Assembly: GCA_020434205.1 (NCBI GenBank)
Contig: JAGRBF010000159.1
Span: 1-43,495 of the forward strand
Direction of reading: 5' to 3'
Length of the DNA: 43,495 nucleotides
Source of the DNA: Calditrichota bacterium
GTDB lineage: Bacteria; Calditrichota; Calditrichia; RBG-13-44-9; J075
In this document: piece by piece, positions 1 to 43,495 of the stretch
Numbering within the stretch: the first letter of the stretch is position 1
Layout of the letters: the number at the start of each line of letters is the position of its first letter
Position numbers and translations under genes: made by a program
Notes under the pieces: model-generated
The model's database searches: none
What the model saw: the letters and a program-made list of their open reading frames with translations, nothing else
Told to the model about the DNA's origin: nothing

Positions 1-251
1 GGGTTGAAGGGGTTGGGGTAGTTTTGGCTAAGGCTGAAAGTCTGAGAAAGGGGCTGCTCGTCGCTAATTCCGGTAGGGGCCGATGAATATTTTATCAGCG
101 TATTAGTCGATCTACCGGCACTCGATGTACCGCCTACGTAAACACTCTCCCCGTTTGGACTAACACCGATACCAAGGGGGATTACCGCCGCGCAAAGACT
201 AATTAGAAAAAAACCTTCACTGGTAGAAAGCTTTTCAAGAGCATCTTCACC
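1..251 (-). CDS. Partial or remnant ORF whose C-terminus enters a T9SS (Por-type) sorting domain and runs off the left edge
   Basis: Own minus-strand translation reads ...APTGISDEQPLSQTFSLSQNYPNPFNP up to position 1. The same NYPNPFNP motif occurs in the CTD of the 5494-6717 gene. There is an in-frame stop at 252-254 and no ATG/GTG/TTG after it, so the start is unresolved (remnant or frameshift possible). Confidence 0.3.
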
Positions 252-263
252 TCACTTAAAAAA

Positions 264-3200
264 TCACTTCCCAATTAAAATAAAACTCGCCCACGAAAAG
301 GGGTTAGCGGTTTTAGGATCAGAGATCATTTTTAATTTTGCGGCCCGCAATGCATCTGCATAAGCATATTGATTGGAGAGAGCTGATTGGTAAAAAGCGA
401 ACATGAGTTTGGCCGTATGCTGATCCGGAACTTTCCAAAGTGAGGCAATTATGTTTTGGGTGCCTGTGTACAAAAACCCCCTGGTCAAAGCCATTAGCCC
501 TTCACCCGGAGCTAATTTCCCGGCACCGGTTTGGCAGGCGCTCAACACCAAAAGCTCAGGGGCCAAAGCCATGTTAAAGGTCTCTCCGGCAAATAGAAAT
601 CCATCCTCGGAATCGGTTGTATCCACCACCTGAGAAAAAGCCAGGAACGAATATTGAGGGTTTACCCCGTCCACAATACCATGGGTGGCAAGATGAACCA
701 TTCGGGCATTCCGGGAAGCCGTTTTAAACCGGCCTTCCGAACACATATCGTGCAGAAAAATTTGAGCGCGGTCGGGTTCAAACAAACGGGAGATTTGCTT
801 AACTTCCTGTTCGCTAAAACGAAGTTCCTCAAGTGAATTCCCATCCCTCAAGCGAAATGCGTCCAATGTATTTTTAACCAAATCCCAACTAATCCAATTT
901 GTTAGGCTTTCTAAAAATGTAGCGTTGGTTTCACGGAATACGGGGGCAAAACCGATGAAATCAATTGGAAATTTTTGATTCTTTTCTTCCACAACTGCTT
1001 TGTGATAAAGGGCTGAGGAGTAATGGTAATTGACCGAAAAACGTTTTATCAGATAGGGCAATTCGGTAAAATCCATTGGTGGGTCTTCGGCAGAGGTCGA
1101 TGAACACAACGATTCAAAAGGTAAACGCAGCAGTTCGCCATCGGGAATGATCACAATTTTCGTGCGGTTCTTAAGGTAAGGCTCAAATGGCCTAATGAGC
1201 TGACCGTAAAGGAATGAAGATGATTCTGCAAAGGTTTCCTTTGGGGAGAGAGCATGTGTGGAGGTGTTCAATTGATCCAAATGATGATCGAAATCGGAAG
1301 CTCGCTGAATTTTTAGGGGTATAAACCGGTCTGAGACAATACAAAAGGCATAAATATCCTTATCACCCAAAAAATACTCGATGATAACGATGCTATCGGC
1401 AATAACGCTCTGCAGTTGAGCCAAAGTAATGCTCTTGCTTTGATATTTCAGCTTTACATACTCAGGAAATTTTTCTTCCAGGATTTCGGTTAACTTTGAA
1501 TGGTCACGTTTGTAATTGAAAAGGCGGGTCCCTAAATCTTCTATCCGGGTGGTATCAAATTGAGACGTCTTCTGTTTTGCTTTCAGCAGCTCTGTTTCAC
1601 AAAAGACTATATTCTTGCGCAACTCAAGCTCTCGCCCAACCAGGCTATCCGGAATTTGCCCAAATTTTTGGGCCTTAACATCGGCAATCATCTTCAACAG
1701 GATAGCATTTTTGCTCCGGGCGGTCAATTCGTAGGCTAACTTATGGTACTCATTTTTGTTTCCATGCTCACTCAATTCCATGGCAACCCTGGCCCCCAGT
1801 TCAAAAAGCCGCCTGTTCTTTTGAGAAAGATCCAATAAGGACCCCTCTGCCCCAAAAGTCAATTGCAGATCATGGTAGAGGTCAAGCGCCATTTGGGCTG
1901 AGCTAAGACTCAATTCTAACCAGGGAACCTCCTTGTTCTCCAGATAGAGGTTTTCTGATGCTTCTGCTTTGAGGCTTAAAGCATTTAGTAAATCAATTTT
2001 GGACAAACTTGCTGATTCTCTGGGATTATTGAAAACATTGTCCTCATCAAAATCGGGGACGAGAGCAACGATCGCCCTTTGGGCATAGGTCATGGCCTGT
2101 TTAAAGTCCTGCCGATCAAAATACAAATGTGCAATTTCGAGAAGTGCTACGCCAACATAGGCATGTTTGGGGCCCAGGGATTGCTGACGATATTTGACCG
2201 CTTTATTGAAATTGTGCAGGGCGTTTTCCGTCGAATCCATCCCGTTGTAGATATTGCCGATAAGGATGTAAGCTTCGGTGCTGTAAAGGTGATCTTCTGA
2301 ATACTGGGAAAGGCGCTTTTCCAATCCTGTTTCTGCGTATTCAAGCGCTTTTTTAAAATTGCCAAGCTCCTTTTCAACCTTCCCAAGATCCATATAAATC
2401 CAGCTTTGTCGACCCGGTGGAAAGGAGATTTGGGTTGAAAGTCTTAGTGATTCTAAATAGTAATCCCTGGCCGTTTCCAATTGCCGTTTGTTGCGGTAAA
2501 CATCCCCCAATTCATTGGTCGCTTGTACTATTGCAGCGTGAATCGAACGTTGGTTAACATCGTTTTCTTTGAATATTTGTAATCCTCTGTTCGCGTAAAG
2601 CAAAGCAGTATCATAATCTCCCTTTTCCGAATATACCGCCACCAAATTGCTTATTGTCCTTGCTATTTGGGGATGATTTGGGGGGTATAAATCCTCGCAA
2701 ATATCAACAGAGGTTGTGAATTGAACAATTGCCTCATTTAAATCACCAGAACGCCAGTAAGCTCTCCCAAGATTTAAATGCGCCCTTGCAATTGGAAAAC
2801 GCACGTCTTCATTTTGCCCATTAAAAATATTAAGTGCTTCCTTAATGTTTCTAATGGATAAATCATAGTCGGTTCTTTGATAATACAGTATGCCAAGGCT
2901 GGTGTATACCAATCCTGCTTCCTTATGTTTTTTTCCCAAGGTTCTTTGATATATCCTCAGTGCTTTTTGCAAAGCTTTTTCTGAAAGCCCAAATTTGCCC
3001 GAATCAATGTAAACAACTCCTATAGAATGATTTGCCTTTGCCATCTGGAAATGATTTGTATCCAGGTGCGCGCTTACCAGAACAACCACGCTATCCAGAA
3101 GTCGCAGTGCCTGCGCTGACTGTAGATTCAACCAGTAATAATAACCGGCCTGGTTGAGGTTTTCGAGGCATTTTTCCCAAAAAACTTTTTCTGAGTATTC

Positions 3201-3422
3201 ATTGGCCAATCGGGAATAAATGGCCGCTGCCGCTTTGAATTTCGCTATAGTACTATCATAGTTCGATTTCTTGGCGAAGGACCGGGCTTGCTCAGCGAGT
3301 TGCTCTGCCTGCAAGGTATCTGCTGCAATCGGCGATTGGCTGTTCTGGCAATGGCCTTGAGGAAAAAACAAAGATAGCAGCATCAACAACGCGCAAACCA
3401 AAATGTTTACAATTGTTCTCAT
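264..3422 (-). CDS. Secreted TPR-repeat protein with C-terminal CHAT (caspase-like) domain
   Basis: ORF track gives 264..3524. I moved the start to ATG 3422: AGGAGG lies 8 nt upstream and the product begins with the signal-like MRTIVNILVCALLMLLSLFF. The body is a long array of TPR-like helical repeats. The C-terminal His/Cys dyad context (..VHLATHG.. and ..LVLSACQTGAGK..) is typical of CHAT domains. Confidence 0.85.
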   Translation of the reverse strand: MRTIVNILVCALLMLLSLFFPQGHCQNSQSPIAADTLQAEQLAEQARSFAKKSNYDSTIAKFKAAAAIYSRLANEYSEKVFWEKCLENLNQAGYYYWLNLQSAQALRLLDSVVVLVSAHLDTNHFQMAKANHSIGVVYIDSGKFGLSEKALQKALRIYQRTLGKKHKEAGLVYTSLGILYYQRTDYDLSIRNIKEALNIFNGQNEDVRFPIARAHLNLGRAYWRSGDLNEAIVQFTTSVDICEDLYPPNHPQIARTISNLVAVYSEKGDYDTALLYANRGLQIFKENDVNQRSIHAAIVQATNELGDVYRNKRQLETARDYYLESLRLSTQISFPPGRQSWIYMDLGKVEKELGNFKKALEYAETGLEKRLSQYSEDHLYSTEAYILIGNIYNGMDSTENALHNFNKAVKYRQQSLGPKHAYVGVALLEIAHLYFDRQDFKQAMTYAQRAIVALVPDFDEDNVFNNPRESASLSKIDLLNALSLKAEASENLYLENKEVPWLELSLSSAQMALDLYHDLQLTFGAEGSLLDLSQKNRRLFELGARVAMELSEHGNKNEYHKLAYELTARSKNAILLKMIADVKAQKFGQIPDSLVGRELELRKNIVFCETELLKAKQKTSQFDTTRIEDLGTRLFNYKRDHSKLTEILEEKFPEYVKLKYQSKSITLAQLQSVIADSIVIIEYFLGDKDIYAFCIVSDRFIPLKIQRASDFDHHLDQLNTSTHALSPKETFAESSSFLYGQLIRPFEPYLKNRTKIVIIPDGELLRLPFESLCSSTSAEDPPMDFTELPYLIKRFSVNYHYSSALYHKAVVEEKNQKFPIDFIGFAPVFRETNATFLESLTNWISWDLVKNTLDAFRLRDGNSLEELRFSEQEVKQISRLFEPDRAQIFLHDMCSEGRFKTASRNARMVHLATHGIVDGVNPQYSFLAFSQVVDTTDSEDGFLFAGETFNMALAPELLVLSACQTGAGKLAPGEGLMALTRGFLYTGTQNIIASLWKVPDQHTAKLMFAFYQSALSNQYAYADALRAAKLKMISDPKTANPFSWASFILIGK

Positions 3423-3965
3423 CGCCAAAGCCTCCTGATTGGTCAATTGTAAAGGGTAGCCTGGGAAGTCGTCAATAGTATCGATCCTGCATAAGCCCGA
3501 CGGGTTTGGAAAGCAATAAGTCAAAAATACTGAAAATTAGCATCAAATGCATAACCCTAAACCGGTTTCTAAAATACAGTCGCGGAAATTGCATGGACGA
3601 AGCTGGTACCCCAATGGCACAAAAAGCTAGCAGTTTACCTGGATCGATTAATATCAACCCTTTTATTTTAGAATGCTGCTTACTATTTTTGATCAGATCT
3701 GAATTGCCCATACGGAGTTTGGCCCTCCCTTTTAAGAGATAACCACGGTGATAACTGGCTTCGAAGTAAATGCTAAAATAGGCTCAAATACCGCCATTCC
3801 TCTTACGGGTTTCTGGTCACGTTCCGATCCTGGTCAAAATGCCCTGTTCGTTTGGCTAAATACGGAAGGGCATGTTGGACAATAAGGCAGTCGCAGAATT
3901 CGAGTCCTGAAAATAGGTTTTGGATTCCTAAAAACCTTTCTCATCAGCCGAATGGAAACAGATAA

Positions 3966-4580
3966 ATGAAGGATGCCGATCATTTAGAACTTTTCCGGCA
4001 GATAAAAGCAGGCGAAAAATCCGCTGAGGCGTCATTATTCCGGAAATATCAGGTCCCTATTCTCTGGAAAACCCGTAGACAAATCCATGCTGATCCGGAG
4101 ACCATTCGGGATATTGTCAGCGACATTCTCGCGGAAATCCTGACGACTTTGCACAAAAAAGACTTTGATCCTTATAAATGGGAATCGCTGGATGCACTGG
4201 CTTGGGGGATTACCCAGAATAAAATCCGAAATTGGTTCCGGCATCAGAAAGTGGTTGACAAATACAATCTACGCGAAGAGCTTAATGAAGAACTGGTTCA
4301 AGCGGCAGACCAACATCTGGTCGAAACGAATGAGGTTGCTCAACTGGTAAAAGATCTCTTGAAAACCCTCGCTCCCAAGTATCGTGAGGTGCTGATTTTG
4401 CGCTACTTGAAAGAGCTGAGTATTTCTGAAATTGGTGAAAAAGTAGGATTGCCTGAGAGAAGGGTTAGTGAACGGATCCATTACGCTTTGAAGCTCATGA
4501 ACAATGAATGCCAAAAACGAGGGATACTCTCAATATCCAGCATCCTTGGGTTATTTCCAATGTGGTGTAAAGCGTATTAA
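3966..4580 (+). CDS. ECF-type RNA polymerase sigma-70 family factor
   Basis: About 200 aa. Region 2-like segment (DIVSDILAEIL...WGITQNKIRNWFR) and region 4 HTH (YREVLILRYLKELSISEIGEKVGLPERRVSERIHYALKLM). Confidence 0.85.
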   Translation: MKDADHLELFRQIKAGEKSAEASLFRKYQVPILWKTRRQIHADPETIRDIVSDILAEILTTLHKKDFDPYKWESLDALAWGITQNKIRNWFRHQKVVDKYNLREELNEELVQAADQHLVETNEVAQLVKDLLKTLAPKYREVLILRYLKELSISEIGEKVGLPERRVSERIHYALKLMNNECQKRGILSISSILGLFPMWCKAY

Positions 4581-4597
4581 CCCAAAGAAGAGTAAAA

Positions 4598-5260
4598 ATG
4601 AGGAACAACAATACCGGCAATTGGCAAGATCGCATTGATGATTACCTTCTGGGTAACCTTAAAGAGGACGAGGTAAAAGCTTTCGAAATCTACTGTTTCG
4701 GAAATCCGGATTTTCTGAAGCAGGTGCGTTTGCGGGAACAACTCATCCAGGCAGTAAAAGAAGCACCCTCAGAAGCGGCACTAAGCCCGGGAAGTGATTC
4801 TGTTTTTGAAGATTATTCAAACAAAAGCGATCCAAAATTTTGGTGGTTGGGCATCGCGGCAGCAATTCTGCTCCTGGGTACCATTTTATTTCAGGGCTAT
4901 AATTATTACCAGGTTCAAAAGCTGCTACAAGGACCAACCTATCGTGAGAATCCATCCTATGAGGGTCTTTTGGAGCAAGAATTGCGATCGCAGACAAGTA
5001 AGATCAAAATCGTGAGTCCCGAAATGGGTCAAAAAACCCGTGGCCCCATTACCTTTCGGTGGAATATTACCCCTCAATCAACAAAGAGCGATTCCTTGCA
5101 ACTACTAATATTTGACAATCAAGGTCAGGAAACGATTGGTAAGACGCTAACCGGAGAAATCTTTGTTGTTTCTGAACCGCCTGAACCAGGCCTCTATTAT
5201 TGGGAGCTGTTGGATAGCCAGGGTTTGGTATATCTGGGTAAATTTATAGTTTTGCCCTGA
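4598..5260 (+). CDS. Putative anti-sigma factor (single-pass membrane protein)
   Basis: Starts 17 nt after the ECF sigma gene on the same strand. Short N-terminal cytoplasmic domain, one TM helix (FWWLGIAAAILLLGTILF) and an extracytoplasmic C-domain. Assigned by position and topology only. Confidence 0.55.
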   Translation: MRNNNTGNWQDRIDDYLLGNLKEDEVKAFEIYCFGNPDFLKQVRLREQLIQAVKEAPSEAALSPGSDSVFEDYSNKSDPKFWWLGIAAAILLLGTILFQGYNYYQVQKLLQGPTYRENPSYEGLLEQELRSQTSKIKIVSPEMGQKTRGPITFRWNITPQSTKSDSLQLLIFDNQGQETIGKTLTGEIFVVSEPPEPGLYYWELLDSQGLVYLGKFIVLP

Positions 5261-5493
5261 AGAATTCCCCCCAATTTTCTATTAACGTTTTTGGAAGAAC
5301 TTTTTTAGCCTGCCTCATAACCCCTATATACAGCTGACATTTTATCCCCCTCACCTCATTTCTGCATGAGAGCCTCATTTTTTTCTCTTTTCAATATTGT
5401 CGCCACTTAGGGTATTGGTTAGAAAATATGGGTTCACACATACCCGGATTTTTTTCAAAACACACCAATTGCCCATTAACCTGGAGGCATAAC

Positions 5494-6717
5494 ATGAAAA
5501 GATCTGCTATTGCTCGGTTCGTCTGGTTGCTCTTGTTCTCAATGATTCTATTCTCCTTTATTCAACCCGTATTTACCCAAACCGCTGACAAACCAGGGTC
5601 ATTGTCTAAAGTAATGTCAAGTGGCAAGGTTTATTGGACAAGTACGACGGGAGGCCATGTTGCCCGTGCCAATCTGGATGGAAGTGAGGTGGAAACGCTT
5701 ATTACCGGTCAGGGTTTGCCATCCGGCATAGCCCTGGACTATGCTGAAGGAAAAATTTACTGGGTGGAACGTCTGCGGAATCGGATTCAGCGCTCTAACA
5801 TGGATGGCTCAAGTATTGAGGCCATTGTTAGCGGTCTGGAGAGCCCGTATGGTTTGGCCATTGACACCCTGGGTAGAAAAATGTATTGGTACGCCGGAAG
5901 ATCATTGAAAATCCAGCGATCCAATTTGGATGGAACGGCGATTGAGGATATCGTAACCGGCGGAAGAATTGGGGAAGCTGGAGAACTTCACATTGATGCC
6001 AATGGACAGCAAATTTATTGGACCAATTGGGGAAGTTCCGGTTCTCTAATGCGTGCCGGGCTGGATGGCAGTAATGTAACCACGTTGTTAAGCAACATCA
6101 TTTTTCCTTATGGTATCGATATTGATTATTCCGCCAATAAGATATACTGGATAGAAATTCGACAGACTGATGGAAAGATTTGGCGTTGCAATTTGGATGG
6201 AAGTGAGCAGGAATCCGTTATTACAGGTATATCCAACTTCCCGAATGATTTGGCAATTGACGTTGAAGGCGGGAAAATGTATTGGACCCATTTTTCCGGG
6301 AGCAATGTTATTGAACGTGCCAATCTGGATGGCACCGAGCAAGAAATTTTGGTAACCGGTATTTCCGGTTCAGAAGGAATCGCCCTGGACTTAACAACGG
6401 TTGTTGGGCTGGATCCTTCTACCTCTACTCCAGCAGAAAGTTTTGAATTGTATGCCAACTACCCCAACCCTTTCAACCCGGAAACCCACATTGAATTCAA
6501 CCTGAGCCGGGCGGGCCAGGTGCGTCTGGAAATCTTTAATGTAGCCGGGGAAATGGTTGCGCTTTTGTTAGGGGAGTGGGTTAGCGCCGGACGTCATCAA
6601 CTCACCTGGCAGGGCCGCGATCAACATGGGCGTTCGGTTCCCAGCGGGGTTTACTTCTGCCGCCTCAGCAACAATGGCCAGCTTAGTAAAACCCGTAAAA
6701 TGATTCTCCTACGTTAG
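5494..6717 (+). CDS. YWTD (LDL-receptor class B) six-bladed beta-propeller protein with T9SS C-terminal sorting domain
   Basis: Start moved to ATG 5494 (GGAGG at 5483-5487; signal peptide MKRSAIARFVWLLLFSMILFSF). Six repeats of the K(V/I/M)YW..-..R.NLDGS.. type. C-terminal NYPNPFNPETHIEF...GVYFCRL...KMILLR. Confidence 0.8.
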   Translation: MKRSAIARFVWLLLFSMILFSFIQPVFTQTADKPGSLSKVMSSGKVYWTSTTGGHVARANLDGSEVETLITGQGLPSGIALDYAEGKIYWVERLRNRIQRSNMDGSSIEAIVSGLESPYGLAIDTLGRKMYWYAGRSLKIQRSNLDGTAIEDIVTGGRIGEAGELHIDANGQQIYWTNWGSSGSLMRAGLDGSNVTTLLSNIIFPYGIDIDYSANKIYWIEIRQTDGKIWRCNLDGSEQESVITGISNFPNDLAIDVEGGKMYWTHFSGSNVIERANLDGTEQEILVTGISGSEGIALDLTTVVGLDPSTSTPAESFELYANYPNPFNPETHIEFNLSRAGQVRLEIFNVAGEMVALLLGEWVSAGRHQLTWQGRDQHGRSVPSGVYFCRLSNNGQLSKTRKMILLR

Positions 6718-6848
6718 CCTGAAAAGAGCTGGCAGGGTTGCGGGTCCCGGCCAGCCACCTCCAATGGGATCTTCATTCCCTGAACATCATCATTAAATCC
6801 GAAAACCAAAATTGGCTGCGGTGTGCTTGCCCAAAAGGGGAGACTATT

Positions 6849-7655
6849 GTGAAAAAGCCTTACTTCTATTTCTCCGAAGTTCAATCTGCCGGGCAACTCC
6901 GGCAGCTGTTTAAACTGCGCTACCGCACTTACCAAAGCAGTCGTCTCAGGGGATTTTTAGAGGAAAATAAACATGAAATGGATCTGGATGGTTACGACCT
7001 GCGGTCCCGTCATTTTGGGCTGTTTGAGGCCGGAGAAGGGGCGGCTGATCCGGTTGGTCATTTGCGGGTTATTCAGGATCATGACGGCCCCAATCGGGAA
7101 CGGGTGTTGCGCGTGGCCAGAGAAACGGGATTTGACCCGGCAATGCTCGAACAGGCACCTTCAGAACCTTTTCCCCTAATTCTTTTTCATAAGGATGACA
7201 GAGTCTTGCAACATCTTTACCGTGGCTGCCGGGAAAGGGGGGCGTCATTGGTTGAAGCCTCGCGCCTATGCATTGCCGCTCCGGTGGCCTCCCCCGAACT
7301 GATGGCCTTTGTGATGCATTCCGCCATGGCCATTTACCTGCTGGTTCTTGGTTGTGATTACGCCATGATGGCCTGCTCTCCCAATCACACGCCCTTCTAC
7401 CGGATCGCCGGATGGCGGAAGTTTCCCAACGTCCCTCCATTTGATATCCACGGGGTGAGGCTTATCCCCATGATGATCACCAGGACACAAATTGCTGCTC
7501 CTTTAGCTCCCACTGTTGAATTGATGGCACAGGCCTATCGGGAAACCGGGCGGATTTGCTTTTATCCCCATAGCCGAGGGCACTTTTTGCCGCCTGATGA
7601 GCAAGAGCCTGGATCGCTAAAAGCTGATCAATTTGCCATGCCCCCTATTGAATAA
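6849..7655 (+). CDS. GNAT-fold N-acyltransferase, autoinducer-synthase / N-acyl-amino-acid-synthase (FeeM)-like
   Basis: ORF track starts at TTG 6738. GTG 6849 preceded by GGGGAG (6838-6843) is more plausible. The N-terminal pattern LFKLRYRTY...GF...DLDGYD...HFGLF recalls the LuxI/FeeM-like acyltransferase family from memory only. GC-richer than the flanks. Confidence 0.45.
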   Translation: MKKPYFYFSEVQSAGQLRQLFKLRYRTYQSSRLRGFLEENKHEMDLDGYDLRSRHFGLFEAGEGAADPVGHLRVIQDHDGPNRERVLRVARETGFDPAMLEQAPSEPFPLILFHKDDRVLQHLYRGCRERGASLVEASRLCIAAPVASPELMAFVMHSAMAIYLLVLGCDYAMMACSPNHTPFYRIAGWRKFPNVPPFDIHGVRLIPMMITRTQIAAPLAPTVELMAQAYRETGRICFYPHSRGHFLPPDEQEPGSLKADQFAMPPIE

Positions 7656-7716
7656 CCTCATACAGCAGATAGTTAAATTTTACAGTAAAACAACACCTGG
7701 TAACGGAGAATAAAAC

Positions 7717-8358
7717 ATGCGCAAGCTTCTCACCGCCATCATCTTAACCGCCTGTTTTTATCTGGTTCCCTTGTTGGGAAACCCGGGTCTGATCCTTGAT
7801 CCCCGAATCCTCACCCTGATCGTCGCCGCCCTTGTCCTGTTACTGACTCAGCCCGCTCTGAGCACCAAAGAAGCCCGGGAGCGGCGGGCAGATGACCGCT
7901 ACTCAGTGTTAATCATCATGGGAGTTACCGCCCTGGTGCAAATAATTTCCGTGCTTGAATGGGCATACGCCGATGCCGGGTTGTTTTCCGGGGGGAAAAT
8001 CCTTACCACCCTGGCAGCCACCCTGCTCTTAATGGGTATCCTGTTGCGATTGTGGGCCATTCGTGAATTGGGACGTTTCTTCACCGCCACCGTTTACATT
8101 GCCGAGGACCAGCAGATCATTACCAGCGGGCCTTTCACCATTGTTCGCCATCCCAGCTACTTGGGTGCCTACCTGGCTGTGATCGGCAGCGCCCTTTTGT
8201 TGGGATCATTCTGGGGCACCTTATTGGGGCTGGTTGGGCTCTTCGGCGCCTACCACCACCGCATTGCCGCTGAAGAAAAAGCCATGTTGGGCGCCTTTGG
8301 GGAGTCTTACCGCGCCTATCAGACCCGGACGCAGCGGATGATTCCCTTTGTGTGGTAG
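7717..8358 (+). CDS. ICMT/PEMT-family integral membrane methyltransferase
   Basis: Multiple TM helices. The C-terminal block GPFTIVRHPSYLGAYLAVIGSALLLGS ... EEKAML..FGESYRAYQ..T.RMIPFVW is characteristic of isoprenylcysteine carboxyl / phospholipid methyltransferase-type enzymes. GGAG lies 8 nt upstream of the ATG. Confidence 0.75.
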   Translation: MRKLLTAIILTACFYLVPLLGNPGLILDPRILTLIVAALVLLLTQPALSTKEARERRADDRYSVLIIMGVTALVQIISVLEWAYADAGLFSGGKILTTLAATLLLMGILLRLWAIRELGRFFTATVYIAEDQQIITSGPFTIVRHPSYLGAYLAVIGSALLLGSFWGTLLGLVGLFGAYHHRIAAEEKAMLGAFGESYRAYQTRTQRMIPFVW

Positions 8359-8610
8359 TTTGCGGCAACTAATCACGCCAAATCCAAACTCAGAAAGGAC
8401 AGGAGTCTATCGTGGATTTGGGGTTGATTTTGGTTTAGTGAAATAATACGGTCATTCCCTCAAAAGCAAATTGCAACTGGTCAATTGAGGGAGGGTTTTC
8501 CGGAATTGTCAAAAGTTTAGGTCCCTTTGGACTGATCATTGATACCGCTATTTCCTGGGGGGATTGCCCTATACATCTCTCCTACAAATCATTCCTGTTT
8601 TGAAGATAAA

Positions 8611-9573
8611 CTATTTTCCCCCCTCAACCGCCTTGCACACCCACTCCCGGTTCCTGGTGTAGGTCTCGGAATTGGCAAAAATGTGGGTAAAGCGGATTGT
8701 CGTCTGTGTATGGGCCTTCCCTTTGCGAAAGTTGTCAAAACCTGCCGGGATTTCCAGATTGAGGTAGGTGGAGAGGAGATGACGATCATGCAAATTGATT
8801 GGGTTGTTGCGCGGAATGTTGGTCAGGCAGAATTTTATCGCCGGGAATCTTTGCCGAACCGTTTTTCGGACCTCAGCTTCAATTTCCCTGGCCCCCGAAT
8901 CGGACATGCTTTTATCTTCTATCCGCGTGATCAGGTGAAAGTGAAACGCTACTCCAACTCTCGATGAGATGGTCTCCAAGATTTTGACAAGAAGCTGATA
9001 TCTTCTCTTAACCTGATAATCAGAACACAGGTAGGGATCGATCAACACAAATGCCTTTGAAGGGAGAAGAATTTCTCCCAGGATATCATCCAGGGAGGCG
9101 GCTTGACCCTGAGCAAAGGTTTTTGATTTTTCGCGGATCATAACCGACCACTTGCTTCGAAATTTTTCAACATCGAGTATCAAAACGCCATTTTGGGAGG
9201 CATAGCCCCGATCCTTCTGATTGGGTTTTTCTTTCAGGATCAAAAAAATCCGATCCCAAAAGGCCTTTTCTTCCAATAGAATTGGGTTAGCCTTTTCGTC
9301 TCCTTGCGGGAGCCGCTCATGTTCAAGGGGGACAATCGGACAATCCAAATTGTTGGGGTCTAAAAACTTCCTTAAGTGGGGATTTTCTCTGGCCTCCTGC
9401 CCCAATTGGGAAATTTGCCCCCTTACCAATTGCACATTACACTTTCCTTTTATGAAGGAAATGACGTTGAGTAACTGTTCGCTCCTTTCCAAATCCTCCT
9501 GTTCCCAGGAGAGGCGTAAGTCAACAAACAGGCGTTTGATAAAAAAATGGTCAACCCGCGTATTAAACCTCAA
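8611..9573 (-). CDS. Uncharacterised 320-aa partner of the upstream ATPase (possible PLD-fold / MIT_C-like C-terminal domain)
   Basis: TTG start overlaps the ATPase stop (TTGA, 9570-9573). I recognised no catalytic motif with confidence. C-terminal ..NPINLHDRHLLSTYLNLEIPAGFDNF.. weakly recalls the HDR...G.D motif of MIT_C/PLD-like folds. The start codon is uncertain. Confidence 0.55.
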   Translation of the reverse strand: MRFNTRVDHFFIKRLFVDLRLSWEQEDLERSEQLLNVISFIKGKCNVQLVRGQISQLGQEARENPHLRKFLDPNNLDCPIVPLEHERLPQGDEKANPILLEEKAFWDRIFLILKEKPNQKDRGYASQNGVLILDVEKFRSKWSVMIREKSKTFAQGQAASLDDILGEILLPSKAFVLIDPYLCSDYQVKRRYQLLVKILETISSRVGVAFHFHLITRIEDKSMSDSGAREIEAEVRKTVRQRFPAIKFCLTNIPRNNPINLHDRHLLSTYLNLEIPAGFDNFRKGKAHTQTTIRFTHIFANSETYTRNREWVCKAVEGGK

Positions 9574-11375
9574 TTCTTATGTCCTCCAGCTTCCCAAAAT
9601 TCAATGGCCAAATCGGTTGATTCGTCGAAGAATCCCGGTGGCCAGGGGTCCAAAAAAGCCCCTTTGTCGCCGAGCCTCATTTTTTGAACCTGCGAAATAC
9701 CTCTTTCATCCTGATTCACATAGAGGATGGCGACATCACCTGGTTTTAGTTTGCCCCCGGCAATAAGCACCTGGAGCTTACGGATCAGATATTCGCTATG
9801 GGTCTCCAGGATGATTTGCCTGCTAACATCGAGATTGGCCACAAAAAAATCGGCCAGTTTAGATTGCAGGGCAGGGTGTAACTGAGATTCGGGTTGCTCG
9901 ATCAGATAGATTTTGCTGCGCGGGTAATGGTAACTGGCAAAATCAATGAGAATGGGAAAAATCTGTCCCAATCCGTATCCGACATTGGCAAAATCCAGGG
10001 TCTTGCCGGTTCGTTTGTCCTTGAGGCCAAAATCTATCACGGTGCGTCCCGATTTTGCAGGTATCTCTTCGTATATCAGATCGTATTTCAAATCAAAAAG
10101 ATCTATCCATTCCTGGAGACTCTTAACCGGATCTCCCTCCGGGCTCATCCAGGTGATGTCTTTCCCCCTTTGAATCTCCCGGACCTTGCGAATCATGTCG
10201 TTTTTGAAACTTAATGCCAAATCCCGGGTCAATTCCTCCCGATGAGCAGCATAAAATTTGACCGCCAGATTTTGCTCATGGGCCCGTGAAACAGATGCTA
10301 TGGCAGATAATCTCAAACGCGCTAAGCGTCGACGTAATTTGTCAAAAAAGGTTAATATCGCCCACCTGTTGGCTAATCTAAAATACAGTTTTGCTTCTAA
10401 GGGGCTCCCTAACTTTTCCTCGATCTCGCGCAAGCCGTTTAATTGACCGATCATCTCCAAAAAGAAGTTAGCGATGTCGTCATCTTCCCAATTGATTTCC
10501 TCGAAGGGATAATCTGTCTCCCGATAAGCGTTGTTAGGAAGTATCTTCTTTAAATTGTCCCCGGGATCTTTTGATTTTGCAAAGTCCTTCCACTCCTCCC
10601 CGCCTTTTTGTTGCAGAAATGGGACCAATTCCACACCCGTTTCTTTCACAATATCCCAGAGATTCTCAAAGAGATCCAATTCATCCTCACCCGGGGAAAT
10701 GGCTTCCGAGAAAAACTCTGGCAACCATTCTGGCTCGTGTATGGCGCTTTTGAGAATATTGATCCCCGGGATCCCTGATCGATAATTTTTGGGATAAAGA
10801 ATAGGGTCAAAGTAATCCCCATTCTTAAAGCCGTAAAAAACATTGAAGATTTCCGTGAATAATTGTCTGACCTCTTCGTGATTACGCCTAAACAGGTTTT
10901 CCCACCTAATTGATTGAAACGAGCGCTCAATGTTTATCGGCCACTTAAACAGGTTGCCAGCCGCGTATTCAGGGGATCCAACTATTAAGTCGACCTGCAT
11001 GTCAATAGACGGCTCATCACAAAAGAAGGAGTAATCCGTAAAAATTGGCATCACCGGCTCATTATTATGCCAGTCGAAAATGAGTTTCGTTGCGAAATGG
11101 AAATTGGGCTGGATAATTTCAGGATATAATTGTTCGATTACACTGTAATCGACAGATATTTCCAAAGGCGTCGGATCCCCTGGAGTTAAATCCTGCCCAT
11201 CCGCATTCCAGTTCCAAATCAGCTCGTCGGGGCGACTGAACAACCATCTGATCAACCGCATAATGGAGGATTTACCGGTACTATTGGGACCAACCAAAAT
11301 GGTTAGCGGGGCAAATTCCAGATCGGTTCGTTTGATGAAGCTTCGGTAATTCTTAAAACCAAGTTTTTTAAGCAT
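9570..11375 (-). CDS. ABC/AAA_15-AAA_21-type ATPase with DUF3696-like C-terminus
   Basis: Walker A LTILVGPNSTGKSS, Walker B/D-loop IYLIEQPESQLHPALQ, H-loop ILETHSEYLI. A long insertion lies between Walker A and B, as in OLD/AbiL/PARIS/Septu-type ATPases. The C-terminal ..GAFLDPWPPGFFDES.. recalls DUF3696 (recollection). Confidence 0.85.
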   Translation of the reverse strand: MLKKLGFKNYRSFIKRTDLEFAPLTILVGPNSTGKSSIMRLIRWLFSRPDELIWNWNADGQDLTPGDPTPLEISVDYSVIEQLYPEIIQPNFHFATKLIFDWHNNEPVMPIFTDYSFFCDEPSIDMQVDLIVGSPEYAAGNLFKWPINIERSFQSIRWENLFRRNHEEVRQLFTEIFNVFYGFKNGDYFDPILYPKNYRSGIPGINILKSAIHEPEWLPEFFSEAISPGEDELDLFENLWDIVKETGVELVPFLQQKGGEEWKDFAKSKDPGDNLKKILPNNAYRETDYPFEEINWEDDDIANFFLEMIGQLNGLREIEEKLGSPLEAKLYFRLANRWAILTFFDKLRRRLARLRLSAIASVSRAHEQNLAVKFYAAHREELTRDLALSFKNDMIRKVREIQRGKDITWMSPEGDPVKSLQEWIDLFDLKYDLIYEEIPAKSGRTVIDFGLKDKRTGKTLDFANVGYGLGQIFPILIDFASYHYPRSKIYLIEQPESQLHPALQSKLADFFVANLDVSRQIILETHSEYLIRKLQVLIAGGKLKPGDVAILYVNQDERGISQVQKMRLGDKGAFLDPWPPGFFDESTDLAIEFWEAGGHKN

Positions 11376-11444
11376 GTTTATCGCCCTGGCAAAAATTCAG
11401 ATATCCGCGGATTACGTTAAATGACCGCAGTCGGAAACTGAGGA

Positions 11445-12109
11445 TTACTCCTCCCCAACCGCCAAACTCCAAAAGCGCTTTAAGGGGAGTTCGGCTTTGA
11501 TTTCTTCATCGATATTGTCATACACCTTGAAGAGCTCTTCGATGATGGCGTCCTGATCCCAAATGCGCACCTTGAAGAATTGATTAGGGATCTCGCGCTC
11601 TACGCTGTTTTTGAAGCCATTCCAGGAGACCATTAGCCCGAATTCGGCCCCCGCATTTTGCATGGCTCCAATGAGTTGATCCAGGGTGGGACGGTCAACC
11701 GGCGCCAATCATCCAGGGTGTCGAAGAGGGTGTTGTGCATGACTCAGTTTCATCCTCAAGTAGAAAAGATTGGTGTGGGGCGCGGGCTTATCGCTAAGCA
11801 TCCCATCAGGCATATTGTTCCAAATTATGCTTTCGCCAAATTGTGTTTAACCAGATACAATTTTGGTCAGAGCTTGGATTTCACCGAATCAAACAAATCC
11901 GGATTTTCAATCTCATACATACGGGGCATGGTCTCTAATAACCAGCCTTTTTTGTCGATAAGATCCCTATTGCGTACAAAGCGATCAACAAGGGTATTCA
12001 TGGCTTCCATTTGCTGGATTTCTGTCATCATTGGATTGTTCATGTAGCGGGTTCGAATCAGTTGTATCAGAGCGTCATCAAATTCTAACCCACTTTGTCT
12101 GGCCGACAA
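11445..12109 (-). pseudogene. Decayed Mrr-like (PD-(D/E)xK) restriction endonuclease remnant, split over at least two frames
   Basis: ORF 11445..11708 encodes only a C-terminal tail resembling the end of Mrr_cat domains (..VDRPTLDQLIGAMQNAGAEFGLMVSWNGFKNSVEREIP...VRIWDQDAIIEELF..). It has a TTG pseudo-start directly after an in-frame TGA. ORF 11867..12109 is in another frame, and the stretch between them is broken by stops. Confidence 0.45.
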
Positions 12110-12284
12110 AAACTCTTTAAATTGGTCTTTACGAGGCCGGAAGTTACTTCCCTGCGCCCTTGAGCATACCTCAAATACAGATACCCGGCGATGATCAGCA
12201 ACAGAATGAAGACTTTCATATTGGACTCCTGTAGTGACAATTATTTGGGGTTGCGTTTGTTCAATTATTGGGATAAGTGAAAGG

Positions 12285-13184
12285 CTAAAACTTTACGCCA
12301 ACGCCCAGGAATAAGTTGTAGGCTGCCTTATCCGGAAATAATACGCGATCATCGATTTCGACTTCTGTTTTGTTAGAGAGAGAGGCATTCAAGGAAAATT
12401 TTGAATCAAAGTAGATGTTTTTGTTGAAGGGATACAGATATCCAATCCCGGCCGAAAGATAGGCCATGTCATATTTCCCTCGCACCTCAGTCTCCTTAAC
12501 GCCAATGGAATAGCGCCAACTTTCAAATCCCACCGGGAAATAAATCCCTTTTAAGGAACCCAGGAAAAAATAGTCCACACCGATTCGGAATCCCGAATCG
12601 ACGGTTCCATTTTCGAATTCATCAGTATAAAAAGCGTTGGGAATATCAAAGGTAAAAAATTCTCCAACAAAACGGAGCTTATCTTTACCTACCCATGCGC
12701 CTGCCCCAATACCGTTGAAGAACAAGGGACCGGCGTTGACGGCGAATCCCCCGAATAGACTCCTTCTAGGCTGATAGAAATTGTAGCCACCAGATTTCAA
12801 TTGTCTAACGGTCCTTTCGTAGACGATGGCAAGCCCTTGTATGGCCGGCATTTTCCCGCCTGGTAAAGTTTGATAACCTCCCAGCCAGGGGTTATACAAA
12901 ATTCCCGGGGCTTTGTATTCGCTAACGTCTTTGGTGGGGATAATGGCGTCGGCACCGATTTCCTTGGCCTTTTTGCGCATGCTTTCCAAAATGCTGGGTA
13001 GAGAAGTTCCGGTGCCGCCCCGGGTTTCCAGGGTTGCAATGACCACAAATGGCTCGTCGGGTTTTTGGTCCAGGATCTCGACAGACCGGCTTTCCGGGAA
13101 AGTGACGGCATCATTTTTCATAACTGCGGTTGTGGCTACACACCCATAGAGGGGAAGGAGTAAAAGCAAAACCATGATCCTCAT
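12285..13184 (-). CDS. Lipoprotein with probable C-terminal outer-membrane beta-barrel-like region
   Basis: Start moved to ATG 13184 (AAGGAG 6 nt upstream). Lipobox MRIMVLLLLLPLYGC. The C-terminal half has alternating aromatic/glycine beta-strand-like pattern and ends ..LGVGVKF. Confidence 0.6.
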   Translation of the reverse strand: MRIMVLLLLLPLYGCVATTAVMKNDAVTFPESRSVEILDQKPDEPFVVIATLETRGGTGTSLPSILESMRKKAKEIGADAIIPTKDVSEYKAPGILYNPWLGGYQTLPGGKMPAIQGLAIVYERTVRQLKSGGYNFYQPRRSLFGGFAVNAGPLFFNGIGAGAWVGKDKLRFVGEFFTFDIPNAFYTDEFENGTVDSGFRIGVDYFFLGSLKGIYFPVGFESWRYSIGVKETEVRGKYDMAYLSAGIGYLYPFNKNIYFDSKFSLNASLSNKTEVEIDDRVLFPDKAAYNLFLGVGVKF

Positions 13185-13277
13185 TTTCAGCTCCTTTATG
13201 TTTCTTTGCCGTGAAAGCAGATACATTTTAATTTTCCCTAAGCTTTGCCTGGTTTTCGAGGCAATGAAAACTTTCAA

Positions 13278-14018
13278 TCAGTGCTTCCCCCAAAAAAACG
13301 ACCCGAATTCTTCAACCGACATTAGCGGCTCGGTTTTGTGAATCATGCGGTGACAGTTGGCGCAAAGGATCGCCAGGTCTTCGAGGGTTGTGAAGGACTT
13401 ATCTTCGAGACTTGCCAGGGGAACTCTGTGGTGCACCTCGAAGCATGCCAAACCAATCTCCTCCGGGAGGTCGCGGGAATTGAGGCCGCAAACTTCACAA
13501 CGAAGACAGCCGTCTTTTTTAAGAAGCAGCTCTTTTTTGAATTTTGCCAAGCCGGGTTTGCGTTCCCGGACGTAATGAAGTCTGAGCTTCTTATTGCCTT
13601 CCATCTGCCCGGGAAATTCAATTTCGGCGTTATCGCTAAGCTCGATGCCCTTTACCTGCTCCAGGAAAAGAACCGCAATGGCAATCTCCCGTACCCCCTC
13701 CCACTGGCGATATTGGGAATCATAGCTAAGTCCAGCAGCACGGAATTCCCCCTGATAGCGCCAGTTGTGAGAAGCCTGTTTGATAAAAACGGGGATAATG
13801 TTTTTGTCGTCAACCAGCCATTGGGCACTTTTTTTGACCTGGGGTCCGGCGCCGATATCGATAAAAAATGGGGCCCGGCGGTTTTTTTTAGGGTCGAAAC
13901 AGCCGCAGAGGACTTTCCCGTTCCGGGTTGGCAAATAAGACTGAGCACTACCACCGCCCAAAAGATCTCTGATTTGCCCTCTGGTGTAGGGGGTATCGCA
14001 GCTAAACAGTTTTTTCAT
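13278..14018 (-). CDS. HNH endonuclease with N-terminal uncharacterised (possibly modified-DNA reader) domain, McrA-like type IV candidate
   Basis: C-terminal HNH: CEVCG...FEVHHRVPL...LAILCANCHRMIH. The N-terminal ~150 aa (..YTRGQIRDLLGGGSAQSYLPT..IPVFIKQASHNWRYQGEF..) has no catalytic motif. Confidence 0.8.
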   Translation of the reverse strand: MKKLFSCDTPYTRGQIRDLLGGGSAQSYLPTRNGKVLCGCFDPKKNRRAPFFIDIGAGPQVKKSAQWLVDDKNIIPVFIKQASHNWRYQGEFRAAGLSYDSQYRQWEGVREIAIAVLFLEQVKGIELSDNAEIEFPGQMEGNKKLRLHYVRERKPGLAKFKKELLLKKDGCLRCEVCGLNSRDLPEEIGLACFEVHHRVPLASLEDKSFTTLEDLAILCANCHRMIHKTEPLMSVEEFGSFFWGKH

Positions 14019-14109
14019 GTAGCCGTCTCTCGCTCTCCAACATCCCGATTGCCTTCATTGATACTCCCCAAGGACTTTTTACCGCCCGCGCTTAATTTTT
14101 GGCAATGGT

Positions 14110-15108
14110 TTATTTCAATGAGAACACATCTTGTTGTTTGTTGCGCCTGTTTTTTGCATTTCGTTTGATATAACCCAGGCTAATTAACCACTCTATACAA
14201 GCTGTTCTGTTATTCTCTGAAACCGCATTTATGTTATCTGTTAGCTCCGTATAATTCGCCTCTTTTCTATCAGAGAGAAAGCCAATAATCTCTCCAAGGG
14301 GCAGGGCCGCACGCTCCTCTAAAAGTTTAAACATTTCCTCTTTAGATTGTATTTTTTTCAGGATCTTGACTTTCTGTTGATCGCAGTCAATTAGGCCTAA
14401 GTATTGCAGAAAGAACAACTTTTGGCTTGTGTTGTTTGGGGCGTTATTTTTCCCCTTGCCCGACCTTTCTGCCAATTCTTTTTCAAAATCTTCGCGTTTC
14501 CAGGGGCTTTTCTTCATTAGTTTTTTTAGCTTCTGCCAATAATCACCACCCAACCGTGGTTCCGGAATAAATTCGTACATACTTTTTTGGATTTTCTTGA
14601 AATTGTTTTCCCAGATATTGTTAAGGTCTTTCAACTCATCCCGGCTGAGTTCAAAGGAGTGATTTTCCCATTGATCATTGAACCACTTATACAAGTCGGC
14701 AATCAGTTCCTGCTCCTTTTTGGTCTTATCGGTCAAGAGCATGTTTAATTCGTCGTTTAGTAACTCCCCGCCACGGGTCAGGTTACTCGAGCCGAAAAGG
14801 GCAGATTTGCCGGGCACCAAAAACAATTTGGCATGCAGATGGGGGTTGTTGCGGATTTTAATAGGGGCAGAATTTCTCTCGAATTCGGCCAACTGAGAGA
14901 CAGGGTTGCTCAGGCTGAAGACAACATTCATCGGATTTAAATTGGTCAGAAGTTTGATGGTAAGCCCTTTTCTTTTATCGACGAAATCGGCAAAAAGCTT
15001 ACTGCCAGATTCGCTGATAAAGGGGCTGCTGATGTAGATTTCAGAAAACCGCTTTTTTTTCAACGACTTCAGGAATTCGCCAATGGGCTTATTGTTGGTA
15101 AACTCCAT
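14110..15108 (-). CDS. PLD-superfamily (single HKD motif) nuclease with C-terminal winged-helix-like domain; DrmC-like candidate
   Basis: HKD motif NPHLHAKLFLVPGKSALFGSSNLTRGG (about nt 14779-14835). GGGAG lies 6 nt upstream of the ATG. Single-HKD nuclease-type (Nuc/BfiI-like) proteins act as dimers. Confidence 0.8.
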   Translation of the reverse strand: MEFTNNKPIGEFLKSLKKKRFSEIYISSPFISESGSKLFADFVDKRKGLTIKLLTNLNPMNVVFSLSNPVSQLAEFERNSAPIKIRNNPHLHAKLFLVPGKSALFGSSNLTRGGELLNDELNMLLTDKTKKEQELIADLYKWFNDQWENHSFELSRDELKDLNNIWENNFKKIQKSMYEFIPEPRLGGDYWQKLKKLMKKSPWKREDFEKELAERSGKGKNNAPNNTSQKLFFLQYLGLIDCDQQKVKILKKIQSKEEMFKLLEERAALPLGEIIGFLSDRKEANYTELTDNINAVSENNRTACIEWLISLGYIKRNAKNRRNKQQDVFSLK

Positions 15109-15186
15109 TTTTTCTCCCTTTCTTTTGATCCTCAGGCCATGCTGAAGGTTTGCCAGCCATGTCTCTCAGACATTCATGATGAACAT

Positions 15187-17898
15187 TTACTCGATGAAAC
15201 GGTTTTGATAATCCACAGATTTATTCCAGAACTTTTTGAGTATTATCATACTTTTCTCACCCAGGGAATGCCCACAGCTTTTGTTTTGGCATTTCCAAAA
15301 ATCACGGTTTTGACTGAGGATCTCGCCACATTTAGGGCAGGAGGCAATTTTTTTGTCATGATGCTCTTTGCAGCAGGCATGACAATCCTGACAAACCAAC
15401 CAGTTGTTGTGACACCTTGGGCAATCACGGCTATCAATGATGTGATTGTTTTCGCCGGAACAATCCGGATTTAAGCAATGGGTAAGTCTAACAATCTCCT
15501 CGAACTGTGAGCATTCCTGGTTTGAGCACTTAAACAAAGGAACCGCATAAAAACCAACCCGTTTCGGTTCAAAGGGCTCTGGCCTGAGCAAGTTTTTACA
15601 AGCTCGACACTCCAACCGATTCAGAATTTCATTCATTCGATTGGCCCAGCCAGCATATCTGGCATAAATGCGGTGAATGTCTTTTTGGGGGTTATTGGAT
15701 GTTATAATCCCAATAGCCGGTAAAATTTCACAAAGAGTCCACTGGTGTGGTGGCAGGTCAAAGTCAGCTTCGCGGTTTGGTTTACTACAGATTCTACCCC
15801 GACACCAAAAAGAAGGATACTTTTTCTGAGTATATTCATTTCGGTCTTTATTAAAAAATGGCTCTTCCTTCCAAAAATTTCCCTCGCAGAACCCGGATGG
15901 ACACAATGGATGGTTTGAATCTTGCTCCAGCCAAAAACTTCCCCCAAAACTTACGTATTTCCCCCGATAATCATATCCAATATCACCTTTATAGAATTTT
16001 CTACCATCACATGTTTTCAACAAATTCTCAATGGTGGGTTTAAAACTTTTTAAGGATTTAATAGACACATAAAAGGAAGTGTTTAATGCGATCTTAAAGT
16101 CTTCAAAGGATTTTTCACCCGATAGTAAAATCGCCTGCAATATGGACGCATTCAATTCAGTAAACTGTATTTGCGTTAATTGATTTTTTAAATCTGCGGT
16201 GGAAAATTTTCCATGATATACCGAATAAGCCCAATACCGAATCAAATCGGCCTGATAATGCTCTGGAAGTTCCTTGAGTATGTGGTTTAATTGGGCACAG
16301 TCGTTTGCTGAAATACGCCCCAGAAAGGCCCTCCACACGACTCCTTTACCTTCTTGCGACTGCTTTCCAGCCAACCGTTCAAATGTTTCCTGAAGGTCAT
16401 GGCTGCCGGCTTCAATTTTGTCTAATTCATGGTAAAAGCTGCAATGAGGAAGAGACCTTGCCATATCTGGAAATTCAAAATCGACAAAATATTGTTCCGC
16501 ATACATTTCGTTTGGAAAGATTTGGAGCCATTTTAACCGTTCATCCCGGTCAAGTTTTGAAAAGTGGGCAAAGAGCTTTTTCTCAAAAGTTGCCAATTTA
16601 GATCTGGGAAGACTTTTGGATTGAATGGTTTGCGCAAGAATATTGAATTCCTGATGTCCGATGAGATCCAAGTTGTTTATGGTCTCAATTAGAAGATTCT
16701 CCTCGGTGATGATTTCCAATAGCGATATCAGGAGAATTGCAGGCAATTGAAAGAAAAGGGATAATTGAGAGGGTGAAACTTCAGGCAATTTGTCTACAAA
16801 ATATCTCAAATGTTCTTTTGATAGGTGTCTTGTCTCGGTTGGGTTACTGTGCAGGAATTGGAGTATCCCTGTGGTTACCCCCTGCAAATCACCATAGTTC
16901 TTTCCGTTTTTACGAAAGAAATGAAGAACAATCTCTAAGTCGCTTACCGATTGAATCTGGACCTGGTTGAGGATTATCCCCGAAATTTCAGGGTCGTTGG
17001 CAAGCTCGACCATCTTGAGTTGGACTGCTACAGGAAAATCGGACAAATCATCTAATAAAGGGTTGACAATCATTTGCCAGATTCGTTCCAGGCGATGATT
17101 GTCCTCAAATGAATTTGCCGATAAAAAAGCATCAGCAAGCAAAATTGTCTTCGAATCCCACTTGACCTCAATCAGGCATTTTTCCAGTAATTCCTGGCTG
17201 TTTAGAAACCGGCTGATAGCCAGTTGTAATGAAAAGTCTAGATTTGAAAAGGTCCTGATGATGTTAACACTGAAATTCTCCGGGACAAGGCTGGCCAATG
17301 TCTCATCCTCAATCAATTTTTGGATCAATTGTACGGAGTTGCCACTTTGCCTGAAATCCCATTTAGCCAGGAGATGGGTAACCAAACCCCGAAATGCATC
17401 AATCCTTGCCAGGTTCAACAAATCATTCGGATTAACCATCTCAAATGTATCAATCAGAATCTCATTGATACGCTCTTGCTGAGTTTGAGAAAACTGGGCA
17501 AGTAAATCGAAACGTTTTCGTTGGATAATGACCCGGCAGGAAGCTTCTAACTCTGATTGGTCAAAATCGACTTTTCTGCGAAGTAAATCTTCCAAAATGG
17601 TGAGTGCGATGGGGAAGTCCCAACAAGCAGTTAAAGTCTTTCGCCAGAGCTCTGGCCTTGATTCTGATATCAATTCAACTTTTCGACCTCTCAAACCCTC
17701 TTCGCGCTTCTCCAGTCGAAAAGAAACCGGTACCCCTTCAAAGTATTGATGGGGGTTTTGGAAGGCATCCTTCACTCGAAAAAAGACGTCTCCTTCACAA
17801 GGCTGTGTCTCCGACCTTGCCGAATGAATGAATCCGAAACCATTCTTTTCGTAATCGAGGAATTTTACCAGACCAAAACAAAGCTCTTTGTCATGCAT
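15187..17898 (-). CDS. 903-aa protein of unknown function: N-terminal cold-shock (CSD/OB) domain, long helical middle, C-terminal multi-zinc-ribbon region
   Basis: N-terminal GLVKFLDYEKNGFGFIHS matches the CspA-type GxVKWFnxxkGFGFI motif. The C-terminal ~200 aa hold about 9 CxxC/CxxH pairs (..LECRACKNL..FKCSNQECS..HCLNPDCSG..IIDSRDCPRCH..CQDCHACC..CPKCGEIL..WKCQNKSCGH), the last resembling a topoisomerase-type C4 finger. No P-loop. Paralogue of 37587..39800. Confidence 0.7.
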   Translation of the reverse strand: MHDKELCFGLVKFLDYEKNGFGFIHSARSETQPCEGDVFFRVKDAFQNPHQYFEGVPVSFRLEKREEGLRGRKVELISESRPELWRKTLTACWDFPIALTILEDLLRRKVDFDQSELEASCRVIIQRKRFDLLAQFSQTQQERINEILIDTFEMVNPNDLLNLARIDAFRGLVTHLLAKWDFRQSGNSVQLIQKLIEDETLASLVPENFSVNIIRTFSNLDFSLQLAISRFLNSQELLEKCLIEVKWDSKTILLADAFLSANSFEDNHRLERIWQMIVNPLLDDLSDFPVAVQLKMVELANDPEISGIILNQVQIQSVSDLEIVLHFFRKNGKNYGDLQGVTTGILQFLHSNPTETRHLSKEHLRYFVDKLPEVSPSQLSLFFQLPAILLISLLEIITEENLLIETINNLDLIGHQEFNILAQTIQSKSLPRSKLATFEKKLFAHFSKLDRDERLKWLQIFPNEMYAEQYFVDFEFPDMARSLPHCSFYHELDKIEAGSHDLQETFERLAGKQSQEGKGVVWRAFLGRISANDCAQLNHILKELPEHYQADLIRYWAYSVYHGKFSTADLKNQLTQIQFTELNASILQAILLSGEKSFEDFKIALNTSFYVSIKSLKSFKPTIENLLKTCDGRKFYKGDIGYDYRGKYVSFGGSFWLEQDSNHPLCPSGFCEGNFWKEEPFFNKDRNEYTQKKYPSFWCRGRICSKPNREADFDLPPHQWTLCEILPAIGIITSNNPQKDIHRIYARYAGWANRMNEILNRLECRACKNLLRPEPFEPKRVGFYAVPLFKCSNQECSQFEEIVRLTHCLNPDCSGENNHIIDSRDCPRCHNNWLVCQDCHACCKEHHDKKIASCPKCGEILSQNRDFWKCQNKSCGHSLGEKSMIILKKFWNKSVDYQNRFIE

Positions 17899-18276
17899 AG
17901 GTAATCAATTTTGAATAGATGTGATGCAATCAGTAAAAATGAATCGAAAGACAATAAAGATAAACCGGCCCGGAGGAAGTGTGTCAACCTTTACAAGATG
18001 CCCTAATTATGCAGGGTGAACCTTGACCCATGCAGCTAATTATCGGAATTTTTTCCTAAAATTCGCATATTGCGCTTTTGGAGTGAGATGCAGAACGGTT
18101 TTTGCGCCAAAGGCGTTTTGTGATTTTCTCTCTTTCTCGCACCATTTTTCGCTTGAATCAACTATCAATTCGAACTACTTTTCCGCAAGCCATTTGGGTG
18201 GGTGTGCTTTCCCCTCTTACCATTTTCCATTAAGCTGCACGTTCTGATGAGCCGGTTAAAAAGGAGTTAACCTCTC

Positions 18277-21099
18277 TTGTCGCTGTCACCTATTCCCATA
18301 GCCCCGGGAGCCCGGGTTCTGGTCCGCGATGCCGAATGGCTGGTGAGCCGGGTAGACCGCACCCAAAATGGAAATCAGGCCATTACCGCCATCGGTCTCT
18401 CGGAATTGGTGAAGGATAAGGAAGCTATTTTCCTGACCCATATCGACCGCGATATCAAGGTGATGGACCCGGCTAAAACCCGCATTGTCCCCGATGCCTC
18501 TCCCCAATTCCGGGAAGCCAAACTTTATATCGAAAGCCTCCTCAGGCAAACCCCACCGACAGATGAGCGCATTTACCTGGGACACCAGGCGGCCATCGAT
18601 CCGGTGCCTTATCAGCTGGATCCCGCTCACCAGGCTCTTAAACAACCGCGCCAGCGCATCCTGATCGCCGATGCGGTCGGGCTGGGGAAAACCATCGAGT
18701 TGGGCATCCTGCTCAGCGAGTTGATCGCCCGAGGCAAGGCGCGGCGTATTCTGGTGCTGGCGGTGAAAAGCATGCTGACCCAGTTTCAGAAGGAACTGTG
18801 GTGCCGGTTTACCATTCCCCTGACCCGCCTGGACTCGCTGGGCATTAAACGCATCCGCAGCCACATTCCCACCAACCACAATCCGTTTTATTATTTCGAT
18901 AAGACCATTATCTCCATAGACACGCTCAAGCAGGACAGCGAATACCGCACCTACCTGGAGAATTGTTTCTGGGACGTGATCGTCATCGACGAGGCCCACA
19001 ATGTGGCCGAACGCGGGACCCGCTCAATGCGCGCCCGTCTGGCCCGTCTGCTTGCCAGCCAGTCGGATACCCTGATCATGCTTACCGCCACCCCTCACGA
19101 CGGTCGTCCGCGCTCTTTCGCCAGCCTGATGAATATGCTCGATCCGACCGCCATCGCCGATCCCGAGCACTACGGCCCGGAGGATATCCGGGGGCTGTTC
19201 ATCCGGCGCTTCAAGAAGGACATTATTGATCAGGTGGGAGATGCTTTCCGTCAGCGTCATATTGCGGTAAAGAAAGCCCAGGCCAGTCCCGCGGAAGAGG
19301 CGGTATTTGCCTTTCTTGCCGATCTCTCTTTCGCCCGTCTGGATCAGCGCCGCGGACCGGGCCAGTTGTTCAAAACCACCCTGGAAAAGGCCCTTTTCTC
19401 AAGCCCGGCCGCCTGCCGGCAAACGATCGCCAATCGCCTGCGCCGCCTGGAAAAAGAGGAGAGTCCGGAGGCCCTTGCCGATCGGAAGCACTTGCGTGAA
19501 TTGGAGCGGTTGTTGAGCGAAATTGGTATAGGGGATTTCACCAAATATCAGGCTTTGCTGGCCGGGATTCGCGAGAATCTTCAGTGGAACGGCCGGGACA
19601 GCGAGGATCGCCTGGTTATTTTCACTGAACGCATCGAAACCCTCAAATTTTTGGATGAAAATCTGCGCAAGGACCTGGGTCTGAAGGACAAGCAAATTGC
19701 CCAGCTGCGCGGGGATATGTCGGATGTGGATCAACAGGCGGTGGTGGAGCGCTTCGGCAAGGGGGATGATCCCCTTCGTTTGCTGATTGCCAGCGACGTG
19801 GCTTCGGAAGGGATCAATCTGCACTACCAGTGCCATAAGATGATTCACTTCGATATTCCCTGGTCGCTGATGGTCTTTCAGCAGCGCAACGGACGGATCG
19901 ACCGCTACGGCCAGAAACATACCCCCTTCATCGTTTATCTGATTACCGAAAGCGGGCACAATAAAATCCGGGGAGATGTGCGCATTCTGGAACTGCTGAT
20001 TGAGAAGGACGAGCAGGCGGTGCGCAATATCGGAGACCCCTCGGCATTAATGGGAGTCTATAACATTCAGCAGGAAGAGGACATCACCGCCCGGGCTATT
20101 GAAAGCGGGGAGGGCGCCCAGGCTCTGGAAGCGGCCATGAGCAGCCCCCGCACCGCCAATATGATGGAACTGGTGATGAAAGAGGCTCAGGTTGCCCCCT
20201 CGCCGGATTCGCCCACCGGGGAGCGCTTTTCGCTCTTCGCGGATGATTACCATTACCTGAAAACAGCGCTGGGCCATCTGCAGCAAGGGGAAACCCTGCA
20301 GGTCAGCTTTGACGATGCCCGGAACACCGTTAATTTAACCCCGCCGAAGTCGCTGGCCCATCGCCTTAAACGCCTGCCCCGCGAGATGCGCCCCGACCGG
20401 GGTGAGTTTGTGCTGACCGCCGATCGCATGCAGGTTCAGGCGGCCATGGATCGGGCCCGCCGCGAGGAAAGCAGCTGGCCGGATATCCAGCTGTTGTGGT
20501 CGCTACATCCCATGCTGCTGTGGCTGAACGACACGGTGCGGGCCGCTTTCGGCCGCATGGAAGCCCCGCTGCTGCGACTTTCTTCCCTCAAGGAAGACGA
20601 ATGCTTTTTTCTGATTTCCGGGCTGTTGCCCAACCGCAAGAGCCATCCCCTGGTGTACCGCTGGTTTGGGGTGGGATTTGAATCGGGGGAATTCCGGGAA
20701 ATCCTCCCTCTGGAAGCACTGCTGGAAAAAACCGAACTGCACCGCCGGGACTTTGCCAACACCGGGGTTAATGATCCGGTCCCTGCGGAAATGCCCATCC
20801 TGCTGGAGAGAGCCCTGGAAAAAGCCCGGTCCCGGATGGAAGAAGAGCGCGTCCAATACCAAACCCAAATGCGTCCCCGGCTCAAAGACCATCTGCAGCG
20901 CCTGAGCACCCTGGAGCAAAAGCAACTGGAGCAGGCTAAAATCAATTCGGAGACGGGGAAACTCAGCCAGACCGAATACGGACGGACCCAGCGGCAAATC
21001 GCCCGGGTGTTTCAGAACCACCTCACCTGGATTGAAGACACCCTGGAAACCGGGGATACCCCTTACCTGCAGGTGGTGGCGGTGATGCTGGGACGGTAG
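18277..21099 (+). CDS. drmD: SNF2-family helicase (DISARM DrmD-like)
   Basis: TTG start with AAGGAG at 18261-18266. Motif I ADAVGLGKTIE, motif II VIVIDEAHNV (DEAH at 18988-18999), LTATPHDGR, and helicase C motifs ..LLIASDVASEGINLH.. and ..QRNGRIDRYGQ... The symbol is an analogy call, not a verified orthologue. Confidence 0.8.
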   Translation: MSLSPIPIAPGARVLVRDAEWLVSRVDRTQNGNQAITAIGLSELVKDKEAIFLTHIDRDIKVMDPAKTRIVPDASPQFREAKLYIESLLRQTPPTDERIYLGHQAAIDPVPYQLDPAHQALKQPRQRILIADAVGLGKTIELGILLSELIARGKARRILVLAVKSMLTQFQKELWCRFTIPLTRLDSLGIKRIRSHIPTNHNPFYYFDKTIISIDTLKQDSEYRTYLENCFWDVIVIDEAHNVAERGTRSMRARLARLLASQSDTLIMLTATPHDGRPRSFASLMNMLDPTAIADPEHYGPEDIRGLFIRRFKKDIIDQVGDAFRQRHIAVKKAQASPAEEAVFAFLADLSFARLDQRRGPGQLFKTTLEKALFSSPAACRQTIANRLRRLEKEESPEALADRKHLRELERLLSEIGIGDFTKYQALLAGIRENLQWNGRDSEDRLVIFTERIETLKFLDENLRKDLGLKDKQIAQLRGDMSDVDQQAVVERFGKGDDPLRLLIASDVASEGINLHYQCHKMIHFDIPWSLMVFQQRNGRIDRYGQKHTPFIVYLITESGHNKIRGDVRILELLIEKDEQAVRNIGDPSALMGVYNIQQEEDITARAIESGEGAQALEAAMSSPRTANMMELVMKEAQVAPSPDSPTGERFSLFADDYHYLKTALGHLQQGETLQVSFDDARNTVNLTPPKSLAHRLKRLPREMRPDRGEFVLTADRMQVQAAMDRARREESSWPDIQLLWSLHPMLLWLNDTVRAAFGRMEAPLLRLSSLKEDECFFLISGLLPNRKSHPLVYRWFGVGFESGEFREILPLEALLEKTELHRRDFANTGVNDPVPAEMPILLERALEKARSRMEEERVQYQTQMRPRLKDHLQRLSTLEQKQLEQAKINSETGKLSQTEYGRTQRQIARVFQNHLTWIEDTLETGDTPYLQVVAVMLGR

Positions 21100-21117
21100 G
21101 CAGGGCCACATTTTGAT

Positions 21118-21152
21118 CCCCTAACCCCCTTAAGAAGGGGGAATTAAAGGGG
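21118..21152 (+). promoter_or_regulatory. GC hairpin in the SNF2-methyltransferase intercistronic gap
   Basis: CCCCCTT-aag-AAGGGGG (21125-21141) is a perfect 7-bp stem. It is nested in an outer CCCCT/AGGGG pair (21118-21122 / 21148-21152). No downstream T-run, so it is not a classical terminator. Confidence 0.3.
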
Positions 21153-21183
21153 GTCAAAACCAGAGCAGAAACAAGGAAGGCTA

Positions 21184-24100
21184 ATGGCCATCGATCTGAG
21201 CGGTATTAACAACGAAAATGAATTTTACGCCCATCATTATCTCAGCACCTTGCTGGAGAATGACCTGAAGGGGGTAATGGCGCTCTGGAAGGAGCGCGAG
21301 GAGCAGGAGGCGGATTACATCCCGCCGGACCGGGCCTTGGGTAATCTCTATCGTCCTTATTTCCAAGCCCGTAGCCGCCTGCAAGGCCTGCGAAACCCCC
21401 TCGTTCAGCGGGAACAACAGGGAGAAATCCTGCAAACCCTGCTGGAGCTGCTGGGATTTCCCTGGCAACCTCGCGAAATCCGCCTGGAGGATGGCCTGCT
21501 CTGTCCGGTGCTGGCCACCCTGAACGACCCGGCCGGGGCCCCGCAGCTATGGGTCCTGGAAATGCCCTTTCCCGGAGAGGAAGATCAATCGCTTTTTGAG
21601 CTGGCTCTGAATGAGGGAGACACGGGGGAAGCCCCTGTGGATGGGATGCCGGGAACGGTGCTGGATTTAATCAACAGGCATATTTTTGCCCAGGAAGAAC
21701 CGCCCCGCTGGCTAATTCTGGCCGGCTTTTATCAGGTGATCCTGGTCGACCGCAGTAAATGGGCCCAGAAGCGCCACTTGCGCTTCGACCTGGCGGAAAT
21801 TCTGGGCCGCCGCGAGGCCTCCACCCTGCGGGCCACCGCCGCCCTGCTGCACCGGGACAGCATCTGCCCGGAAAGCGGGCCCAATTTGCTGGACACCCTG
21901 GACGAAAAAGCCCATAAGCACGCCTTCGCGGTTTCCGAGGACCTCAAATACGCCGCCCGGGAGGCGGTGGAGCTGTTGGGCAACGAGGTGATTTACTACC
22001 TGCGCGAGGTGCGCAAGGAGCGCATCTTCGAACGCCCCGAGCTGGCCGCCCAACTGAGCAGCGAATGCCTGCGCTACCTCTATCGCCTGCTTTTCCTTTT
22101 TTACCTGGAAGCGCGTCCCGAGCTGGGCTTTGCTCCCCTGAAAAGCGATGCCTATCGCAGCGGCTACAGCCTGGAGGCCCTGCGGGAATTGGAAATGCGT
22201 CCCCTCAACAACGAGCGGGAGCGCAACGGCTATTATCTGCACCACTCTCTGCAAACCCTCTTCGATCTGGTTTATCAGGGGGTCAATTTCGAAGTGAAGG
22301 AGGGAAAGCTGGACTTCGAGGATAATCCGCTCTCCCACGAGTTTCGCATGGCGCCCCTCAAATGCCACCTCTTCGACCCGGAGCTTACCCCGCTGCTGAA
22401 GGGGGTGAAATTCCGCAACCGGGTCCTGCAGCGGGTGGTGGAATTGCTTTCCCTCTCCCGCCCGGCCCGGTCCGGCAAACGCCGGGAACGCCGGGGGCGG
22501 ATCAGCTATGCCCAGCTGGGGATCAACCAGTTGGGGGCGGTTTACGAAGGGCTGCTCTCCTACGCCGGTTTTTTCGCCCAGGAGGACCTCTACGAGGTTA
22601 AGAAAGCCGGCACCGACCCCACCGAGTTGGAAGCAGCTTATTTTGTGCCGGGGGCGGATCTGCCCCTTTACAAGGAAGACGAAAAAATTTACAACCAGGA
22701 CGGCAGCCTGCGCAAACACCCCCGCGGCAGCTTTATCTACCGCCTTTCGGGACGCCAACGCCAGAAGTCCGCTTCCTACTACACCCCGGAGGTGCTCACC
22801 CAATGCCTGGTGAAATACGCCCTGAAGACCTTGTTAAAGGAGGAGATGAGCGCCGAGGAGATTCTCCGCTTAACGGTTTGCGAGCCGGCCATGGGCAGCG
22901 GGGCCTTCCTGAACGAGGCGGTTAACCAGCTGGCGGAGGCCTATTTGCAGCGCCGCCAGAAGGAACTGGGGGAAACCCTGGGGCCGGAGCAGTACCTGCG
23001 GGAACGCCAGAAGGTTAAGATGTATCTGGCGGATAACAACGTTTTCGGGGTGGACCTCAACCCCACCGCCATCGAGCTGGCCGAGGTGAGTTTGTGGCTA
23101 AACAGCATTTACGCCGGCAGTGAGGAGCAGGCCGCCTTTGTGCCCTGGTTCGGGATGCAGCTCAATTCCGGCAATTCCCTGATCGGAGCCCGACGGGAGG
23201 TTTTTGAGGGGCACCAGCTGGGCCGGGAGCGCCAATGGCTGAGCGCGGTGCCGCAAGCGGTTTCCCGGCAGGATTCTCCCTCGCCGACCTCGGTTTACCA
23301 CTTTCTGCTGCCGGACGAGGGCATGGCCTTTTATAACAACAATGTCATTAAAGCCATGGCCGGGGAGGCCCTCAAAAGGATGGCCGCCTGGCGCAAGGAC
23401 TTTTGTGCCCCCTTTTCGCCGGGGCAATTGAGCACCCTGCAGAGTCTTTCCCGGGTGGCTGATGAACTGTGGGCCGAGCAGGCCATCCAGCAGCAGCGCA
23501 TCCGGGAGCGCACCACCGATCCTATCGCCATTTACGGGCGACCCGCCAAAGCCGGGCGACGCCCCAGCACCACCCGGGAAAAGGACAAGATCTTCGACCA
23601 GGAAATGCACAGCAAGGGAGTGCGCAACGCCAGCCCTTACCGGCGCCTCAAGCTGGTAATGGACTACTGGTGCGCCCTGTGGTTCTGGCCCCTTGAAAAA
23701 GCGGATCTGTTGCCCAGCCGGGATGAATTCCTGCTGGAGGTAAAGCTTATCCTGGAAGGGCAAAAGGCGATGAGCGGGGTGGTTGGGGAACAAACCACCC
23801 TTTTCCCCACCACCCAACCCCAGCAGCTGGCCCTGCAGTTGCTGGACAAACACGGCTTTGTGGACCTTGCGGCGTTGCAGGACTACCCCCGCCTGCGCCT
23901 GGTGCGGGAGCTGGCCACCCGCTACCGCTTTTTCCACTGGGAGCTGGAATACGCCGACCTTTTTGCCGAACGGGGTGGGTTCGACCTGGTATTGGGGAAT
24001 CCCCCCTGGGTGAAGTTGGAATGGAGCGAAGGGGGCATTTTGGGGGACTTCGAACCCCTCTACGACATCCGCAAATTCAGCGCCTCCCGCTTAAACAAAC

Positions 24101-25881
24101 TGCGCGAGGAAACCCTGGAAAAGCACCAATTGCATGGGGCTTACCTTGGGGAATTCGAAGAAGCGGAGGGGGCCCAGAACTTTTTAAACGCCCGCCAGAA
24201 CTACCCCGCCCTGCAGGGCATGCAGTCCAACCTGTACAAATGTTTCCTGCCCCGGGCCTGGGGGATGGTTAACCAGCAGGGTGTTTCCGGCTTTGTGCAT
24301 CCGGAAGGGGTGTACGACGATCCCAAAGGGGGGGCTTTTCGGGAGCAGCTGTACCCGCGCCTCAGGTACCATTTTCAGTTTCAAAACGAGTTCGGCCTTT
24401 TTGAAGGGACTAATGATCATGGAAGGCTCAAATTTAGCTTAAACGTTTATGGAGCGGTTAAATCGGAAGGTGATTTTACAAATATTTCCTGGCTCTTTCA
24501 TCCTAAAACCATTGATGAGTGTTTTCAGAAACAAGTTTCTTATAAGGTTGAAGGGATTAAGAATTCTGATAATCAATGGAATATTGTTGGTCATCCGGAC
24601 CGCTTGGTACCTGTTAATAGTAACACCCTCGCTCTCTTCGCCAAACTCTACGACCCGCCCGGCACCCCGGCCGTGCAGGCCCGCTTGCCGGTGGTGCATT
24701 CCCGGCAGGTGCTGGCGGTGCTGGAGAAATTTGCCGCTCAGGAACGGCGCCTGGGGGATCTGGTTGGAGAATACACGGCCACGGTTATGTGGGATGAAAC
24801 CAATGCCCAAAAGGCGGGGATTATCCGGCGGGAGACCCGCTTTCCTGAACATCCCGGTGAGTGGATTGTCTCCGGCCCTCATTTTTACGTGGGCAATCCC
24901 TTCAACAAAACTCCCCGGGAGGCGTGCACCCAGAATTCCCATTACGATGTCCTCGATCTCACCGAGCTCCCTCCGGACTACCTGCCCCGCACCAACTATG
25001 TGCCGGCGGCTCCCCCGGCCGTTTACCAGCAGCGCACCCCCAAAGTGCCCTGGGGGGACAACAGGGGGGTGACGGAGTATTATAGATTGGCTTTTAGAAA
25101 AATGTTGAGTCAATCAGGCGAGAGGACAATGATCCCAGCTATTTTGCCCCGATATTGTGGTCACGTTGATGGTACCTTTAGCTTGGTTTTTAAAGACAAC
25201 TCAATGCTCATCTCCGCATTTTCTCTTTTTAGTTCATTATCCTTTGACTTTTTTTTGAAAACGACTGGCAAAGCCAATTTTAGAAATGAACTAGCAGTTT
25301 TACTACCAATTGTAGAAAGTGAATATGCCAAACAAATGACTTTGCGGTCGTTATTGCTTCATTGTTTGTCGCAAAGCTATACCGAACTTTGGAAAGGAAT
25401 ATGGGAACAAAATCTAACAAAAGATTTCTGGACCAAACCCGACCCGCGCCTGGACAACGCCCACTTCGCCAATCTCACCCCGGAATGGACCCCGGCAATC
25501 CCCCTGCGCAGCGACTACGCCCGCCGCCAGGCCCTGGTGGAAATCGACGTGCTGGCCGCCAAAGCCCTGGGACTTACCCTGGAGGAGCTGTGCGCCATCT
25601 ACCGCATTCAATTCCCGGTGCTGCGCCAGAACGAAAACGATACCTGGTACGACCGCAAGGGGCGCATTGTCTTTACCTGCTCCAAAGGGCTGCCCGGGGT
25701 GGGCTTCAGCCGTCCGGAATGGAATGACATTAAGGACCTGCAAAGCGGGACTGTGGAGCGCACTGTAAGCGATCACACCCGCCCCGGACCGCCCCGGGAA
25801 TGCACCATCGTCTACCAGGCCCCCTTCGATCGCTGCGACCGGGAAGCCGACTATGCCACCGCCTGGGAGGCCTTTTCATGA
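21184..25881 (+). CDS. drmMI: Large (1565 aa) gamma-class N6-adenine DNA methyltransferase, Eco57I/PglX/DrmMI-like
   Basis: SAM motif I CEPAMGSGAFLNEA (about 22881-22910). Catalytic motif IV VLGNPPWVK (NPPW about 23998-24009). No nuclease motif seen. The stop overlaps the next start (ATGA at 25878-25881). Symbol by analogy. Confidence 0.85.
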   Translation: MAIDLSGINNENEFYAHHYLSTLLENDLKGVMALWKEREEQEADYIPPDRALGNLYRPYFQARSRLQGLRNPLVQREQQGEILQTLLELLGFPWQPREIRLEDGLLCPVLATLNDPAGAPQLWVLEMPFPGEEDQSLFELALNEGDTGEAPVDGMPGTVLDLINRHIFAQEEPPRWLILAGFYQVILVDRSKWAQKRHLRFDLAEILGRREASTLRATAALLHRDSICPESGPNLLDTLDEKAHKHAFAVSEDLKYAAREAVELLGNEVIYYLREVRKERIFERPELAAQLSSECLRYLYRLLFLFYLEARPELGFAPLKSDAYRSGYSLEALRELEMRPLNNERERNGYYLHHSLQTLFDLVYQGVNFEVKEGKLDFEDNPLSHEFRMAPLKCHLFDPELTPLLKGVKFRNRVLQRVVELLSLSRPARSGKRRERRGRISYAQLGINQLGAVYEGLLSYAGFFAQEDLYEVKKAGTDPTELEAAYFVPGADLPLYKEDEKIYNQDGSLRKHPRGSFIYRLSGRQRQKSASYYTPEVLTQCLVKYALKTLLKEEMSAEEILRLTVCEPAMGSGAFLNEAVNQLAEAYLQRRQKELGETLGPEQYLRERQKVKMYLADNNVFGVDLNPTAIELAEVSLWLNSIYAGSEEQAAFVPWFGMQLNSGNSLIGARREVFEGHQLGRERQWLSAVPQAVSRQDSPSPTSVYHFLLPDEGMAFYNNNVIKAMAGEALKRMAAWRKDFCAPFSPGQLSTLQSLSRVADELWAEQAIQQQRIRERTTDPIAIYGRPAKAGRRPSTTREKDKIFDQEMHSKGVRNASPYRRLKLVMDYWCALWFWPLEKADLLPSRDEFLLEVKLILEGQKAMSGVVGEQTTLFPTTQPQQLALQLLDKHGFVDLAALQDYPRLRLVRELATRYRFFHWELEYADLFAERGGFDLVLGNPPWVKLEWSEGGILGDFEPLYDIRKFSASRLNKLREETLEKHQLHGAYLGEFEEAEGAQNFLNARQNYPALQGMQSNLYKCFLPRAWGMVNQQGVSGFVHPEGVYDDPKGGAFREQLYPRLRYHFQFQNEFGLFEGTNDHGRLKFSLNVYGAVKSEGDFTNISWLFHPKTIDECFQKQVSYKVEGIKNSDNQWNIVGHPDRLVPVNSNTLALFAKLYDPPGTPAVQARLPVVHSRQVLAVLEKFAAQERRLGDLVGEYTATVMWDETNAQKAGIIRRETRFPEHPGEWIVSGPHFYVGNPFNKTPREACTQNSHYDVLDLTELPPDYLPRTNYVPAAPPAVYQQRTPKVPWGDNRGVTEYYRLAFRKMLSQSGERTMIPAILPRYCGHVDGTFSLVFKDNSMLISAFSLFSSLSFDFFLKTTGKANFRNELAVLLPIVESEYAKQMTLRSLLLHCLSQSYTELWKGIWEQNLTKDFWTKPDPRLDNAHFANLTPEWTPAIPLRSDYARRQALVEIDVLAAKALGLTLEELCAIYRIQFPVLRQNENDTWYDRKGRIVFTCSKGLPGVGFSRPEWNDIKDLQSGTVERTVSDHTRPGPPRECTIVYQAPFDRCDREADYATAWEAFS

Positions 25882-28800
25882 TCCCCGCCATTCTCAGCCG
25901 TCAGGTGCGCCAGGGCATCCGGGATTTCCTGCTCACCACCTTCCCGGTTTCTACCCCGCTTTTCCGGGAAACCCTGCCACAACTGCTGGAGGATGAGGAG
26001 GCCCTCTTTAAGGGACCCTATCTTTCCCTCAAACGCCCCTTCCGGGCCGCGGCGGATGCCGGCCAGCCCTTCACCGGGTTTGAGCCCGGTTTTACCGCCC
26101 ACCGCCACCAGGCCCGGGCCTTTGCCCGCCTGAATGGCGAGGCTCCCCGCTCCACCCTCATCGCCACAGGGACCGGCTCCGGGAAAACGGAGAGCTTTCT
26201 TTTCCCGGTTCTGGAGCATTGTTACCGAAATCGCGAAAAAGGGGGCATTAAGGCCATCCTCATTTATCCCATGAACGCCCTGGCCAACGACCAGGCCCGC
26301 CGCCTGGCGCGTTTTGTGCACCGGGAACCCCGGCTGCGCGGAAGCCTGCGGGCCGGCCTTTACATCGGCGGCAAGGGGGAGCGCAGCAACAAGGAAATGA
26401 CCGCGGAGAATGTGATCACCGATCGTTTTCGTCTGCGCGACCAGCCCCCGGATATTTTGCTCACCAACTACAAGATGTTGGACTACCTGCTGGTGCGTCC
26501 CGGAGACCAGGCCCTGTGGCGGCACAATGCTCCGGAAACCCTGCAATATCTGGTGGTAGACGAATTGCACACCTTCGACGGGGCCCAGGGTACCGATCTG
26601 GCCTGCCTGCTTCGTCGACTCAAGCAGCGCCTTAAAACCCCCGCCGGACATCTGTGTTGCGTGGGCACCTCCGCCACCCTCGGTGGGGAAAAAGAGGCCT
26701 CGCGGCTGCTGGATTACGCCCGGGATATTTTTGGGGAGCCTTTCGATGGGCAGGCGATTATCAATGAGGATTTGCTGAGTAGCGCCGAATTCCTGGCCGG
26801 CAGCCCCATTCGCTACCGGGAGATACCCGATGCCGCCGGGGGACTTTTGCCCGGGGAGGCCCATACCCCCTACGCTTATCTGGCCGATCAGTACCGGCTG
26901 TGGTTTGGAGAAGAGGCCCCCGCAGCCCCGGAGGAACTGGCAACGGCATTGCCGCAAAAACTGCGCGAGCACCAGTTCCTGCGCTACCTGCTCAACATTC
27001 TGGAGAAGGGACCCCGTCCGGTGGGCGAAATCGGGGCGGAGCTATCCCTGCTGGTGCCGGAATTTGGGGCGGCATCCCCGCAGGAGCGGGCCAAGCTGCT
27101 GGACAGCTTTGTGGCGCTCATCTCCGCCGCCCGGATAAACAATGGGCAAGGCCAGCTTCCCTTCCTGGAGGTCCGCTACCAACTGTGGCTGCGGGAGCTG
27201 CGGCGTATGGTGGTTTCGGTTGCCCAAAGGCCGCAAATGGCCTTCTCAGACGATCTGGATCAGGACGCCCTGGCGGGTCACCTCCCGGTGGTGCACTGCC
27301 GGGAATGCGGGGCCATGGGTTGGGGAGCTCTGAAACGCCAGCAGGACACCCGCTTTTCCCCGGACCTGCAGCGCTTCTACCAATCTTTTTTTGCGGGCGG
27401 ACCCACCCTGCACTTTGTCTTTCCGGTTCAGCATAGCGAAGGGCGGGGGCAGGGCATTTGCGGTCACTGCCTGCACCATTACCAGGGGAGCCCCCAAAAC
27501 TGTCCCGCCTGCGGCAAAGCCGACCGGCTCATAGCCGCGGAGGTCTTTAACGAACGCCGCACCCGCAATAACCGCGTTTATGTGGATAAACACTGTCCTT
27601 ATTGCCAGGCGCACGACGGGCTTACCATTCTGGGCTCCCGGGCCGCCAGTCTGATCAGCGTGGCCATCAGTCAACTGTTTGCCTCGCCCTTCAACGACGA
27701 CAAAAAACTCCTCACCTTTTCCGATTCGGTTCAGGATGCCGCCCACCGGGCCGGTTTCTTTGGGGCCCGCACCTTTCGCTTCAACTTTCGCGCCGCCCTC
27801 CAGCAATGTTTGCAGGATCAGGAACAGCCGCCTTCCCTGGCCGCCATGCCCGGGGTTTTCGAGCAGTATTGGTCCCGGCGCCTGGATGGAAATGCCTATC
27901 TCAGCACCTTTTTTCCGCCGGATCTGCACTACCGCGAGGATTACGGATACCTGCGGCAACACGGAAAGCTGCCCAGGGGATCGGAACTACCGGAGCTGCT
28001 GCGGCAGCGCCTTTCCTGGGAAGTTAATTCCGAATACGGCTACCGGGCCCGGGTGGGGCGCACCCTGGAGAAGAGCGGGGCTTCGATAGCCCTGCCCGAT
28101 CCGCAGCGCCTGCAAAAAGCGCTTGAGAACCTGCTGCCCATGTTGCGCGAAGAAATTGGGGGCCTGCGGGAGCTGGACCAGACCGCCCTGGCGCGCCTCA
28201 TCGGTGGATTTATTGCCCAGTTGCGCGTAAAAGGAGGTGTTTTTCATCCCGGCCTGGAAAGCTATATCCGGGAGGGCGCCAATACCTTTATGCTGCGGCG
28301 TGTTCCTTACATGCCGCCGTTTGCGCCAGGGGGGCGCACCCCGGTTTTCCTGAGCCAGATCCCCTTTGGTTACGAACGCTTCGACGTGCTGTTGCGCGCC
28401 GGCAGCGTTACCTGGCACAGCCAGTGGGCGGTCAAAAATTTACTGCCCTTCGGCCAGCAGTTCGATCCGTTTATGGGGGATATCTACCGGTTATTGCTCC
28501 GGGAATTGGTTGCCCGGGAAATATTGCAGGAAGAGACGGTGCATGGGGTATCCGTCTGGGGACTGCGCGGGGAGGCCCTCCAACTGACCACTGCGGTGCG
28601 GCAACTGCGCTGCGACACCTGTGGGCACGACATGTCCGCCGCCACCGGGGAAGACCATTGGGTAGGAATGCCCTGTCTGCGTTTTAACTGCAGGGGGCAT
28701 TATCAGGCGGAGCCTTCCGGCGAGGACTACTATCGCCGCCTTTACAGCACCGGGGATATTCAGCGTATCTTTGCCGAGGAGCACACCGGGCTGCTGGGCC

Positions 28801-31800
28801 GTGAGGAACGCGAGGAATTGGAGCAGCACTTCGAGCAGCAGAACCATCCCTGGGATCCCAATCTGCTCTCCTGCACCCCAACCCTGGAGATGGGGGTGGA
28901 TATCGGAGCGCTTTCCTCGCTGGTGCTCTGTTCGGTGCCGCCCCGCCAGGCCAACTACCTGCAGCGCATCGGCCGGGCCGGTCGGCGGGATGGCAATAGC
29001 TTTATCCTGACTGTCGCCAATGGCGATCCCCACGATCTCTATTTCTACCAGCAGCCGGAAGAAATGATGGCCGGTGCGGTGGAGCCCCCGGGCGTTTTCC
29101 TGAATGCCCCGGCAGTCCTGGAACGCCAGTTTATCGCCTTCACCTTCGAAAGATTCATCCTGGCCGGCGTCCCGACCCCCGCCTTGCCGGCTAAAATCCG
29201 TCCGGTGCTCAACAGGTGGGAGAAGGAAGAACCGGGTAATTTCCCCTACAACTGGCTGGCCTTTTGCGAATCCTCGCAGGGAATTTTGCTTACTGACTTT
29301 TTCAACCTCTTTCAGGATGCCCTGGACGAGACGGCCAGAAAACACCTTTCTCAGTTTGTAAAAACCGACCGCCGTGAGGGCCTGCAATCCAGTATTAAAG
29401 CCGCTTTTGCCGATGCCGCGGAGGAGATCCGGGTGCATCGCCAGCGGGTTCAGCAACTCAACCGGAAAATCCGGGAAATGGAAAACAGTCCGGTTCGGGA
29501 CCAAAACTACGATGCCAATCTCAACGAACTAAAACGCGAAAAGCAGGCCCTTAACGGGATTATCAACAAAATTGCCGATAAGGACCTGTTTAGCTTTCTC
29601 AGTGAAGAAGGACTGCTGCCCAATTACGCTTTTCCCGAGCCGGGGGTGCAACTGCGTTCGGTTATCTATCGGAAAAAGAGACGCGCCGATGCGGAGGGCG
29701 CCTATCAGGTGAGCGTCTACGAATACGAGCGCCCCGGGGCCAGCGCCATTCGCGAGCTTGCCCCCGAGAATCAGTTCTACGCCGGGGGGCGCCGGGTGAG
29801 CGTGGATCAGATAAATCTCCAGCTTTCCCCGGAGGAATTCTGGCGGTTTTGCGACAATTGCAGCCACATGGCCCGGGATCTGGGCGGGGAAGTATCGCCC
29901 ACCTGTCCCACCTGTGGGAGCGAAAGGTGGTCCGACCACAATCAGGTCCGTTCCCTGATTCGCATGAAGCAGGTGATGGCCAATACCAGCGACCGGGAAA
30001 GCCGTATCGGGGACGACAGCGACGATCGAAGCCCTGCCCACTATCACAATCATTTGGTGGTCGAAATCGGCAGGGACAAAGTTGCCAGCGCCTTTCACAT
30101 TCCCGGCGACCAGGTGCCCTTCGGATTCGAATACATCTCCCGTTTCACCCTTCGCGAGATCAACTTCGGCCATCGCGAGCAAGCCGGCAACCCGATCCGC
30201 ATTGCCGGGCAGGATACCGGGATCAACGGCTTTCAGGTTTGCCGGGCCTGCGGAAAAGTCCGAAAAGCCGGGGACGCCGAAGGCCGCTGGCACGCCTTCG
30301 GTTGCCGTTATCGCGGCTTAACCGACGACGATTCTACCCTGAGCGGGTTTTACCTCTACCGCGAATTTCAGTCCGAAGCCCTGCGCATTCTGGCCCCGGC
30401 CCTGCTGAGAGAGGATTCCGGTTCGGTGGTCAACTCGCTGCGCGCAGCCCTTTTCCTGGGGCTTCGGGAGCATTTCCGGGGAGACATCGAGCACCTGCAG
30501 ATCGCCCAGCAGTTTGAACCCTACGATGGCCCGGATTTTCAGCGCCATTACCTGGTGCTCTACGACCGCGTTCCCGGGGGAACCGGCTATCTTAAGGAAT
30601 TAATGCGTGATAATTACCCCCTCCTGGATGTGCTGCAAAAAGGGCTGGATAAACTCAAGGCCTGTCCCCGATGCAGCCGTGCTGACGGTCCGGACGGCTG
30701 TTACCAATGTATTTACGCCTATCGTTTTAGCCGCGATATGGCCAATATCTCGCGGCAAAGCGCCATTAACCTGCTCACCGAGATTCTCCGGAACCGCCAT
30801 CAGGTTGGTCCCATCGAAACGGTTGATACCATTTCCCTGAACAACCTTTTGGAAAGCGAACTGGAAAAGCGTTTTGTGGACGGCCTGGCCCGCCTGGCCC
30901 TGGAAAAGGACAATATCCGCCTGGAGAAAGAGATCGTCAATGGCAAGCACGGTTGGCGGCTGCAGGTCGGAGAATCCGTCTATCGCATGGAACCCCAGGT
31001 AAATCTGGGGCCGGAGCAAGGGGTGTCCGAGCGCTGCCGGGCAGACTTTGTGCTTTACCCGATTAAACAAACGCCCGGAAAGCCGGTGGTGCTCTTTACC
31101 GACGGCTTTGCCTATCACGCCGGGGAAACACAGCTAAACCGCCGCCTGGGAGCGGATATGCGTCAGCGTATGGCCATTGTGGACAGCAAAGCCTTCCGGG
31201 TGTGGTCGCTAACCTGGCAGGACCTCGAAAAACTGGAAACCCGCCATCCGGAACATTTTGAGAACCTGCTTAAATCGCCTCCCCACCAGCTTTTTCAGGT
31301 TTACAGTAACCAACCGGGTCGACAAGAACATCAGCGCTTGCTCCAGCTGGGCTCCATGGATCTTCTGATCGCCCATCTGGAAAAGCCTCAGGCCGGGTAT
31401 TGGCTGGCGGTTGCGCACCTGGCCGTTCTGGGCATGGTGGTGGCGGAAGGTTTGGTGAACATCAGTAAGGACACCTATCGCAAGGCTTTGCAAGAGGCCG
31501 TGGCCGCTCCGCTTGATGAGCAAAAGCTGGACGTCCCTTTAGCCGAAGAGGGAGGCACTTTACTGGGCTGCCGCTGGGTGTTCTCGGGAGAGCAGGAGGG
31601 GGCAACCGTGCTGTTTATGGTGATCAGTCAGAACGATGACATCGTTACCTCGGGTGGGAAAGGCATTCGGCTGCTGGTGCGCCTCTTAGACGAAAAGCCC
31701 ATGCCCCGCGAAAAGTTCCGGCGCCTCTGGAATGGTTATCTGCAGGCCTTCAACCTGCTGCAGTTTTTGCCGGGAGCGCGATTCCTCGCCAGTGAAGGGC

Positions 31801-32165
31801 TTCGTAGCGCCGGGGATCCCGTGGTGGATGAATGGTTGTTTGCCGAGATTGAACCGCAACAGGATGCCCCGCAAATTGAACCCGCCTGGGCGGAGATTCT
31901 GGCCGTCAGCGAACCGGCCTGGCAGGGGGCAATTGAGCAACTCAGCGGCATGTCCGTCCCCCTGCCCATCTGCGGCTACGAACTCATGAACACCGGTGGG
32001 GCGGTTTGCGCTCAGGCTTTCCTGGCCTGGGAAAACGACATGATTGCCATTCTGGCGCCAGATGAAATGGATGGAAAACACCTTTTTGAAGAAGCCGGCT
32101 GGCAGGTTTTTGCTATCGACGCTCTGGTGAGAGATCCGGCAATGCTGTCAGGCCTTTTCAAATAA
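25878..32165 (+). CDS. 2095-aa DEAD/DEAH-box helicase fused to a DUF1998 zinc module and C-terminal Vsr/DUF559-like domains (DrmA+DrmB fusion-like, or DruE-like)
   Basis: Start set to ATG 25878 (MIPAILSRQ..; the ORF track's upstream extension overlaps the methyltransferase). Walker A ATGTGSGKTE (26163-26189), DELH (26559-26570), SATLG, ..TPTLEMGVDIG.. and ..QRIGRAGRR... DUF1998-type Cys clusters FCDNCSH..CPTCGS, CRACGKV, YLVLYDRVPGGTGYL and CPRCSRADGPDGCYQC (about 29840-30710). Confidence 0.85.
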   Translation: MIPAILSRQVRQGIRDFLLTTFPVSTPLFRETLPQLLEDEEALFKGPYLSLKRPFRAAADAGQPFTGFEPGFTAHRHQARAFARLNGEAPRSTLIATGTGSGKTESFLFPVLEHCYRNREKGGIKAILIYPMNALANDQARRLARFVHREPRLRGSLRAGLYIGGKGERSNKEMTAENVITDRFRLRDQPPDILLTNYKMLDYLLVRPGDQALWRHNAPETLQYLVVDELHTFDGAQGTDLACLLRRLKQRLKTPAGHLCCVGTSATLGGEKEASRLLDYARDIFGEPFDGQAIINEDLLSSAEFLAGSPIRYREIPDAAGGLLPGEAHTPYAYLADQYRLWFGEEAPAAPEELATALPQKLREHQFLRYLLNILEKGPRPVGEIGAELSLLVPEFGAASPQERAKLLDSFVALISAARINNGQGQLPFLEVRYQLWLRELRRMVVSVAQRPQMAFSDDLDQDALAGHLPVVHCRECGAMGWGALKRQQDTRFSPDLQRFYQSFFAGGPTLHFVFPVQHSEGRGQGICGHCLHHYQGSPQNCPACGKADRLIAAEVFNERRTRNNRVYVDKHCPYCQAHDGLTILGSRAASLISVAISQLFASPFNDDKKLLTFSDSVQDAAHRAGFFGARTFRFNFRAALQQCLQDQEQPPSLAAMPGVFEQYWSRRLDGNAYLSTFFPPDLHYREDYGYLRQHGKLPRGSELPELLRQRLSWEVNSEYGYRARVGRTLEKSGASIALPDPQRLQKALENLLPMLREEIGGLRELDQTALARLIGGFIAQLRVKGGVFHPGLESYIREGANTFMLRRVPYMPPFAPGGRTPVFLSQIPFGYERFDVLLRAGSVTWHSQWAVKNLLPFGQQFDPFMGDIYRLLLRELVAREILQEETVHGVSVWGLRGEALQLTTAVRQLRCDTCGHDMSAATGEDHWVGMPCLRFNCRGHYQAEPSGEDYYRRLYSTGDIQRIFAEEHTGLLGREEREELEQHFEQQNHPWDPNLLSCTPTLEMGVDIGALSSLVLCSVPPRQANYLQRIGRAGRRDGNSFILTVANGDPHDLYFYQQPEEMMAGAVEPPGVFLNAPAVLERQFIAFTFERFILAGVPTPALPAKIRPVLNRWEKEEPGNFPYNWLAFCESSQGILLTDFFNLFQDALDETARKHLSQFVKTDRREGLQSSIKAAFADAAEEIRVHRQRVQQLNRKIREMENSPVRDQNYDANLNELKREKQALNGIINKIADKDLFSFLSEEGLLPNYAFPEPGVQLRSVIYRKKRRADAEGAYQVSVYEYERPGASAIRELAPENQFYAGGRRVSVDQINLQLSPEEFWRFCDNCSHMARDLGGEVSPTCPTCGSERWSDHNQVRSLIRMKQVMANTSDRESRIGDDSDDRSPAHYHNHLVVEIGRDKVASAFHIPGDQVPFGFEYISRFTLREINFGHREQAGNPIRIAGQDTGINGFQVCRACGKVRKAGDAEGRWHAFGCRYRGLTDDDSTLSGFYLYREFQSEALRILAPALLREDSGSVVNSLRAALFLGLREHFRGDIEHLQIAQQFEPYDGPDFQRHYLVLYDRVPGGTGYLKELMRDNYPLLDVLQKGLDKLKACPRCSRADGPDGCYQCIYAYRFSRDMANISRQSAINLLTEILRNRHQVGPIETVDTISLNNLLESELEKRFVDGLARLALEKDNIRLEKEIVNGKHGWRLQVGESVYRMEPQVNLGPEQGVSERCRADFVLYPIKQTPGKPVVLFTDGFAYHAGETQLNRRLGADMRQRMAIVDSKAFRVWSLTWQDLEKLETRHPEHFENLLKSPPHQLFQVYSNQPGRQEHQRLLQLGSMDLLIAHLEKPQAGYWLAVAHLAVLGMVVAEGLVNISKDTYRKALQEAVAAPLDEQKLDVPLAEEGGTLLGCRWVFSGEQEGATVLFMVISQNDDIVTSGGKGIRLLVRLLDEKPMPREKFRRLWNGYLQAFNLLQFLPGARFLASEGLRSAGDPVVDEWLFAEIEPQQDAPQIEPAWAEILAVSEPAWQGAIEQLSGMSVPLPICGYELMNTGGAVCAQAFLAWENDMIAILAPDEMDGKHLFEEAGWQVFAIDALVRDPAMLSGLFK

Positions 32166-32194
32166 AAACTTGTTCCCAAAGCCTTGGATAAAAT

Positions 32195-34333
32195 ATGACT
32201 TCATCTTCAGTCCCAACCAACAAGCCCGTTAACGTTGCCATATCCGTGGACCTGCTCAAGGCTTACGCCGGGATTCCCCGTTCACAGCAGGGCAAAATCC
32301 GGGAGTTCATTGAAAAATTCCAGGAGAATCCCACCTCTCCGGGGATCAACTACGAAAAGATTCAGCAATGGAAAGACCCCAACCTGCGTTCCGTGCGCAT
32401 CGACCAACAATACCGTGGGGTAGTCCTCAAACCCGATAGCGGAAACCTCTTTATGCTCCTTTGGGTGGCTACTCATGACGAAGCATACCAGTGGGGCATG
32501 GACAAGCGCATTAAAATTCATCCCACCACCGGTTCCTTGCAGGTCGTATCCACCGAATTGGTGGAGCCGGAGCCTCAACGTCAGGATAAAGCCCGGGTGC
32601 CAGGACTTTTTGATGCCTACAAAGACCGGCAACTGGCGCGTCTGGGGGTGCCTGAAGAACTGTTGCCGCTGGTGCGCCATATCCGCAACGAGCAGCAATT
32701 GGATGTTCGTTCCCACGAGCTGCCTCAAGAAGTTTATGAGGCCCTGTTGATGCTGGCTGCCGGTTACAGCTATGAGGAAGCGGTGCTGGAAATTGAAGCC
32801 CCTGAACAACCGGTTGATACGGGAGATCTTTCCGAAGCCCTTCAGCATCCGGACTCGCAGCGGCGCTTTCATGTTCTGACCGATGCCCAGGAATTGGCCG
32901 AGATTCTCAATGCCCCGTTAGCGTTGTGGCGGGTTTTCTTACACCCATCCCAGCAGAAGCTGGTCAGTCAACACTTTAACGGTCCCGCAAGGGTGCTGGG
33001 TGGGGCAGGCACCGGAAAAACCGTGGTAGCCATGCATCGCACCAAATTTCTGGCTGGCCGCTGTGGCAAGGGTGAGCGCGTTCTGGTCACCACCTTTACC
33101 CGCAACCTGGCCGAAGACATTCGCACCAATCTCCACAAGATTTGTTCCCTGGAGGAAATGAAGCGCATTGAGGTCATACATTTCGATGGGTGGGTGGCCA
33201 GTTTCCTCCGAAAAAACGGCTACGACTTTCAATTGGTTTACGGCCGGGAGGAATCGGAGGCCTATTGGAACAACGCCCTCAATGTGGCGCCCCCGGCACT
33301 GGATTACGACCGTTCCTTCTATCAGGCAGAGTGGGAACAGGTTATCCAGGCCCAGGGCATTGTCACCCGGGAGGCGTATCTCAAAACGCTTCGCAGTGGC
33401 CGGGGGGTTCGGCTCAGTCGCATTGAGCGCAGCCGCATCTGGCCGGTTTTTGAAGAATACCGCGAGCAGTTAAATGCCCATGGCAAAAAGGAATTCGTTG
33501 ATGCCACCCGGGATGCCCGGCGCCTGTTGGAGCAGCAGGGCGATGTGCTGTCCTACCGCGCCATTGTGGTCGATGAAGCCCAGGACTTTAGCAGTGAGGC
33601 TTTTCGTTTAGTGCGCACCATGATCCCCGAATCGCGGGCTGACCTCAGTAACGACATTTTCATTGTCGGCGATGCCCATCAGCGCATATACGGGCACAAA
33701 GTGGTACTGGGACACTGTGGCATTAACATTCGTGGCCGGGGGCGGCGCCTCAAGATCAACTACCGCACCACCGAAGAAACCCGTCGTTGGGCCATAAATT
33801 TACTGGAAGGCAAGGATATTGACGATCTGGACGGTCAACCCGATCATCAGCGGCTCTACAAATCCTTGATACATGGGGTTGAGCCGGGGCTTCACGGGTT
33901 TGACAGCTTTGCCGCGGAAACCGCCTTTATCCGGGAACACATTTCGCAACTGATCGGGGAGGGGGCATTGCCAGAGGGCATTTGTTTGACTGCCCGGACC
34001 CATTCCTTGCTGAAACAGTATGAGGGGGCCTTATTGTCGGCGGGTTTAGAAACCTATACCATTCGTCATGAGCAGGCCGAAGAAATCCGTCACCCTGGCA
34101 TTCGCTTGGCCACCATGCACCGGGTTAAGGGGATCGAATTCGACCATATGATCATTGCCGGGGTAAATAGCGGCATCGTTCCCCTGGAGATTACCCGGGG
34201 CAGCAGCGAAGACCCTGCCATCGCGGCGGATCACGACCTCAAAGAGCGGGCCCTGCTTTACGTTGCCGCCACCCGCGCCCGCAAAACGGTGGTGATCACC
34301 TGGTTTGGGGCGGGTAGTGAGTTTGTGGTGTAG
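32195..34333 (+). CDS. UvrD/Rep-family (SF1) helicase with N-terminal RelE/ParE-like domain
   Basis: Walker A GGAGTGKTVVAMHR, motif II IVVDEAQDF, C-terminal ..TMHRVKGIEFDHMII.. and ..LLYVAATRARK... The N-terminal ~110 aa read ..FIEKFQENPTSPGINYEKI..LRSVRIDQQYRGVVLKPDSGNLFMLLWVATHDEAY.. (RelE/ParE-like pattern). Confidence 0.85.
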   Translation: MTSSSVPTNKPVNVAISVDLLKAYAGIPRSQQGKIREFIEKFQENPTSPGINYEKIQQWKDPNLRSVRIDQQYRGVVLKPDSGNLFMLLWVATHDEAYQWGMDKRIKIHPTTGSLQVVSTELVEPEPQRQDKARVPGLFDAYKDRQLARLGVPEELLPLVRHIRNEQQLDVRSHELPQEVYEALLMLAAGYSYEEAVLEIEAPEQPVDTGDLSEALQHPDSQRRFHVLTDAQELAEILNAPLALWRVFLHPSQQKLVSQHFNGPARVLGGAGTGKTVVAMHRTKFLAGRCGKGERVLVTTFTRNLAEDIRTNLHKICSLEEMKRIEVIHFDGWVASFLRKNGYDFQLVYGREESEAYWNNALNVAPPALDYDRSFYQAEWEQVIQAQGIVTREAYLKTLRSGRGVRLSRIERSRIWPVFEEYREQLNAHGKKEFVDATRDARRLLEQQGDVLSYRAIVVDEAQDFSSEAFRLVRTMIPESRADLSNDIFIVGDAHQRIYGHKVVLGHCGINIRGRGRRLKINYRTTEETRRWAINLLEGKDIDDLDGQPDHQRLYKSLIHGVEPGLHGFDSFAAETAFIREHISQLIGEGALPEGICLTARTHSLLKQYEGALLSAGLETYTIRHEQAEEIRHPGIRLATMHRVKGIEFDHMIIAGVNSGIVPLEITRGSSEDPAIAADHDLKERALLYVAATRARKTVVITWFGAGSEFVV

Positions 34334-34438
34334 AGGGTAGGGAAAACCAAAACCGCCGGCCCTGGCTGTACGGCCTTTGGCTAAACACTTGCGAAAATAT
34401 TAATTGTTTACTTTGCTATCCGGATTGTGGAGGAAGAA

Positions 34439-35917
34439 ATGGATTCCATGGTAATTTCATATCTAAATTTGGCTGTCGTTTTTGTCTTGGTTCTTCTTAT
34501 TGCGGCTATAATCTCAAAACTGGGAAAATTACATGCGCTACAACTGGCCCATCGGGAGGAGGGGCGGGACTTATCGGATATCGTTGCTAAACTGCAGCCT
34601 GCTCTGCAAAACCTGAATAGCGCTCAGGAACGGGTCGAAGCCAATCTGGCAAGCATGACCCAACGTTTGGAAACAACAGAACAGCTTGGCAACCGATTGG
34701 AGGAGCAACTCTGCGCAATGGATAGAAGCCTGAGCGGGATACTGACGAATGTGGAGCACCTCCAGGAAGAGAGTGATGCCTCGCGCCAGAATCACCGAAC
34801 AGAAATGGCCAGGGTTAACCGGCATCTTGGTGTCCTCGTTCCCGAAATTGCCGGAAATTCCACCCTAGCCCAACTTTCCTTCGACCAGGCCTTGAATCAG
34901 GGAAAAATGCTAGGGGTTATTAAACAACAATCCCTTTCTAAACTGGATCGTAAACTGGGCTCTATTTTTGCCGGAGTGCTGAATGGGCGGAGTGTCCAAT
35001 TGGTAGAAGCCGTTCACCGCATAAAAGATGGCCGGATTGTCATGACCCTGACCAAAGAAGGTCAAAAACTCTTGAATAGCGGTAAAGCAGAGCTCATGTA
35101 CGATAAAGCCGGTAACCTCTTGTCTACCATCCGCGATGCCAAACACAAACAATTTATTAAACAGTTCAAGGGGGTTCCCGCGAACCAGGTCGGGAGATTC
35201 GCAAAGGTTGGCAACCTGATTATTAATGCTGCACATATTGTCTCGGCAGCCGATATGCTGGCACGAATGAAGGTCATGGACGGCAAAATGAATTTATTGA
35301 TTGAAGGACGGCGAATCGACAAAATGGGGGAACTTGAAGCCATTTACCGCCGGGCTCAGGAGATTTTGAACCGGGACGAGTTGGCGCCCCAGGATATCAC
35401 GGAACTGCGTGGCATCCACCTTAATTTGATGAAATTGCGGGTGACCTGGGTCCGTGAGGTATCGTACCGCCTGGATCAAATTGAAGATCCCAAAAACAGA
35501 AATTTCTTCGCTCGTAATCTGGGTCTTTTGGAAAAAACCCGAAATCAGGATCAGAGCATCCGTCAAAAAGTTAGTGATTTTGAACAGGAGCTCTTTCTCA
35601 TCGACTTTACAATAGTATTTGACGTTACCCTCTGCAGTTTTTTGGAGATTTCCTTGAAGCTGGACCAGGATTTGGACCAGCTTAAGCGAATAGAGAAGGA
35701 ACTGGCTTCAAAAGTTAACTACCTGACCGGAAAGTATGAGAATTTTTCGCTGGACGAGCCACTAGCCATAATGCAGCAGGTTTTACAGCGCACCAAACAT
35801 CTTATGCCCATCGCCACGGGCGAAAACGCTCTGGTGCAAATAGAAGAGACTGGAACAACAGTCGAAGACCCCGGCGGGTCGGAGGCTTATGGGCCGGAAA
35901 TTTTGCAGGCGGAATAG
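34439..35917 (+). CDS. N-terminally membrane-anchored coiled-coil protein, unknown function
   Basis: Start set to ATG 34439 (GGAGG 5 nt upstream). TM helix ISYLNLAVVFVLVLLIAAIISKL is followed by ~100 aa of heptad-like Q/E/L-rich sequence and then an uncharacterised domain. Confidence 0.6.
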   Translation: MDSMVISYLNLAVVFVLVLLIAAIISKLGKLHALQLAHREEGRDLSDIVAKLQPALQNLNSAQERVEANLASMTQRLETTEQLGNRLEEQLCAMDRSLSGILTNVEHLQEESDASRQNHRTEMARVNRHLGVLVPEIAGNSTLAQLSFDQALNQGKMLGVIKQQSLSKLDRKLGSIFAGVLNGRSVQLVEAVHRIKDGRIVMTLTKEGQKLLNSGKAELMYDKAGNLLSTIRDAKHKQFIKQFKGVPANQVGRFAKVGNLIINAAHIVSAADMLARMKVMDGKMNLLIEGRRIDKMGELEAIYRRAQEILNRDELAPQDITELRGIHLNLMKLRVTWVREVSYRLDQIEDPKNRNFFARNLGLLEKTRNQDQSIRQKVSDFEQELFLIDFTIVFDVTLCSFLEISLKLDQDLDQLKRIEKELASKVNYLTGKYENFSLDEPLAIMQQVLQRTKHLMPIATGENALVQIEETGTTVEDPGGSEAYGPEILQAE

Positions 35918-35990
35918 AAAAACAAAAACGAATGGAATCCTTTAATAAAGTTGTTTATACAAAATCAAAATTAGACCCGGAGAATCATCA

Positions 35991-36452
35991 ATGTCTTCTT
36001 CAAACTCCCAGCCACATCCAGAACTGAGTAAAAGCGATTTCTACCACAGTTTGCGCCAGCAGGTTCGTTCCTGGCTACAGAAAGATGGCAAGAAACATAA
36101 ATGGTCCGAATATTTGTTGTTGGCCCCGGACCTGTTTCACCTGCTCTGCAAACTGACCTTCGATAAACGGATCCCGACCTCGGAAAAAGCGAAGCTGGCG
36201 TCGGCAATCGCCTATTTTGTCTCACCGATTGACGTCATCCCTGAAGCTATTTTTGGGGTGGGGGGATATGTGGATGATGTTGCTTTGGCTGCCTTTGTAT
36301 TGAATTCCCTGATGAATAATTCCGATCCGGAAATAGTAAAGGAACACTGGGCTGGCGAGGGTGATGTCTTAGACCTGATTGGGCAGATAATTTCGGTTGC
36401 GGATCAAATGGTGGGAAGTGGGGCTTGGAAAAAATTGAAAGAGATTATCTGA
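35991..36452 (+). CDS. DUF1232 (YkvA-like) domain protein
   Basis: Signature AIAYFVSPIDVIPEAIFGVGGYVDDVALAAFVLN matches the Y..sP.D.IPD...G..DD motif of DUF1232. GGAGA lies 7 nt upstream of the ATG. Confidence 0.7.
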   Translation: MSSSNSQPHPELSKSDFYHSLRQQVRSWLQKDGKKHKWSEYLLLAPDLFHLLCKLTFDKRIPTSEKAKLASAIAYFVSPIDVIPEAIFGVGGYVDDVALAAFVLNSLMNNSDPEIVKEHWAGEGDVLDLIGQIISVADQMVGSGAWKKLKEII

Positions 36453-36480
36453 CAAATCCGCTCGATATCAGGGAATAACA

Positions 36481-36524
36481 ATCCCCAATAAAATCGGATT
36501 TTCCGTTCCGATTTTATTGGGGAT
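36481..36524. terminator. Perfect 17-bp hairpin between convergent genes (putative bidirectional terminator)
   Basis: ATCCCCAATAAAATCGG (36481-36497), 10-nt loop, CCGATTTTATTGGGGAT (36508-36524). It lies between the 3' ends of 35991..36452 (+) and 36609..37415 (-). No clean U-tract follows on either strand. Confidence 0.5.
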
Positions 36525-36608
36525 GTCTTATACTCGCTAAAGGAATCGAGTCTTGAATTGAGCCAAATAATTTGAAGGATCAAGCAGTTCCCTGAAAGCA
36601 GGACTACT

Positions 36609-37415
36609 CTAAAACCGCCGGCCTTTGATATAACGCATCAGGGCCATGGGCAGGAAATCGTCCAGGCGCTCCACTTCCCGGTCGCTCAATTCGATAAGAT
36701 GGATGCCGTTTCGCCGATAACTGGCCACTTTTGCTTCTTTCTTTGCAAGGTAGGCAGGGTCATTCTCCCTACCCCAGAATTCGATGTAAACATCGCCCTC
36801 AGGCAGGTAAAAATCCGGATAGTAAATCTCATTCGTGTTATCCGGCATGATCAGCTTCTTCTCGTAAGCATGAACAAGGCGATGGTGATAAAACCAATTG
36901 TCAATCAATACTTCAGCCCGGGATCGGACGTAATGACCATCCTCGCATAAGAAATTTGCAGGATACTTTTTGCGATAATCATCTTCATCGAAAAGGGCAA
37001 TGGGCCTTGGTGTTGCAGTCTGAGAAATGGTGCCGGCAGGCCTTTTTTTCTCTCCATGGCTATAATCGTTAGCATATTTCTTCCTGGTCTGGGGGCTGTG
37101 GTTGTTTCGTCGCTGTTCCTGAAGTTCCAACAACTCATTCAGATCCGCTTCTATTCGCTCAATCAGATAAGAATCTTCAAAATTTTCATTCAACGTTTCC
37201 GCCATAGCCAGAAAGCGAATCAGGTCCTGGTTGCTAATCCTGGCAGAAGGATTGTTTTTCAGCTCGTCTCTGAAATAGAAGTAAGAATCCCTGATTTCGT
37301 GGCGGGCATAATCGTTGTATTCCCGTTCAATCAGTTCTTGCTTGGTATGAAAACACTTTCTGCACAATGGAAAGCCAAAAGCCTCTTCATCGCAGATAAG
37401 ACATCCATCGCCCAT
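36609..37415 (-). CDS. Zinc-ribbon + PD-(D/E)xK-type nuclease-like protein
   Basis: GGAGG lies 6 nt upstream of the ATG. N-terminal CLICDEEAFGFPLCRKCF (CxxC-x9-CxxC). C-terminal ..DGHYVRSRAEVLIDNWF..YEKKL..IYYPDFYLPEGDVYIEFWG.. matches the S.E ... PDF ... ExW/K arrangement of restriction-endonuclease-fold domains (as at the N-terminus of HelD/helicase IV-like proteins, TnsA-like). Confidence 0.65.
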   Translation of the reverse strand: MGDGCLICDEEAFGFPLCRKCFHTKQELIEREYNDYARHEIRDSYFYFRDELKNNPSARISNQDLIRFLAMAETLNENFEDSYLIERIEADLNELLELQEQRRNNHSPQTRKKYANDYSHGEKKRPAGTISQTATPRPIALFDEDDYRKKYPANFLCEDGHYVRSRAEVLIDNWFYHHRLVHAYEKKLIMPDNTNEIYYPDFYLPEGDVYIEFWGRENDPAYLAKKEAKVASYRRNGIHLIELSDREVERLDDFLPMALMRYIKGRRF

Positions 37416-37586
37416 TTGGCGCCTCCGTGAACCCGTCGAATTTCGTTGCTAAAGATTCGCAATCTTTGATCTTTGAATTAGTGATATCTCCCAACATTTT
37501 CTGCTGAAATTATTCGACAAATGGGATTGGGTAAACAGGAAAAGTGATAAGTTTCGGTTTCATGGCTGATTCGCCCTAAATGGGGA

Positions 37587-39800
37587 TCAAACCTTCCTTA
37601 CCGGGAACTTCTGGGAGTGGAATTTTTTGGTTAAATTATTCTCGGAAATTTTAAACCCGCACTGCCGGTTGCCGCAATAAACGAAACGTTTTCCATTCTT
37701 TTCAAACAAAATAAGCGCGGAACCGCATTCAGGGCAAAACCCCACCGGATTTTCTTCTGCACAGCTTTTGCAGCAGCTGCCACAATTCCGACAAATATAA
37801 CGTTTGTTGCGGCATCGCTGCCGAAGATCCCTTGAGTCAATTATTGTGTAGCAGCCAAAGCCAAGGCAATGGTTAATGTAATAGTCCTTTCCATTCTCGG
37901 GGCAATTGGGAGAGACACAATGGAAAACGGTAACGCGATAAGCTGCCGTGAGCCTCTCTTTAACAAAGGCTTTTTGTTCAGGTGAATACCTGGCGTATTC
38001 AATATTTCTGGCATATTCTAAATTGGGAACCATTAAACTCGAGCATCCGCGACATTCCAGGACCTCAATTATTTCCTTAAGCCGGTTAAAATAACCAGCG
38101 AGCTTTATGGGAAAGTCCTCTCTTGCAGGATCTCCATTTTTCGAATAATGGAACCCAAGGTGCTCAAACCAGTCGTAAATATTGTAATCCCAATAATGCT
38201 TTCCGGTTTGTGGCAAGACCTCAGGGTTAGAGCAAATTTCGCCCCGGCAGAGATACTTCTTACCATCATCTTCATTTTCAAGCCACAAAAACGCCTCGCA
38301 TGAAAGTCCCCGCCGACCCATAGTGGCGCATTGTGGAAAAAGCCGAAAAACCCCTTCTTCATTGATGTCAATCTGCTTTTCTCCCAATGTCGACCAGAGT
38401 TTCGTGGCAAATGCCTCCATGGTCGTTTCAAGGGAATTGCCACTCAATAGCAATTGAAATAGCTCCGCGAGGGCAAAAAATTCAAACTTTGTTTTGAGAC
38501 GGTCGGAGTGAGCGTAAACAGAATAAAATTCCAGATTTTTTTCGAATAAGTGTTTTTTAAAGATATACGGCTCAGCCAGACTCCAAAGCTGTTTATCTTT
38601 GAGCAACTGTTCCAATTTGGGCAAAATTTGCTTTTTTGCAAAAGGAGACAGTTGCTCGTCCTCGCCTCGAAAAATAGTTCTTACAACCTGATCATACCCG
38701 CTTGATAGAGTCTCCCGAACTTCTTTCCCTAAATTTAGCCCCTTTAATTGCAAAGCCAATGCAACGGTTGCCGGGAGTTGATCAATATTCTCCTTGAGGA
38801 ACGTGATTTTAAGGTTGGTCTCCAAAGAAGAAATAAAATTAAAAATAGTCTCTTCATTCTCTTTTAAAATGCCATTTGAAATAAGTTCAAGCTTAACACC
38901 ATTAGCCAGAATACTCTCAATCGATAATCCCAGAATGGGGTGAAAAAAAATCTTGCTCCAGTTGGGAGCATCCCTTATCGCATAGAGAAATCTTTCCAGG
39001 ATTTCAAAACTACTGTTGAGCCTAATGCTAATGGCTTCTATCAGGGTTGTATGTTTATCCGGTTCAGCGAAAAGAAAGCTGAGATAGCCTGGGTGATAAA
39101 TGAGATATTTAACAGGCACAACGCCGTATCTTACCAATTCATGTAAATCAATTGGAGATATTTCCGTCATAAATCTGGAAATATTTTTGTTGATATAATT
39201 GGCGACTTTGGGGTCCTTAAAATAAATTTGTTTTTGAGGCGACTGAAGTAGGAAGGCCAGGTTTTTGGCAGTCAATTTGTTGCAGATTAAAATGGGAAGA
39301 GGTGGGGCAATTTGTTCTTTCCCGGTTAAAAACGTATCAATTTTTTTGAATAGCTCGTCCGGACCATAAAATGAAATGTCATCTTCATTCTGGGCATAAA
39401 GGGCAGGCACCATTTCACAAAATTCGAAAACATTCATTTCGCCCAGAATTTTGGTGGTGATCAATTGTCTTTGGCTTTTTTTGAAATCAAGCTGTGCAAA
39501 AAATCGCTGATGATTCTCCTTATTGGTTCTTAGTAAATTGAAGAAAATCTTCAGGTGATTTAGGTCTTCATTGGCGATGTGAACATTGGCTGCAGCTTTT
39601 TTGCCCTTCCGCTCCACTTCAATAAAAAGTATGATGTCATTGTCGTTGAGGCTTTCCACTCCCTGAAGTTCATTCCTGTGAACGTAAATATTCTCCCCGA
39701 GCATGGATTCTGCAAAACCAAAATTGTTGATGCAATCCAATTTGCGATTATATCCGCCAAACCACTTGACCAACCCAATCTGGTAACCCTTAGCGTCCAT
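37587..39800 (-). CDS. 737-aa paralogue of the 903-aa cold-shock-domain / helical / multi-zinc-ribbon protein
   Basis: GAGGA lies 5 nt upstream of the ATG. N-terminal GLVKWFGGYNRKLDCINNFGFAES is a CSD motif with an insertion. The C-terminal blocks align with the 903-aa protein: CRGEICSNPE / CRGRICSKPN; LAGYFNRLKEIIEVLECRGC / YAGWANRMNEILNRLECRAC; HCLGFGCYTIIDSRD / HCLNPDCSGENNHIIDSRD; CPECGSAL / CPKCGEIL. Confidence 0.7.
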   Translation of the reverse strand: MDAKGYQIGLVKWFGGYNRKLDCINNFGFAESMLGENIYVHRNELQGVESLNDNDIILFIEVERKGKKAAANVHIANEDLNHLKIFFNLLRTNKENHQRFFAQLDFKKSQRQLITTKILGEMNVFEFCEMVPALYAQNEDDISFYGPDELFKKIDTFLTGKEQIAPPLPILICNKLTAKNLAFLLQSPQKQIYFKDPKVANYINKNISRFMTEISPIDLHELVRYGVVPVKYLIYHPGYLSFLFAEPDKHTTLIEAISIRLNSSFEILERFLYAIRDAPNWSKIFFHPILGLSIESILANGVKLELISNGILKENEETIFNFISSLETNLKITFLKENIDQLPATVALALQLKGLNLGKEVRETLSSGYDQVVRTIFRGEDEQLSPFAKKQILPKLEQLLKDKQLWSLAEPYIFKKHLFEKNLEFYSVYAHSDRLKTKFEFFALAELFQLLLSGNSLETTMEAFATKLWSTLGEKQIDINEEGVFRLFPQCATMGRRGLSCEAFLWLENEDDGKKYLCRGEICSNPEVLPQTGKHYWDYNIYDWFEHLGFHYSKNGDPAREDFPIKLAGYFNRLKEIIEVLECRGCSSLMVPNLEYARNIEYARYSPEQKAFVKERLTAAYRVTVFHCVSPNCPENGKDYYINHCLGFGCYTIIDSRDLRQRCRNKRYICRNCGSCCKSCAEENPVGFCPECGSALILFEKNGKRFVYCGNRQCGFKISENNLTKKFHSQKFPVRKV

Positions 39801-39854
39801 GAATATCCTCAGCCTTTTCCGCCCTTAAAAAGCTCTTTTCACAGGTGATTTTTT

Positions 39855-40397
39855 CTAATCCACCGTTGCAAAAATTCTGTCAAGGCCTTCAAATTCAGGA
39901 TTCCTCCGAATAAATTCCTTTAATTCTTCCTTGGTCATTGGTTTTATTTTGTTCCTGACTTCCGTAGCAGTTTCGACGTAACCCTCCTCCATCCGTCTCG
40001 GTGAAATAAAAATTTGGGATTTGGTTTTTTGGAAAAGTTTGAAAAACAGGCTGCCGTGGGTGAGAAAGGGTGAAACAAACCAAAATGAACCGCCTCCGGA
40101 ACCGGGAAGATTTTGAAGGCCCTGATAGAAAATTTCCGGGATTTCGAACTTGTTTTCGCCGGTTTGGATGAGGGGCAAACCTAAGTTCTCAATGTGATGA
40201 CGGTTTTCATGGGTAATAGTAAAATAGTCTGGCTCGAAGTCGTAGGTAGAGGAAAAGAAATTGCTCGATGACGTGGTAAAATTTTTGTTTGCAAAGTGAA
40301 CTTCTATTGTGCCGCTCAGGTCGCGGTATTTCTCGACAATTATACACCCGCCATTTTTGCCAACATAAAGCAATGGCGGGTTTGGGATTGTATACAT
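39855..40397 (-). CDS. Hypothetical 180-aa protein immediately upstream of the 737-aa gene
   Basis: ORF track gives 39855..40523. I moved the start to ATG 40397 (AGGAG 6 nt upstream; MYTIPNPPLLYVGK..). It is 54 nt from the 737-aa gene on the same strand. No recognisable motif. Confidence 0.5.
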   Translation of the reverse strand: MYTIPNPPLLYVGKNGGCIIVEKYRDLSGTIEVHFANKNFTTSSSNFFSSTYDFEPDYFTITHENRHHIENLGLPLIQTGENKFEIPEIFYQGLQNLPGSGGGSFWFVSPFLTHGSLFFKLFQKTKSQIFISPRRMEEGYVETATEVRNKIKPMTKEELKEFIRRNPEFEGLDRIFATVD

Positions 40398-40667
40398 ATG
40401 TTGCTCCTGTGTTGATTTCCCCCTTCTGTTAGGATAATTGAAGGGGTATTGTTTTACTCGTAAGGTAAAGAGCTCAAAAAATTTCCCCGGAGCAGGGGAG
40501 GCATCGTGCAGGTAGGCTAACAATCGGTTGGCTGGTCGGATTCCCCACTCCCATCGGAACTTTTCAAGAAAGCATGATTATAGCCTTCAGGTCGTGATTT
40601 ATGCAATGGGGTGGGGAATAAAGTTTATGACAATTGGACCCGGAAAATTGTTTTTGCCTCAATTGCC

Positions 40668-41555
40668 TCAGCAGTCCTCTTCATCTGTGTTGTCCTCCAG
40701 GGCTTCCGCCTCCAAAGCCCTCGCGTATTCCTGAGACAAGGAAAGCTCCGGGGAATCCAGCTCGGACATTTTAACCGCAAAGTTGAAGACCCGCCGGGCC
40801 TGTTTGGTGATGGCCCGGCGCTGGGTCTGATCGCTCCGCAGGAACTTTGCTTCCAAAGAATCCACAAAGGGCTGAAGACTCGGCTCGGTATAGGCTTCCA
40901 GCTTCAGGAACATCAAATTGACCATAAACTCCCTGGGGAGTTTTTCTTCGGCAAATAGCCAGAGGCTCTGGTATTGCGGTAGGTGTCGCAGGGTCCGGAA
41001 GTAGCTGCGCAGGTCCTGGGGGCTCATTGCGCCGATGTCATAGAAATTTCTGAGGAAGTCTTCGATATGCCCCCTGGCCCACAACTCCCGGATTTGCGGA
41101 TCGGAGCACATTTTGGCGCGGTAACGACTTCTCTCCAGGAAGGGATCAACCTGGTGGTGAAGCTCGACATAAGCCCGTAAACGCTCGCTTAACAGGATTT
41201 CCATGGCGGGTTCCGAGGGATGATAGCTTTTGTCCATCGGTCTGAAAGTCCTGGCAAAATGTTCCTCGCCGAGGGCCAGATAACTTGATTTGGTGGGCAG
41301 AACCGTGAATGGAAATAGCTTGAGTTTTTCCATAACGGCCGGATAACCAAAAGCCTCTTTTTTGAATTTGTTGAAAAAGGTGGAATGCGGCACGGTCAGA
41401 TCCCAATACCTCTGGAATTCTTCCCGCATCAAGTGAATGATAAAACGTTGATAGGGGAGACGGGTGATCCCGCGGCCTAAGATAGATTGGTCCCCTTCTT
41501 CTTTTTTGGTGACCTGCCTGCCTGATTTCCGCTCCGTTATTTGCACCGATTCCAT
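40668..41555 (-). CDS. Hypothetical protein, distant paralogue of 41927..42811
   Basis: Shares LPYQRFIIHL / RRPYQRFVDHL and FLRNFYDIGAMSPQDLRSYF / YLSWFFDLGTLSETERNAFL blocks with the 294-aa neighbour. Acidic C-terminal tail. No known domain recognised. Confidence 0.55.
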   Translation of the reverse strand: MESVQITERKSGRQVTKKEEGDQSILGRGITRLPYQRFIIHLMREEFQRYWDLTVPHSTFFNKFKKEAFGYPAVMEKLKLFPFTVLPTKSSYLALGEEHFARTFRPMDKSYHPSEPAMEILLSERLRAYVELHHQVDPFLERSRYRAKMCSDPQIRELWARGHIEDFLRNFYDIGAMSPQDLRSYFRTLRHLPQYQSLWLFAEEKLPREFMVNLMFLKLEAYTEPSLQPFVDSLEAKFLRSDQTQRRAITKQARRVFNFAVKMSELDSPELSLSQEYARALEAEALEDNTDEEDC

Positions 41556-41704
41556 AATAAATCCTTTTGTAATAGGTCCTTTAAAGTGGTTTTCGCCAGG
41601 TCAAAAAAACCTAACGATCTGTAAAACGTCCTTATTTCATCGCTATTGGTTGAGGCGATACGAAATCAAGGATTTTTTGTAAAAAATTCATTGCCCGGGC
41701 ATGC

Positions 41705-41912
41705 GGCGGTTCCGCCAATCGCCCCCGGCGGTCCCGCCACAGGGGGCGTGACCTACATTCGGCCCCCGCCGGTCCCGCCACCCCGGCCTAAAACCTACCG
41801 GGGCAGGCTCTACCACCTGCGTAACGCTATCTTCCACCCCGGCCAACGGCATACGGCATACGGCATACGGCAACCGGCAATCGTTTGTCCCGCCACGGGG
41901 GCCGTGACCTAC
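41705..41912. repeat. GC-rich REP/iteron-like direct repeats in an intergenic region
   Basis: The 26-mer GTCCCGCCAC(A/G)GGGG(G/C)CGTGACCTAC occurs at 41731-41756 and 41887-41912 (24/26 identical, 156 bp apart). Each copy is an imperfect palindrome (GTCCCGCC...GGCGTGAC). Core GGTCCCGCCAC also occurs at 41771-41781, and a variant GGCGGTTCCGCCA at 41705-41717. Confidence 0.6.
41847..41872. repeat. Tandem heptamer (CGGCATA) x3.7
   Basis: CGGCATA CGGCATA CGGCATA CGGCA read directly at 41847-41872. It is flanked by related CCGGCCAA / ACCGGCAA. Confidence 0.8.
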
Positions 41913-41926
41913 GTACCCTCTTACCC

Positions 41927-42811
41927 TCATATTTTCGTACCCTCGTGACCTGCCTCCCCCCTCTCCCGTGCCGCGGCCTGCTCGGCGTCGATGCGGGCGT
42001 TGTGGGCCAGGATGTCCTCCATGGTCAGCTCGTCGTGGGGTTGTGGCTCGCGCCTGAGGGTGATCATCTCGAAGAGCTTCAGGTGGTGATTCTCCACTTC
42101 ACCGCCCAAACGATCGAAGACCTGGGAAAGGTCGCGCAGGGCCACGATTCCGGATTGAACCCGGGCCTGATCCCCGCCCAGCAGGTTCTCCTCCAGCTGG
42201 GCGAGCAGGCTGTTCATGATCACCAGGAGACGATCGTTGAGGGAGCTTTTGCCTTTCAGCTCCAGCATCTCCAGGAGCATGCTCTGGGAGATGGTCCCGG
42301 TATGCTGAGCCAGGTGATAACGATAGAAATCATCTTCCCGAACCTGGGCCAGAAAGGCGTTGCGTTCGGTTTCGCTGAGGGTGCCCAGATCGAAGAACCA
42401 GCTCAGGTATTCAGCAATAATCGCGGTTCCGGGGGCTTCCTGAATCCCGTTAGCCATACTCAGGCGCAGCTGAATGCGCTGGGGCGAGTAACCCATCAGA
42501 GCGAGGACCTCAATACAGCGCCGCAGGTGCTCTCTTTCCAGGATATCAAGGACATCCTCATCGGGTCCATCTCCCACGGTGGGACGCCGGCCGTTTGTCA
42601 TGAAATACGCCCGGAAGCGATTGGCATGCTCTTCCCGGGAGGGCAGATTGTGCAGGGGGTATTCCTCAAGCCCGGCCTTTACCTCATCATAAGCGAAGGA
42701 AAGCTGCTCCAGATCCCGCATCCGGGAGGGTTTGCGTCGCCAGCGCACCTTAGCCGTGCGAAGGGCGGTGTAGGTCAGATGATCGACAAAGCGCTGATAG
42801 GGTCTTCTCAT
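41927..42811 (-). CDS. Hypothetical protein (paralogue of 40668..41555)
   Basis: The ATG overlaps the stop of the upstream 125-aa gene (ATGA at 42808-42811). Composition is protein-like, unlike the 310-aa antisense ORF. No known domain recognised. Confidence 0.55.
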   Translation of the reverse strand: MRRPYQRFVDHLTYTALRTAKVRWRRKPSRMRDLEQLSFAYDEVKAGLEEYPLHNLPSREEHANRFRAYFMTNGRRPTVGDGPDEDVLDILEREHLRRCIEVLALMGYSPQRIQLRLSMANGIQEAPGTAIIAEYLSWFFDLGTLSETERNAFLAQVREDDFYRYHLAQHTGTISQSMLLEMLELKGKSSLNDRLLVIMNSLLAQLEENLLGGDQARVQSGIVALRDLSQVFDRLGGEVENHHLKLFEMITLRREPQPHDELTMEDILAHNARIDAEQAAARERGEAGHEGTKI

Positions 42812-43185
42812 TGCTGATCCTCACCGTCGTTCGGTTCAACTTCCCCGAGCAAGCTTATTAATTGGGTGATGGGCATGGCGAGGACCTGCTCTTCGGTGAA
42901 CTGCCCCCGCTTCAGCAGCTGAGACTGCAGGCTGAGGTATTTGCGCACCGTCTGAGGGGCCAGCCCCAATCCCAATTCGCCCAAGAGCTGCAAAACGGCC
43001 TTAAAGGACATTGCCTCGCGCCGGTAGCCTATTTGCTCCTGATACTGCCGCAAAGCCCGCCAGAAGTCGATCTCGGCCTTCAGACGGATCTTCAGCAGCA
43101 TCACCAGATCGGTCAGAAAGACCCATTTCTCCGGTGTCCCGTTATTCAACCGTTTGCCCCCTTCATCACTGCGATTTGCACGCAT
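42808..43185 (-). CDS. Small protein with putative HTH (ParB/KorB- or small-terminase-like, speculative)
   Basis: AAGGAG lies 6 nt upstream of ATG 43185. The segment SFKAVLQLLGELGLGLAPQTVRKYLSLQSQLL looks like an HTH followed by a recognition helix. It is the first gene of a coupled operon. Confidence 0.5.
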   Translation of the reverse strand: MRANRSDEGGKRLNNGTPEKWVFLTDLVMLLKIRLKAEIDFWRALRQYQEQIGYRREAMSFKAVLQLLGELGLGLAPQTVRKYLSLQSQLLKRGQFTEEQVLAMPITQLISLLGEVEPNDGEDQQ

Positions 43186-43281
43186 TTAGCACTCCTTTGT
43201 AGAATAAATTCAACCCTTTACCCAAATTGGCCATAATTCAATCATCAAGTAGCAGCGTGCCATTTCAAGAGAAATTTTGGG

Positions 43282-43323
43282 TTTTTTTATTTTTTTTGAT
43301 GGGGGGAGTGTAAAGGGGGGGGG
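43282..43323. repeat. Cluster of homopolymer tracts (T7, T8, G6, G9) upstream of the 43185 operon
   Basis: T7 at 43282-43288, T8 at 43290-43297, G6 at 43301-43306, G9 at 43315-43323, read directly. They lie about 100-140 nt upstream of the minus-strand start at 43185. Confidence 0.8.
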
Positions 43324-43495
43324 AAACCCGCCCCTAACGTTCAACCACCATACGCCCTCAGGCCCTTATGGGCCGTTTTGTGCATTCCCGCTTTTTGCTT
43401 GATCTTTTATTGTCCTTTTGGCCCAGGCCCCAAAAGGACCAAAAGCGCCTTTGGCAAAATAAACTCGCCCTCCCGGCTCGGACATATTTTGCCCC

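Follow-up and report, generated by a model that had tools for sequence, protein, structure and literature searches.

The locus described here raises the question of whether an ABC-type ATPase and the 320-aa protein encoded immediately downstream of it form a defence system in their own right, and of what the second protein contributes. The two genes lie within a stretch of 43,495 nucleotides from a Calditrichota bacterium (assembly GCA_020434205.1, contig JAGRBF010000159.1; hereafter the window), and their features are collected in Table 1. We consider it likely that the two genes form an independent anti-phage module of the NsnB/NsnC type, probably acting by abortive infection, that amounts to the ATPase and effector of Menshen without its ParB-DUF262 sensor, NsnA. 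Menshen is the NsnA-NsnB-NsnC system (Millman et al. 2022), for which Li et al. (NAR 2025, PMC12065111) provided the domain analysis used throughout.

Table 1. Features of the gene pair and its neighbour, in window coordinates.
Feature	Coordinates	Strand	Details
NsnB-like ABC ATPase	9570..11375	-	601 aa, ATG start; AAA_15/AAA_21 core and DUF3696 C-terminal tail
Walker A / P-loop GPNSTGKSS	11265..11291	-	ATPase residues 29-37; 26-member alignment
Lineage-specific insert	10128..11228	-	ATPase ~residues 50-416, ~370 residues; no family match
ABC signature variant GYGLGQ (GxG, not SGG)	9963..9980	-	ATPase residues 466-471; 26-member alignment
Walker B IYLIEQPE, E-Q for canonical D-E	9888..9911	-	ATPase residues 489-496
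H-loop ETHS	9795..9806	-	ATPase residues 524-527; 26-member alignment
DUF3696 C-terminal tail	9573..9746	-	ATPase residues 544-601, contains WPPGFFDESTDLAIEFWEAGGHKN; Pfam DUF3696 544-588
Coupling junction	9570..9587	-	GGAGGA 9587-9582, 8-nt spacer, TTG 9573-9571, TGA stop 9572-9570
NsnC-like effector	8611..9573	-	320 aa, TTG start; ORF read and AlphaFold2 model
Divergent PIN-like domain	9130..9573	-	partner residues 1-148; domain model pLDDT 88.7
MIT_C-type phospholipase-D-fold domain	8614..9129	-	partner residues 149-320; profile and Foldseek
Asp179, motif hhhh-D-P-Y after beta strand	9037..9039	-	invariant, n=71 family members
H262-D263-R264 (HDR), putative active site	8782..8790	-	H262 and R264 invariant, D263 at least 90%, n=71
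Mrr remnant	11445..11708	-	last ~83 residues only of a 346-aa PDC-S02/Mrr_cat type protein

The layout of the two genes indicates translational coupling, with the ATPase stop and the partner start sharing a 4-nt TTGA overlap behind a strong Shine-Dalgarno sequence. An identical 4-nt overlap and TTG start occur at the junction in L049, one of the two other loci of the close clade, and across 35 related loci the spacing between the genes ranges from -14 to +51 nt with a median of 3. Promoter and terminator scans around the pair returned the same counts as shuffled sequence. The surrounding defence island contains DrmD-like, type IIG R-M, DruE-like, GajB-like and DrmC-like genes, and immediately upstream of the ATPase, at 11376-12284, there is just gene debris, namely an Mrr 3' fragment of 83 codons and an 80-aa ORF that matches no family. 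The Mrr remnant was rejected as a component of the system, as it is a 3' fragment only and is missing from all related loci. These readings agree with a first-pass annotation, which had described both open reading frames, their overlap, the dead Mrr neighbour and the island setting, and had proposed a translationally coupled two-gene unit. Its ABC motif layout and its placement of the ATPase in the OLD/AriA/PtuA-like group are likewise borne out by the motif alignment and by Pfam and PADLOC, and Pfam, PADLOC and NCBIfam scans of both proteins uphold its statement that Toprim, DUF4435, HNH and UvrD domains are absent.

Profile comparisons place the ATPase closest to NsnB. Pfam assigns AAA_15 (4.6e-25), AAA_21 (1.6e-21) and DUF3696 (3.7e-7), NCBIfam matches are confined to the P-loop level, and the PADLOC ranking is headed by NsnB (2.7e-41), followed by PDC-M55A (3.6e-35), AriA (2.2e-29) and the HEC-03 ATPase (4e-29). 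NsnB is also the top PADLOC model for five of the six other ATPases that precede members of the partner family, at 1e-38 to 1e-45. Motifs were placed from an alignment of 26 clade members, which shows clade-wide conservation of the GxG signature, the E-Q Walker B and the DUF3696 tail; the Walker B itself reads EQPE in most members and QQPE in the remainder. Published NsnB sequences deviate from the canonical ABC pattern in a Walker B change from DE to EN, a signature change from SGG to GxG and a Q-loop change from Q to R (PMC12065111). In the window ATPase the large insert hides the position of the Q-loop and no residue is assignable to it. Judged from its motif, an E-Q Walker B could denote an ATPase without any ATP hydrolysis.

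Two regions outside the nucleotide-binding motifs bear on how the ATPase might work. The insert, whose bounds were set by the best-scoring NsnB stretch (residues 417-587) and by short N-terminal PADLOC matches (GajA, Old and others) at about residues 1-50, makes the protein exceed the 345 positions of the NsnB model by ~250 residues. It can be aligned solely with two close relatives, and may provide a sensor or an oligomerisation surface. At the C-terminus, the last 35 residues are identical to those of the L049 ATPase at 30 of 35 positions (86%) against 34% overall. AlphaFold 3 models of Menshen place two DUF3696 tails around the inactive PIN (inPIN) domain of NsnC (PMC12065111), and with the contact borrowed from those models the tail is predicted to clamp the N-terminal domain of the partner.

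The AlphaFold2 model of the partner (mean pLDDT 90.5, pTM 0.89) resolves two domains. The first has the topology beta1-alpha-alpha-beta2-alpha-alpha-beta3-alpha-beta4-alpha-beta5-alpha, and PIN domains make up nearly all of its best ~20 Foldseek matches in the PDB. The best of these, VapC4 (5h4g), has a probability of 0.99 with weak scores otherwise (E 4.5e-3, TM 0.47-0.50), and further PIN matches include 1o4w, 1y82, Utp24, Nmd4 and SMG6; the scores are weak, and the modelled fold is consistent with a PIN-like assignment. The acidic positions of PIN domains are not conserved in the wider partner family, with D8, E84, E115 and D121 kept in the close trio. Pfam found no match in this domain alone or in the other partners of the clade, and hhalign detected no relation between its family and a bona fide HEC-03 PIN protein (probability 0.04).

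The second domain is of the MIT_C type, a phospholipase D (PLD) fold. Its best Foldseek match is MITD1 (2ymb_A, E 7.5e-6, target-normalised TM 0.72, rmsd 3.0), the partner family profile matches MITD1 structures at 1.5e-9 (2ymb) and 5.5e-9 (4a5z), and in that profile the partner HDR aligns with the HDR of MITD1. Fold, family profile and HDR thus all fit MIT_C, while the window protein alone falls below the cut-off (PF16565, residues 161-286, E 0.0028, 18 bits against a gathering score of 25); 28 of 71 relatives match the Pfam model, at up to 3e-11. PADLOC yields a single match for the partner, to the C-terminus of the BrxL model (5.7e-7), and NCBIfam yields nothing. Among the 71 relatives the BrxL C-terminus is matched by 8 and NsnC by 4; the NsnC model does not match the window partner. 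The canonical PLD motif H-x-K-x4-D is absent, and the protein instead has the HDR and a separate upstream Asp, with the fold still PLD-like. This corresponds to the published description of one NsnC effector type, in which an inPIN domain is joined to PB-PLD1, a PLD-fold domain with D/E after beta2 and HDR before beta5 whose relatives are MIT_C and BrxL C-termini (PMC12065111). The first-pass annotation had seen no placeable motif in this protein apart from a PLD/MIT_C-like hint at the HDR; the hint proved correct, whereas the protein as a whole can be placed.

The MIT_C domain of MITD1 is a membrane-binding module with a PLD fold, and we know of no enzymatic activity demonstrated for the MIT_C fold. 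The same architecture could therefore house a phospholipid phosphodiesterase or a MITD1-like membrane-disrupting or anchoring module that defends by envelope damage, which we regard as rather unlikely. MITD1 MIT_C is by far the closest solved structure, HDR replaces the HKD motif, and the PLD-superfamily structures that follow 2ymb_A among the Foldseek matches include lipid enzymes (phosphatidylserine synthase 8yr6/3hsi, vaccinia F13, PLD1/2), but PLD-fold nucleases match as well (NgoAVII R-protein, PLD3/4 with ssDNA, SauUSI, Zucchini). An invariant polar cluster (D...HDR) is more suggestive of catalysis than of mere binding, and no transmembrane or amphipathic segment is seen in the partner model. 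The N-terminal domain derives from an RNase fold, and most other NsnC effector families, at least 12 of 15, are nucleases (PMC12065111). These points argue for a nuclease effector within the module proposed here.

The association of the two genes is strict. A DUF3696-type ATPase directly precedes the partner family in all 35 genome loci that have upstream sequence, and the same order is found in L001-3 and L049, in L008 and on the Prevotella plasmid pE2-28; the pairing is not chance, and the co-occurrence analysis that the first-pass annotation had suggested comes out strongly in favour of the pair. Related genome loci were gathered with an alignment of a 14-sequence partner subgroup, and conservation counts were taken from 71 sequences. 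The close clade comprises three loci only in an exhaustive search of 1.84 billion representative proteins; word-indexed homologue searches gave two matches with the partner and four with the family profile, and tblastn of the partner against plasmids gave none. The family as a whole occurs in dozens of genomes, mainly of Bacteroidota, as well as in this Calditrichaeota MAG and the rumen Prevotella plasmid. WYL/WCX regulators lie upstream of the pair in 9 of 29 related loci, and in L049 an integrase adjoins the pair and an OLD nuclease gene lies upstream.

Such a setting also fits a module of the toxin-antitoxin or addiction kind whose main role is to stabilise the island, with the ATPase as neutralising partner and not as a dedicated phage sensor. 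The tight coupling of two genes in one operon, the second encoding a probable toxic enzyme, the toxicity of the related HEC-03 system when induced, and the occurrence of the pair beside integrases, on a plasmid and near other toxin-antitoxin genes are all in keeping with this idea. An ABC ATPase of 600-780 aa would be atypical as an antitoxin, however, related Menshen and HEC-03 systems protect phage-specifically, and the frequent WYL/WCX regulators and the defence-island embedding point to immunity, so that we judge this explanation improbable, with the proviso that addiction and immunity are not mutually exclusive.

The component that distinguishes the pair from Menshen is NsnA, which is absent. 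None of the window ORFs scanned within ~10 kb encodes a DUF262/GmrSD_N domain, PADLOC gave no NsnA match there either, and DUF262 is likewise missing from 29 upstream and 28 downstream ORFs of related loci. NsnA is likewise missing from L001-3, L049, the 35 genome loci and the plasmid locus L047. In L001-3 the ATPase is preceded by 400-620 nt of non-coding sequence. Two hiding places for NsnA were considered and rejected: a position downstream of the partner, where none of the 28 ORFs carries DUF262, and the ~340-aa genes upstream of the pair in Bacteroidota loci, which are WYL/WCX regulators or unrelated genes. That the pair is a non-functional remnant of a Menshen locus whose NsnA was lost in the deletion that truncated the Mrr gene is very improbable: the interval upstream of the ATPase does hold debris alone and Menshen does show sporadic domain loss and pseudogenisation (PMC12065111), but that debris derives from a gene of the Mrr/PDC-S02 type and not from DUF262, neither ORF is disrupted and every motif is conserved, and the same lack of NsnA recurs in the other loci examined with the partner family. 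Because the published census of Menshen took DUF262 as its seed (PMC12065111), it could not sample loci of this kind.

We propose a model of a regulated effector complex. The ABC ATPase would oligomerise through its nucleotide-binding heads, and its conserved DUF3696 tails would clamp the PIN-like domain of the partner and so keep the MIT_C-type PLD domain inactive. The ATPase itself would detect a phage-derived cue, most likely by way of the ~370-residue insert, and its ATP-bound state would change in response, with the natural E-Q Walker B suggesting a slow-hydrolysing switch. The effector could then be released or activated, and its PLD-fold domain would use the D179/H262-D263-R264 site to cleave a phosphodiester substrate, most probably nucleic acid, so that infection is halted and the cell sacrificed.

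The conservation of an NsnB-NsnC core without NsnA in dozens of genomes implies that the ATPase–effector pair is autonomous and that the ATPase can do the sensing, and the pair bears on how the NsnA 'sensor' communicates with NsnB in Menshen. It also offers a small system in which to ask whether the MIT_C fold, with its conserved D...HDR, is catalytic, a question relevant to some BrxL proteins and to human MITD1. A more far-reaching proposal, which we put forward tentatively and hold to be somewhat unlikely, is that NsnA-independent 'core Menshen' modules constitute a widespread unnamed defence family in which the expanded insert in the NsnB-like ATPase itself detects phage and the MIT_C-type PLD domain is genuinely catalytic. 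If so, this would be the first catalytic activity for the MIT_C fold, with implications for BREX BrxL C-termini and eukaryotic MITD1, and NsnA would be recast as an optional add-on sensor and not the initiator of Menshen signalling. Current PADLOC models leave the pair uncalled, and such modules are therefore probably under-counted in defence censuses.

Among known proteins, MITD1 and the MIT_C-like C-termini of some BrxL share with the partner a PLD-like fold, a conserved acidic residue and the HDR. In MITD1, however, a eukaryotic ESCRT-III-associated protein, a MIT domain comes first, and in BrxL the domain follows a Lon-like ATPase; a PIN-like N-domain and an NsnB-like partner are absent from both. 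PARIS (AriA/AriB), Septu (PtuA/PtuB), Gabija (GajA) and OLD resemble the pair in having an AAA_15-type ABC ATPase oligomer that holds and regulates a nuclease effector. They lack the DUF3696 tail, the window effector is neither Toprim/DUF4435 nor HNH, and the AriA, GajA, Old and AbiLi models in PADLOC score well below NsnB (1e-29 to 1e-12); with no Toprim or HNH partner, membership in PARIS, Septu, Gabija, OLD or AbiL was rejected. PDC-M55 was rejected as well, its PDC-M55A model being only the second-best match to the ATPase and the partner's sole match being to BrxL.

HEC-03 comprises an ABC ATPase and a PIN protein and defends E. coli, with both genes needed and toxicity on induction (Payne et al., bioRxiv 10.1101/2024.01.29.577857). 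It is, like the window pair, an NsnA-independent two-gene system in which a DUF3696-tailed ABC ATPase is followed by a coupled PIN-fold gene, and an HEC-03 system in L007 has a matching gene layout. Its partner, however, is a lone VapC-like PIN protein of ~160-180 aa (PADLOC PDLC04147), whereas the PIN-like domain of the window partner is highly divergent, without sequence or profile similarity (PDLC04147 gives no match), and is fused to a PLD-fold probable effector. The HEC-03 ATPase model scores 1.5e-125 with a true member against 4e-29 with the window ATPase, to which NsnB and PDC-M55A are closer.

The likeness to Menshen, whose components co-purify and which defends against T4, extends to both proteins. 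The ATPase has the NsnB architecture (AAA_15 ABC core, GxG, non-canonical Walker B, DUF3696 tail), with an E-Q Walker B that differs from, and is analogous to, the E-N of NsnB; the partner joins an N-terminal PIN-like domain to a C-terminal domain of PB-PLD1/MIT_C type with D...HDR, a match made to the published description; and the effector gene is coupled and directly downstream of the ATPase. The difference lies in NsnA (ParB-DUF262 plus ParBDB), which precedes NsnB in Menshen and is absent here and in every related locus examined. Kinship to named Menshen and to the validated two-gene HEC-03 weakens a claim of novelty. Novelty is not abolished, because the defining NsnA is missing and no PADLOC v2 model recognises the partner, and the pair is best compared to a Menshen core in which the ATPase and effector are retained.

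Two overlapping genes make up the pair, and their coordinates and junction sequence (table) bear out both the gene placement and the TTGA overlap proposed by the first-pass annotation. The 4-nt overlap between ATPase stop and partner start is real, and the strength of the ribosome-binding site GGAGGA supports the partner's unusual TTG start; at L049, a 689-kb contig that is the probable locus of the partner's close relative P0029, the pair has the identical 4-nt overlap and also a TTG start.

Features of the gene pair, the ATPase motifs (from an alignment of 26 relatives) and the neighbouring defence island
Feature	Window position	Strand	Detail
ATPase ORF	9570..11375	(-)	601 aa, ATG start
Partner ORF	8611..9573	(-)	320 aa, TTG start
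Coupling junction	9587-9570	(-)	GGAGGA 9587-9582, 8 nt, TTG 9573-9571, ATPase stop TGA 9572-9570; sequence reading
Walker A			GPNSTGKSS
ABC signature			GYGLGQ, GxG in place of SGG
Walker B			YLIEQPE, E-Q versus D-E of ABC ATPases; EQPE or QQPE in the clade
H-loop			ETHS
ATPase tail motif			WPPGFFDES...FWE
HNH protein	13278-14018		Defence island
DrmC-like PLDc_2 protein	14110-15108		Defence island
DrmD-like SNF2 helicase	18277-21099		2.6e-101
Type IIG restriction-methylase	21184-25881		4.8e-281
DruE-like helicase	25800-32165		2121 aa, C-terminal HNH; defence island
UvrD/GajB-like helicase	32195-34333		Defence island
PDC-S69	36609-37415		Defence island

Searched alone against Pfam and PADLOC, the partner gave a sub-threshold MIT_C match, a match to the C-terminal part of one BrxL model, and nothing else. 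An exhaustive profile search of 1.84 billion representative proteins recovered 95 relatives, only three of them close (the partner itself, P0002 and P0029); the remainder are 300-370 aa long and share mainly the C-terminal ~190 residues. Across a 71-sequence family alignment D179, H262 and R264 are invariant and W161, Y181, N194, D263 and F279 nearly so, with 28 of the 71 members matching Pfam MIT_C (best 3e-11), 8 the BrxL C-terminus and 4 the PADLOC NsnC model. The family profile matched the solved MIT_C domain of MITD1 (2ymb, 1.5e-9; 4a5z, 5.5e-9) and brought the IxDxY and HDR motifs into register. AlphaFold2, supplied with the same alignment, produced a confident two-domain model (pLDDT 90.5, pTM 0.89), for which Foldseek against the PDB returned MITD1 first (E 7.5e-6, target-normalised TM 0.72, rmsd 3.0 Å), followed by members of the PLD superfamily (NgoAVII R-protein, phosphatidylserine synthase, vaccinia F13, PLD3/4, SauUSI and Zucchini). 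The first 148 residues modelled alone (pLDDT 88.7) retrieved PIN domains almost exclusively (VapC4, AF0591, Utp24/Fcf1, Nmd4, SMG6, EST1A), at modest scores (best E 4.5e-3, TM ~0.5). From these PIN matches of the N-domain and the MIT_C/PLD fold matches, the partner is predicted to be a divergent PIN-like domain fused to an MIT_C-type PLD domain.

The window ATPase matches AAA_15 (4.6e-25), AAA_21 (1.6e-21) and a C-terminal DUF3696 (3.7e-7, residues 544-588) in Pfam, and NCBIfam gave nothing beyond P-loop-level matches. Its top PADLOC model is NsnB (2.7e-41), followed by PDC-M55A (3.6e-35), AriA (2.2e-29) and the HEC-03 ATPase (4e-29), with the GajA, Old and AbiLi models scoring far below these. 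The best stretch of the NsnB match covers residues 417-587, and the other ATPase models give short N-terminal matches at approximately residues 1-50. Residues ~50-416 form a lineage-specific insert that is aligned by two relatives only, P0004 (the ATPase paired with P0002; 28% identity) and the L049 ATPase (34%). The final 35 residues (window 9573-9677, in the DUF3696 tail) are identical to the L049 ATPase at 30 of 35 positions versus 34% overall, a sign of strong constraint that is consistent with a conserved interface and probably marks an effector-binding surface.

NsnB belongs to Menshen, a three-part system (Li et al., NAR 2025, PMC12065111) in which NsnA, a ParB-DUF262 protein with ParBDB, is the proposed sensor; NsnB, an AAA_15 ABC ATPase with a DUF3696 tail, is the proposed transducer; and NsnC joins an N-terminal inactive PIN-like 'inPIN' domain to a C-terminal effector drawn from 15 families. 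Among these, PB-PLD1 has a PLD fold akin to that of MIT_C (2YMB); the NsnB motifs deviate from DE to EN and from SGG to GxG; and in AlphaFold 3 models NsnB forms a tetramer whose paired DUF3696 tails sandwich the NsnC inPIN domain (PMC12065111). Menshen operons protect against T4, and their components co-purify as higher-order complexes (recent preprint).

A working mechanism for the window pair would have an ATPase oligomer grip the partner with its DUF3696 tails. With no separate sensor present, the large insert of the ATPase is the most plausible reader of a phage cue, which would change the ATPase's nucleotide state; the E-Q Walker B that occurs naturally here suggests that the ATPase works as a slow switch and not as a motor. 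Release or activation of the effector would follow, and its D179/HDR site would then attack a phosphodiester substrate. The PLD-fold domain more likely targets nucleic acid, because nucleases predominate among the other NsnC effector families (at least 12 of 15) and the fold matches include PLD-fold nucleases. Action on membranes or lipids is nevertheless a serious alternative: MITD1 and several lipid enzymes are the partner's nearest structures, and the partner has no HKD motif. A toxin-antitoxin or addiction role is also possible, and would be compatible with one in defence.

In the wider clade, the gene after a DUF3696-tailed ATPase is consistently coupled to it and lacks a Pfam match, with products of variable size (168, 180, 308 and 352 aa). 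One such locus, L007 on a metagenomic contig, is a bona fide HEC-03 (ATPase 1.5e-125; 180-aa partner against the HEC-03 PIN model 1.3e-24), a pairing of ABC ATPase and PIN protein that protected E. coli, required both genes and was toxic on induction (Payne et al.). The clade therefore amounts to an ATPase chassis whose downstream effectors are exchangeable, and the window pair is its PIN-like plus MIT_C/PLD version. At L007 (5001-7625) and on an Aeromonas conjugative plasmid (L048, 3134-5762), the HEC-03-type pair of ATPase and ~180-aa PIN protein is followed at once by an RNA-ligase-family gene, a possible conserved third member of the system with a role in, for instance, repair or self-immunity. 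The HEC-03 labels are easily misread: PADLOC-DB (PDLC04147 / PDLC04148) gives A as the 159-aa PIN and B as the 458-aa ATPase, the reverse of the preprint (HEC-03A = ATPase, HEC-03B = PIN).

Among the ORFs scanned up to ~10 kb from the window pair, none matches DUF262/GmrSD_N or NsnA; the sequence directly upstream carries nothing but the remnant 3' end (83 codons) of a gene of Mrr/PDC-S02 type and an 80-aa ORF without a family match. The loci carrying P0004 and P0002 (L001-L003) have just 400-620 nt of non-coding DNA upstream and no NsnA, and at L049, again without NsnA, the pair's upstream neighbour is an OLD-family nuclease and its downstream neighbour an integrase. A subgroup alignment yielded 37 further genome loci with the partner family, nearly all from Bacteroidota, and a DUF3696-type ATPase directly precedes the partner gene in all 35 that have upstream sequence, at a spacing of -14 to +51 nt (median 3). 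DUF262 occurs in none of the 29 upstream or 28 downstream neighbouring ORFs. WYL/WCX regulators account for 9 of the 29, just 5' of the ATPase, and SF1/PIF1-like helicases of ~650-720 aa for ~9 of the 28; the others are assorted defence or toxin-antitoxin genes. Because these related loci also lack NsnA, its absence from the window is not local decay, and a decayed Menshen is unlikely given so many independent loci without it. DUF262 proteins served as seeds for the Menshen census (PMC12065111), which therefore could not have collected NsnA-less loci.

A subtype could have either the WYL+WCX regulator or the SF1/PIF1-like helicase as an accessory component. The Prevotella plasmid pE2-28 has the order WYL, small ORF, ATPase and partner-family member (2.9e-33), adjoined by a type I R-M system. 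In Salegentibacter (L008, CANMYV010000004.1, 2158-7969) the pair closes a tight operon begun by a ZorA-like gene (515 aa), running gapless through 241-aa and 282-aa genes to a 568-aa NsnB-like ATPase and its 322-aa PLD-type partner, with a GmrSD_N protein just upstream; the operon may combine a Zorya-like membrane sensor and an ATPase-effector pair in one hybrid.

In the window a dense defence island occupies 13278-37415, right of the pair. GC near the pair (~0.45-0.50) resembles the left flank, and its climb from ~0.45 to 0.53-0.62 over 18-35 kb suggests a foreign block further right. The 'dead Mrr' (11445-11708 (-)) keeps just the final ~83 codons of a PDC-S02/Mrr_cat type protein of 346 aa, whose 5' three-quarters were deleted, with no frameshift; the 80-aa ORF beyond it spans 11867-12109. 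A cold-shock-like domain opens each of two large proteins, 15187-17898 (-) (903 aa) and 37587-39800 (-) (737 aa), and is the sole family match in either. A 1086-aa TPR and CHAT (caspase-like protease) protein of conflict-system type lies at 264-3524 (-), outside the island as first drawn. P0003, a partial protein of 403 aa with 100% identity to the window ATPase, is filed under a Nitrospirales MAG and the partner (P0001) under a Calditrichaeota MAG, reflecting either a contig binned twice or conflicting taxonomic assignments.

Membership of PARIS, Septu, Gabija or OLD is ruled out, there being no Toprim or HNH partner. The first-pass annotation was right to read a two-gene defence pairing, and the partner, with predicted PIN-like and PB-PLD1-like parts, is less uncharacterised than was claimed. 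The two types of domain, the kind of ATPase and the logic of a two-gene unit have all been published; PADLOC v2 holds no model that calls the partner, the searchable literature yielded no name for the pair, and what appears undescribed is this specific conserved combination, lacking NsnA, of an NsnB-like ATPase and a PIN-like/MIT_C effector. Set against Menshen, the partner's features fit the PB-PLD1 type of NsnC, and the ATPase has GxG and an E-Q Walker B that is analogous but not identical to the E-N of NsnB, whereas the window pair stands without the NsnA that Menshen has, and it bears both on what NsnA adds and on whether MIT_C is catalytic.

Follow-up and report, generated by a model that had tools for sequence, protein, structure and literature searches.

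ARMADA type II is a described anti-phage system whose genes, in the available part of the description, follow the order SNF2/BrxHII-like helicase, PglX-like methyltransferase, YprA-like helicase with DUF1998 and UvrD/GajB-like helicase (PMC12458937). According to the same part of the source, ArmD starts with a RelE-like domain and ArmC ends in a Vsr-type nuclease, and for E. coli ARMADA II only the four genes of the system are reported as needed. TPR-CSD fusions (CSD, cold-shock domain) are on record for TOTE/TALON (Aravind et al. 2022, as cited in PMC12458937), the TALON fusion being associated, in the text available, with an ARMADA-like YprA helicase and a PD-(D/E)xK nuclease.

The locus compared here lies in a 43,495-nucleotide stretch of a Calditrichota bacterium contig, called the window. 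Within it, two large genes of the minus strand, A (15187–17898) and B (37587–39800), bracket a core of four genes on the plus strand.

The island core

The first core gene, armA (18277–21099), is divergent from gene A and encodes an SNF2/BrxHII-like helicase (Pfam SNF2-rel_dom, Helicase_C) with PADLOC matches to DrmD (2.6e-101) and BrxHII. It is followed on the same strand by armB (21184–25881), encoding a PglX/type IIG-like N6 methyltransferase (Pfam Eco57I, N6_Mtase, MmeI_Mtase; PADLOC REase_MTase_IIG, 4.8e-281), by armC (25800–32165), encoding a YprA-like DEAD helicase with MZB/DUF1998 and a C-terminal nuclease-like region (Pfam DEAD, Helicase_C, MZB; PADLOC DruE, 1.5e-101), and by armD (32195–34333), encoding a UvrD/GajB-like helicase (Pfam UvrD-helicase, UvrD_C; PADLOC GajB). 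The C-terminus of ArmC gave a weak PADLOC ZorE/HNH match (3e-8) and no match in the PDB, and the N-terminal extension of ArmD (248 aa) matched nothing in Pfam or the PDB. Strict gene order and the helicase, methyltransferase and DUF1998/MZB domains are the same as in ARMADA type II, as far as its description is available (bioRxiv 10.1101/2025.09.15.676423), and on these features the core at 18277–34333 is assigned to this system.

Assignment to DISARM, with the PLD gene downstream of A as DrmC, was rejected. One 2121-aa protein combines helicase and MZB/DUF1998, where DISARM has separate genes for DrmA and DrmB with the PLD gene after them. The best PADLOC matches of the fused protein are to DruE, and the PLD gene, whose DrmC matches are weak (1.6e-8), lies on the opposite strand with gene A between it and the core.

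The layout in which an A-type gene is divergent from armA recurs in a second genome (L039), where the A-type gene lies 346 bp upstream of armA. Identity between L039 and the window is 63% for armA and 63% for armB, and about 30% for the A-type proteins.

Architecture and relatives of the flanking proteins

The two open reading frames, of 903 aa (A) and 737 aa (B), are present on the minus strand as first reported from the DNA. The product of A is identical to a protein (P0002) that is annotated with a later start; the 903-aa start is preferred because it restores a CSD matching the A-type relatives in alignment. This CSD-like domain (residues ~9–75; 17674–17874, minus strand) gave weak matches to Pfam CSD (E=0.0077), PADLOC CSD_V (8e-6) and the NCBIfam retron Se72 effector (5e-6), and it aligned column for column with the A-type relatives, among which G9, K12, F13, D15, N19, F21, G22 and I24 are invariant. 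The CSD of B (residues 6–75; 39576–39785, minus strand) matched Pfam CSD (PF00313) at E=7e-5. In the AF2 model of the whole protein (pLDDT 91.4, pTM 0.71) strands run through this segment, and Foldseek fits it to CspA (1mjc) with TMt 0.83, rmsd 2.6 and prob 1.0, as expected of the five-stranded OB barrel of CspA and CspB. Neither protein reaches the Pfam CSD gathering threshold of 27 bits (A 16.5 bits, B 23 bits). The original prediction of a CspA-like OB motif at both N-termini is thus supported, for B by the model and for A by the weak profile matches together with the A-type alignment.

A long helical middle had also been proposed for both. For B the model agrees with this, residues 80–495 (38316–39563, minus strand) being predicted as helices only, with a pLDDT of about 90, in an all-alpha solenoid that returned no more than weak ARM/HEAT-like Foldseek matches (e.g. 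4rv1, DNA-PK). A Pfam search with the middle regions of A and B gave no match, and these regions are not detectably homologous to each other: BLASTP found no significant match between them, and the one alignment given by hhalign was limited to the tail. The absence of a P-loop held for both proteins, neither of which has a Walker A motif.

The C-terminal domains (A, residues ~627–903, 15190–16020; B, residues ~489–737, 37590–38336; both minus strand) are Cys-rich, 21 of 29 Cys in A and 20 of 23 in B lying in the last 260 residues, and that of B ends in a generic zinc ribbon. The tail motifs quoted in the original prediction are all there. Over A671–890 and B501–727 the two tails are 30% identical (BLASTP E=2e-24), and in a profile-profile comparison of the relatives of A with those of B this region of the ~240-aa tails aligns with a probability of 100% (E=1.9e-38). 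A and B are homologues with one architecture, namely a CSD, a helical body and a multi-zinc tail. They do not belong to the same subfamily, both being closer to relatives elsewhere than to each other, and so are not recent duplicates; the earlier term ‘paralogues’ is too strong. Their co-occurrence in one window is not due to chance: a pattern scan of 185,579 species-representative genomes detected B-type genes in just 17, a lower bound, yet the two family members here are 19.7 kb apart.

Across 118 family members 18 tail Cys are invariant, and all 18 are present in A and B, as are the motifs N753/R754 and D822/S823/R824 (A numbering). Invariant or nearly invariant polar residues in the same 118 sequences are E672, D724, N753, R754, Y804, D822, S823 and R824; these could form a catalytic rather than a binding site, which would speak against a pure sensor. 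The tail domain had no significant match in Pfam, PADLOC, NCBIfam or the PDB (by sequence and by Foldseek). It closes, over ~40 residues, with a ribbon of the generic CxxC...CxxC kind that gave weak matches to DNA_ligase_ZBD (E=0.006) and RpoM (E=0.0017), and the top Foldseek match of the tail, Topo I, was non-significant (E=0.5). The tail core (~200 residues, with four earlier Cys clusters and an HC..C..IIDSR motif) has no PDB match by sequence or fold. We consider the C-terminal domain a candidate new zinc fold.

An exhaustive HMMER search with the tail profile, in which the top match was the product of A (E=1.1e-98), returned at least 930 clusters (50% identity) with a limit of E<1e-3, of which 307 were below E<1e-30. 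The domain ends at most ~70 residues from the protein C-terminus in 151 of the 152 matches listed, and most full-length members have 550–1340 aa. A CspA/CspB HMM matched 90 of 131 long members. Pfam domains in 48 sampled members were CSD (31, at E<=0.001, best 2e-15), HARP (5) and IF2_N (2), and an HRDC insertion was found in one relative (P0167). The extra domains of the relatives (HARP, HRDC, IF2_N, a second CSD) are nucleic-acid binders only. No P-loop or recognisable catalytic domain was detected in the family by Pfam, PADLOC, NCBIfam, PDB or Foldseek comparison, and the proteins contain no HTH domain. A, B and ten diverse relatives match only the 64-residue CSD_V model of PADLOC v2.0.0, Pfam and NCBIfam hold no family for the tail, PGAP labels the gene only ‘cold shock domain-containing protein’, and no published description was located in the literature. 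The CSD-solenoid-multi-zinc family is real and widespread and, judged from these searches, it is unnamed, as originally supposed.

Gene neighbourhoods and candidate roles

Neighbourhoods were tallied for 22 independent loci, a small sample pooled from three retrieval routes. At 12 of these the gene lies inside or adjoins a restriction-type system (type I R-M, BREX, ARMADA, an MmeI/PglX-like methyltransferase, McrBC-like genes or, in L029, SNF2-NOV_C), and at five it adjoins other defence-type genes. Defence-type neighbours are thus present at 17 of the 22, and the link of the family to defence islands, anticipated in the original prediction, holds. BREX genes are neighbours in L010, L011 and L024, with the family gene beside pglZ/brxL. 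The other five loci have no defence neighbour, an observation that bears against an accessory role in that the protein may stand alone, act in trans or not be a defence protein; members were found alone among housekeeping genes in L021, L023 and L028.

The enterobacterial cassette has the order hsdM-hsdS-yecA-like-[gene]-hsdR-M48 peptidase, in which the start of the B-type gene overlaps the upstream gene by 56 nt. E. coli PSJ-29 carries the same type I cassette without it. This hsdR type was present in 554 E. coli genomes and the B-type gene in 265 (4.9% of 5,426 complete genomes), the latter being an optional insert between hsdS/yecA-like and hsdR in otherwise identical cassettes. The cassette is also found on about 130 plasmids (129 from Klebsiella, 128 predicted conjugative; one context was inspected). 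For the A-type genes of the window and of L039, GC content is well under that of the adjoining ARMADA genes. At each of nine other loci for which it was measured, the family gene has the same GC content as its flanks or a lower one.

The explanation that we favour, with a confidence just short of even, is that A and B are accessory proteins of an uncharacterised family that travel with translocase-based restriction-type immunity and are not binder subunits of two-gene nuclease systems. Each would sense nucleic acid that is single-stranded or branched, or serve as an adaptor for it, and would have no catalytic activity of its own. CSD and zinc module together may recognise such nucleic acid of an invader, for instance replication intermediates, entering ssDNA or transcripts, and the solenoid may serve as a docking platform. 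The protein might direct or stimulate the neighbouring helicase-nuclease machinery on these substrates, or sterically block them, and in either way would extend or back up the restriction system that it accompanies. The PLD, HNH and PD-(D/E)xK genes of the window would then be ordinary island cargo, possibly co-transcribed and not required as partners. Since E. coli ARMADA II is reported to need only its four genes, and since the type I cassette also occurs with the family gene missing, any accessory role would be dispensable.

It is possible, if somewhat unlikely, that the family constitutes a new plug-in sensor class for translocase-based restriction, in which CSD and the previously unseen multi-zinc fold would recognise invader nucleic acid that is single-stranded or branched and the solenoid would couple this recognition to the helicase-nuclease system alongside, be it HsdR, BREX or ARMADA, or else that the zinc domain is a new enzyme which acts when restriction is blocked.

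In the prr locus, prrC sits between hsdS and hsdR. The E. coli gene occupies the same position and is optional there; the position is that of the B-type relatives in Enterobacteriaceae and not of A or B themselves. By a similar logic, the proteins might be autonomous second-line effectors or guards, that is, self-contained abortive-infection or blocking proteins of restriction loci, the tail exerting a cryptic catalytic activity or sequestering nucleic acid and the trigger being inhibited restriction or phage nucleic acid. The stand-alone occurrences, which suggest that a neighbour is not needed, the conserved polar residues of the tail and the much faster divergence of the A-type proteins compared with ArmA and ArmB are in line with such a function. 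Against it, no P-loop, nuclease, HEPN or other toxin fold was found by Pfam, PADLOC, NCBIfam, PDB sequence or Foldseek comparison, HNH likeness was tested for with a negative result, and the accreted domains are all binders and none enzymes, and we regard a guard function as unlikely. A PrrC-like ABC-type ATPase with anticodon-nuclease was rejected, there being no Walker A motif and no match to an ATPase or nuclease family.

CSDs are classic RNA-binding regulators. A protein of this kind might tune the neighbouring restriction genes as an RNA chaperone/antiterminator or as a DNA-binding factor, for example by timing their expression during the establishment of a mobile R-M system in a host new to it. 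The position of the enterobacterial gene in an operon right before hsdR, with its overlapping start, and the divergent orientation from armA over a ~350-bp intergenic region in two genomes, a geometry typical of regulators, would fit. However, with 600–1300 aa, a solenoid and several zinc sites, the proteins are far bigger than known regulators of defence islands such as WYL/BrxR or C proteins and lack an HTH domain, the HARP/HRDC accretions suggest DNA structures and not transcripts, and in E. coli one half of the cassettes, identical in other respects, do without the gene, so that a regulatory role is quite unlikely.

In the original prediction, A was paired with PLD and HNH nucleases and B with a PD-(D/E)xK nuclease, each as the conserved binder subunit of a module with a swapped effector gene downstream. 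The nuclease domains are real and of different fold, as stated: A is followed by a PLD-family gene (14110–15108; PLDc_2, 4.8e-13; weak DrmC/DpdK matches) and this by an HNH endonuclease gene (13278–14018; Pfam HNH, 4.7e-7), and B by a gene for a zinc-ribbon and PD-(D/E)xK protein (36609–37415; PADLOC PDC-S69, 2.2e-38, residues 143–262). All lie on the minus strand, and the gaps are 78 bp (A to PLD), 91 bp (PLD to HNH) and 171 bp (B to PD-(D/E)xK). Prediction placed no terminator in the first or the last of these gaps. Just past the PD-(D/E)xK gene there is a strong terminator-like hairpin (36481–36524, minus strand; 18-bp stem), which would end a transcript of B and PD-(D/E)xK; gaps and terminator predictions are compatible with A-PLD-HNH and B-PD-(D/E)xK operons. 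The wider comparison did not sustain the pairing. A stand-alone nuclease is encoded directly downstream at two of the 22 loci, both in the window, and a generous count would add the enterobacterial HsdR and the SNF2-NOV_C protein of L029 as nuclease-bearing downstream products. The PLD gene is absent beside the other five A-type loci, including L039 with its matching ARMADA position, no PD-(D/E)xK homologue adjoins any other B-type locus, and the closest full-length relative of B (P0005) is followed by an unrelated gene (363 aa, no Pfam match). PDC-S69 is itself a single-gene candidate system in PADLOC, and family members also occur alone in housekeeping contexts. The recurrent neighbours are type I R-M, BREX and ARMADA and not a fixed nuclease; PLD, HNH and PD-(D/E)xK are local neighbours, not conserved partners, and two- or three-gene nuclease modules are decidedly improbable.

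A housekeeping or mobile-element protein of nucleic-acid metabolism, located in the island incidentally and unrelated to immunity, is highly improbable, since the five defence-free loci and the uninformative PGAP name stand against a patchy distribution (4.9% of E. coli; B-type in at least 17 of 185,579 species representatives), polymorphism for presence and absence, the equal or low GC content and the repeated embedding in R-M, BREX and ARMADA operons.

An effect of the family on phage or plasmid restriction would make it a widespread unnamed component of bacterial immunity, carried by some 5% of complete E. coli genomes and by more than 100 Klebsiella plasmids, almost all predicted conjugative, and would mean that type I R-M, BREX and ARMADA share an exchangeable accessory. 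It would bear on how modification-based systems handle ssDNA entry, replication intermediates and anti-restriction proteins. Were the sensor reading to hold, immunity based on dsDNA modification would gain a second, structure-based discrimination of self and foreign. Natural E. coli strains with and without the gene in the same type I cassette make the question directly testable.

Comparison with named systems

The likeness to cold-shock proteins and to the CSD effector of retron type V (Se72) lies in the N-terminal ~70 residues; those are single-domain proteins of ~65 aa, whereas here the CSD makes up less than 10% of a 737–903-aa protein. Retron type V was rejected, no RVT domain being found in the 31 window ORFs scanned against Pfam; the NCBIfam model retron_eff_Se72 scored 26.3 with A, against a cut-off of 82. 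With the zinc-ribbon arrays of bacterial topoisomerase I and the ribbons of the TFIIS/RpoM type, the likeness is limited to the last ~40 residues of the tail, and the proteins differ in the tail core, which is without a PDB match by sequence or fold.

PrrC (EcoprrI type I locus), TgvAB (Vibrio VPI-2 type I locus) and BrxU/GmrSD (beside BREX) follow the same logic of an optional extra gene in or abutting a restriction operon, without any sequence or domain relationship to the present family. PrrC combines an ABC-type ATPase with an anticodon-nuclease domain, and TgvAB and BrxU are DUF262/GmrSD nucleases; the present family lacks a P-loop and any recognisable nuclease.

TOTE/TALON resembles the present proteins in joining a helical repeat to a CSD, and here CSD-solenoid proteins flank ARMADA II, with B beside a PD-(D/E)xK gene. 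The comparison is one of descriptions, and the multi-zinc tail does not figure in the available description of TOTE. Assignment to TOTE/TALON was not upheld, no TATA-binding-protein gene being detected among the same 31 ORFs and the helical region of B giving only weak ARM/HEAT-like matches. The CSD-solenoid-zinc genes are likewise not among the four components of ARMADA type II in the available part of its description (PMC12458937).

Genes A and B and the zinc-rich tail

Both predicted open reading frames were recovered, gene A (15187-17898, minus strand) encoding 903 amino acids and gene B (37587-39800, minus strand) encoding 737. Their C-termini form a Cys-rich, multi-zinc domain of ~240 residues, referred to here as the tail, and these tails can be aligned as had been claimed (BLASTP, A671-890 versus B501-727, 30% identity, E = 2e-24). 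Profiles built from the respective relatives of A and B aligned over the same C-terminal region (probability 100%, E = 1.9e-38). The last 260 residues hold 21 of the 29 cysteines of A and 20 of the 23 of B. Outside the tails no significant similarity between the two proteins was found by BLASTP, and homology of their middle regions was detected neither by BLASTP nor by profile alignment. A Walker A motif is absent from both.

The cold-shock domain (CSD) is weak by HMM yet real in both proteins. The Pfam CSD model remained under its gathering score with A (E = 0.0077) and B (E = 7e-5). An AlphaFold2 model of full-length B, calculated from 32 relatives (pLDDT 91.4, pTM 0.71), contains a CSD matching E. 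coli CspA (TM 0.83, probability 1.0), and A can be aligned with its A-type relatives, with which it shares eight invariant positions inside its first 24 residues; the CspA-like N-terminal motif of the original prediction is therefore confirmed. The remainder of the model of B consists of an all-alpha solenoid with weak ARM/HEAT-like matches (residues 80-495) and, after it, a beta-rich zinc domain (residues about 489-737).

A word-index protein search returned almost no relatives; the family emerged only when a profile of the tail was searched exhaustively, giving 930 clusters at 50% identity, with E-values under 1e-10 for 821 of them and under 1e-30 for 307. The domain ends at most ~70 residues from the protein C-terminus in 151 of the 152 matches listed. 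Full-length members are mostly 550–1340 amino acids long. The family divides into three subfamilies, a B-type (about 600–750), an A-type (about 800–900) and a long type (1000–1300, some with a HARP domain). Among 48 sampled members, Pfam CSD was present in 31 (best 2e-15), HARP preceded the tail in five and IF2_N replaced the CSD in two; a crude CspA/CspB HMM matched 90 of 131 long members. One member carries two CSDs. In the B-type relative P0167 the first zinc cluster of the tail is interrupted by an HRDC domain, and a short wHTH-like region takes the place of the CSD at the N-terminus. Since A and B fall into separate subfamilies and share ~30% identity in the tail alone, they are not recent duplicates; the term 'diverged paralogues' is too strong.

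No model of the tail exists in Pfam, NCBIfam or PADLOC and no description of the family was found in the literature, in agreement with its having been noted as unrecognised; the members from E. coli and Klebsiella bear the PGAP label 'cold shock domain-containing protein'. Against the PDB, the tail gave no significant relative by fold and marginal matches by sequence profile (best E = 0.0017), these representing a generic terminal zinc ribbon in the last ~40 residues. A degenerate HNH/His-Me finger was considered and rejected (hhalign against the HNH protein of the window, probability 0.2%; no match to Pfam HNH). No phage-borne copies were found in GenBank phages or IMG/VR. The family and its tail appear to be new.

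The island core and its neighbours

Pfam and PADLOC scans of the plus-strand core (18277-34333) identified four proteins, in order an SNF2/BrxHII-like helicase (armA), a PglX/type IIG-like methyltransferase (armB), a 2121-aa YprA-like DEAD helicase with MZB/DUF1998 (armC) and a UvrD/GajB-like helicase (armD), all on the plus strand. By strict gene order and content this is a complete ARMADA type II, an already known anti-phage system shown to protect E. coli (bioRxiv 10.1101/2025.09.15.676423). Given the gene order, the presence of a UvrD gene and the fusion of helicase and DUF1998 in one protein, we dropped an assignment of the core to DISARM or Druantia, and of the PLD gene to DISARM drmC. 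Gene A and armA are divergent, with 378 bp between them, and gene B is located 3.3 kb past armD. As listed, the armC frame (from 25800) shares its first 82 nt (25800-25881) with the end of armB; the true armC start may lie further downstream. Directly 3′ of armD (34427-36452, plus strand) lie genes for a 496-aa protein without family match (weakly coiled-coil-like) and a 153-aa DUF1232 protein, which may be either part of ARMADA or separate cargo.

The ARMADA core has a GC content of 0.56–0.60 and genes A and B one of 0.41, the change being abrupt at the start of armA and at the end of armD. Taking this as proof of a later insertion of ARMADA between A and B was withdrawn, because the same contrast occurs in L039, a second locus combining ARMADA with an A-type gene (GCA_020434175.1, contig JAGRBH010000004.1), and because in the nine other loci measured the GC content of the family gene does not exceed that of its flanks. 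In L039 the A-type gene, whose product P0027 is ~30% identical to A, is oriented divergently from armA, 346 bp upstream of it, and no PLD gene is found downstream of the A-type gene; armA and armB are each 63% identical to their counterparts in the window. The ARMADA synteny of the A-type gene is kept, yet its sequence is diverging much faster than those of the adjacent ArmA and ArmB.

The nuclease genes predicted beside A and B were verified by Pfam and PADLOC as PLD (14110-15108), HNH (13278-14018) and PD-(D/E)xK (36609-37415), the last matching the PADLOC single-gene candidate PDC-S69. Gaps within the A-PLD-HNH and B-PD-(D/E)xK runs are short (78, 91 and 171 bp), no terminator is predicted inside either run, and the PD-(D/E)xK gene has a strong hairpin after it, so that local co-transcription is possible.

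The left island boundary lies near 13.3 kb, marked by a protein whose C-terminus is a type IX secretion sorting tail (5428-6717, plus strand) and a lipoprotein-like frame (12285-13277, minus strand); these two also hint at a host from the Bacteroidota/FCB group. Further minus-strand genes on this side comprise a candidate two-gene unit (8611-11375). The first gene, for a 601-aa AAA_15/DUF3696 ATPase (PADLOC NsnB, 2.7e-41; PDC-M55A; AriA-like), runs into the start of the second, whose 320-aa product has weak matches of MIT_C/PLD-like and BrxL-C-terminal type. An 87-aa frame (11445-11708, minus strand) matches the C-terminal half of Mrr_cat alone (E = 2.2e-6) and is probably what is left of a restriction endonuclease that was truncated. 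At the left window edge (264-3524, minus strand) a 1086-aa TPR-CHAT protein is encoded, and L039 encodes a CHAT/nSTAND protein (13182-15914) within a few kb of its A-type gene; CHAT proteins are possibly recurring neighbours of ARMADA and A-type loci. The A region is found in identical form on metagenome contigs of sample SAMN08389218 (L002, L003).

Genomic contexts of the relatives

Scans of genomes (by pattern) and of metagenomes, together with exact-protein look-ups, provided 22 independent informative loci, a small and mixed sample whose counts are raw tallies. Restriction-type systems adjoin the family gene in 12 of them and other defence-type genes in five. In three marine bacteria the gene has BREX neighbours, standing beside pglZ-brxL or directly after brxL. 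Long-type genes were seen next to an MmeI/PglX-like methyltransferase with DUF4007, within a type I R-M/reverse-transcriptase island and at a distance of 4 kb from an hsdR of type I. One Pseudomonas locus has McrBC-like genes and a WYL regulator on its flanks; an SNF2-NOV_C helicase comes after one A-type gene, and RloB/AAA_21 lies alongside another. VWA and TerB/TerB_C proteins lie beside family members in three unrelated loci (L011, 3-731; L013, 1556-2488; L001, 3309-5966).

Enterobacteriaceae carry a type I R-M cassette of the order hsdM-hsdS-yecA-like-[B-type gene]-hsdR-M48 peptidase-(DUF262). Among 5,426 complete genomes of E. coli, 265 have the B-type gene, one example being strain 005008 (NZ_CP058661) with a product of 620 amino acids, and homologues occur on 132 plasmids (129 from Klebsiella, 128 predicted conjugative), the single plasmid context inspected showing the same cassette. 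E. coli PSJ-29 (NZ_AP027639) has a cassette without the B-type gene, the yecA-like gene standing directly against hsdR, and hsdR of this type is found in 554 genomes. The B-type gene is hence an optional ~1.8-kb insert in the E. coli cassette, and the YecA-like gene, which also occurs in gene-less cassettes, was rejected as its specific partner. In the E. coli and Klebsiella loci L025, L026 and L035 the cassette invariably has a yecA paralogue (UPF0149 plus SEC-C motif) in the hsdS–hsdR interval and, after hsdR, an M48/SprT-like peptidase; it resides in an integrase island beside the native yecA/tRNA-Leu region, with DUF262 genes and Hhe.

Possible function and comparison with known systems

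The architecture of the family comprises nucleic-acid-binding parts (CSD, optional HARP, HRDC or IF2_N, zinc ribbons) and a solenoid only, and its gene, an optional element, recurs within translocase-based restriction loci. Our leading interpretation, put forward tentatively and at somewhat under an even chance, is a sensor that would recognise single-stranded or branched invader nucleic acid; the solenoid may link this recognition to the helicase-nuclease machinery encoded alongside, or the protein itself may block the substrate. An autonomous PrrC-like guard or effector is unlikely, if the foremost alternative. Its active site would be cryptic and located in the tail, where 18 cysteines together with N753, D822 and R824 (A numbering) are invariant in 118 sequences and E672, D724, R754, Y804 and S823 nearly so; no catalytic domain was detected in the family. 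A regulator of the adjacent operon is less probable again.

Behind these ranks the original prediction, a modular defence system of a nucleic-acid binder with interchangeable nucleases, which we consider improbable. A stand-alone nuclease lies directly downstream in two of the 22 loci, both in the window, and the closest full-length relative of B is followed by an unrelated gene. The suggested pairing with nucleases is not supported. The expected defence context was found, with defence-type neighbours at 17 of the 22 loci; the expected adjacent stand-alone nucleases occurred only in the window. Five of the 22 loci lack a defence neighbour. A non-defence function is the least probable of all.

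Compared with known systems, the zinc tail is undescribed, and the family shows no defining feature of PrrC, TgvAB, BrxU or the TPR-CSD families of TOTE/TALON. Its genomic logic is similar to that of PrrC, TgvAB and BrxU, which are passenger genes of restriction or BREX loci. The TPR-CSD proteins of TOTE/TALON, compared by published description, provide a thematic echo in that they accompany ARMADA-like helicases.

Follow-up and report, generated by a model that had tools for sequence, protein, structure and literature searches.

A cassette of four genes in a Calditrichota (Calditrichia) genome is, with a probability that we put at about 90%, a complete and apparently intact ARMADA Type II operon, which lies as a horizontally acquired GC-rich block within a defence island. 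ARMADA Type II was described in 2025 as a link between DISARM and Druantia and defends E. coli (Bell et al., bioRxiv Sept 2025, PMC12458937). It is defined by a strict order of co-directional genes for a BrxHII-like helicase, a PglX-like methyltransferase, a YprA-like helicase, and a GajB-like helicase (PMC12458937), and was validated experimentally in E. coli in 2025-2026 (PMC12458937, PMC13463889). In this host, the four genes protect against many phages and each of them is required, as are the Walker motifs of ArmA and ArmC, the Walker A motif of ArmD, and the NPPW motif of ArmB; protection is direct, not abortive (PMC12458937, PMC13463889).

The window, i.e. the whole stretch of DNA that was analysed, comprises 43,495 nucleotides (assembly GCA_020434205.1, contig JAGRBF010000159.1). 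An initial annotation had claimed four co-directional genes at 18277-34333, coding for an SNF2 helicase, an NPPW methyltransferase, a 2095-aa helicase, and a UvrD-like helicase, and this is borne out by the ORFs and by Pfam. These four plus-strand ORFs have the gene order, strand, and domain content by which ARMADA Type II is defined:

17899..18276, no strand: upstream intergenic region of 378 nt, from a divergent CSD-protein gene to armA
18277..21099, plus strand: armA, 940 aa, SNF2/RapA-like (BrxHII-like) helicase
21184..25881, plus strand: armB, 1565 aa, PglX-like N6-adenine DNA methyltransferase
25878..32165, plus strand: armC, 2095 aa, YprA-family DExH helicase-nuclease
30831..31247, plus strand: ArmC C-terminal domain 1 (aa 1652-1790), predicted Vsr/DUF559-like PD-(D/E)xK nuclease
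31248..32162, plus strand: ArmC C-terminal domains 2 and 3 (aa 1791-1985 and 1986-2095)
32195..34333, plus strand: armD, 712 aa, GajB-like UvrD/SF1 helicase

The operon promoter is presumably located in the upstream intergenic region, in which a promoter scan that models only sigma-70-type sequences, and may not suit a Calditrichota host, found 0 sigma-70 consensus sites. The armA gene starts with TTG, 10 nt downstream of an AGGAG motif. The stop codon of armB and the ATG of armC at 25878 overlap in the sequence ATGA (25878-25881) and armC and armD are spaced by 29 nt (32166-32194), both as annotated initially. A longer reading of armC from 25800 (2121 aa) is also possible; the ATG at 25878 is nevertheless the true start, because the N-terminal sequence MIPAILS fits the family consensus MIPSVLS and the GenBank model (MCB0274868.1) is the same 2095-aa protein. 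The GC-rich block reported earlier was recovered with a GC content of 53-62% over 18-35 kb versus 40-46% in the flanks, and by this profile the cassette is horizontally acquired. Downstream of it lies a lineage-restricted orphan gene (ORF 34427-35917).

The giant armC gene is genuine. Its protein has over 100 homologues that are full-length (about 2100 aa) and 42-50% identical, fragments that fall into its 90%-identity cluster turn up in separate MAG assemblies of Calditrichia, and both junctions between the GC-rich block and its low-GC flanks are spanned by independent contigs. An assembly or frameshift artefact is ruled out by the full-length homologues, the identical GenBank model, and the independent assemblies.

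When ArmA, ArmB, ArmC, and ArmD of E. coli strain 2452 were used as BLASTP references, each of the four proteins gave a single, essentially full-length alignment, with 50% identity over 945 aa for ArmA (914 bits), 48% over 1659 columns for ArmB (1410 bits), 39% over 2139 columns for ArmC (1406 bits), and 48% over 705 aa for ArmD (652 bits). The published residue numbering maps exactly onto these reference proteins, and all eight residues tested by mutagenesis in E. coli are conserved: K138/D238 of ArmA correspond to K136/D236 in E. coli, G571/N939 of ArmB to G605/N971, K103/D228 of ArmC to K110/D234, and K275/D460 of ArmD to K266/D454. On these alignments, the four proteins are most likely orthologues of E. 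coli ArmA-D. Closeness to Type II was judged on the BLASTP bit scores and on the gene content of relatives; against the Type II scores stand 248 bits to presumed Type I, 204 to DruE, and 36 to DrmA for ArmC, 148 to presumed Type I and 123 to DrmD for ArmA, and 160 to presumed Type I and 98 to DrmMI for ArmB. The Type I reference was the 1741-aa helicase of Nocardioides sp. JS614 plasmid pNOCA01, presumed by replicon and gene order only to be Noca_4772 of Bell et al., which is followed by an SNF2-like helicase and then by a methylase. Type I shares the core of a YprA-like helicase with fused DUF1998 and Vsr-type nuclease, a BrxHII-like helicase, and a PglX-like methyltransferase, but it is devoid of ArmD, its helicase gene is usually the first, and its ArmC is shorter.

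ArmA contains an ATPase core (about aa 119-297) with Walker A (K138) and Walker B (D238, DEAH) motifs and a Helicase_C domain (aa 440-545). It is matched by SNF2-rel_dom, ResIII, and Helicase_C in Pfam and by DrmD (2.6e-101, partial) and BrxHII (1.7e-62) in PADLOC. ArmB, which is labelled 'hypothetical protein' in GenBank, carries the SAM-binding motif CEPAMGSGAF (G571) and the catalytic GNPPW motif (N939, nt 23998-24009), and is matched by the Pfam families Eco57I, N6_Mtase, and MmeI_Mtase. The PADLOC model REase_MTase_IIG (PDLC03614) matches it nearly end to end (4.8e-281) and DrmMI partially (1.3e-52). Type IIG enzymes act alone and unite endonuclease, methyltransferase, and target-recognition domains in one polypeptide; Pfam searches of aa 1-505 and 940-1565 of ArmB revealed no nuclease domain.

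The initial annotation had placed helicase, DUF1998, and C-terminal nuclease-like domains in one protein, and this holds, DEAD, Helicase_C, and MZB (PF09369) all being found by Pfam within the single 2095-aa ORF. RecA1 of ArmC extends over aa 76-269 (Pfam DEAD; K103, D228) and the RecA2 core over aa 941-1090 (Helicase_C 967-1037), followed by a helical region and an OB-CON-DUF1998 region which reaches aa 1640, with the MZB (PF09369)/DUF1998 match at 1523-1612 and the invariant cysteines 1596/1599/1608/1611. The two RecA domains are separated by an insertion of roughly 650 aa (aa 291-940), which is colinear with that of E. coli ArmC at 37% identity and contains the invariant CxxC pairs C474/477, C528/531, C542/545, C573/576, and C912/915 as well as a further invariant cysteine pair, C933/C938; Pfam gives only weak zinc-ribbon matches here. 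In ARMADA Type II ArmC proteins, BrxA-like, zinc beta-barrel, and MarR-like domains were described between RecA1 and RecA2 (PMC12458937).

The C-terminal extension of ArmC was modelled by AF2 as three domains (pLDDT 84.5). Domain 1 has the invariant residues E1663, D1723, D1742, H1747, D1760, and R1764 and a nearly invariant T1741, and hhalign aligned it with E. coli Vsr (RADFV..VLFTDGFAYH versus RPDFVV..VIFTHGCFWH; E 2.5e-4, probability 43%) in a block that contains the catalytic residues D51/T63/H64/H69 of Vsr. Foldseek (BFVD) retrieved restriction endonuclease, DUF559, and Vsr proteins with probabilities of 0.94-1.0 and E values of 8e-3 to 0.13, and weak matches to PF18741 occur in five of 21 ArmC family members. 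The domain itself has no Pfam match on the window sequence, and a PDB profile search was negative. It is 40% identical to its E. coli counterpart, which Bell et al. assigned as an active Vsr domain (HHpred 5.2e-5; PMC12458937). With moderate confidence, we take domain 1 to be a Vsr-like PD-(D/E)xK nuclease that is predicted to be active. Domains 2 and 3 are colinear with E. coli ArmC (26 and 33% identity) and gave no Pfam, PDB, or hhalign match, and the model of all three domains has no significant Foldseek match in the PDB; a PADLOC ZorE2 profile matches partially at aa 1995-2085. The corresponding E. coli regions were labelled 'inactive EEP?' and second Vsr-like domain by Bell et al., and such domains are frequent but not invariable in Type II ArmC proteins (PMC12458937).

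The gene for the UvrD-like helicase had been regarded as an extra; it is instead the fourth essential component, ArmD, with a RelE-like N-terminus. The helicase part (aa 249-704; K275, D460) is matched by UvrD-helicase and UvrD_C in Pfam and by GajB in PADLOC (1.9e-29), whereas GajB has no RelE-like domain and GajA, its partner in Gabija, is absent here. The RelE-fold domain comprises about aa 13-120 (nt 32231-32554). In a Foldseek search of the PDB with an AF2 model of aa 1-250 (pLDDT 86.6), the best 14 and most of the best 50 matches were RelE/YoeB/YafQ-type toxins, with probabilities of 1.0 and TM-scores, normalised to the target, of up to 0.72. Homologues of ArmD are named 'helicase/RelE' by JGI, and the protein is a 100% match to the Calditrichia protein P0121.

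The gene order is conserved among relatives. Among 62 related genome loci, from many phyla, whose sequence continues for 2.5 kb or more downstream of armC, 60 encode ArmD after ArmC on the same strand, and ArmD is present in nearly all of the best 80 genome relatives. ArmA and ArmB are encoded upstream of ArmC in 38 of 51 loci; in most of the others ArmB is present and ArmA is pushed past the flank.

The initial annotation read the cassette as a non-canonical class 1 DISARM system with fused DrmA and DrmB and an added UvrD helicase, and there is some resemblance: the SNF2-methyltransferase-helicase/DUF1998 order recalls drmD-drmMI-drmA-drmB, the best PADLOC match of the first gene is DrmD (2.6e-101), the second gene matches DrmMI (1.3e-52), and a PLD-domain ORF with a weak match to the DrmC profile (1.6e-8) lies about 3 kb upstream (14110-15108). 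This ORF lies in the low-GC flank and on the minus strand, with another gene in between, and its presence is not conserved among related loci; the operon itself has no DrmC. ArmA and ArmB are homologous to DrmD and DrmMI, but distantly. The PADLOC matches to DrmD and DrmMI are only partial and the third gene is best matched by DruE models; compared with the class 1 system annotated by NCBI on Nocardioides pNOCA01, the proteins reach only 36 (DrmA), 123 (DrmD), and 98 bits (DrmMI), and its DrmB had no match among the window proteins. Class 1 DISARM (DrmD, DrmMI, DrmA, DrmB, with or without DrmC) has separate helicase and DUF1998 proteins, which are fused here, its nuclease is a separate PLD protein, and it has no UvrD component; the UvrD gene of the cassette is not an add-on, because it is conserved in 60 of the 62 relatives. 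The DISARM reading is very improbable and already largely refuted.

Equally improbable is a new type of Druantia, consisting of a DruE-like giant helicase with novel partners. DruE1 and DruE3 are indeed the best PADLOC matches of ArmC (about 1e-101, partial), and the helicase-nuclease of Druantia Type III (DruH-DruE) likewise belongs to the YprA family, measures about 2100 aa, carries insertions that separate its RecA domains, and includes a fused DUF1998. ArmC resembles E. coli DruE, however, in only two patches, RecA1 and RecA2-to-DUF1998 (115 and 89 bits), whereas it resembles E. coli ArmC over the full length, and the partner genes fit ArmA, ArmB, and ArmD exactly. Partners of the methyltransferase, SNF2, or UvrD kind are absent from Druantia; PADLOC detected no homologue of DruH, DruA-D, or DruM/F/G among the cassette and flanking ORFs; and where DruE ends in PLD nuclease domains, the C-terminus of ArmC has a Vsr-like motif and no PLD domain in Pfam. 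Druantia membership is thus refuted. The initial annotation had also excluded BREX and type I restriction-modification, which holds: ArmB is PglX-like and ArmA matches BrxHII, but BrxA, BrxB, and BrxL are missing and the search of the window for PglZ, BrxC, and Hsd proteins was negative, the sole BREX-type match being a weak BrxL/Lon-like one (E 5.7e-7) in the unrelated ORF 8611-9573. Its suggestion of an undescribed DISARM/Druantia intermediate was correct as to the intermediate position, which agrees with Bell et al., but not as to novelty, since ARMADA Type II was defined in 2025. The locus adds a Calditrichota member to ARMADA Type II; it is neither an undescribed system nor a new category. 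A search with PADLOC 2.0.0 (2023) did not return a canonical DISARM_1 either, but a mixture of partial DrmD, DrmMI, DruE, and GajB matches, because this release predates ARMADA.

The cassette could also comprise two independent systems that merely share a defence island, a BREX- or Type IIG-like pair (armAB) and a helicase-nuclease pair (armCD), a reading which we consider only marginally less improbable than the two preceding ones. It draws on the nearly end-to-end fit of ArmB to the 'Type IIG REase-MTase' model and on the armB-armC junction, which is interrupted in 25 of the 53 related loci by further defence genes, 1-9 kb in all and on the same strand (GmrSD, Gabija-like pairs, dynamin-like GTPases, AAA ATPases), suggesting that the modules tolerate separation. 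Yet the linkage, order, and strand of armAB and armCD are kept across many phyla despite the inserted cargo, armB and armC overlap in the window, any single deletion among the four genes abolishes defence in E. coli (PMC12458937, PMC13463889), and Pfam finds no nuclease domain in ArmB, whose stand-alone Type IIG action is disfavoured by the conserved four-gene synteny. Within a single ARMADA Type II system, the same split junctions tentatively suggest, at somewhat less than even odds, a construction from two modules, armAB for modification and discrimination and armCD as helicase-nuclease effector, with the junction as a recurrent landing site for defence genes. Defence genes are nested in a similar way within BREX loci; the searchable part of the main text of the ARMADA paper (PMC12458937) does not mention nesting at this junction. 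If the modular reading is true, the Calditrichota locus would represent a compact core form that is translationally coupled, works without Druantia III or Zorya II next to it, and gained the orphan gene downstream.

The mechanism can be outlined by analogy. ArmB, together with the SNF2 translocase ArmA, would mark the DNA of the host through N6-adenine methylation of a specific motif, and both may share in discriminating unmodified foreign DNA; these roles are inferred from BREX PglX/BrxHII and DISARM DrmMI/DrmD. As the NPPW motif is required for defence, ArmB does more than act as a passive antidote. The putative effector is ArmC: as an ssDNA translocase of the YprA/MrfA type, it may engage ssDNA-containing phage intermediates through its OB-CON-DUF1998 canopy and its many zinc modules, and its C-terminal Vsr-type nuclease is predicted to cut DNA. 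ArmD would be the obligatory partner of ArmC; it probably serves ArmC by unwinding or processing substrates, or else links sensing with activation. The overlap of the armB stop and armC start codons suggests that translation of the two modules is coupled in this compact version. ARMADA and class 1 DISARM probably have in common a logic by which unmodified DNA with ssDNA features is recognised.

The closest known systems are the ARMADA Type II loci of E. coli NCTC 12900, ATCC 8739, and EDL933 (O-island 172) (PMC12458937, PMC13463889), and the Calditrichota locus shares with the E. coli system the four genes, their order and strand, full-length homology, the tight armB-armC join, the RelE-like N-terminus of ArmD, and a three-domain extension of ArmC starting with the Vsr-like nuclease. 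It differs in the host, its closest relatives being found in Desulfobacterota-type MAGs (45-50% identity), in an ArmB that is 75 aa shorter, and in the ArmC motif FTDGF, which reads FLDGF in E. coli. The E. coli island lies beside tRNA-Phe and an integrase gene and the system adjoins Druantia III/Zorya II, whereas the Calditrichota locus has neither these neighbours nor an integrase or tRNA gene nearby. The proteins of the Calditrichota locus share just 39-50% identity with those of the nearest validated system. The locus documents ARMADA II for a Calditrichota genome, and by the genome scan many other phyla have the system as well; the locus also shows that a compact stand-alone version exists, with none of the Druantia III and Zorya II genes that adjoin the system in E. 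coli. It further provides a worked example for annotation, as the 2023-era PADLOC 2.0.0 splits one system into partial DISARM, Druantia, Type IIG, and Gabija matches, and it is useful for the choice of diverse representatives in mechanistic work on ARMADA.

The cassette consists of four genes on the forward strand, whose domains, as predicted by Pfam and PADLOC, are those proposed in the initial annotation.

18277-21099 (+), armA (gene 1), 940 aa, SNF2/ResIII and Helicase_C domains
21184-25881 (+), armB (gene 2), 1565 aa, N6-adenine methyltransferase with a GNPPW motif
25878-32165 (+), armC (gene 3), 2095 aa, DEAD, Helicase_C and MZB (DUF1998) domains on one polypeptide
32195-34333 (+), armD (gene 4), 712 aa, UvrD helicase

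The armB stop codon overlaps the armC start codon (ATGA at 25878-25881) and 29 nt separate armC from armD, again as initially described. The giant armC open reading frame, for which an artefact had been considered, is genuine: more than 100 full-length homologues of its product were found, with lengths of about 2100 aa and 42-50% identity, its N-terminus (MIPAILS) agrees with the family consensus, the GenBank gene model MCB0274868.1 represents the same 2095-aa protein, and separate Calditrichia MAG assemblies hold ArmC fragments of the same 90%-identity cluster. In this 43,495-bp contig of a Calditrichota MAG, which the window covers entirely, the GC content is 53-62% across 18-35 kb compared to 40-46% in the flanks; the jump raised the suspicion of a chimeric assembly, which could be ruled out because independent ENA, Logan and NCBI contigs cross both junctions of the GC-rich block with the low-GC flanks. 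The GC-rich cassette is horizontally acquired and is situated inside a Calditrichota defence island. A megablast comparison with plasmids gave no match, direct or inverted repeats bordering the GC-rich block were short chance matches only, a tRNA search of the window found none, and promoter and terminator scans of the locus performed no better than with shuffled sequences.

The 2023 release of PADLOC (2.0.0) assigned the four genes to different systems: gene 1 matched DrmD (2.6e-101) within its first 400 residues only, gene 2 matched REase_MTase_IIG nearly over its full length (4.8e-281) and DrmMI partially, gene 3 matched DruE1/DruE3 partially (about 1e-101), and gene 4 matched GajB. The architecture described for ARMADA Type II (Bell et al., bioRxiv, September 2025; PMC12458937) is that of the window. 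A sensitive blastn search with the armC helicase core matched 526 of 5426 E. coli genomes, and the best locus, in strain 2452, comprises DruH-DruE followed by genes of 952, 1640, 2113 and 704 aa and adjoins tRNA-Phe and an integrase; it is the published Druantia III and ARMADA II island. Each of the four proteins aligned with its counterpart in strain 2452 in a single, essentially full-length BLASTP alignment.

Window proteins compared with E. coli strain 2452 (BLASTP)
ArmA: 50% identity over 945 aa, 914 bits
ArmB: 48% identity over 1659 columns, 1410 bits
ArmC: 39% identity over 2139 columns, 1406 bits
ArmD: 48% identity over 705 aa, 652 bits

The positions at which Bell et al. made mutations correspond exactly to the expected residues in the strain 2452 proteins, and all eight mutated residues (ArmA K138 and D238, ArmB G571 and N939, ArmC K103 and D228, ArmD K275 and D460) are kept in the window. 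As judged from these comparisons, the window locus is an ARMADA Type II operon in Calditrichota that is compact, apparently intact and stands alone; it belongs to an already described system type.

The proposal of an undescribed intermediate between DISARM and Druantia captured the anatomy and the very idea that defines ARMADA, but the system is not undescribed, having been reported and validated since 2025. For the separation from related systems, summed bit scores were compared using E. coli Type II, E. coli DruE and two loci of the Nocardioides plasmid pNOCA01 as references. One of the latter has the ARMADA Type I gene order (1741-aa helicase, SNF2-like helicase, methylase), and on this replicon Bell et al. 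record a Type I helicase in their supplement (PMC12458937); the other is a class 1 DISARM annotated by NCBI (drmD, methyltransferase, drmA, drmB).

Summed bit scores of window proteins against the reference systems
ArmC: Type II 1406; presumed Type I 248; DruE 204; DrmA 36
ArmA: Type II 914; presumed Type I 148; DruE not applicable; DrmD 123
ArmB: Type II 1410; presumed Type I 160; DruE not applicable; DrmMI 98

Because of these scores, and because the similarity of ArmC to E. coli DruE is limited to RecA1 and the RecA2-to-DUF1998 region, the locus is by sequence a member of neither DISARM nor Druantia. On pNOCA01, a conjugative plasmid (Nocardioides sp. JS614, NC_008697.1, 69-105 kb; L088/L089), the Type I-like locus lies about 4 kb from the class 1 DISARM and McrBC genes follow its methylase; two related systems thus coexist on one replicon.

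The four-gene context is shared by the closest ArmC homologues (in a Calditrichota MAG, Desulforhabdus amnigena and Magnetococcus marinus MC-1). A scan of species-representative genomes returned 80 loci, including Pseudomonadota, Desulfobacterota, Cyanobacteriota, Bacillota, Acidobacteriota, Verrucomicrobiota, Thermotogota and Synergistota. Of the 62 loci that extend at least 2.5 kb beyond ArmC on its downstream side, 60 carry a same-strand ArmD including its N-terminal domain, at a distance of at most 300 nt in 49 of these 60. In 38 of the 51 loci whose upstream sequence is long enough, ArmA and ArmB precede ArmC in order; in most of the remaining ones, ArmB is present and ArmA would lie beyond the fetched flank. 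The only armD-less exceptions among the 62 are two Rhodothermales MAG loci (L040, L063), with armA-armB-armC and no armD within 10 kb downstream. In Desulforhabdus amnigena (L003/L004), an IS insertion (DDE_Tnp_1) splits armA and this copy is therefore probably inactive.

ARMADA II gives E. coli protection against many phages. It depends on each of its four genes, on the Walker motifs in both ArmA and ArmC, on Walker A in ArmD and on the ArmB NPPW motif, and since infected cells remain viable, defence is direct rather than abortive (PMC12458937; PMC13463889). Neither of these two ARMADA papers reports a methylation motif, a nuclease activity or a complex for any ARMADA system. ArmB and ArmA would form a modification and discrimination module resembling those of BREX or DISARM, ArmC may act as a translocating helicase-nuclease effector via a Vsr-type domain, and ArmD would be an obligatory helicase partner with a RelE-like domain.

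The latter two domains were studied by structure modelling. Pfam scans (E up to 5) of sub-fragments (ArmD 1-250, the C-terminus and the insertion of ArmC, the N- and C-termini of ArmB, the C-terminus of ArmA) gave no RelE, Vsr, EEP, BrxA or MarR match, indicating that sequence profiles are too weak here, and ArmD aa 1-250 and ArmC aa 1641-2095 were consequently modelled from homologue alignments. For the ArmD model (pLDDT 86.6), the top 14 and most of the top 50 PDB matches are RelE, YoeB or YafQ-type toxins (TM-score normalised to target up to 0.72, probability 1.0), and many ArmD homologues are named 'helicase/RelE' by JGI. The ArmC model (pLDDT 84.5) contains three domains (aa 1652-1790, 1791-1985 and 1986-2095), which are colinear with E. 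coli ArmC (40, 26 and 33% identity). With the whole model, Foldseek found nothing significant in the PDB, only low-probability PD-(D/E)xK-type matches; a viral structure library was more informative, with restriction endonuclease, very-short-patch-repair endonuclease and DUF559 proteins among its top named matches (probability 0.94-1.0). By hhalign, the domain 1 profile matched Vsr with E 2.5e-4 and 43% probability, pairing the invariant block RADFV...VLFTDGFAYH with the Vsr catalytic block RPDFVV...VIFTHGCFWH (D51, T63, H64, H69). An exhaustive phmmer search with domain 1 against 1.84 billion representatives yielded no bridge to Vsr, as the best 150 matches were ArmC-sized or shorter proteins or fragments. 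Profile HMMs of domains 1 and 3 found nothing meaningful among PDB sequences; hhalign detected no similarity of domain 1 to a stand-alone DUF559 protein or to domain 3, and domain 3 gave only a trivial 14-column match to Vsr.

ArmB, labelled 'hypothetical protein' in GenBank, is covered almost end to end by the REase_MTase_IIG model (PDLC03614, 'Type IIG restriction enzyme-methyltransferase'), so that members of this family were probably listed before now as putative Type IIG enzymes. In a set of 29 ArmB orthologues, the least conserved regions lie around aa 51-150, 751-800 and 851-900 and are candidate specificity determinants; the concentration of variation in armB among E. coli islands (PMC13463889) is consistent with a variable specificity determinant.

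The following genes flank the cassette.

8611-9573 (-), Lon/BrxL-C-terminal-like ORF, overlapping the ATPase gene at 9570-11375
9570-11375 (-), AAA_15/AAA_21 and DUF3696 ATPase, NsnB/AriA-like by PADLOC
12285-13277 (-), unannotated 330-aa ORF, low-GC flank
13278-14018 (-), HNH protein, low-GC flank
14110-15108 (-), PLD-nuclease protein with weak DrmC/DpdK matches
15187-17898 (-), 903-aa protein
34427-35917 (+), orphan 496-aa ORF of intermediate GC content, 93 nt downstream of armD
35991-36452 (+), DUF1232 gene, converging with the following gene
36609-37415 (-), 268-aa protein, PADLOC candidate PDC-S69 (2.2e-38), PD-(D/E)xK-like C-terminus
37587-39800 (-), 737-aa protein

The genes from 8611 to 15108 in the low-GC flank are candidate defence genes, probably of one or two separate systems. 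The 903- and 737-aa proteins on either side of the GC-rich block are paralogues with an N-terminal cold-shock domain; over about 240 aa they have a C-terminal, Cys-rich region in common (30% identity, E 2e-24); proteins containing cold-shock domains occur in some conflict systems. The 496-aa ORF has no Pfam, PADLOC or NCBIfam match; it could be ruled out as a fifth component, since none of the 86 related loci contains it and, its own record aside, only two homologues (44% identity) exist in a set of 5.8 billion protein clusters. A perfect 18-bp inverted repeat (36481-36524) between the DUF1232 and PDC-S69-type genes looks like a bidirectional terminator.

In 25 of 53 related ARMADA II loci, genes that lie mostly on the same strand and span 1-9 kb interrupt the armB-armC junction; the window carries the compact version of this junction, with the ATGA overlap. 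All of the ten largest inserts scanned encode defence-type domains; inserts are located as follows (locus handle and coordinates within the locus).

L002, 7541-9965
L059, 4289-8414
L077, 6379-8304
L078, 8066-9964
L085, 6390-9852
L022, 4992-8273
L037, 7898-9274
L016, 7083-9980
L065, 8223-9989

The cargo includes GmrSD in three loci (L002 being counted by its annotation), an OLD-type AAA_15 and TOPRIM ATPase with a UvrD helicase (a Gabija-like pair), a pair of dynamin-like GTPases, AAA_21/SMC-like ATPases, a ResIII helicase and DUF2326. No mention of nesting at this junction was found in the article text of Bell et al. (PMC12458937; main text). The armB-armC junction is a frequent location of nested defence cargo in the relatives of the window locus, and this nesting is the most useful by-product of the analysis.

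Follow-up and report, generated by a model that had tools for sequence, protein, structure and literature searches.

Two AT-rich, hypervariable cassettes in the PglX-like methyltransferase gene of a predicted ARMADA type II operon from Calditrichota

The ARMADA defence systems were first described in 2025-26. Their type II loci were reported to encode, in this order, a BrxHII/RapA-like SNF2 helicase, a PglX-like methyltransferase, a YprA-like helicase with DUF1998 and a GajB/UvrD-like helicase (bioRxiv 10.1101/2025.09.15.676423; PMC13463889). The diversity of the E. coli ARMADA islands was mostly due to the methyltransferase gene armB (PMC13463889), and the N971A substitution in ArmB of E. coli NCTC 12900 abolished defence (bioRxiv 10.1101/2025.09.15.676423). 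Keyword searches of the two descriptions (bioRxiv 10.1101/2025.09.15.676423; PMC13463889) detected no localisation of the armB variation and no mention of two cassettes or of their composition, and neither description gave a recognition motif or self/non-self rule. Our literature search for a methylation motif of the E. coli ArmB (ECs5262/Z5900) returned nothing relevant.

Variable recognition regions have been characterized in several other families. The type I specificity protein HsdS consists of TRD1, a central conserved region, TRD2 and a distal conserved region; the conserved segments are recombination anchors and the two variable modules assort independently. In BREX, the recognition domain was the most variable part of BrxX, contained two alpha/beta subdomains and set the 6-bp motif (PMC11842806). 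The type III gene modA of Neisseria and Haemophilus had a hypervariable central DNA-recognition domain between conserved 5' and 3' flanks and was horizontally exchanged; in the modA12 alleles analysed, the GC content of this domain was significantly below that of the flanks (PMC3311624). Our literature search on low-GC recognition domains in general yielded only the modA paper (PMC3311624).

Here we analysed a window of 43,495 nt, a whole stretch of DNA from a Calditrichota bacterium (assembly GCA_020434205.1, contig JAGRBF010000159.1). The window contained four ORFs, all on the plus strand and with the expected domains in the ARMADA II order (Table 1). Judged by its genes, armB belonged to an operon for ARMADA type II defence, with the order armA-armB-armC-armD. 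This operon formed a GC-rich island in a Calditrichia MAG of ~44% GC and was probably acquired horizontally by this lower-GC genome.

Table 1. Features of the predicted ARMADA type II operon and of armB (window coordinates)
Feature	Position	Strand	Remarks
armA: SNF2/RapA-like (BrxHII/DrmD-like) helicase, 940 aa	18277..21099	+	Pfam SNF2-rel_dom, Helicase_C, ResIII
armB: PglX-like N6-adenine DNA methyltransferase, 1565 aa	21184..25881	+	holds both AT-rich patches
SAM-binding motif I, EPAMGSGAF, aa 567-575	22882..22908	+	inside N6_Mtase and MmeI_Mtase Pfam matches
catalytic motif IV, NPPW, aa 939-942	23998..24009	+	sequence motif
conserved anchor YPRLRYHFQFQNE, directly 5' of cassette 1	24352..24390	+	nearly invariant among 120 homologues
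patch (cassette) 1, codons 1072-1146	24397..24621	+	AT-rich, hypervariable; GC3 0.28 (segmentation)
inter-patch scaffold segment, codons 1147-1298	24622..25077	+	GC3 0.75 in the Calditrichota armB
patch (cassette) 2, codons 1299-1414	25078..25425	+	AT-rich, more variable than any other segment in the family; GC3 0.33
conserved C-terminal domain of ArmB, codons 1415-1564	25426..25878	+	GC3 0.79
armC: YprA-family DEAD/DExH helicase, MZB/DUF1998, putative C-terminal nuclease-like region	25878..32165	+	Pfam DEAD, Helicase_C, MZB
armD: UvrD/GajB-like helicase, 712 aa	32195..34333	+	Pfam UvrD-helicase, UvrD_C; PADLOC GajB

The assignment was based on matches of all four proteins. ArmA matched the PADLOC model DrmD (E=2.6e-101), and ArmB carried the Pfam domains Eco57I and N6_Mtase and matched PADLOC PDLC03614 end to end (E=4.8e-281). 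The best PADLOC model for ArmC was DruE (E=1.5e-101), in agreement with the preprint that placed the ARMADA YprA homologues closest to Druantia (bioRxiv 10.1101/2025.09.15.676423). The longest armC ORF began at 25800, and its likely start was at 25878, in an ATGA overlap with the armB stop codon. According to tblastn, a locus of Escherichia sp. E1V33 (L032) possessed all four genes in synteny, each aligned over nearly its full length, with identities of 50% for ArmA (aa 9-939, gene upstream of armB), 48% for full-length ArmB, 39% for ArmC (aa 18-2103, gene downstream of armB) and 48% for ArmD (aa 14-712, gene after armC). The armB backbone of L032 and those of the E. coli alleles, O157:H7 Sakai among them, were 98-99% identical, and NPPW of the Calditrichota ArmB aligned with the NPPW at N971 of the Sakai protein. 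In ArmD, Pfam recognized only UvrD domains, from aa 250; in ArmC it named no nuclease domain, and PADLOC gave a weak HNH-like match at aa 2021-2111. Both this end of ArmC and the N-terminal part of ArmD were covered when the proteins were aligned with their E. coli-type counterparts. With respect to type IIG restriction-modification enzymes, in which nuclease and methyltransferase are fused, a PADLOC model named REase_MTase_IIG matched ArmB end to end, and Pfam found no nuclease domain in its aa 1-500.

A first-pass annotation of the window had described two AT-rich patches in the methyltransferase gene, at 24365-24635 and 25075-25435. We segmented the 1565 codons of armB by likelihood according to GC3, the GC content at third codon positions. 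Four change points were obtained, at codons 1072, 1147, 1299 and 1415 (nt 24397, 24622, 25078 and 25426), within about 30 nt of the annotated limits. GC3 of the resulting segments was 0.76, 0.28, 0.75, 0.33 and 0.79 from 5' to 3', and the log-likelihood exceeded that of a uniform model by ~76. The switch of codon usage and the GC-rich DNA between the patches that the annotation had described were both confirmed: the patches had CTG at 0 of 23 Leu codons versus 100 of 174 in the rest of the gene, AGA or AGG at 5 of 8 Arg codons versus 4 of 110, and AAA at 11 of 13 Lys codons versus 27 of 55. GC1 was likewise lower in the patches, and GC3 outside them was 0.75-0.80. The other genes of the operon, armA, armC and armD, had GC3 of at least 0.52 in every 60-codon window. 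These observations supported a compositional mosaic in armB. The patches had also been thought to lie at the composition of the host background; instead, their GC3 of 0.31 was significantly lower than that of eleven low-GC genes in the flanks, which was 0.47 (binomial p = 1e-5).

As the annotation had stated, both patches were downstream of NPPW and the reading frame was unbroken across them. They aligned colinearly with homologues (70-75 of 75 residues in patch 1 and 112-116 of 116 in patch 2) and therefore were not insertions. Patch 1 contained the invariant residues K1126, G1136, H1137 and R1140, so a part of it was not free to vary. An embedded foreign element or an overlapping feature, such as an insertion, intein, antisense gene, internal promoter or RNA gene, was a barely credible source of the patches, given their colinearity and the absence of added length. 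Rfam gave no meaningful match in the patches, no terminators were found in their DNA, and the few promoter-like matches (3 vs 1.3 +/- 1.2 expected), which would fit such a feature, were at chance level. An antisense ORF at 24439-25113 did exist mechanically; however, it lay mostly over the GC-rich inter-patch DNA. Silent cassettes, inverted repeats and further copies of the patches were absent from the window, which ruled out shufflon-type and phase-variable mechanisms.

Since the window came from a MAG, its contig might in principle have joined co-occurring armB alleles at shared anchors. A second, identical contig ended at 25400, 25 nt short of the 3' edge of patch 2, and this end could mark a branch in the assembly graph. 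However, that contig had been deposited independently (GCA_035427185.1) and was 100% identical over 19482-25400, a span that includes three of the four composition boundaries. Moreover, the reading frame and colinearity were perfect, and closed E. coli chromosomes displayed the same backbone-and-cassette pattern of composition. Thus, an assembly chimera was very improbable.

The patches were the least conserved parts of the ArmB protein. Patch 1 of the Calditrichota ArmB had 28-48% identity to all homologues, and the 120 homologues comprised 80 sequence types of patch 1 and 98 of patch 2. The inter-patch segment was moderately conserved (up to 76% identity). The C-terminal domain was conserved best: it was 46-81% identical to the homologues (53-79% in 51 of 53) and formed one cluster at 70% among the 120 sequences.

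Close relatives within the family provided insight into the origin of this diversity. Among 69 pairs of homologues with at least 85% backbone identity, both cassettes differed in 50, only patch 1 was common in 12, only patch 2 in 6 and both in 1. One pair (P0012/P0035) had protein identities of 0.96 in the backbone, 0.99 in patch 1, 0.36 in patch 2 and 0.95 in the C-terminus; its DNA was 94-100% identical on both flanks and 38-52% across aa 1290-1380. In this metagenomic pair (genes L086/L087), patch 2 was cleanly replaced: the identity fell from 94-100% to 38-52% and then rose to 90-99%. The armB genes of nine E. coli-type alleles had 94-99% DNA identity over aa 1-950 and from 1417 to the end; the values for patch 1 were 48-63% and those for patch 2 44-60%. 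The two modules were combined independently: L088 and L032 had patch 1 in common (100%) but not patch 2 (48%), whereas L089 and L091 had patch 2 in common (99%) but not patch 1 (52%). A similar cassette was also present on divergent backbones (P0050/P0092, backbone 0.66, patch 1 0.90). Both marks of swappable cassettes, abrupt breaks of DNA identity and independent assortment of two modules, were thus present in the family, and the patches of the Calditrichota armB coincided with segments exchanged by recombination among close family relatives. The exchange was seen in close pairs elsewhere in the family; apart from a partial copy with 100% identity in a MAG of the same kind, the nearest relative of the Calditrichota armB was 64% identical.

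We compared base composition across 58 aligned genes, the Calditrichota armB and 57 homologues. GC3 was below that of the backbone in 57 genes for patch 1 and in 55 for patch 2, and the inter-patch segment was AT-shifted in all 58. In the Calditrichota armB, the inter-patch shift was -0.03, the second smallest, and the patches, offset from the backbone by -0.50 and -0.46, ranked second and third for the largest shift among the 58 genes. All the E. coli alleles had cassette GC3 of 0.24-0.43 vs 0.63-0.69. When patch GC3 was regressed on backbone GC3, the line passed close to the origin (intercept about 0) with a slope of 0.63-0.76; hence the patches were AT-richer at every host GC level, and the shift persisted even in very low-GC hosts (backbone GC3 range 0.17-0.93). 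According to the first-pass annotation, AT-rich patches in homologues from GC-rich genomes would point to a local constraint rather than recombination, and such patches were found (for example, L009 with backbone GC3 of 0.92 and patches of 0.83 and 0.69). The AT shift was therefore a family-wide trait, from E. coli to cyanobacteria, and not a single event in one gene. Low conservation was ruled out as its cause because the N-terminal region aa 31-165, as divergent as the patches, had no GC3 shift. As a rule of thumb, cassette GC3 was about 0.63-0.76 times backbone GC3, from Arcobacter-like hosts to hosts of 68% GC.

These data bear on the possibility that one recent recombination with a low-GC homologue brought both patches into the Calditrichota armB, their composition reflecting the donor. 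The boundaries were sharp and tract-like, and the extreme offsets together with a backbone-like inter-patch segment were as expected from unameliorated imports. Moreover, conserved motifs within the patches (e.g., MLSQSGERT) were also encoded by AT-rich codons, which an imported tract fitted better than an amino-acid effect did. However, the patches were separated by 456 nt of backbone-like DNA, which called for at least two exchanges, or for one and a reconversion. In addition, the same segments were AT-shifted in nearly every homologue and at every host GC level, so that the GC content of a donor was not the sole cause. The annotation had also proposed separate searches for the source of each patch. 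We searched each patch with short flanks in 5.8 billion proteins, where very few word-sharing candidates were obtained and the best identities were 44% (patch 1) and 40% (patch 2); no donor or best-hit taxon emerged. With no close relative of either Calditrichota cassette, import in that gene was not demonstrable and a donor could not be named. Thus, a single low-GC import was possible but doubtful. Of the recombination with a low-GC homologue that the annotation had favoured, the location of the patches in recombining segments was upheld, and the low-GC donor lost ground to the family-wide shift and the donor searches.

A local constraint or bias could also generate the AT-richness with no import at all, in which case the compositional contrast would be uninformative on recombination. 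Its candidates were selection for slow or rare codons as the domain folds, an amino-acid or context effect, and missing GC-biased gene conversion in alleles too divergent for internal recombination. This agreed with the AT shift in 55-58 of the 58 genes over the entire range of hosts, with regression intercepts of about 0 and slopes of 0.63-0.97, and with the shift of the moderately conserved inter-patch segment in every gene. However, cassette exchange was directly seen in close relatives, the poorly conserved aa 31-165 lacked the AT shift and the inter-patch segment of the Calditrichota armB was not shifted. We considered local bias rather unlikely to be the complete explanation; it probably acted as a contributor on top of exchange and not as an alternative to it. 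Indeed, an AT shift at all host GC levels with an intercept near 0 meant that some systematic local bias must contribute beside import. A stronger version, in which cassette AT-richness would be a host-independent systematic property and not just a footprint of foreign origin, is put forward here as a speculation with the odds against it. One possible cause would be that diverged cassettes were unable to recombine internally and escaped the GC-biased gene conversion, or homogenisation, of the backbone; selection for AT-rich coding of the recognition domain would be another. If this was true, then troughs of composition in defence genes that are uniform elsewhere would generally mark specificity modules under balancing selection, with no need of annotation, and ArmB would be a two-module reader in which re-paired halves create new specificities.

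The functional role of the cassettes was approached through predicted structures. AlphaFold models of ArmB were confident (pLDDT 89 and 93). In Foldseek, the 1066-residue model matched PglX/BrxX best (E 1e-12), followed by CamA, M.TaqI and M.BseCI at E 1e-9 to 1e-10. A model of the post-catalytic fragment matched M.BseCI, CamA and PglX/BrxX at about E 1e-7 to 6e-4, BpuSI at E 3e-3 and, more weakly, MmeI (E ~0.02). By sequence, neither phmmer nor a profile of 120 sequences found relatives of ArmB in the PDB. The motif order I...IV (NPPW) followed by a recognition-domain region, together with the fold similarity, was characteristic of gamma-class N6-adenine methyltransferases. The suggestion of the annotation that the patches lie where target recognition is usually located was borne out to the extent that the predicted fold of this region matched the recognition-domain-bearing halves of PglX/BrxX, CamA, M.BseCI and MmeI. 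The two patches, which mark the hypervariable recombining cassettes of ArmB, would thus probably have a role in DNA-target recognition.

Thus, we consider it likely that the gene encodes an ARMADA II ArmB with two independently replaced hypervariable cassettes that have a history of their own and would serve in target recognition. The cassettes lie in the post-catalytic region, with the methyltransferase core on one side and the highly conserved C-terminal domain on the other, and are probably replaced independently by homologous recombination that uses the conserved segments around them. Such replacement accounts for near-identical backbones in close relatives alongside many deeply diverged cassette types, and the separate history of the cassettes accounts for their own AT-shifted composition. 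In the Calditrichota armB, both cassettes were especially far from the backbone, which would fit a fairly recent import; alternatively, the backbone and the inter-patch segment may have been recently replaced by a GC-rich allele. The cassettes would form the target-recognition surface, so that a swap would change the methylated (self) motif and, with it, the DNA that ARMADA treats as foreign. Phage pressure would maintain the diversity of the cassettes.

Phages might also act on the cassettes in a different way, if hypervariability served to evade anti-defence proteins that bind the cassette surface and did not change the DNA motif. Ocr contacted residues of the BrxX recognition domain (PMC11842806), and the very many cassette types (80 and 98 among 120 sequences) could reflect such evasion. 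However, variation in the matching region of PglX/BrxX and MmeI was tied to changes of the motif (PMC11842806, PMC11341690), and the binding of Ocr was described as independent of the variable recognition site (PMC11842806). We regarded evasion in place of motif change as improbable, although the two pressures were compatible and not mutually exclusive.

The cassette model of ArmB has several implications. Here, the variability of armB was traced to two short cassettes that have conserved anchors and are exchanged independently, and these provide a concrete experimental handle on whether ArmB is the specificity factor and on how two modules share recognition. Moreover, a GC3 trough within a gene can point to specificity modules when nothing but the raw sequence is used. 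For the methyltransferases of Type I, Type III and BREX systems, variable, lower-GC recognition domains swapped by recombination are a well-established principle. Therefore, the ArmB cassettes extend an established principle and are not a new mechanism.

Comparison with the known systems clarified the position of this locus. Similar to DISARM class 1 (DrmD, DrmMI, DrmA, DrmB, DrmC), the operon combined an SNF2 helicase, a large adenine methyltransferase and a helicase with DUF1998, and the PADLOC models DrmD and DrmMI matched ArmA and ArmB. The DrmMI match was local (E=1.3e-52 over about 150 aa), whereas PDLC03614 covered ArmB end to end. Unlike DISARM class 1, helicase and DUF1998 were fused in one ArmC of 2121 aa and there was an extra UvrD-like helicase. 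DISARM class 1 was ruled out by this helicase-MZB/DUF1998 fusion and by the lack of a PLD gene in the GC-rich operon. A PLD gene was located at 14110-15108, on the opposite strand in the AT-rich flank, outside the GC-rich operon.

HsdS resembled ArmB in having two variable modules separated and flanked by conserved segments. Unlike ArmB, it forms a subunit of its own, in which the fold is duplicated; matches of HsdS structures to the post-catalytic ArmB model were non-significant (E 0.14-0.33), and there were no invertible or silent cassettes near the Calditrichota armB. ModA differed from ArmB in being a beta-class methyltransferase with one variable domain rather than two, and in phase variation through repeats, which were absent at the Calditrichota armB.

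PglX/BrxX and the type IIL enzymes of the MmeI family belong to the gamma-class adenine methyltransferases and have their target recognition domain at the C-terminus. PglX/BrxX and ArmB had the same order of methyltransferase core, variable region and conserved C-terminal domain. In comparison to BrxX, the variable region of ArmB was about twice as long (about 370 aa) and consisted of two cassettes, exchanged separately, on either side of a conserved scaffold. ArmB was rejected as a BREX PglX since the NCBIfam models BREX_1/2/6_MTaseX scored 27-32 bits against cut-offs of 400-900 and matched only the SAM-binding region; judged by the structural models, ArmB is PglX-like in fold and not a PglX. 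The closest system was the ARMADA II of E. coli O157:H7 and NCTC 12900, which possessed the same four genes in the same order with NPPW in common (bioRxiv 10.1101/2025.09.15.676423; PMC13463889). The RelE-like N-terminus of the E. coli-type ArmD and the vsr/EEP domains of its ArmC were not confirmed in the Calditrichota proteins, and the Calditrichota ArmB differed in its identity of only 48% and in its location in a GC-rich island of a Calditrichia host. The E. coli armB alleles had the same two AT-rich hypervariable segments at aligned positions as the Calditrichota armB.

The GC content at third codon positions (GC3) of armB (21184-25881, plus strand, 1565 codons), the methyltransferase gene of the armA-armB-armC-armD operon, was examined by maximum-likelihood segmentation and sliding windows. 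The mean GC3 was 0.71, and four change points were found at codons 1072, 1147, 1299, and 1415 (nt 24397, 24622, 25078, and 25426), dividing the gene into segments of 0.76, 0.28, 0.75, 0.33, and 0.79 with a log-likelihood gain of about 76 over a uniform model. Thus, the two AT-rich patches described in the first-pass annotation were real, and their edges were sharp, with the composition changing within a few codons. The synonymous codon switch that it had reported was confirmed as well: CTG encoded 0 of the 23 leucines inside the patches versus 100 of 174 outside, AGA or AGG encoded 5 of 8 arginines versus 4 of 110, and AAA encoded 11 of 13 lysines versus 27 of 55. Motifs conserved in the family and located inside a patch, for example MLSQSGERT (ATG TTG AGT CAA TCA GGC GAG AGG ACA), were likewise encoded by AT-rich codons. 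Since the reading frame was unbroken, as had been stated, and the patches paired residue for residue with homologues, they were not insertions. On the other hand, the patches did not simply fall to the host background, as had been proposed, because their GC3 of 0.31 (overall GC 0.36) was significantly lower than the 0.47 of the window's low-GC flanking genes (p = 1e-5). No 60-codon window in the remaining genes of the GC-rich block had a GC3 below 0.52.

We aligned 57 full-length homologues with available DNA sequence (40-64% identity), of which 53 represented GTDB species and four were the closest relatives from metagenomes, and computed GC3 per aligned segment for the resulting 58 genes, including that of the window. 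Relative to the backbone, GC3 was reduced in patch 1 of 57 of the 58 genes, in the inter-patch segment of all 58, and in patch 2 of 55, with mean differences of -0.20, -0.16, and -0.22, respectively (Wilcoxon p about 1e-11). The shift spanned backbone GC3 values from 0.17 (Arcobacter) to 0.93, and it was present in GC-rich hosts too (0.92, 0.83, 0.89, 0.69, and 0.92 along the L009 homologue), which the first-pass annotation would have read as a local constraint rather than recombination. When patch GC3 was regressed on that of the backbone, the slope was 0.63-0.76 and the intercept about 0; therefore, the cassettes tracked the host composition but were on its AT side everywhere. The patch segments were also the least conserved in protein, with 28-47% identity to the window ArmB, whereas the N-terminal part had about 43-64% and the C-terminal domain 46-81%. 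The patch offsets in the window gene (-0.50 and -0.46) ranked second and third of the 58 genes, and its inter-patch segment was nearly backbone-like (-0.03). This contrast suggested that either both cassettes were fairly recent arrivals or a GC-rich allele recently replaced both the backbone and the inter-patch segment. GC3 was low across the entire block in L082, the closest Calditrichota relative (0.79, 0.26, 0.38, 0.28, and 0.81).

Comparison of close relatives demonstrated that ArmB consisted of a conserved scaffold and two cassettes that were replaced independently. The 120 best homologues in the database included 69 close pairs, defined by an identity of 85% or more over aa 500-1050. With identity below 70% taken as a difference, both patches differed in 50 of these pairs, patch 1 alone was common in 12, patch 2 alone in 6, and both in 1. 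Single-linkage clustering at 70% produced 80 types of patch 1 and 98 of patch 2, 18 of the backbone, and 1 of the C-terminal domain. A clean replacement of patch 2 was observed between loci L086 and L087 (proteins P0012 and P0035), where DNA identity was 94-100% to about aa 1160 (except for two windows at 84-88% around aa 990-1050), 38-52% across aa 1290-1380, and again 90-99% from aa 1408. Similar cassettes also occurred on divergent backbones: the P0050 and P0092 proteins had identities of 0.90 in patch 1 and 0.80 in patch 2 on a backbone of 0.66.

The best natural experiment on cassette exchange was provided by E. coli, where armB matched 526 complete genomes in broken pieces. Nine fetched E. 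coli-type alleles had 94-99% DNA identity over aa 1-950 and 1417-end, 48-63% in the patch-1 equivalent, and 44-60% in the patch-2 equivalent, and the inter-patch segment was intermediate. The two cassettes assorted independently among these alleles. Namely, patch 1 was common (100%) to L088 and the Escherichia sp. E1V33 locus L032 with patch 2 at 48%, as well as to L094 and L095 with patch 2 at 57%; conversely, L089 and L091 had a common patch 2 (99%) with patch 1 at 52%. These alleles came from strains JL05 (L088), H9 (L094), 13C1065T (L095), and CFSAN061761 (L091) and from a plasmid of EC22 (L089). Cassette GC3 in these closed genomes was 0.24-0.43 versus 0.63-0.69 in the backbone. In E. coli strain 2D (L096), the divergent low-GC3 (0.23-0.29) block began earlier than in the other alleles, by about 100 codons, and reached the terminal part of the methyltransferase core (equivalent to armB aa ~951-1416), indicating that exchange tracts did not always end at the same anchors.

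It was unlikely that the patches were produced by assembly chimerism. A second, independently deposited contig (GCA_035427185.1, DAOMBE010000141.1), which was 100% identical to 19482-25400 of the window, crossed three of the four patch boundaries, although it stopped 25 nt before the last one, the 3' edge of patch 2; moreover, closed E. coli genomes had the identical architecture. Cassette variants co-existing in the population may have created a branch in the assembly graph at the end of this contig. Shuffling in situ was ruled out because the window contained neither silent cassettes nor inverted repeats nor additional patch copies, which pointed to allelic replacement. Promoter-like sites were not significantly enriched in the patches, which also lacked terminators and any meaningful match in Rfam. 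Separate donor searches with each patch, suggested in the first-pass annotation, found nothing closer than 40-44%. Its interpretation, recombination with a low-GC homologue, was partly supported: recombination cassettes in a mosaic gene were strongly supported at the family level, but a single low-GC donor was not.

The GC-rich block (~18.2-34.3 kb) comprised four co-oriented genes with the architecture of ARMADA type II, ArmA-ArmB-ArmC-ArmD, as defined in bioRxiv 10.1101/2025.09.15.676423; the E. coli O157:H7 system was studied in PMC13463889. Identity to an Escherichia locus was 50, 48, 39, and 48% for ArmA to ArmD, near full length and in conserved order, and the armB backbone of that locus was 98-99% identical to the E. 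coli alleles. The NPPW motif aligned with N971 of Sakai ArmB, a position where, according to the same preprint, mutation abolished defence in the E. coli NCTC 12900 system. The operon GC3 of 0.64-0.71 versus 0.43-0.54 in the flanks indicated a horizontally acquired island in the Calditrichia MAG from which the window was taken. Two other assignments were rejected: ArmB had a PglX-like fold, yet did not pass the curated PglX family models, and DISARM class 1 did not fit an operon without a PLD gene in which the helicase and DUF1998 were fused. The longest armC ORF overlapped armB by 82 nt (25800-25881). A start at 25878, where ATGA overlaps the armB stop downstream of GGGAGG, was likelier since the alignment with the E. 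coli-type homologue began at aa 18 of the long ORF.

Features of the ARMADA operon, its flanks, and related loci
Feature	Coordinates	Strand	Remarks
AAA_15/AAA_21 ATPase	9570-11375	-	with DUF3696
330-aa ORF	12285-13277	-	
HNH protein	13278-14018	-	
PLD-domain protein	14110-15108	-	
First flanking paralogue	15187-17898	-	
ArmA	18277-21099		SNF2/RapA-like helicase
ArmB	21184-25881	+	Pfam Eco57I and N6_Mtase; EPAMGSGAF, aa 567-575; NPPW, aa 939-942
Patch 1, 5' bracket	24352-24390	+	YPRLRYHFQFQNE
Patch 1, 3' bracket	24634-24654	+	LFAKLYD
Patch 2, 5' bracket		+	conserved Y-Y-R..F-R-K-MLSQSGERT stretch at the 5' end
Patch 2, 3' bracket	25441-25458	+	DPRLDN, just past the patch
ArmC			DEAD-box helicase, 2121 aa; MZB/DUF1998 domain
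ArmD			UvrD/GajB-like helicase, fourth gene of the block
496-aa ORF	34427-35917	+	directly 3' of armD; GC 0.48
Second flanking paralogue	37587-39800	-	
L082 spacer/cargo	8239-17708		
L085 spacer/cargo	8761-10777		
L086 spacer/cargo	6634-7409		
L087 spacer/cargo	5983-6773		

The 496-aa ORF, intermediate in GC, had no match in Pfam, PADLOC, or NCBIfam. Two large paralogous proteins were located one on each side of the operon, with an N-terminal cold-shock-like domain and a C-terminal region common to both that is rich in Cys and resembles a zinc ribbon (30% identity over 246 aa, E=2e-24); a retron Se72 effector model matched the first one weakly. Both may be defence genes or may mark an insertion hotspot. 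Further defence-like genes in the AT-rich flank (9570-15108) indicated that the defence island extended beyond ARMADA. Other blocks of raised GC (0.51-0.59, at ~6500-9000 and 40500-43495 in a background of ~44%) suggested more horizontally acquired segments. In the window armB abutted armC without a spacer; related ARMADA loci contained cargo there (DUF559 and GmrSD, PLD and a RelB/PIN toxin-antitoxin, DUF4160 and DUF2442), and L082 had an IS66 transposase between armA and armB. A case of ARMADA decay in an EHEC lineage was E. coli O145 strain RM8988-C1 (L090), whose annotation gives armB as a split pseudogene with a frameshift, followed directly by an IS3 transposase.

AlphaFold models were built from a 120-sequence alignment for aa 500-1565 (pLDDT 89, pTM 0.86) and aa 1040-1565 (pLDDT 93, pTM 0.93); ArmB sequence profiles reached no solved structure. 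The top PDB matches of the former were PglX/BrxX (E 1e-12), followed by CamA, M.TaqI, and M.BseCI, and the post-catalytic fragment alone matched M.BseCI, CamA, PglX/BrxX, and BpuSI (E 5e-7 to 3e-3) and, more weakly, MmeI (E ~0.02). These gamma-class adenine methyltransferases have the target recognition domain in their C-terminal half. The ArmB order (catalytic core, patch 1, scaffold, patch 2, and a highly conserved C-terminal domain) fitted this plan with a longer, two-module variable region. The cassettes probably contact DNA, and their role in specificity is a well-founded inference. Cassettes would be replaced through homologous recombination in the bracketing anchors, and the 456 nt of backbone-like DNA between the patches required at least two exchange events. 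If it is the cassettes that determine the methylated motif, exchanging one would re-define self for the whole ARMADA system and change the range of phages hit, and phage pressure may maintain the very many cassette types. The diversity of the ARMADA island was mostly due to armB according to PMC13463889; a keyword search of this paper and of bioRxiv 10.1101/2025.09.15.676423 found no localisation of armB variation and no mention of composition.

Foreign origin alone was not enough to explain why the cassettes were AT-rich, since cassettes from a mixed pool should exceed the backbone GC in low-GC hosts, and they did not. Low conservation alone was insufficient too: aa 31-165 in the N-terminal region were equally divergent but had no GC3 shift. 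Mobile or accessory genes as a pool are richer in AT than their hosts, and GC-biased conversion, which accompanies recombination, can act only between alleles similar enough to recombine. Either an AT-shifted pool or the absence of such conversion would predict the observed pattern. Variable recognition modules of lower GC were already a known kind of feature in defence methyltransferases; here they occurred in the recently described ARMADA, and the specific gain was two independently assorting cassettes with defined anchors. Similar to armB, the modA gene (modA12 alleles) has a variable recognition domain that is lower in GC than its conserved flanks, which was taken as a sign of horizontal transfer in PMC3311624.

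What the first reader, a model, noticed from the sequence alone, without database searches (positions are those of the whole stretch)
36609..40397. Right module: small unknown gene, CSD/zinc-ribbon paralogue and zinc-ribbon PD-(D/E)xK nuclease
The gene order on the minus strand is: 180-aa unknown, 54-nt gap, 737-aa paralogue, 171-nt gap, 268-aa protein. The 268-aa protein has a CxxC-x9-CxxC ribbon and a restriction-endonuclease-fold core (SRAE ... YYPDFYLPEGDVYIEFWG). The string ends at a perfect 17-bp hairpin. It mirrors the left module but uses a different nuclease fold and adds a small extra protein. This supports the idea of a variable-effector system family.
Basis: partly seen in the sequence, partly recalled or inferred. 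Interest (0 to 1): 0.7.

Follow-up and report, generated by a model that had tools for sequence, protein, structure and literature searches.

The report
Two unrelated defence genes, not one system
The three neighbouring genes are real, but they are never found together in other genomes, so they are most likely separate candidate anti-phage genes lying side by side in a defence island rather than one three-part system.

Summary
Three tandem minus-strand ORFs of 180, 737 and 268 aa are separated by 54- and 171-nt gaps and followed by a perfect hairpin (18 bp, not 17). The domain calls also hold. The 268-aa protein has a Zn ribbon, a helical region and a restriction-endonuclease-fold (Vsr/I-Bth0305I-like) domain. 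The 737-aa protein has a cold-shock domain, an all-helical middle and a C-terminal domain with 20 cysteines.

I examined 93 loci (44 lineages) that carry a 737-aa relative. None has a relative of the 268-aa or 180-aa protein, or of the left module's PLD or HNH genes. None of the 10 distinct contexts of 268-aa relatives has a 737-like gene.

The 737-aa family is a large, uncharacterised single-gene family. It is typically embedded in type I R-M (hsdS–X–hsdR) and BREX (pglX–X–pglZ) operons. It occurs in 265 of 5426 complete E. coli genomes and on about 130 Klebsiella plasmids. The 268-aa family shares its nuclease domain with the PADLOC single-gene candidate PDC-S69 and often sits between an HTH repressor and an integrase. 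The 180-aa ORF has no detected relatives in the limited searches run.

The window is a dense defence island in a Calditrichota MAG.

The parts
36481..36524 (.). Perfect 18-bp inverted repeat with an 8-nt loop. Terminator-like on the minus strand. It lies between the 268-aa gene and the convergent DUF1232 gene.
36609..37415 (-). 268-aa gene encoding a Zn ribbon, a helical region and a restriction-endonuclease-fold nuclease. It belongs to a family of more than 1100 relatives. The nuclease domain matches the PADLOC single-gene candidate PDC-S69.
37353..37403 (-). N-terminal Zn ribbon, C5-x2-C8-x9-C18-x2-C21. All four cysteines are invariant in 51 homologues.
36630..36989 (-). Nuclease domain, residues 143-262. 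Invariant residues include D159, H161, R164, E168, D172, E185, K186, D201, E212, W214 and K226.
37416..37586 (.). 171-nt spacer between the 737-aa and 268-aa genes. No terminator-like or promoter-like site was found in it, so co-transcription is possible but was not tested.
37587..39800 (-). 737-aa gene. Member of a large uncharacterised family that is found as a single gene inside or beside other defence systems. NCBI annotates it as 'cold shock domain-containing protein' (MCB0274873.1).
39576..39785 (-). Cold-shock domain, residues 6-75. FGF(A) at 27-30 and (IY)VH at 38-41 resemble the FGF and VH nucleic-acid-binding motifs of cold-shock proteins (motif identity taken from my own knowledge of those proteins).
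38376..39563 (-). All-helical middle region, residues 80-475. Only weak ARM/HEAT-like structural matches. Poorly conserved across the family.
37590..38348 (-). C-terminal cysteine-rich domain, residues 485-737, which defines the family. It has 20 Cys. Invariant: C518, C523, N572, C583, C586, C628, C633, H644, C645, C650, D655, C670, C673. Nearly invariant: R519, R573, Y621, R657. No known fold or family was matched.
39855..40397 (-). 180-aa ORF (alternative TTG start at 40523 gives 222 aa). No family hit and no relative in any locus, plasmid, phage or viral contig examined.
15187..17898 (-). 903-aa second copy of the same family (outside the finding). It lies between a DrmC-like PLD gene (14110-15108) and the DrmD-like first gene of a DISARM-like system (18277-21099).

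Best explanation
The 'right module' is a juxtaposition of independent genes in a defence island of a Calditrichota MAG. It is not a dedicated three-gene system.

Gene 1 (268 aa) is a stand-alone candidate DNA endonuclease. It has an N-terminal Zn ribbon and helical region, which I infer handles target recognition or control. Its C-terminal domain has a Vsr/I-Bth0305I-like restriction-endonuclease fold. I infer that the invariant acidic residues E168, D201 and E212 bind the catalytic metal. Its family moves on its own. It often sits between an XRE-type repressor and an integrase of integrated elements. Its nuclease domain matches that of the unvalidated PADLOC candidate PDC-S69.

Gene 2 (737 aa) belongs to a large uncharacterised family with a cold-shock domain, a helical solenoid and a multi-zinc C-terminal domain. 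Elsewhere the family occurs as a single gene inserted into type I R-M (hsdS-X-hsdR) and BREX (pglX-X-pglZ) operons, or next to other defence systems. In this window its two copies flank a DISARM-like system. I infer that it binds single-stranded RNA or DNA through the cold-shock domain and acts on its own as an additional defence layer. One possibility is a back-up that fires when methylation-based systems are inhibited, as PrrC does. This step is speculative.

Gene 3 (180 aa) has no detected relatives and no assignable role.

Shown: gene structures, folds, family sizes, genomic contexts and lack of co-occurrence. Inferred: nuclease activity, nucleic-acid binding and defence function.
For: No co-occurrence:
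- 0 of 93 loci (44 lineages at 80% identity) with a 737-aa relative hold a 268-aa, 180-aa, PLD, HNH or 330-aa relative.
- No other window ORF of 80 aa or more has a meaningful homologue in those neighbourhoods.
- No 737-like or 180-like gene was found by HMM in seven contexts of 268-aa relatives. The called genes of three further contexts show none either.

Contexts of the 737-aa family:
- Type I R-M, in the order HsdM-HsdS-(YecA-like)-X-HsdR-peptidase.
- BREX PglX/PglZ/BrxL.
- Next to Avs4, Mokosh, Tiamat, a LeoBC-like dynamin, a retron reverse transcriptase and a MotA/ExbB-type proton-channel gene that I read as Zorya ZorA-like.
- 265 of 5426 complete E. coli genomes and about 130 Klebsiella conjugative plasmids.
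- Family size: 913 clusters at E <= 1e-3.
- Most non-embedded copies are followed by opposite-strand genes.

Contexts of the 268-aa family:
- HTH_3-X-integrase in four independent contigs.
- Solitary in the others.

Folds.

The window is a defence island. It holds a TPR-CHAT protein, an AriA/NsnB-like ATPase, a DISARM-like block and a GajB-like helicase. The concept of embedded single-gene defence candidates, and PDC status, come from bioRxiv 10.1101/2024.01.29.577857 and PMC12988326.
Against: - The three genes are co-oriented with short gaps and no detectable terminator between them, so they may be co-transcribed.
- Both copies of the CSD family in this window are followed by a co-oriented nuclease gene.
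- The 737-aa family has no recognisable catalytic domain, so it could need a partner.
- The loci sampled were found with peptide patterns from the 737-like subfamily. The more distant 903-like subfamily was not sampled.
- Many metagenomic contigs are short.
- No function was tested experimentally. PDC-S69 itself is unvalidated.
Confidence: 0.7

Rival explanations
1. First reader's model. The CSD/zinc protein is a sensor that works with the adjacent nuclease as its effector, plus a small accessory protein. The 903-aa/PLD and 737-aa/PD-(D/E)xK pairs are two variants of one variable-effector system family.
For: - Tandem, co-oriented genes with 54-nt and 171-nt gaps and no terminator-like site between them.
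- Both copies are followed by a nuclease gene.
- The family has no recognisable enzymatic domain.
Against: - 0 of 93 family loci have a relative of either nuclease or of the 180-aa protein.
- None of the 10 contexts of 268-aa relatives has a family member.
- The genes immediately upstream of family members are heterogeneous: VWA, DeoR, VasI, YecA-like or unknown.
- The PLD gene resembles DrmC of the neighbouring DISARM-like system.
- No nuclease fusions were seen in 50 diverse members.
Confidence: 0.12
2. The 737-aa family is not a defence effector. It is a post-transcriptional regulator or RNA chaperone that controls expression of the restriction or BREX genes it is embedded among, for example hsdR or pglZ just downstream.
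For: - Cold-shock domains are RNA chaperones and antiterminators (established knowledge).
- The gene typically lies directly upstream of hsdR or pglZ, in the same orientation.
Against: - Many copies lie outside any R-M or BREX operon, next to unrelated systems or followed by opposite-strand genes.
- In this window neither copy is inside an operon of the DISARM-like system.
- A 600-900-aa protein with about five zinc sites is large for such a role.
Confidence: 0.12
3. The 268-aa family is a mobile-element function (control of excision or immunity, in the ImmA-like position between repressor and integrase), not an anti-phage nuclease. Its presence here is a remnant of such an element.
For: HTH_3-X-integrase order in four independent contigs, with the HTH and X genes abutting or overlapping. 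Some relatives carry antirepressor (PF03374) or HRDC N-terminal domains.
Against: - No HTH or integrase gene is next to it in this window.
- Other contexts are solitary.
- There was no match in 50,697 sequenced phage genomes.
- The same nuclease domain is in PADLOC defence candidates PDC-S69 and PDC-S68, which were found embedded in defence systems.
Confidence: 0.12

Closest known systems
PADLOC phage-defence candidate PDC-S69 (single-gene, found by 'guilt-by-embedding', unvalidated)
   Same: The C-terminal nuclease domain of the 268-aa protein matches the PDC-S69 model at E = 2.2e-38 (residues 143-262 against model positions 169-284 of 289). It is a single gene in a defence island.
   Different: Only the last ~116 of 289 model positions match. 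The N-terminal 140 residues (Zn ribbon plus helices) are not covered. The same nuclease domain also matches PDC-S68 and a HEAT_CxxC_PD-DEXK model, so it is a shared domain rather than proof of orthology.
Vsr / I-Bth0305I ('EDxHD') branch of the PD-(D/E)xK restriction-endonuclease fold
   Same: The best structural match of the 268-aa model is the I-Bth0305I catalytic domain (3R3P; TM-score normalised to the target 0.76, probability 1.0). It is followed by PvuRts1I, TnsA, the R2 element's restriction-like endonuclease domain, AbaSI and VRR_NUC. Acidic residues are invariant.
   Different: Foldseek E-values are weak (0.011 at best) and there is no sequence-level match to any PDB chain. The canonical lysine of (D/E)xK is W214 here. 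The homing-endonuclease DNA-binding region (NUMOD motifs, PMC3239194) is absent, and a Zn ribbon is present instead.
PrrC (and other genes embedded in type I R-M, BREX, Hma or DISARM loci, such as BrxU/GmrSD and TgvAB)
   Same: Relatives of the 737-aa protein occupy the hsdS-X-hsdR position. This is the position PrrC holds in its type I R-M locus (my own knowledge; Payne et al., label PrrC as almost exclusively embedded in type I R-M). They also occupy the pglX-X-pglZ slot.
   Different: The family has no ABC-ATPase, anticodon-nuclease or GmrSD domains. In this window the gene is not inside such an operon. Function is untested.
Cold-shock-domain proteins in defence contexts (retron Se72 effector; CSD-containing CoCoNuT components)
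   Same: Both carry an N-terminal cold-shock domain. The 903-aa copy weakly matches the retron Se72 effector and CSD_V models.
   Different: The matches cover only the ~65-residue CSD and fall far below the family cut-off (26 bits against 82). No reverse transcriptase or McrBC genes lie nearby. The helical and zinc-rich domains have no counterpart.

Membership tests
PADLOC PDC-S69 | Significant match to the PDC-S69 profile (PDLC05067) | tested here: met
   E = 2.2e-38, 130.5 bits
PADLOC PDC-S69 | Match over the whole profile (same architecture) | tested here: not met
   Only profile positions 169-284 of 289 align, to residues 143-262. The N-terminal half does not match.
PADLOC PDC-S69 | Functions as a single gene with no obligate partner | tested here: inconclusive
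   No conserved partner other than an HTH repressor and integrase in 4 of 10 contexts. Function itself was not tested.
PD-(D/E)xK / Vsr-like nuclease | Restriction-endonuclease-like alpha/beta core fold | tested here: met
   AF2 model with pLDDT 87. All top Foldseek hits are nucleases of this fold, with probabilities 0.9-1.0. Weak PHROG hits to 'endonuclease' and 'Holliday junction resolvase'.
PD-(D/E)xK / Vsr-like nuclease | Conserved acidic metal-binding residues (helix E, strand D, strand E) | tested here: met
   E168, D201 and E212 are invariant in 51 homologues. Their assignment to the active site is inferred.
PD-(D/E)xK / Vsr-like nuclease | Canonical lysine in the (D/E)xK motif | tested here: not met
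   The motif reads E212-F-W214. The invariant K186 and K226 are possible substitutes.
PD-(D/E)xK / Vsr-like nuclease | Metal-dependent DNA cleavage | not testable with these tools
   Needs a biochemical assay.
Cold-shock domain (PF00313) | Pfam match at the gathering score | tested here: not met
   23 bits against a cut-off of 27 (E = 7.1e-5) for the 737-aa protein and 16.5 bits for the 903-aa protein. 27 of 50 family members match at E <= 0.001; their gathering scores were not checked.
Cold-shock domain (PF00313) | Five-stranded OB-type fold with aromatic FGF and VH motifs | tested here: met
   Foldseek against CspA gives TM-score (normalised to the target) 0.79-0.83, probability 1.0. A family profile against PDB cold-shock proteins gives E = 2.5e-7. 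FGFA is at residue 27 and IYVH at residue 38.
   0 of 93 loci with a 737-aa relative, and 0 of 10 contexts of 268-aa relatives.
PrrC-type embedded abortive-infection gene | Located between hsdS and hsdR of a type I R-M operon | tested here: inconclusive
   Met for enterobacterial and some other relatives. Not met for the window's own two copies.
PrrC-type embedded abortive-infection gene | ABC-ATPase domain plus anticodon-nuclease domain | tested here: not met
   No such domains by Pfam, PADLOC, NCBIfam or fold search.
Retron Se72 effector / CSD_V | Score above the family cut-off, and an adjacent retron reverse transcriptase | tested here: not met
   26.3 bits against a cut-off of 82, for the 903-aa copy only. 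No Pfam or PADLOC search of the window's main ORFs returned a retron reverse-transcriptase match.

The most novel reading that the evidence does not exclude
The family with a cold-shock domain, a helical solenoid and a multi-zinc domain (737-aa and 903-aa proteins here; 'cold shock domain-containing protein' in E. coli and Klebsiella) is a previously undescribed stand-alone anti-phage gene. Its cysteine-rich C-terminal domain would be a new kind of sensor or effector. The family would preferentially ride inside methylation-based systems (type I R-M, BREX, DISARM-like) as a second layer, possibly triggered when those systems are inhibited, as PrrC, PARIS and Ronin are. In this MAG it might also cooperate with the adjacent nuclease.
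Probability: 0.3. Interest if true: 0.7.

Novelty: new member of a known kind. Interest (0 to 1): 0.4.

Why it matters
As a "system", the finding is ordinary: unrelated candidate defence genes packed together in a defence island. This is a useful warning that tandem, co-oriented genes in such islands should not be read as operonic systems without comparative support.

The by-product is more useful. The 737-aa protein belongs to a large, well-conserved family that has not been characterised.
- It is absent from PADLOC-DB v2.
- I found no description of it in the searchable literature.
- It sits in the hsdS–hsdR and pglX–pglZ slots, where embedded defence genes such as PrrC, BrxU and TgvAB are reported.
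- It is present in about 5% of complete E. coli genomes and on many Klebsiella conjugative plasmids.

Its function is therefore directly testable in a model organism.

Tried and rejected
1. Word-indexed protein searches with the 737-aa protein, and later with an 18-sequence alignment, returned only 1-2 hits. The exhaustive HMMER search showed the family is large. Two of the three capped searches were therefore nearly wasted, and no such search was left for the 180-aa protein.
2. The search for related loci with the 50-sequence alignment failed for lack of a conserved stretch. The 18-sequence alignment worked.
3. The 844-aa gene that abuts a 268-aa relative in L008 was tested as a possible 737-like partner. 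It is unrelated and looks like a metallopeptidase.
4. A 182-aa ORF sits upstream of the closest 737-aa relatives (L030, L031), in the same position and of the same size as the 180-aa gene. It is unrelated. Other upstream genes are heterogeneous.
5. Whole-chain Foldseek of the 737-aa model against PDB and BFVD returned only cold-shock-domain hits and weak helical-repeat hits.
6. The C-terminal domain profile shows no relation to the MZB/DUF1998 zinc domain of the neighbouring helicase. Against PDB sequences it gives only a marginal hit to the Pol alpha C-terminal zinc module (E = 0.04).
7. I first read 'EDGH' at residues 158-161 of the 268-aa protein as the EDxHD motif. I dropped this because EDxHD is a composite of dispersed residues (PMC3239194).
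8. Searches with the 180-aa protein against viral contigs, phages and plasmids gave no match.
9. No Rfam family or tRNA gene was found in the window.
10. Literature searches for PDC-S69, and for a cold-shock-domain protein in R-M or BREX loci, found no description.

Full report
**Source and setting.** The window is the full 43,495-bp contig of a Calditrichota (Calditrichaeota) MAG. Identical copies of the region occur in several activated-sludge assemblies.

The window is a dense defence island. It contains:
- a TPR-CHAT protein at 264-3524;
- an AriA/NsnB-like AAA ATPase at 9570-11375;
- the "left module" at 12285-17898;
- a high-GC (0.53-0.62) DISARM-like block, made of a DrmD-like SNF2 helicase (18277-21099), a type IIG/DrmMI-like methylase (21184-25881) and a 2121-aa DruE/DrmA-like helicase with an MZB domain (25800-32165);
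- a UvrD/GajB-like helicase at 32195-34333.

The finding lies in lower-GC sequence (0.41-0.46) to the right of this block.

**Observation.** All stated features are present.
- The ORFs are 268 aa (36609-37415), 737 aa (37587-39800) and 180 aa (39855-40397), all on the minus strand, with gaps of 171 and 54 nt.
- The ribbon C5-x2-C8-x9-C18-x2-C21 and the strings SRAE (165-168) and YYPDFYLPEGDVYIEFWG (198-215) are in the 268-aa protein.
- The hairpin has 18 perfect pairs (36481-36498 / 36507-36524) and an 8-nt loop. It lies 85 nt past the 268-aa stop codon, between that gene and a convergent DUF1232 gene.
- Promoter-like and terminator-like sites in the region are no more frequent than in shuffled sequence, and none falls in either intergenic gap. 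Co-transcription is therefore possible but unproven.
- No Rfam family or tRNA gene is present.

**The 268-aa protein.** It has more than 1100 relatives, many of them full-length at 32-39% identity.
- In 51 aligned homologues the four ribbon cysteines are invariant. So are D159, G160, H161, R164, S165, E168, D172, E185, K186, D201, E212, W214, G215, K226, R250 and D253.
- The AF2 model is confident (pLDDT 87, with a disordered linker at 112-138).
- Its best PDB matches are all restriction-endonuclease-fold nucleases: the I-Bth0305I catalytic domain (TM-score normalised to the target 0.76), PvuRts1I, TnsA, the R2 element's restriction-like endonuclease domain, AbaSI and VRR_NUC. The E-values are weak.
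- PADLOC places the nuclease domain in the single-gene candidate PDC-S69 (E = 2.2e-38). It also matches PDC-S68 and a HEAT_CxxC_PD-DEXK model, but only over the C-terminal ~116 model positions.
- PDCs are candidates predicted because they were found embedded in BREX, DISARM or type I R-M loci. Most are unvalidated.
- Some relatives carry antirepressor or HRDC N-terminal domains instead, so the nuclease is a mobile domain.

**The 737-aa protein.** Word-indexed searches almost missed its family. An exhaustive HMMER search found 913 cluster representatives at E <= 1e-3 and 80 at E <= 1e-30.
- The AF2 model is very confident (pLDDT 91.4, pTM 0.74). It shows a cold-shock domain (6-75), an all-helical region (80-475) and a beta-rich, zinc-rich domain (about 485-737).
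- The cold-shock domain is just below Pfam's cut-off by sequence. By structure it matches CspA clearly (TM-score normalised to the target about 0.8), and FGF- and VH-type motifs are present.
- The C-terminal domain defines the family. It has 20 cysteines. C518, C523, C583, C586, C628, C633, H644, C645, C650, C670 and C673 are invariant, as are N572 and D655. R519, R573, Y621 and R657 are nearly invariant.
- Of the 150 best representatives, 83 have the cold-shock domain. The C-terminal domain is nearly constant, and the N-terminal parts vary.
- Among 50 diverse members, Pfam finds only CSD, HARP (4 members) and IF2_N (1 member). PADLOC finds only the CSD_V model and one PtuA hit.
- No known fold or family was matched for the C-terminal domain. 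The domain could not be searched in isolation.

**Relation to the 903-aa copy.** The two share the cold-shock domain and 30% identity over 246 C-terminal residues. The 737-aa protein is closer to proteins from unrelated metagenomes (38-42% identity over its full length). The two copies therefore look separately acquired, not recently duplicated.

I collected 17 genomic, 75 metagenomic and 1 viral-contig loci that encode a 737-aa relative. They represent 44 lineages at 80% identity. Of these, 62 have at least 1 kb downstream and 74 have at least 700 bp upstream.
- An HMM of the 268-aa family, and phmmer or BLASTP with the 180-aa, PLD, HNH and 330-aa proteins, found nothing in any of them.
- No other window ORF of 80 aa or more has a meaningful homologue in those neighbourhoods.
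- In the other direction, an HMM search found no 737-like and no 180-like gene in seven distinct contexts of 268-aa relatives. Three further contexts show none among their called genes.
- A same-sized ORF upstream of the closest relatives is unrelated. Upstream genes in general are heterogeneous.

**What the neighbours are.**

For the 737-aa family:
- Type I R-M operons, in the order HsdM-HsdS-(YecA-like)-X-HsdR-metallopeptidase (31 enterobacterial loci plus three other lineages).
- BREX loci, usually between pglX and pglZ (7 lineages).
- Elsewhere, next to Avs4, Mokosh MkoA, Tiamat TmtA, a LeoBC-like dynamin, a retron reverse transcriptase, PDC-M26A and a MotA/ExbB-type proton-channel gene that I read as Zorya ZorA-like.
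- The enterobacterial gene is in 265 of 5426 complete E. coli genomes and on about 130 Klebsiella conjugative plasmids. It is always annotated only as "cold shock domain-containing protein".
- In this window the 903-aa copy lies between a DrmC-like PLD gene and the DrmD-like gene of the DISARM-like block. This fits the same pattern and offers an alternative account of the left module's "effector".

For the 268-aa family:
- The only recurrent neighbours are an XRE-type HTH gene directly upstream and a tyrosine integrase directly downstream, in four independent Firmicute contigs.
- No relative was found in sequenced phage genomes.

**Interpretation.** The most economical reading is that two independently mobile, single-gene defence candidates and one ORF with no detected relatives lie side by side in a defence island.
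- For the 268-aa protein I infer metal-dependent DNA cleavage by the Vsr-like domain. The Zn ribbon and helical part would provide recognition or control.
- For the 737-aa family I infer binding of single-stranded nucleic acid by the cold-shock domain and an autonomous role as an extra defence layer. Its habitual position inside type I R-M and BREX loci makes a PrrC/PARIS/Ronin-like back-up role attractive (PrrC and Ronin context). Both of those systems are blocked by the phage protein Ocr (my own knowledge). The back-up role is speculative.

They are listed with their tests in the rival explanations.

**Limits.**
- The loci were retrieved with peptide patterns typical of the 737-like subfamily, so the 903-like subfamily was not sampled.
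- Many contigs are short.
- No experiment was possible.

Noticed in passing
window 18277-34333 (+): High-GC block (0.53-0.62 against 0.40-0.46 in the flanks). It encodes a DrmD-like SNF2 helicase, a type IIG/DrmMI-like methylase, a 2121-aa DruE/DrmA-like helicase with an MZB domain and a C-terminal HNH-like hit, and a UvrD/GajB-like helicase. This looks like a DISARM-like (possibly ARMADA-type) system, probably acquired separately from its surroundings.
   Followed up: partly
window 12285-17898 (-): The left module is a string of four co-oriented genes: the 903-aa CSD-family protein, a 332-aa PLD protein (DrmC/DpdK-like hits), a 246-aa HNH protein and a 330-aa unknown. The PLD may be the DrmC of the adjacent DISARM-like system, which would make the 903-aa gene an 'embedded' gene.
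   Followed up: partly
window 8611-11375 (-): A 601-aa AAA_15/DUF3696 ATPase (NsnB, PDC-M55A and AriA hits), followed by a 320-aa protein with a weak BrxL Lon-like hit. This is probably another two-gene defence candidate.
   Followed up: no
window 264-3524 (-); L002:124-3345: A TPR-CHAT protein lies at the left end of the window. In a longer assembly of the same region, a NACHT plus FGE-sulfatase protein lies just beyond the right end. Both are typical conflict-system architectures.
   Followed up: no
L104:8373-10863 (E. coli A65EC); L120:6280-8770 (Klebsiella plasmid): In Enterobacteria the 737-family gene overlaps an upstream 'YecA family' gene (UPF0149 plus SEC-C zinc motif) by about 40-56 nt. 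This may be a two-gene cassette. The partner was seen only in that lineage.
   Followed up: partly
L015:2333-3958, L051:6275-7900, L056:2052-3710, L060:3356-4978: A ~540-aa protein with no detected Pfam match (tested on the L015 member) or PDB match lies directly beside the 737-family gene in four BREX-associated lineages. It may be a lineage-specific partner or another embedded gene.
   Followed up: partly
L108:6654-9029, L111:6635-9147, L113:6642-9092, L119:5673-8058: Relatives of the 268-aa nuclease sit between an XRE-type HTH gene (abutting or overlapping it) and a tyrosine integrase. This is the position ImmA holds in ICEBs1-type elements (my own knowledge).
   Followed up: partly
L103:4548-11678 (IMG/VR contig); L038: A 1338-aa protein carrying the family's cysteine-rich domain lies directly upstream of a MotA/ExbB-type proton-channel gene that I read as Zorya ZorA-like, followed by a ~216-aa gene (possibly ZorB-like, not annotated). 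The 'viral' contig may be a defence island.
   Followed up: partly
window 34427-36452 (+): A 496-aa, probably coiled-coil and membrane-anchored protein (no Pfam hit) and a 153-aa DUF1232 protein converge on the 268-aa gene and share the hairpin. Their role is unknown.
   Followed up: no
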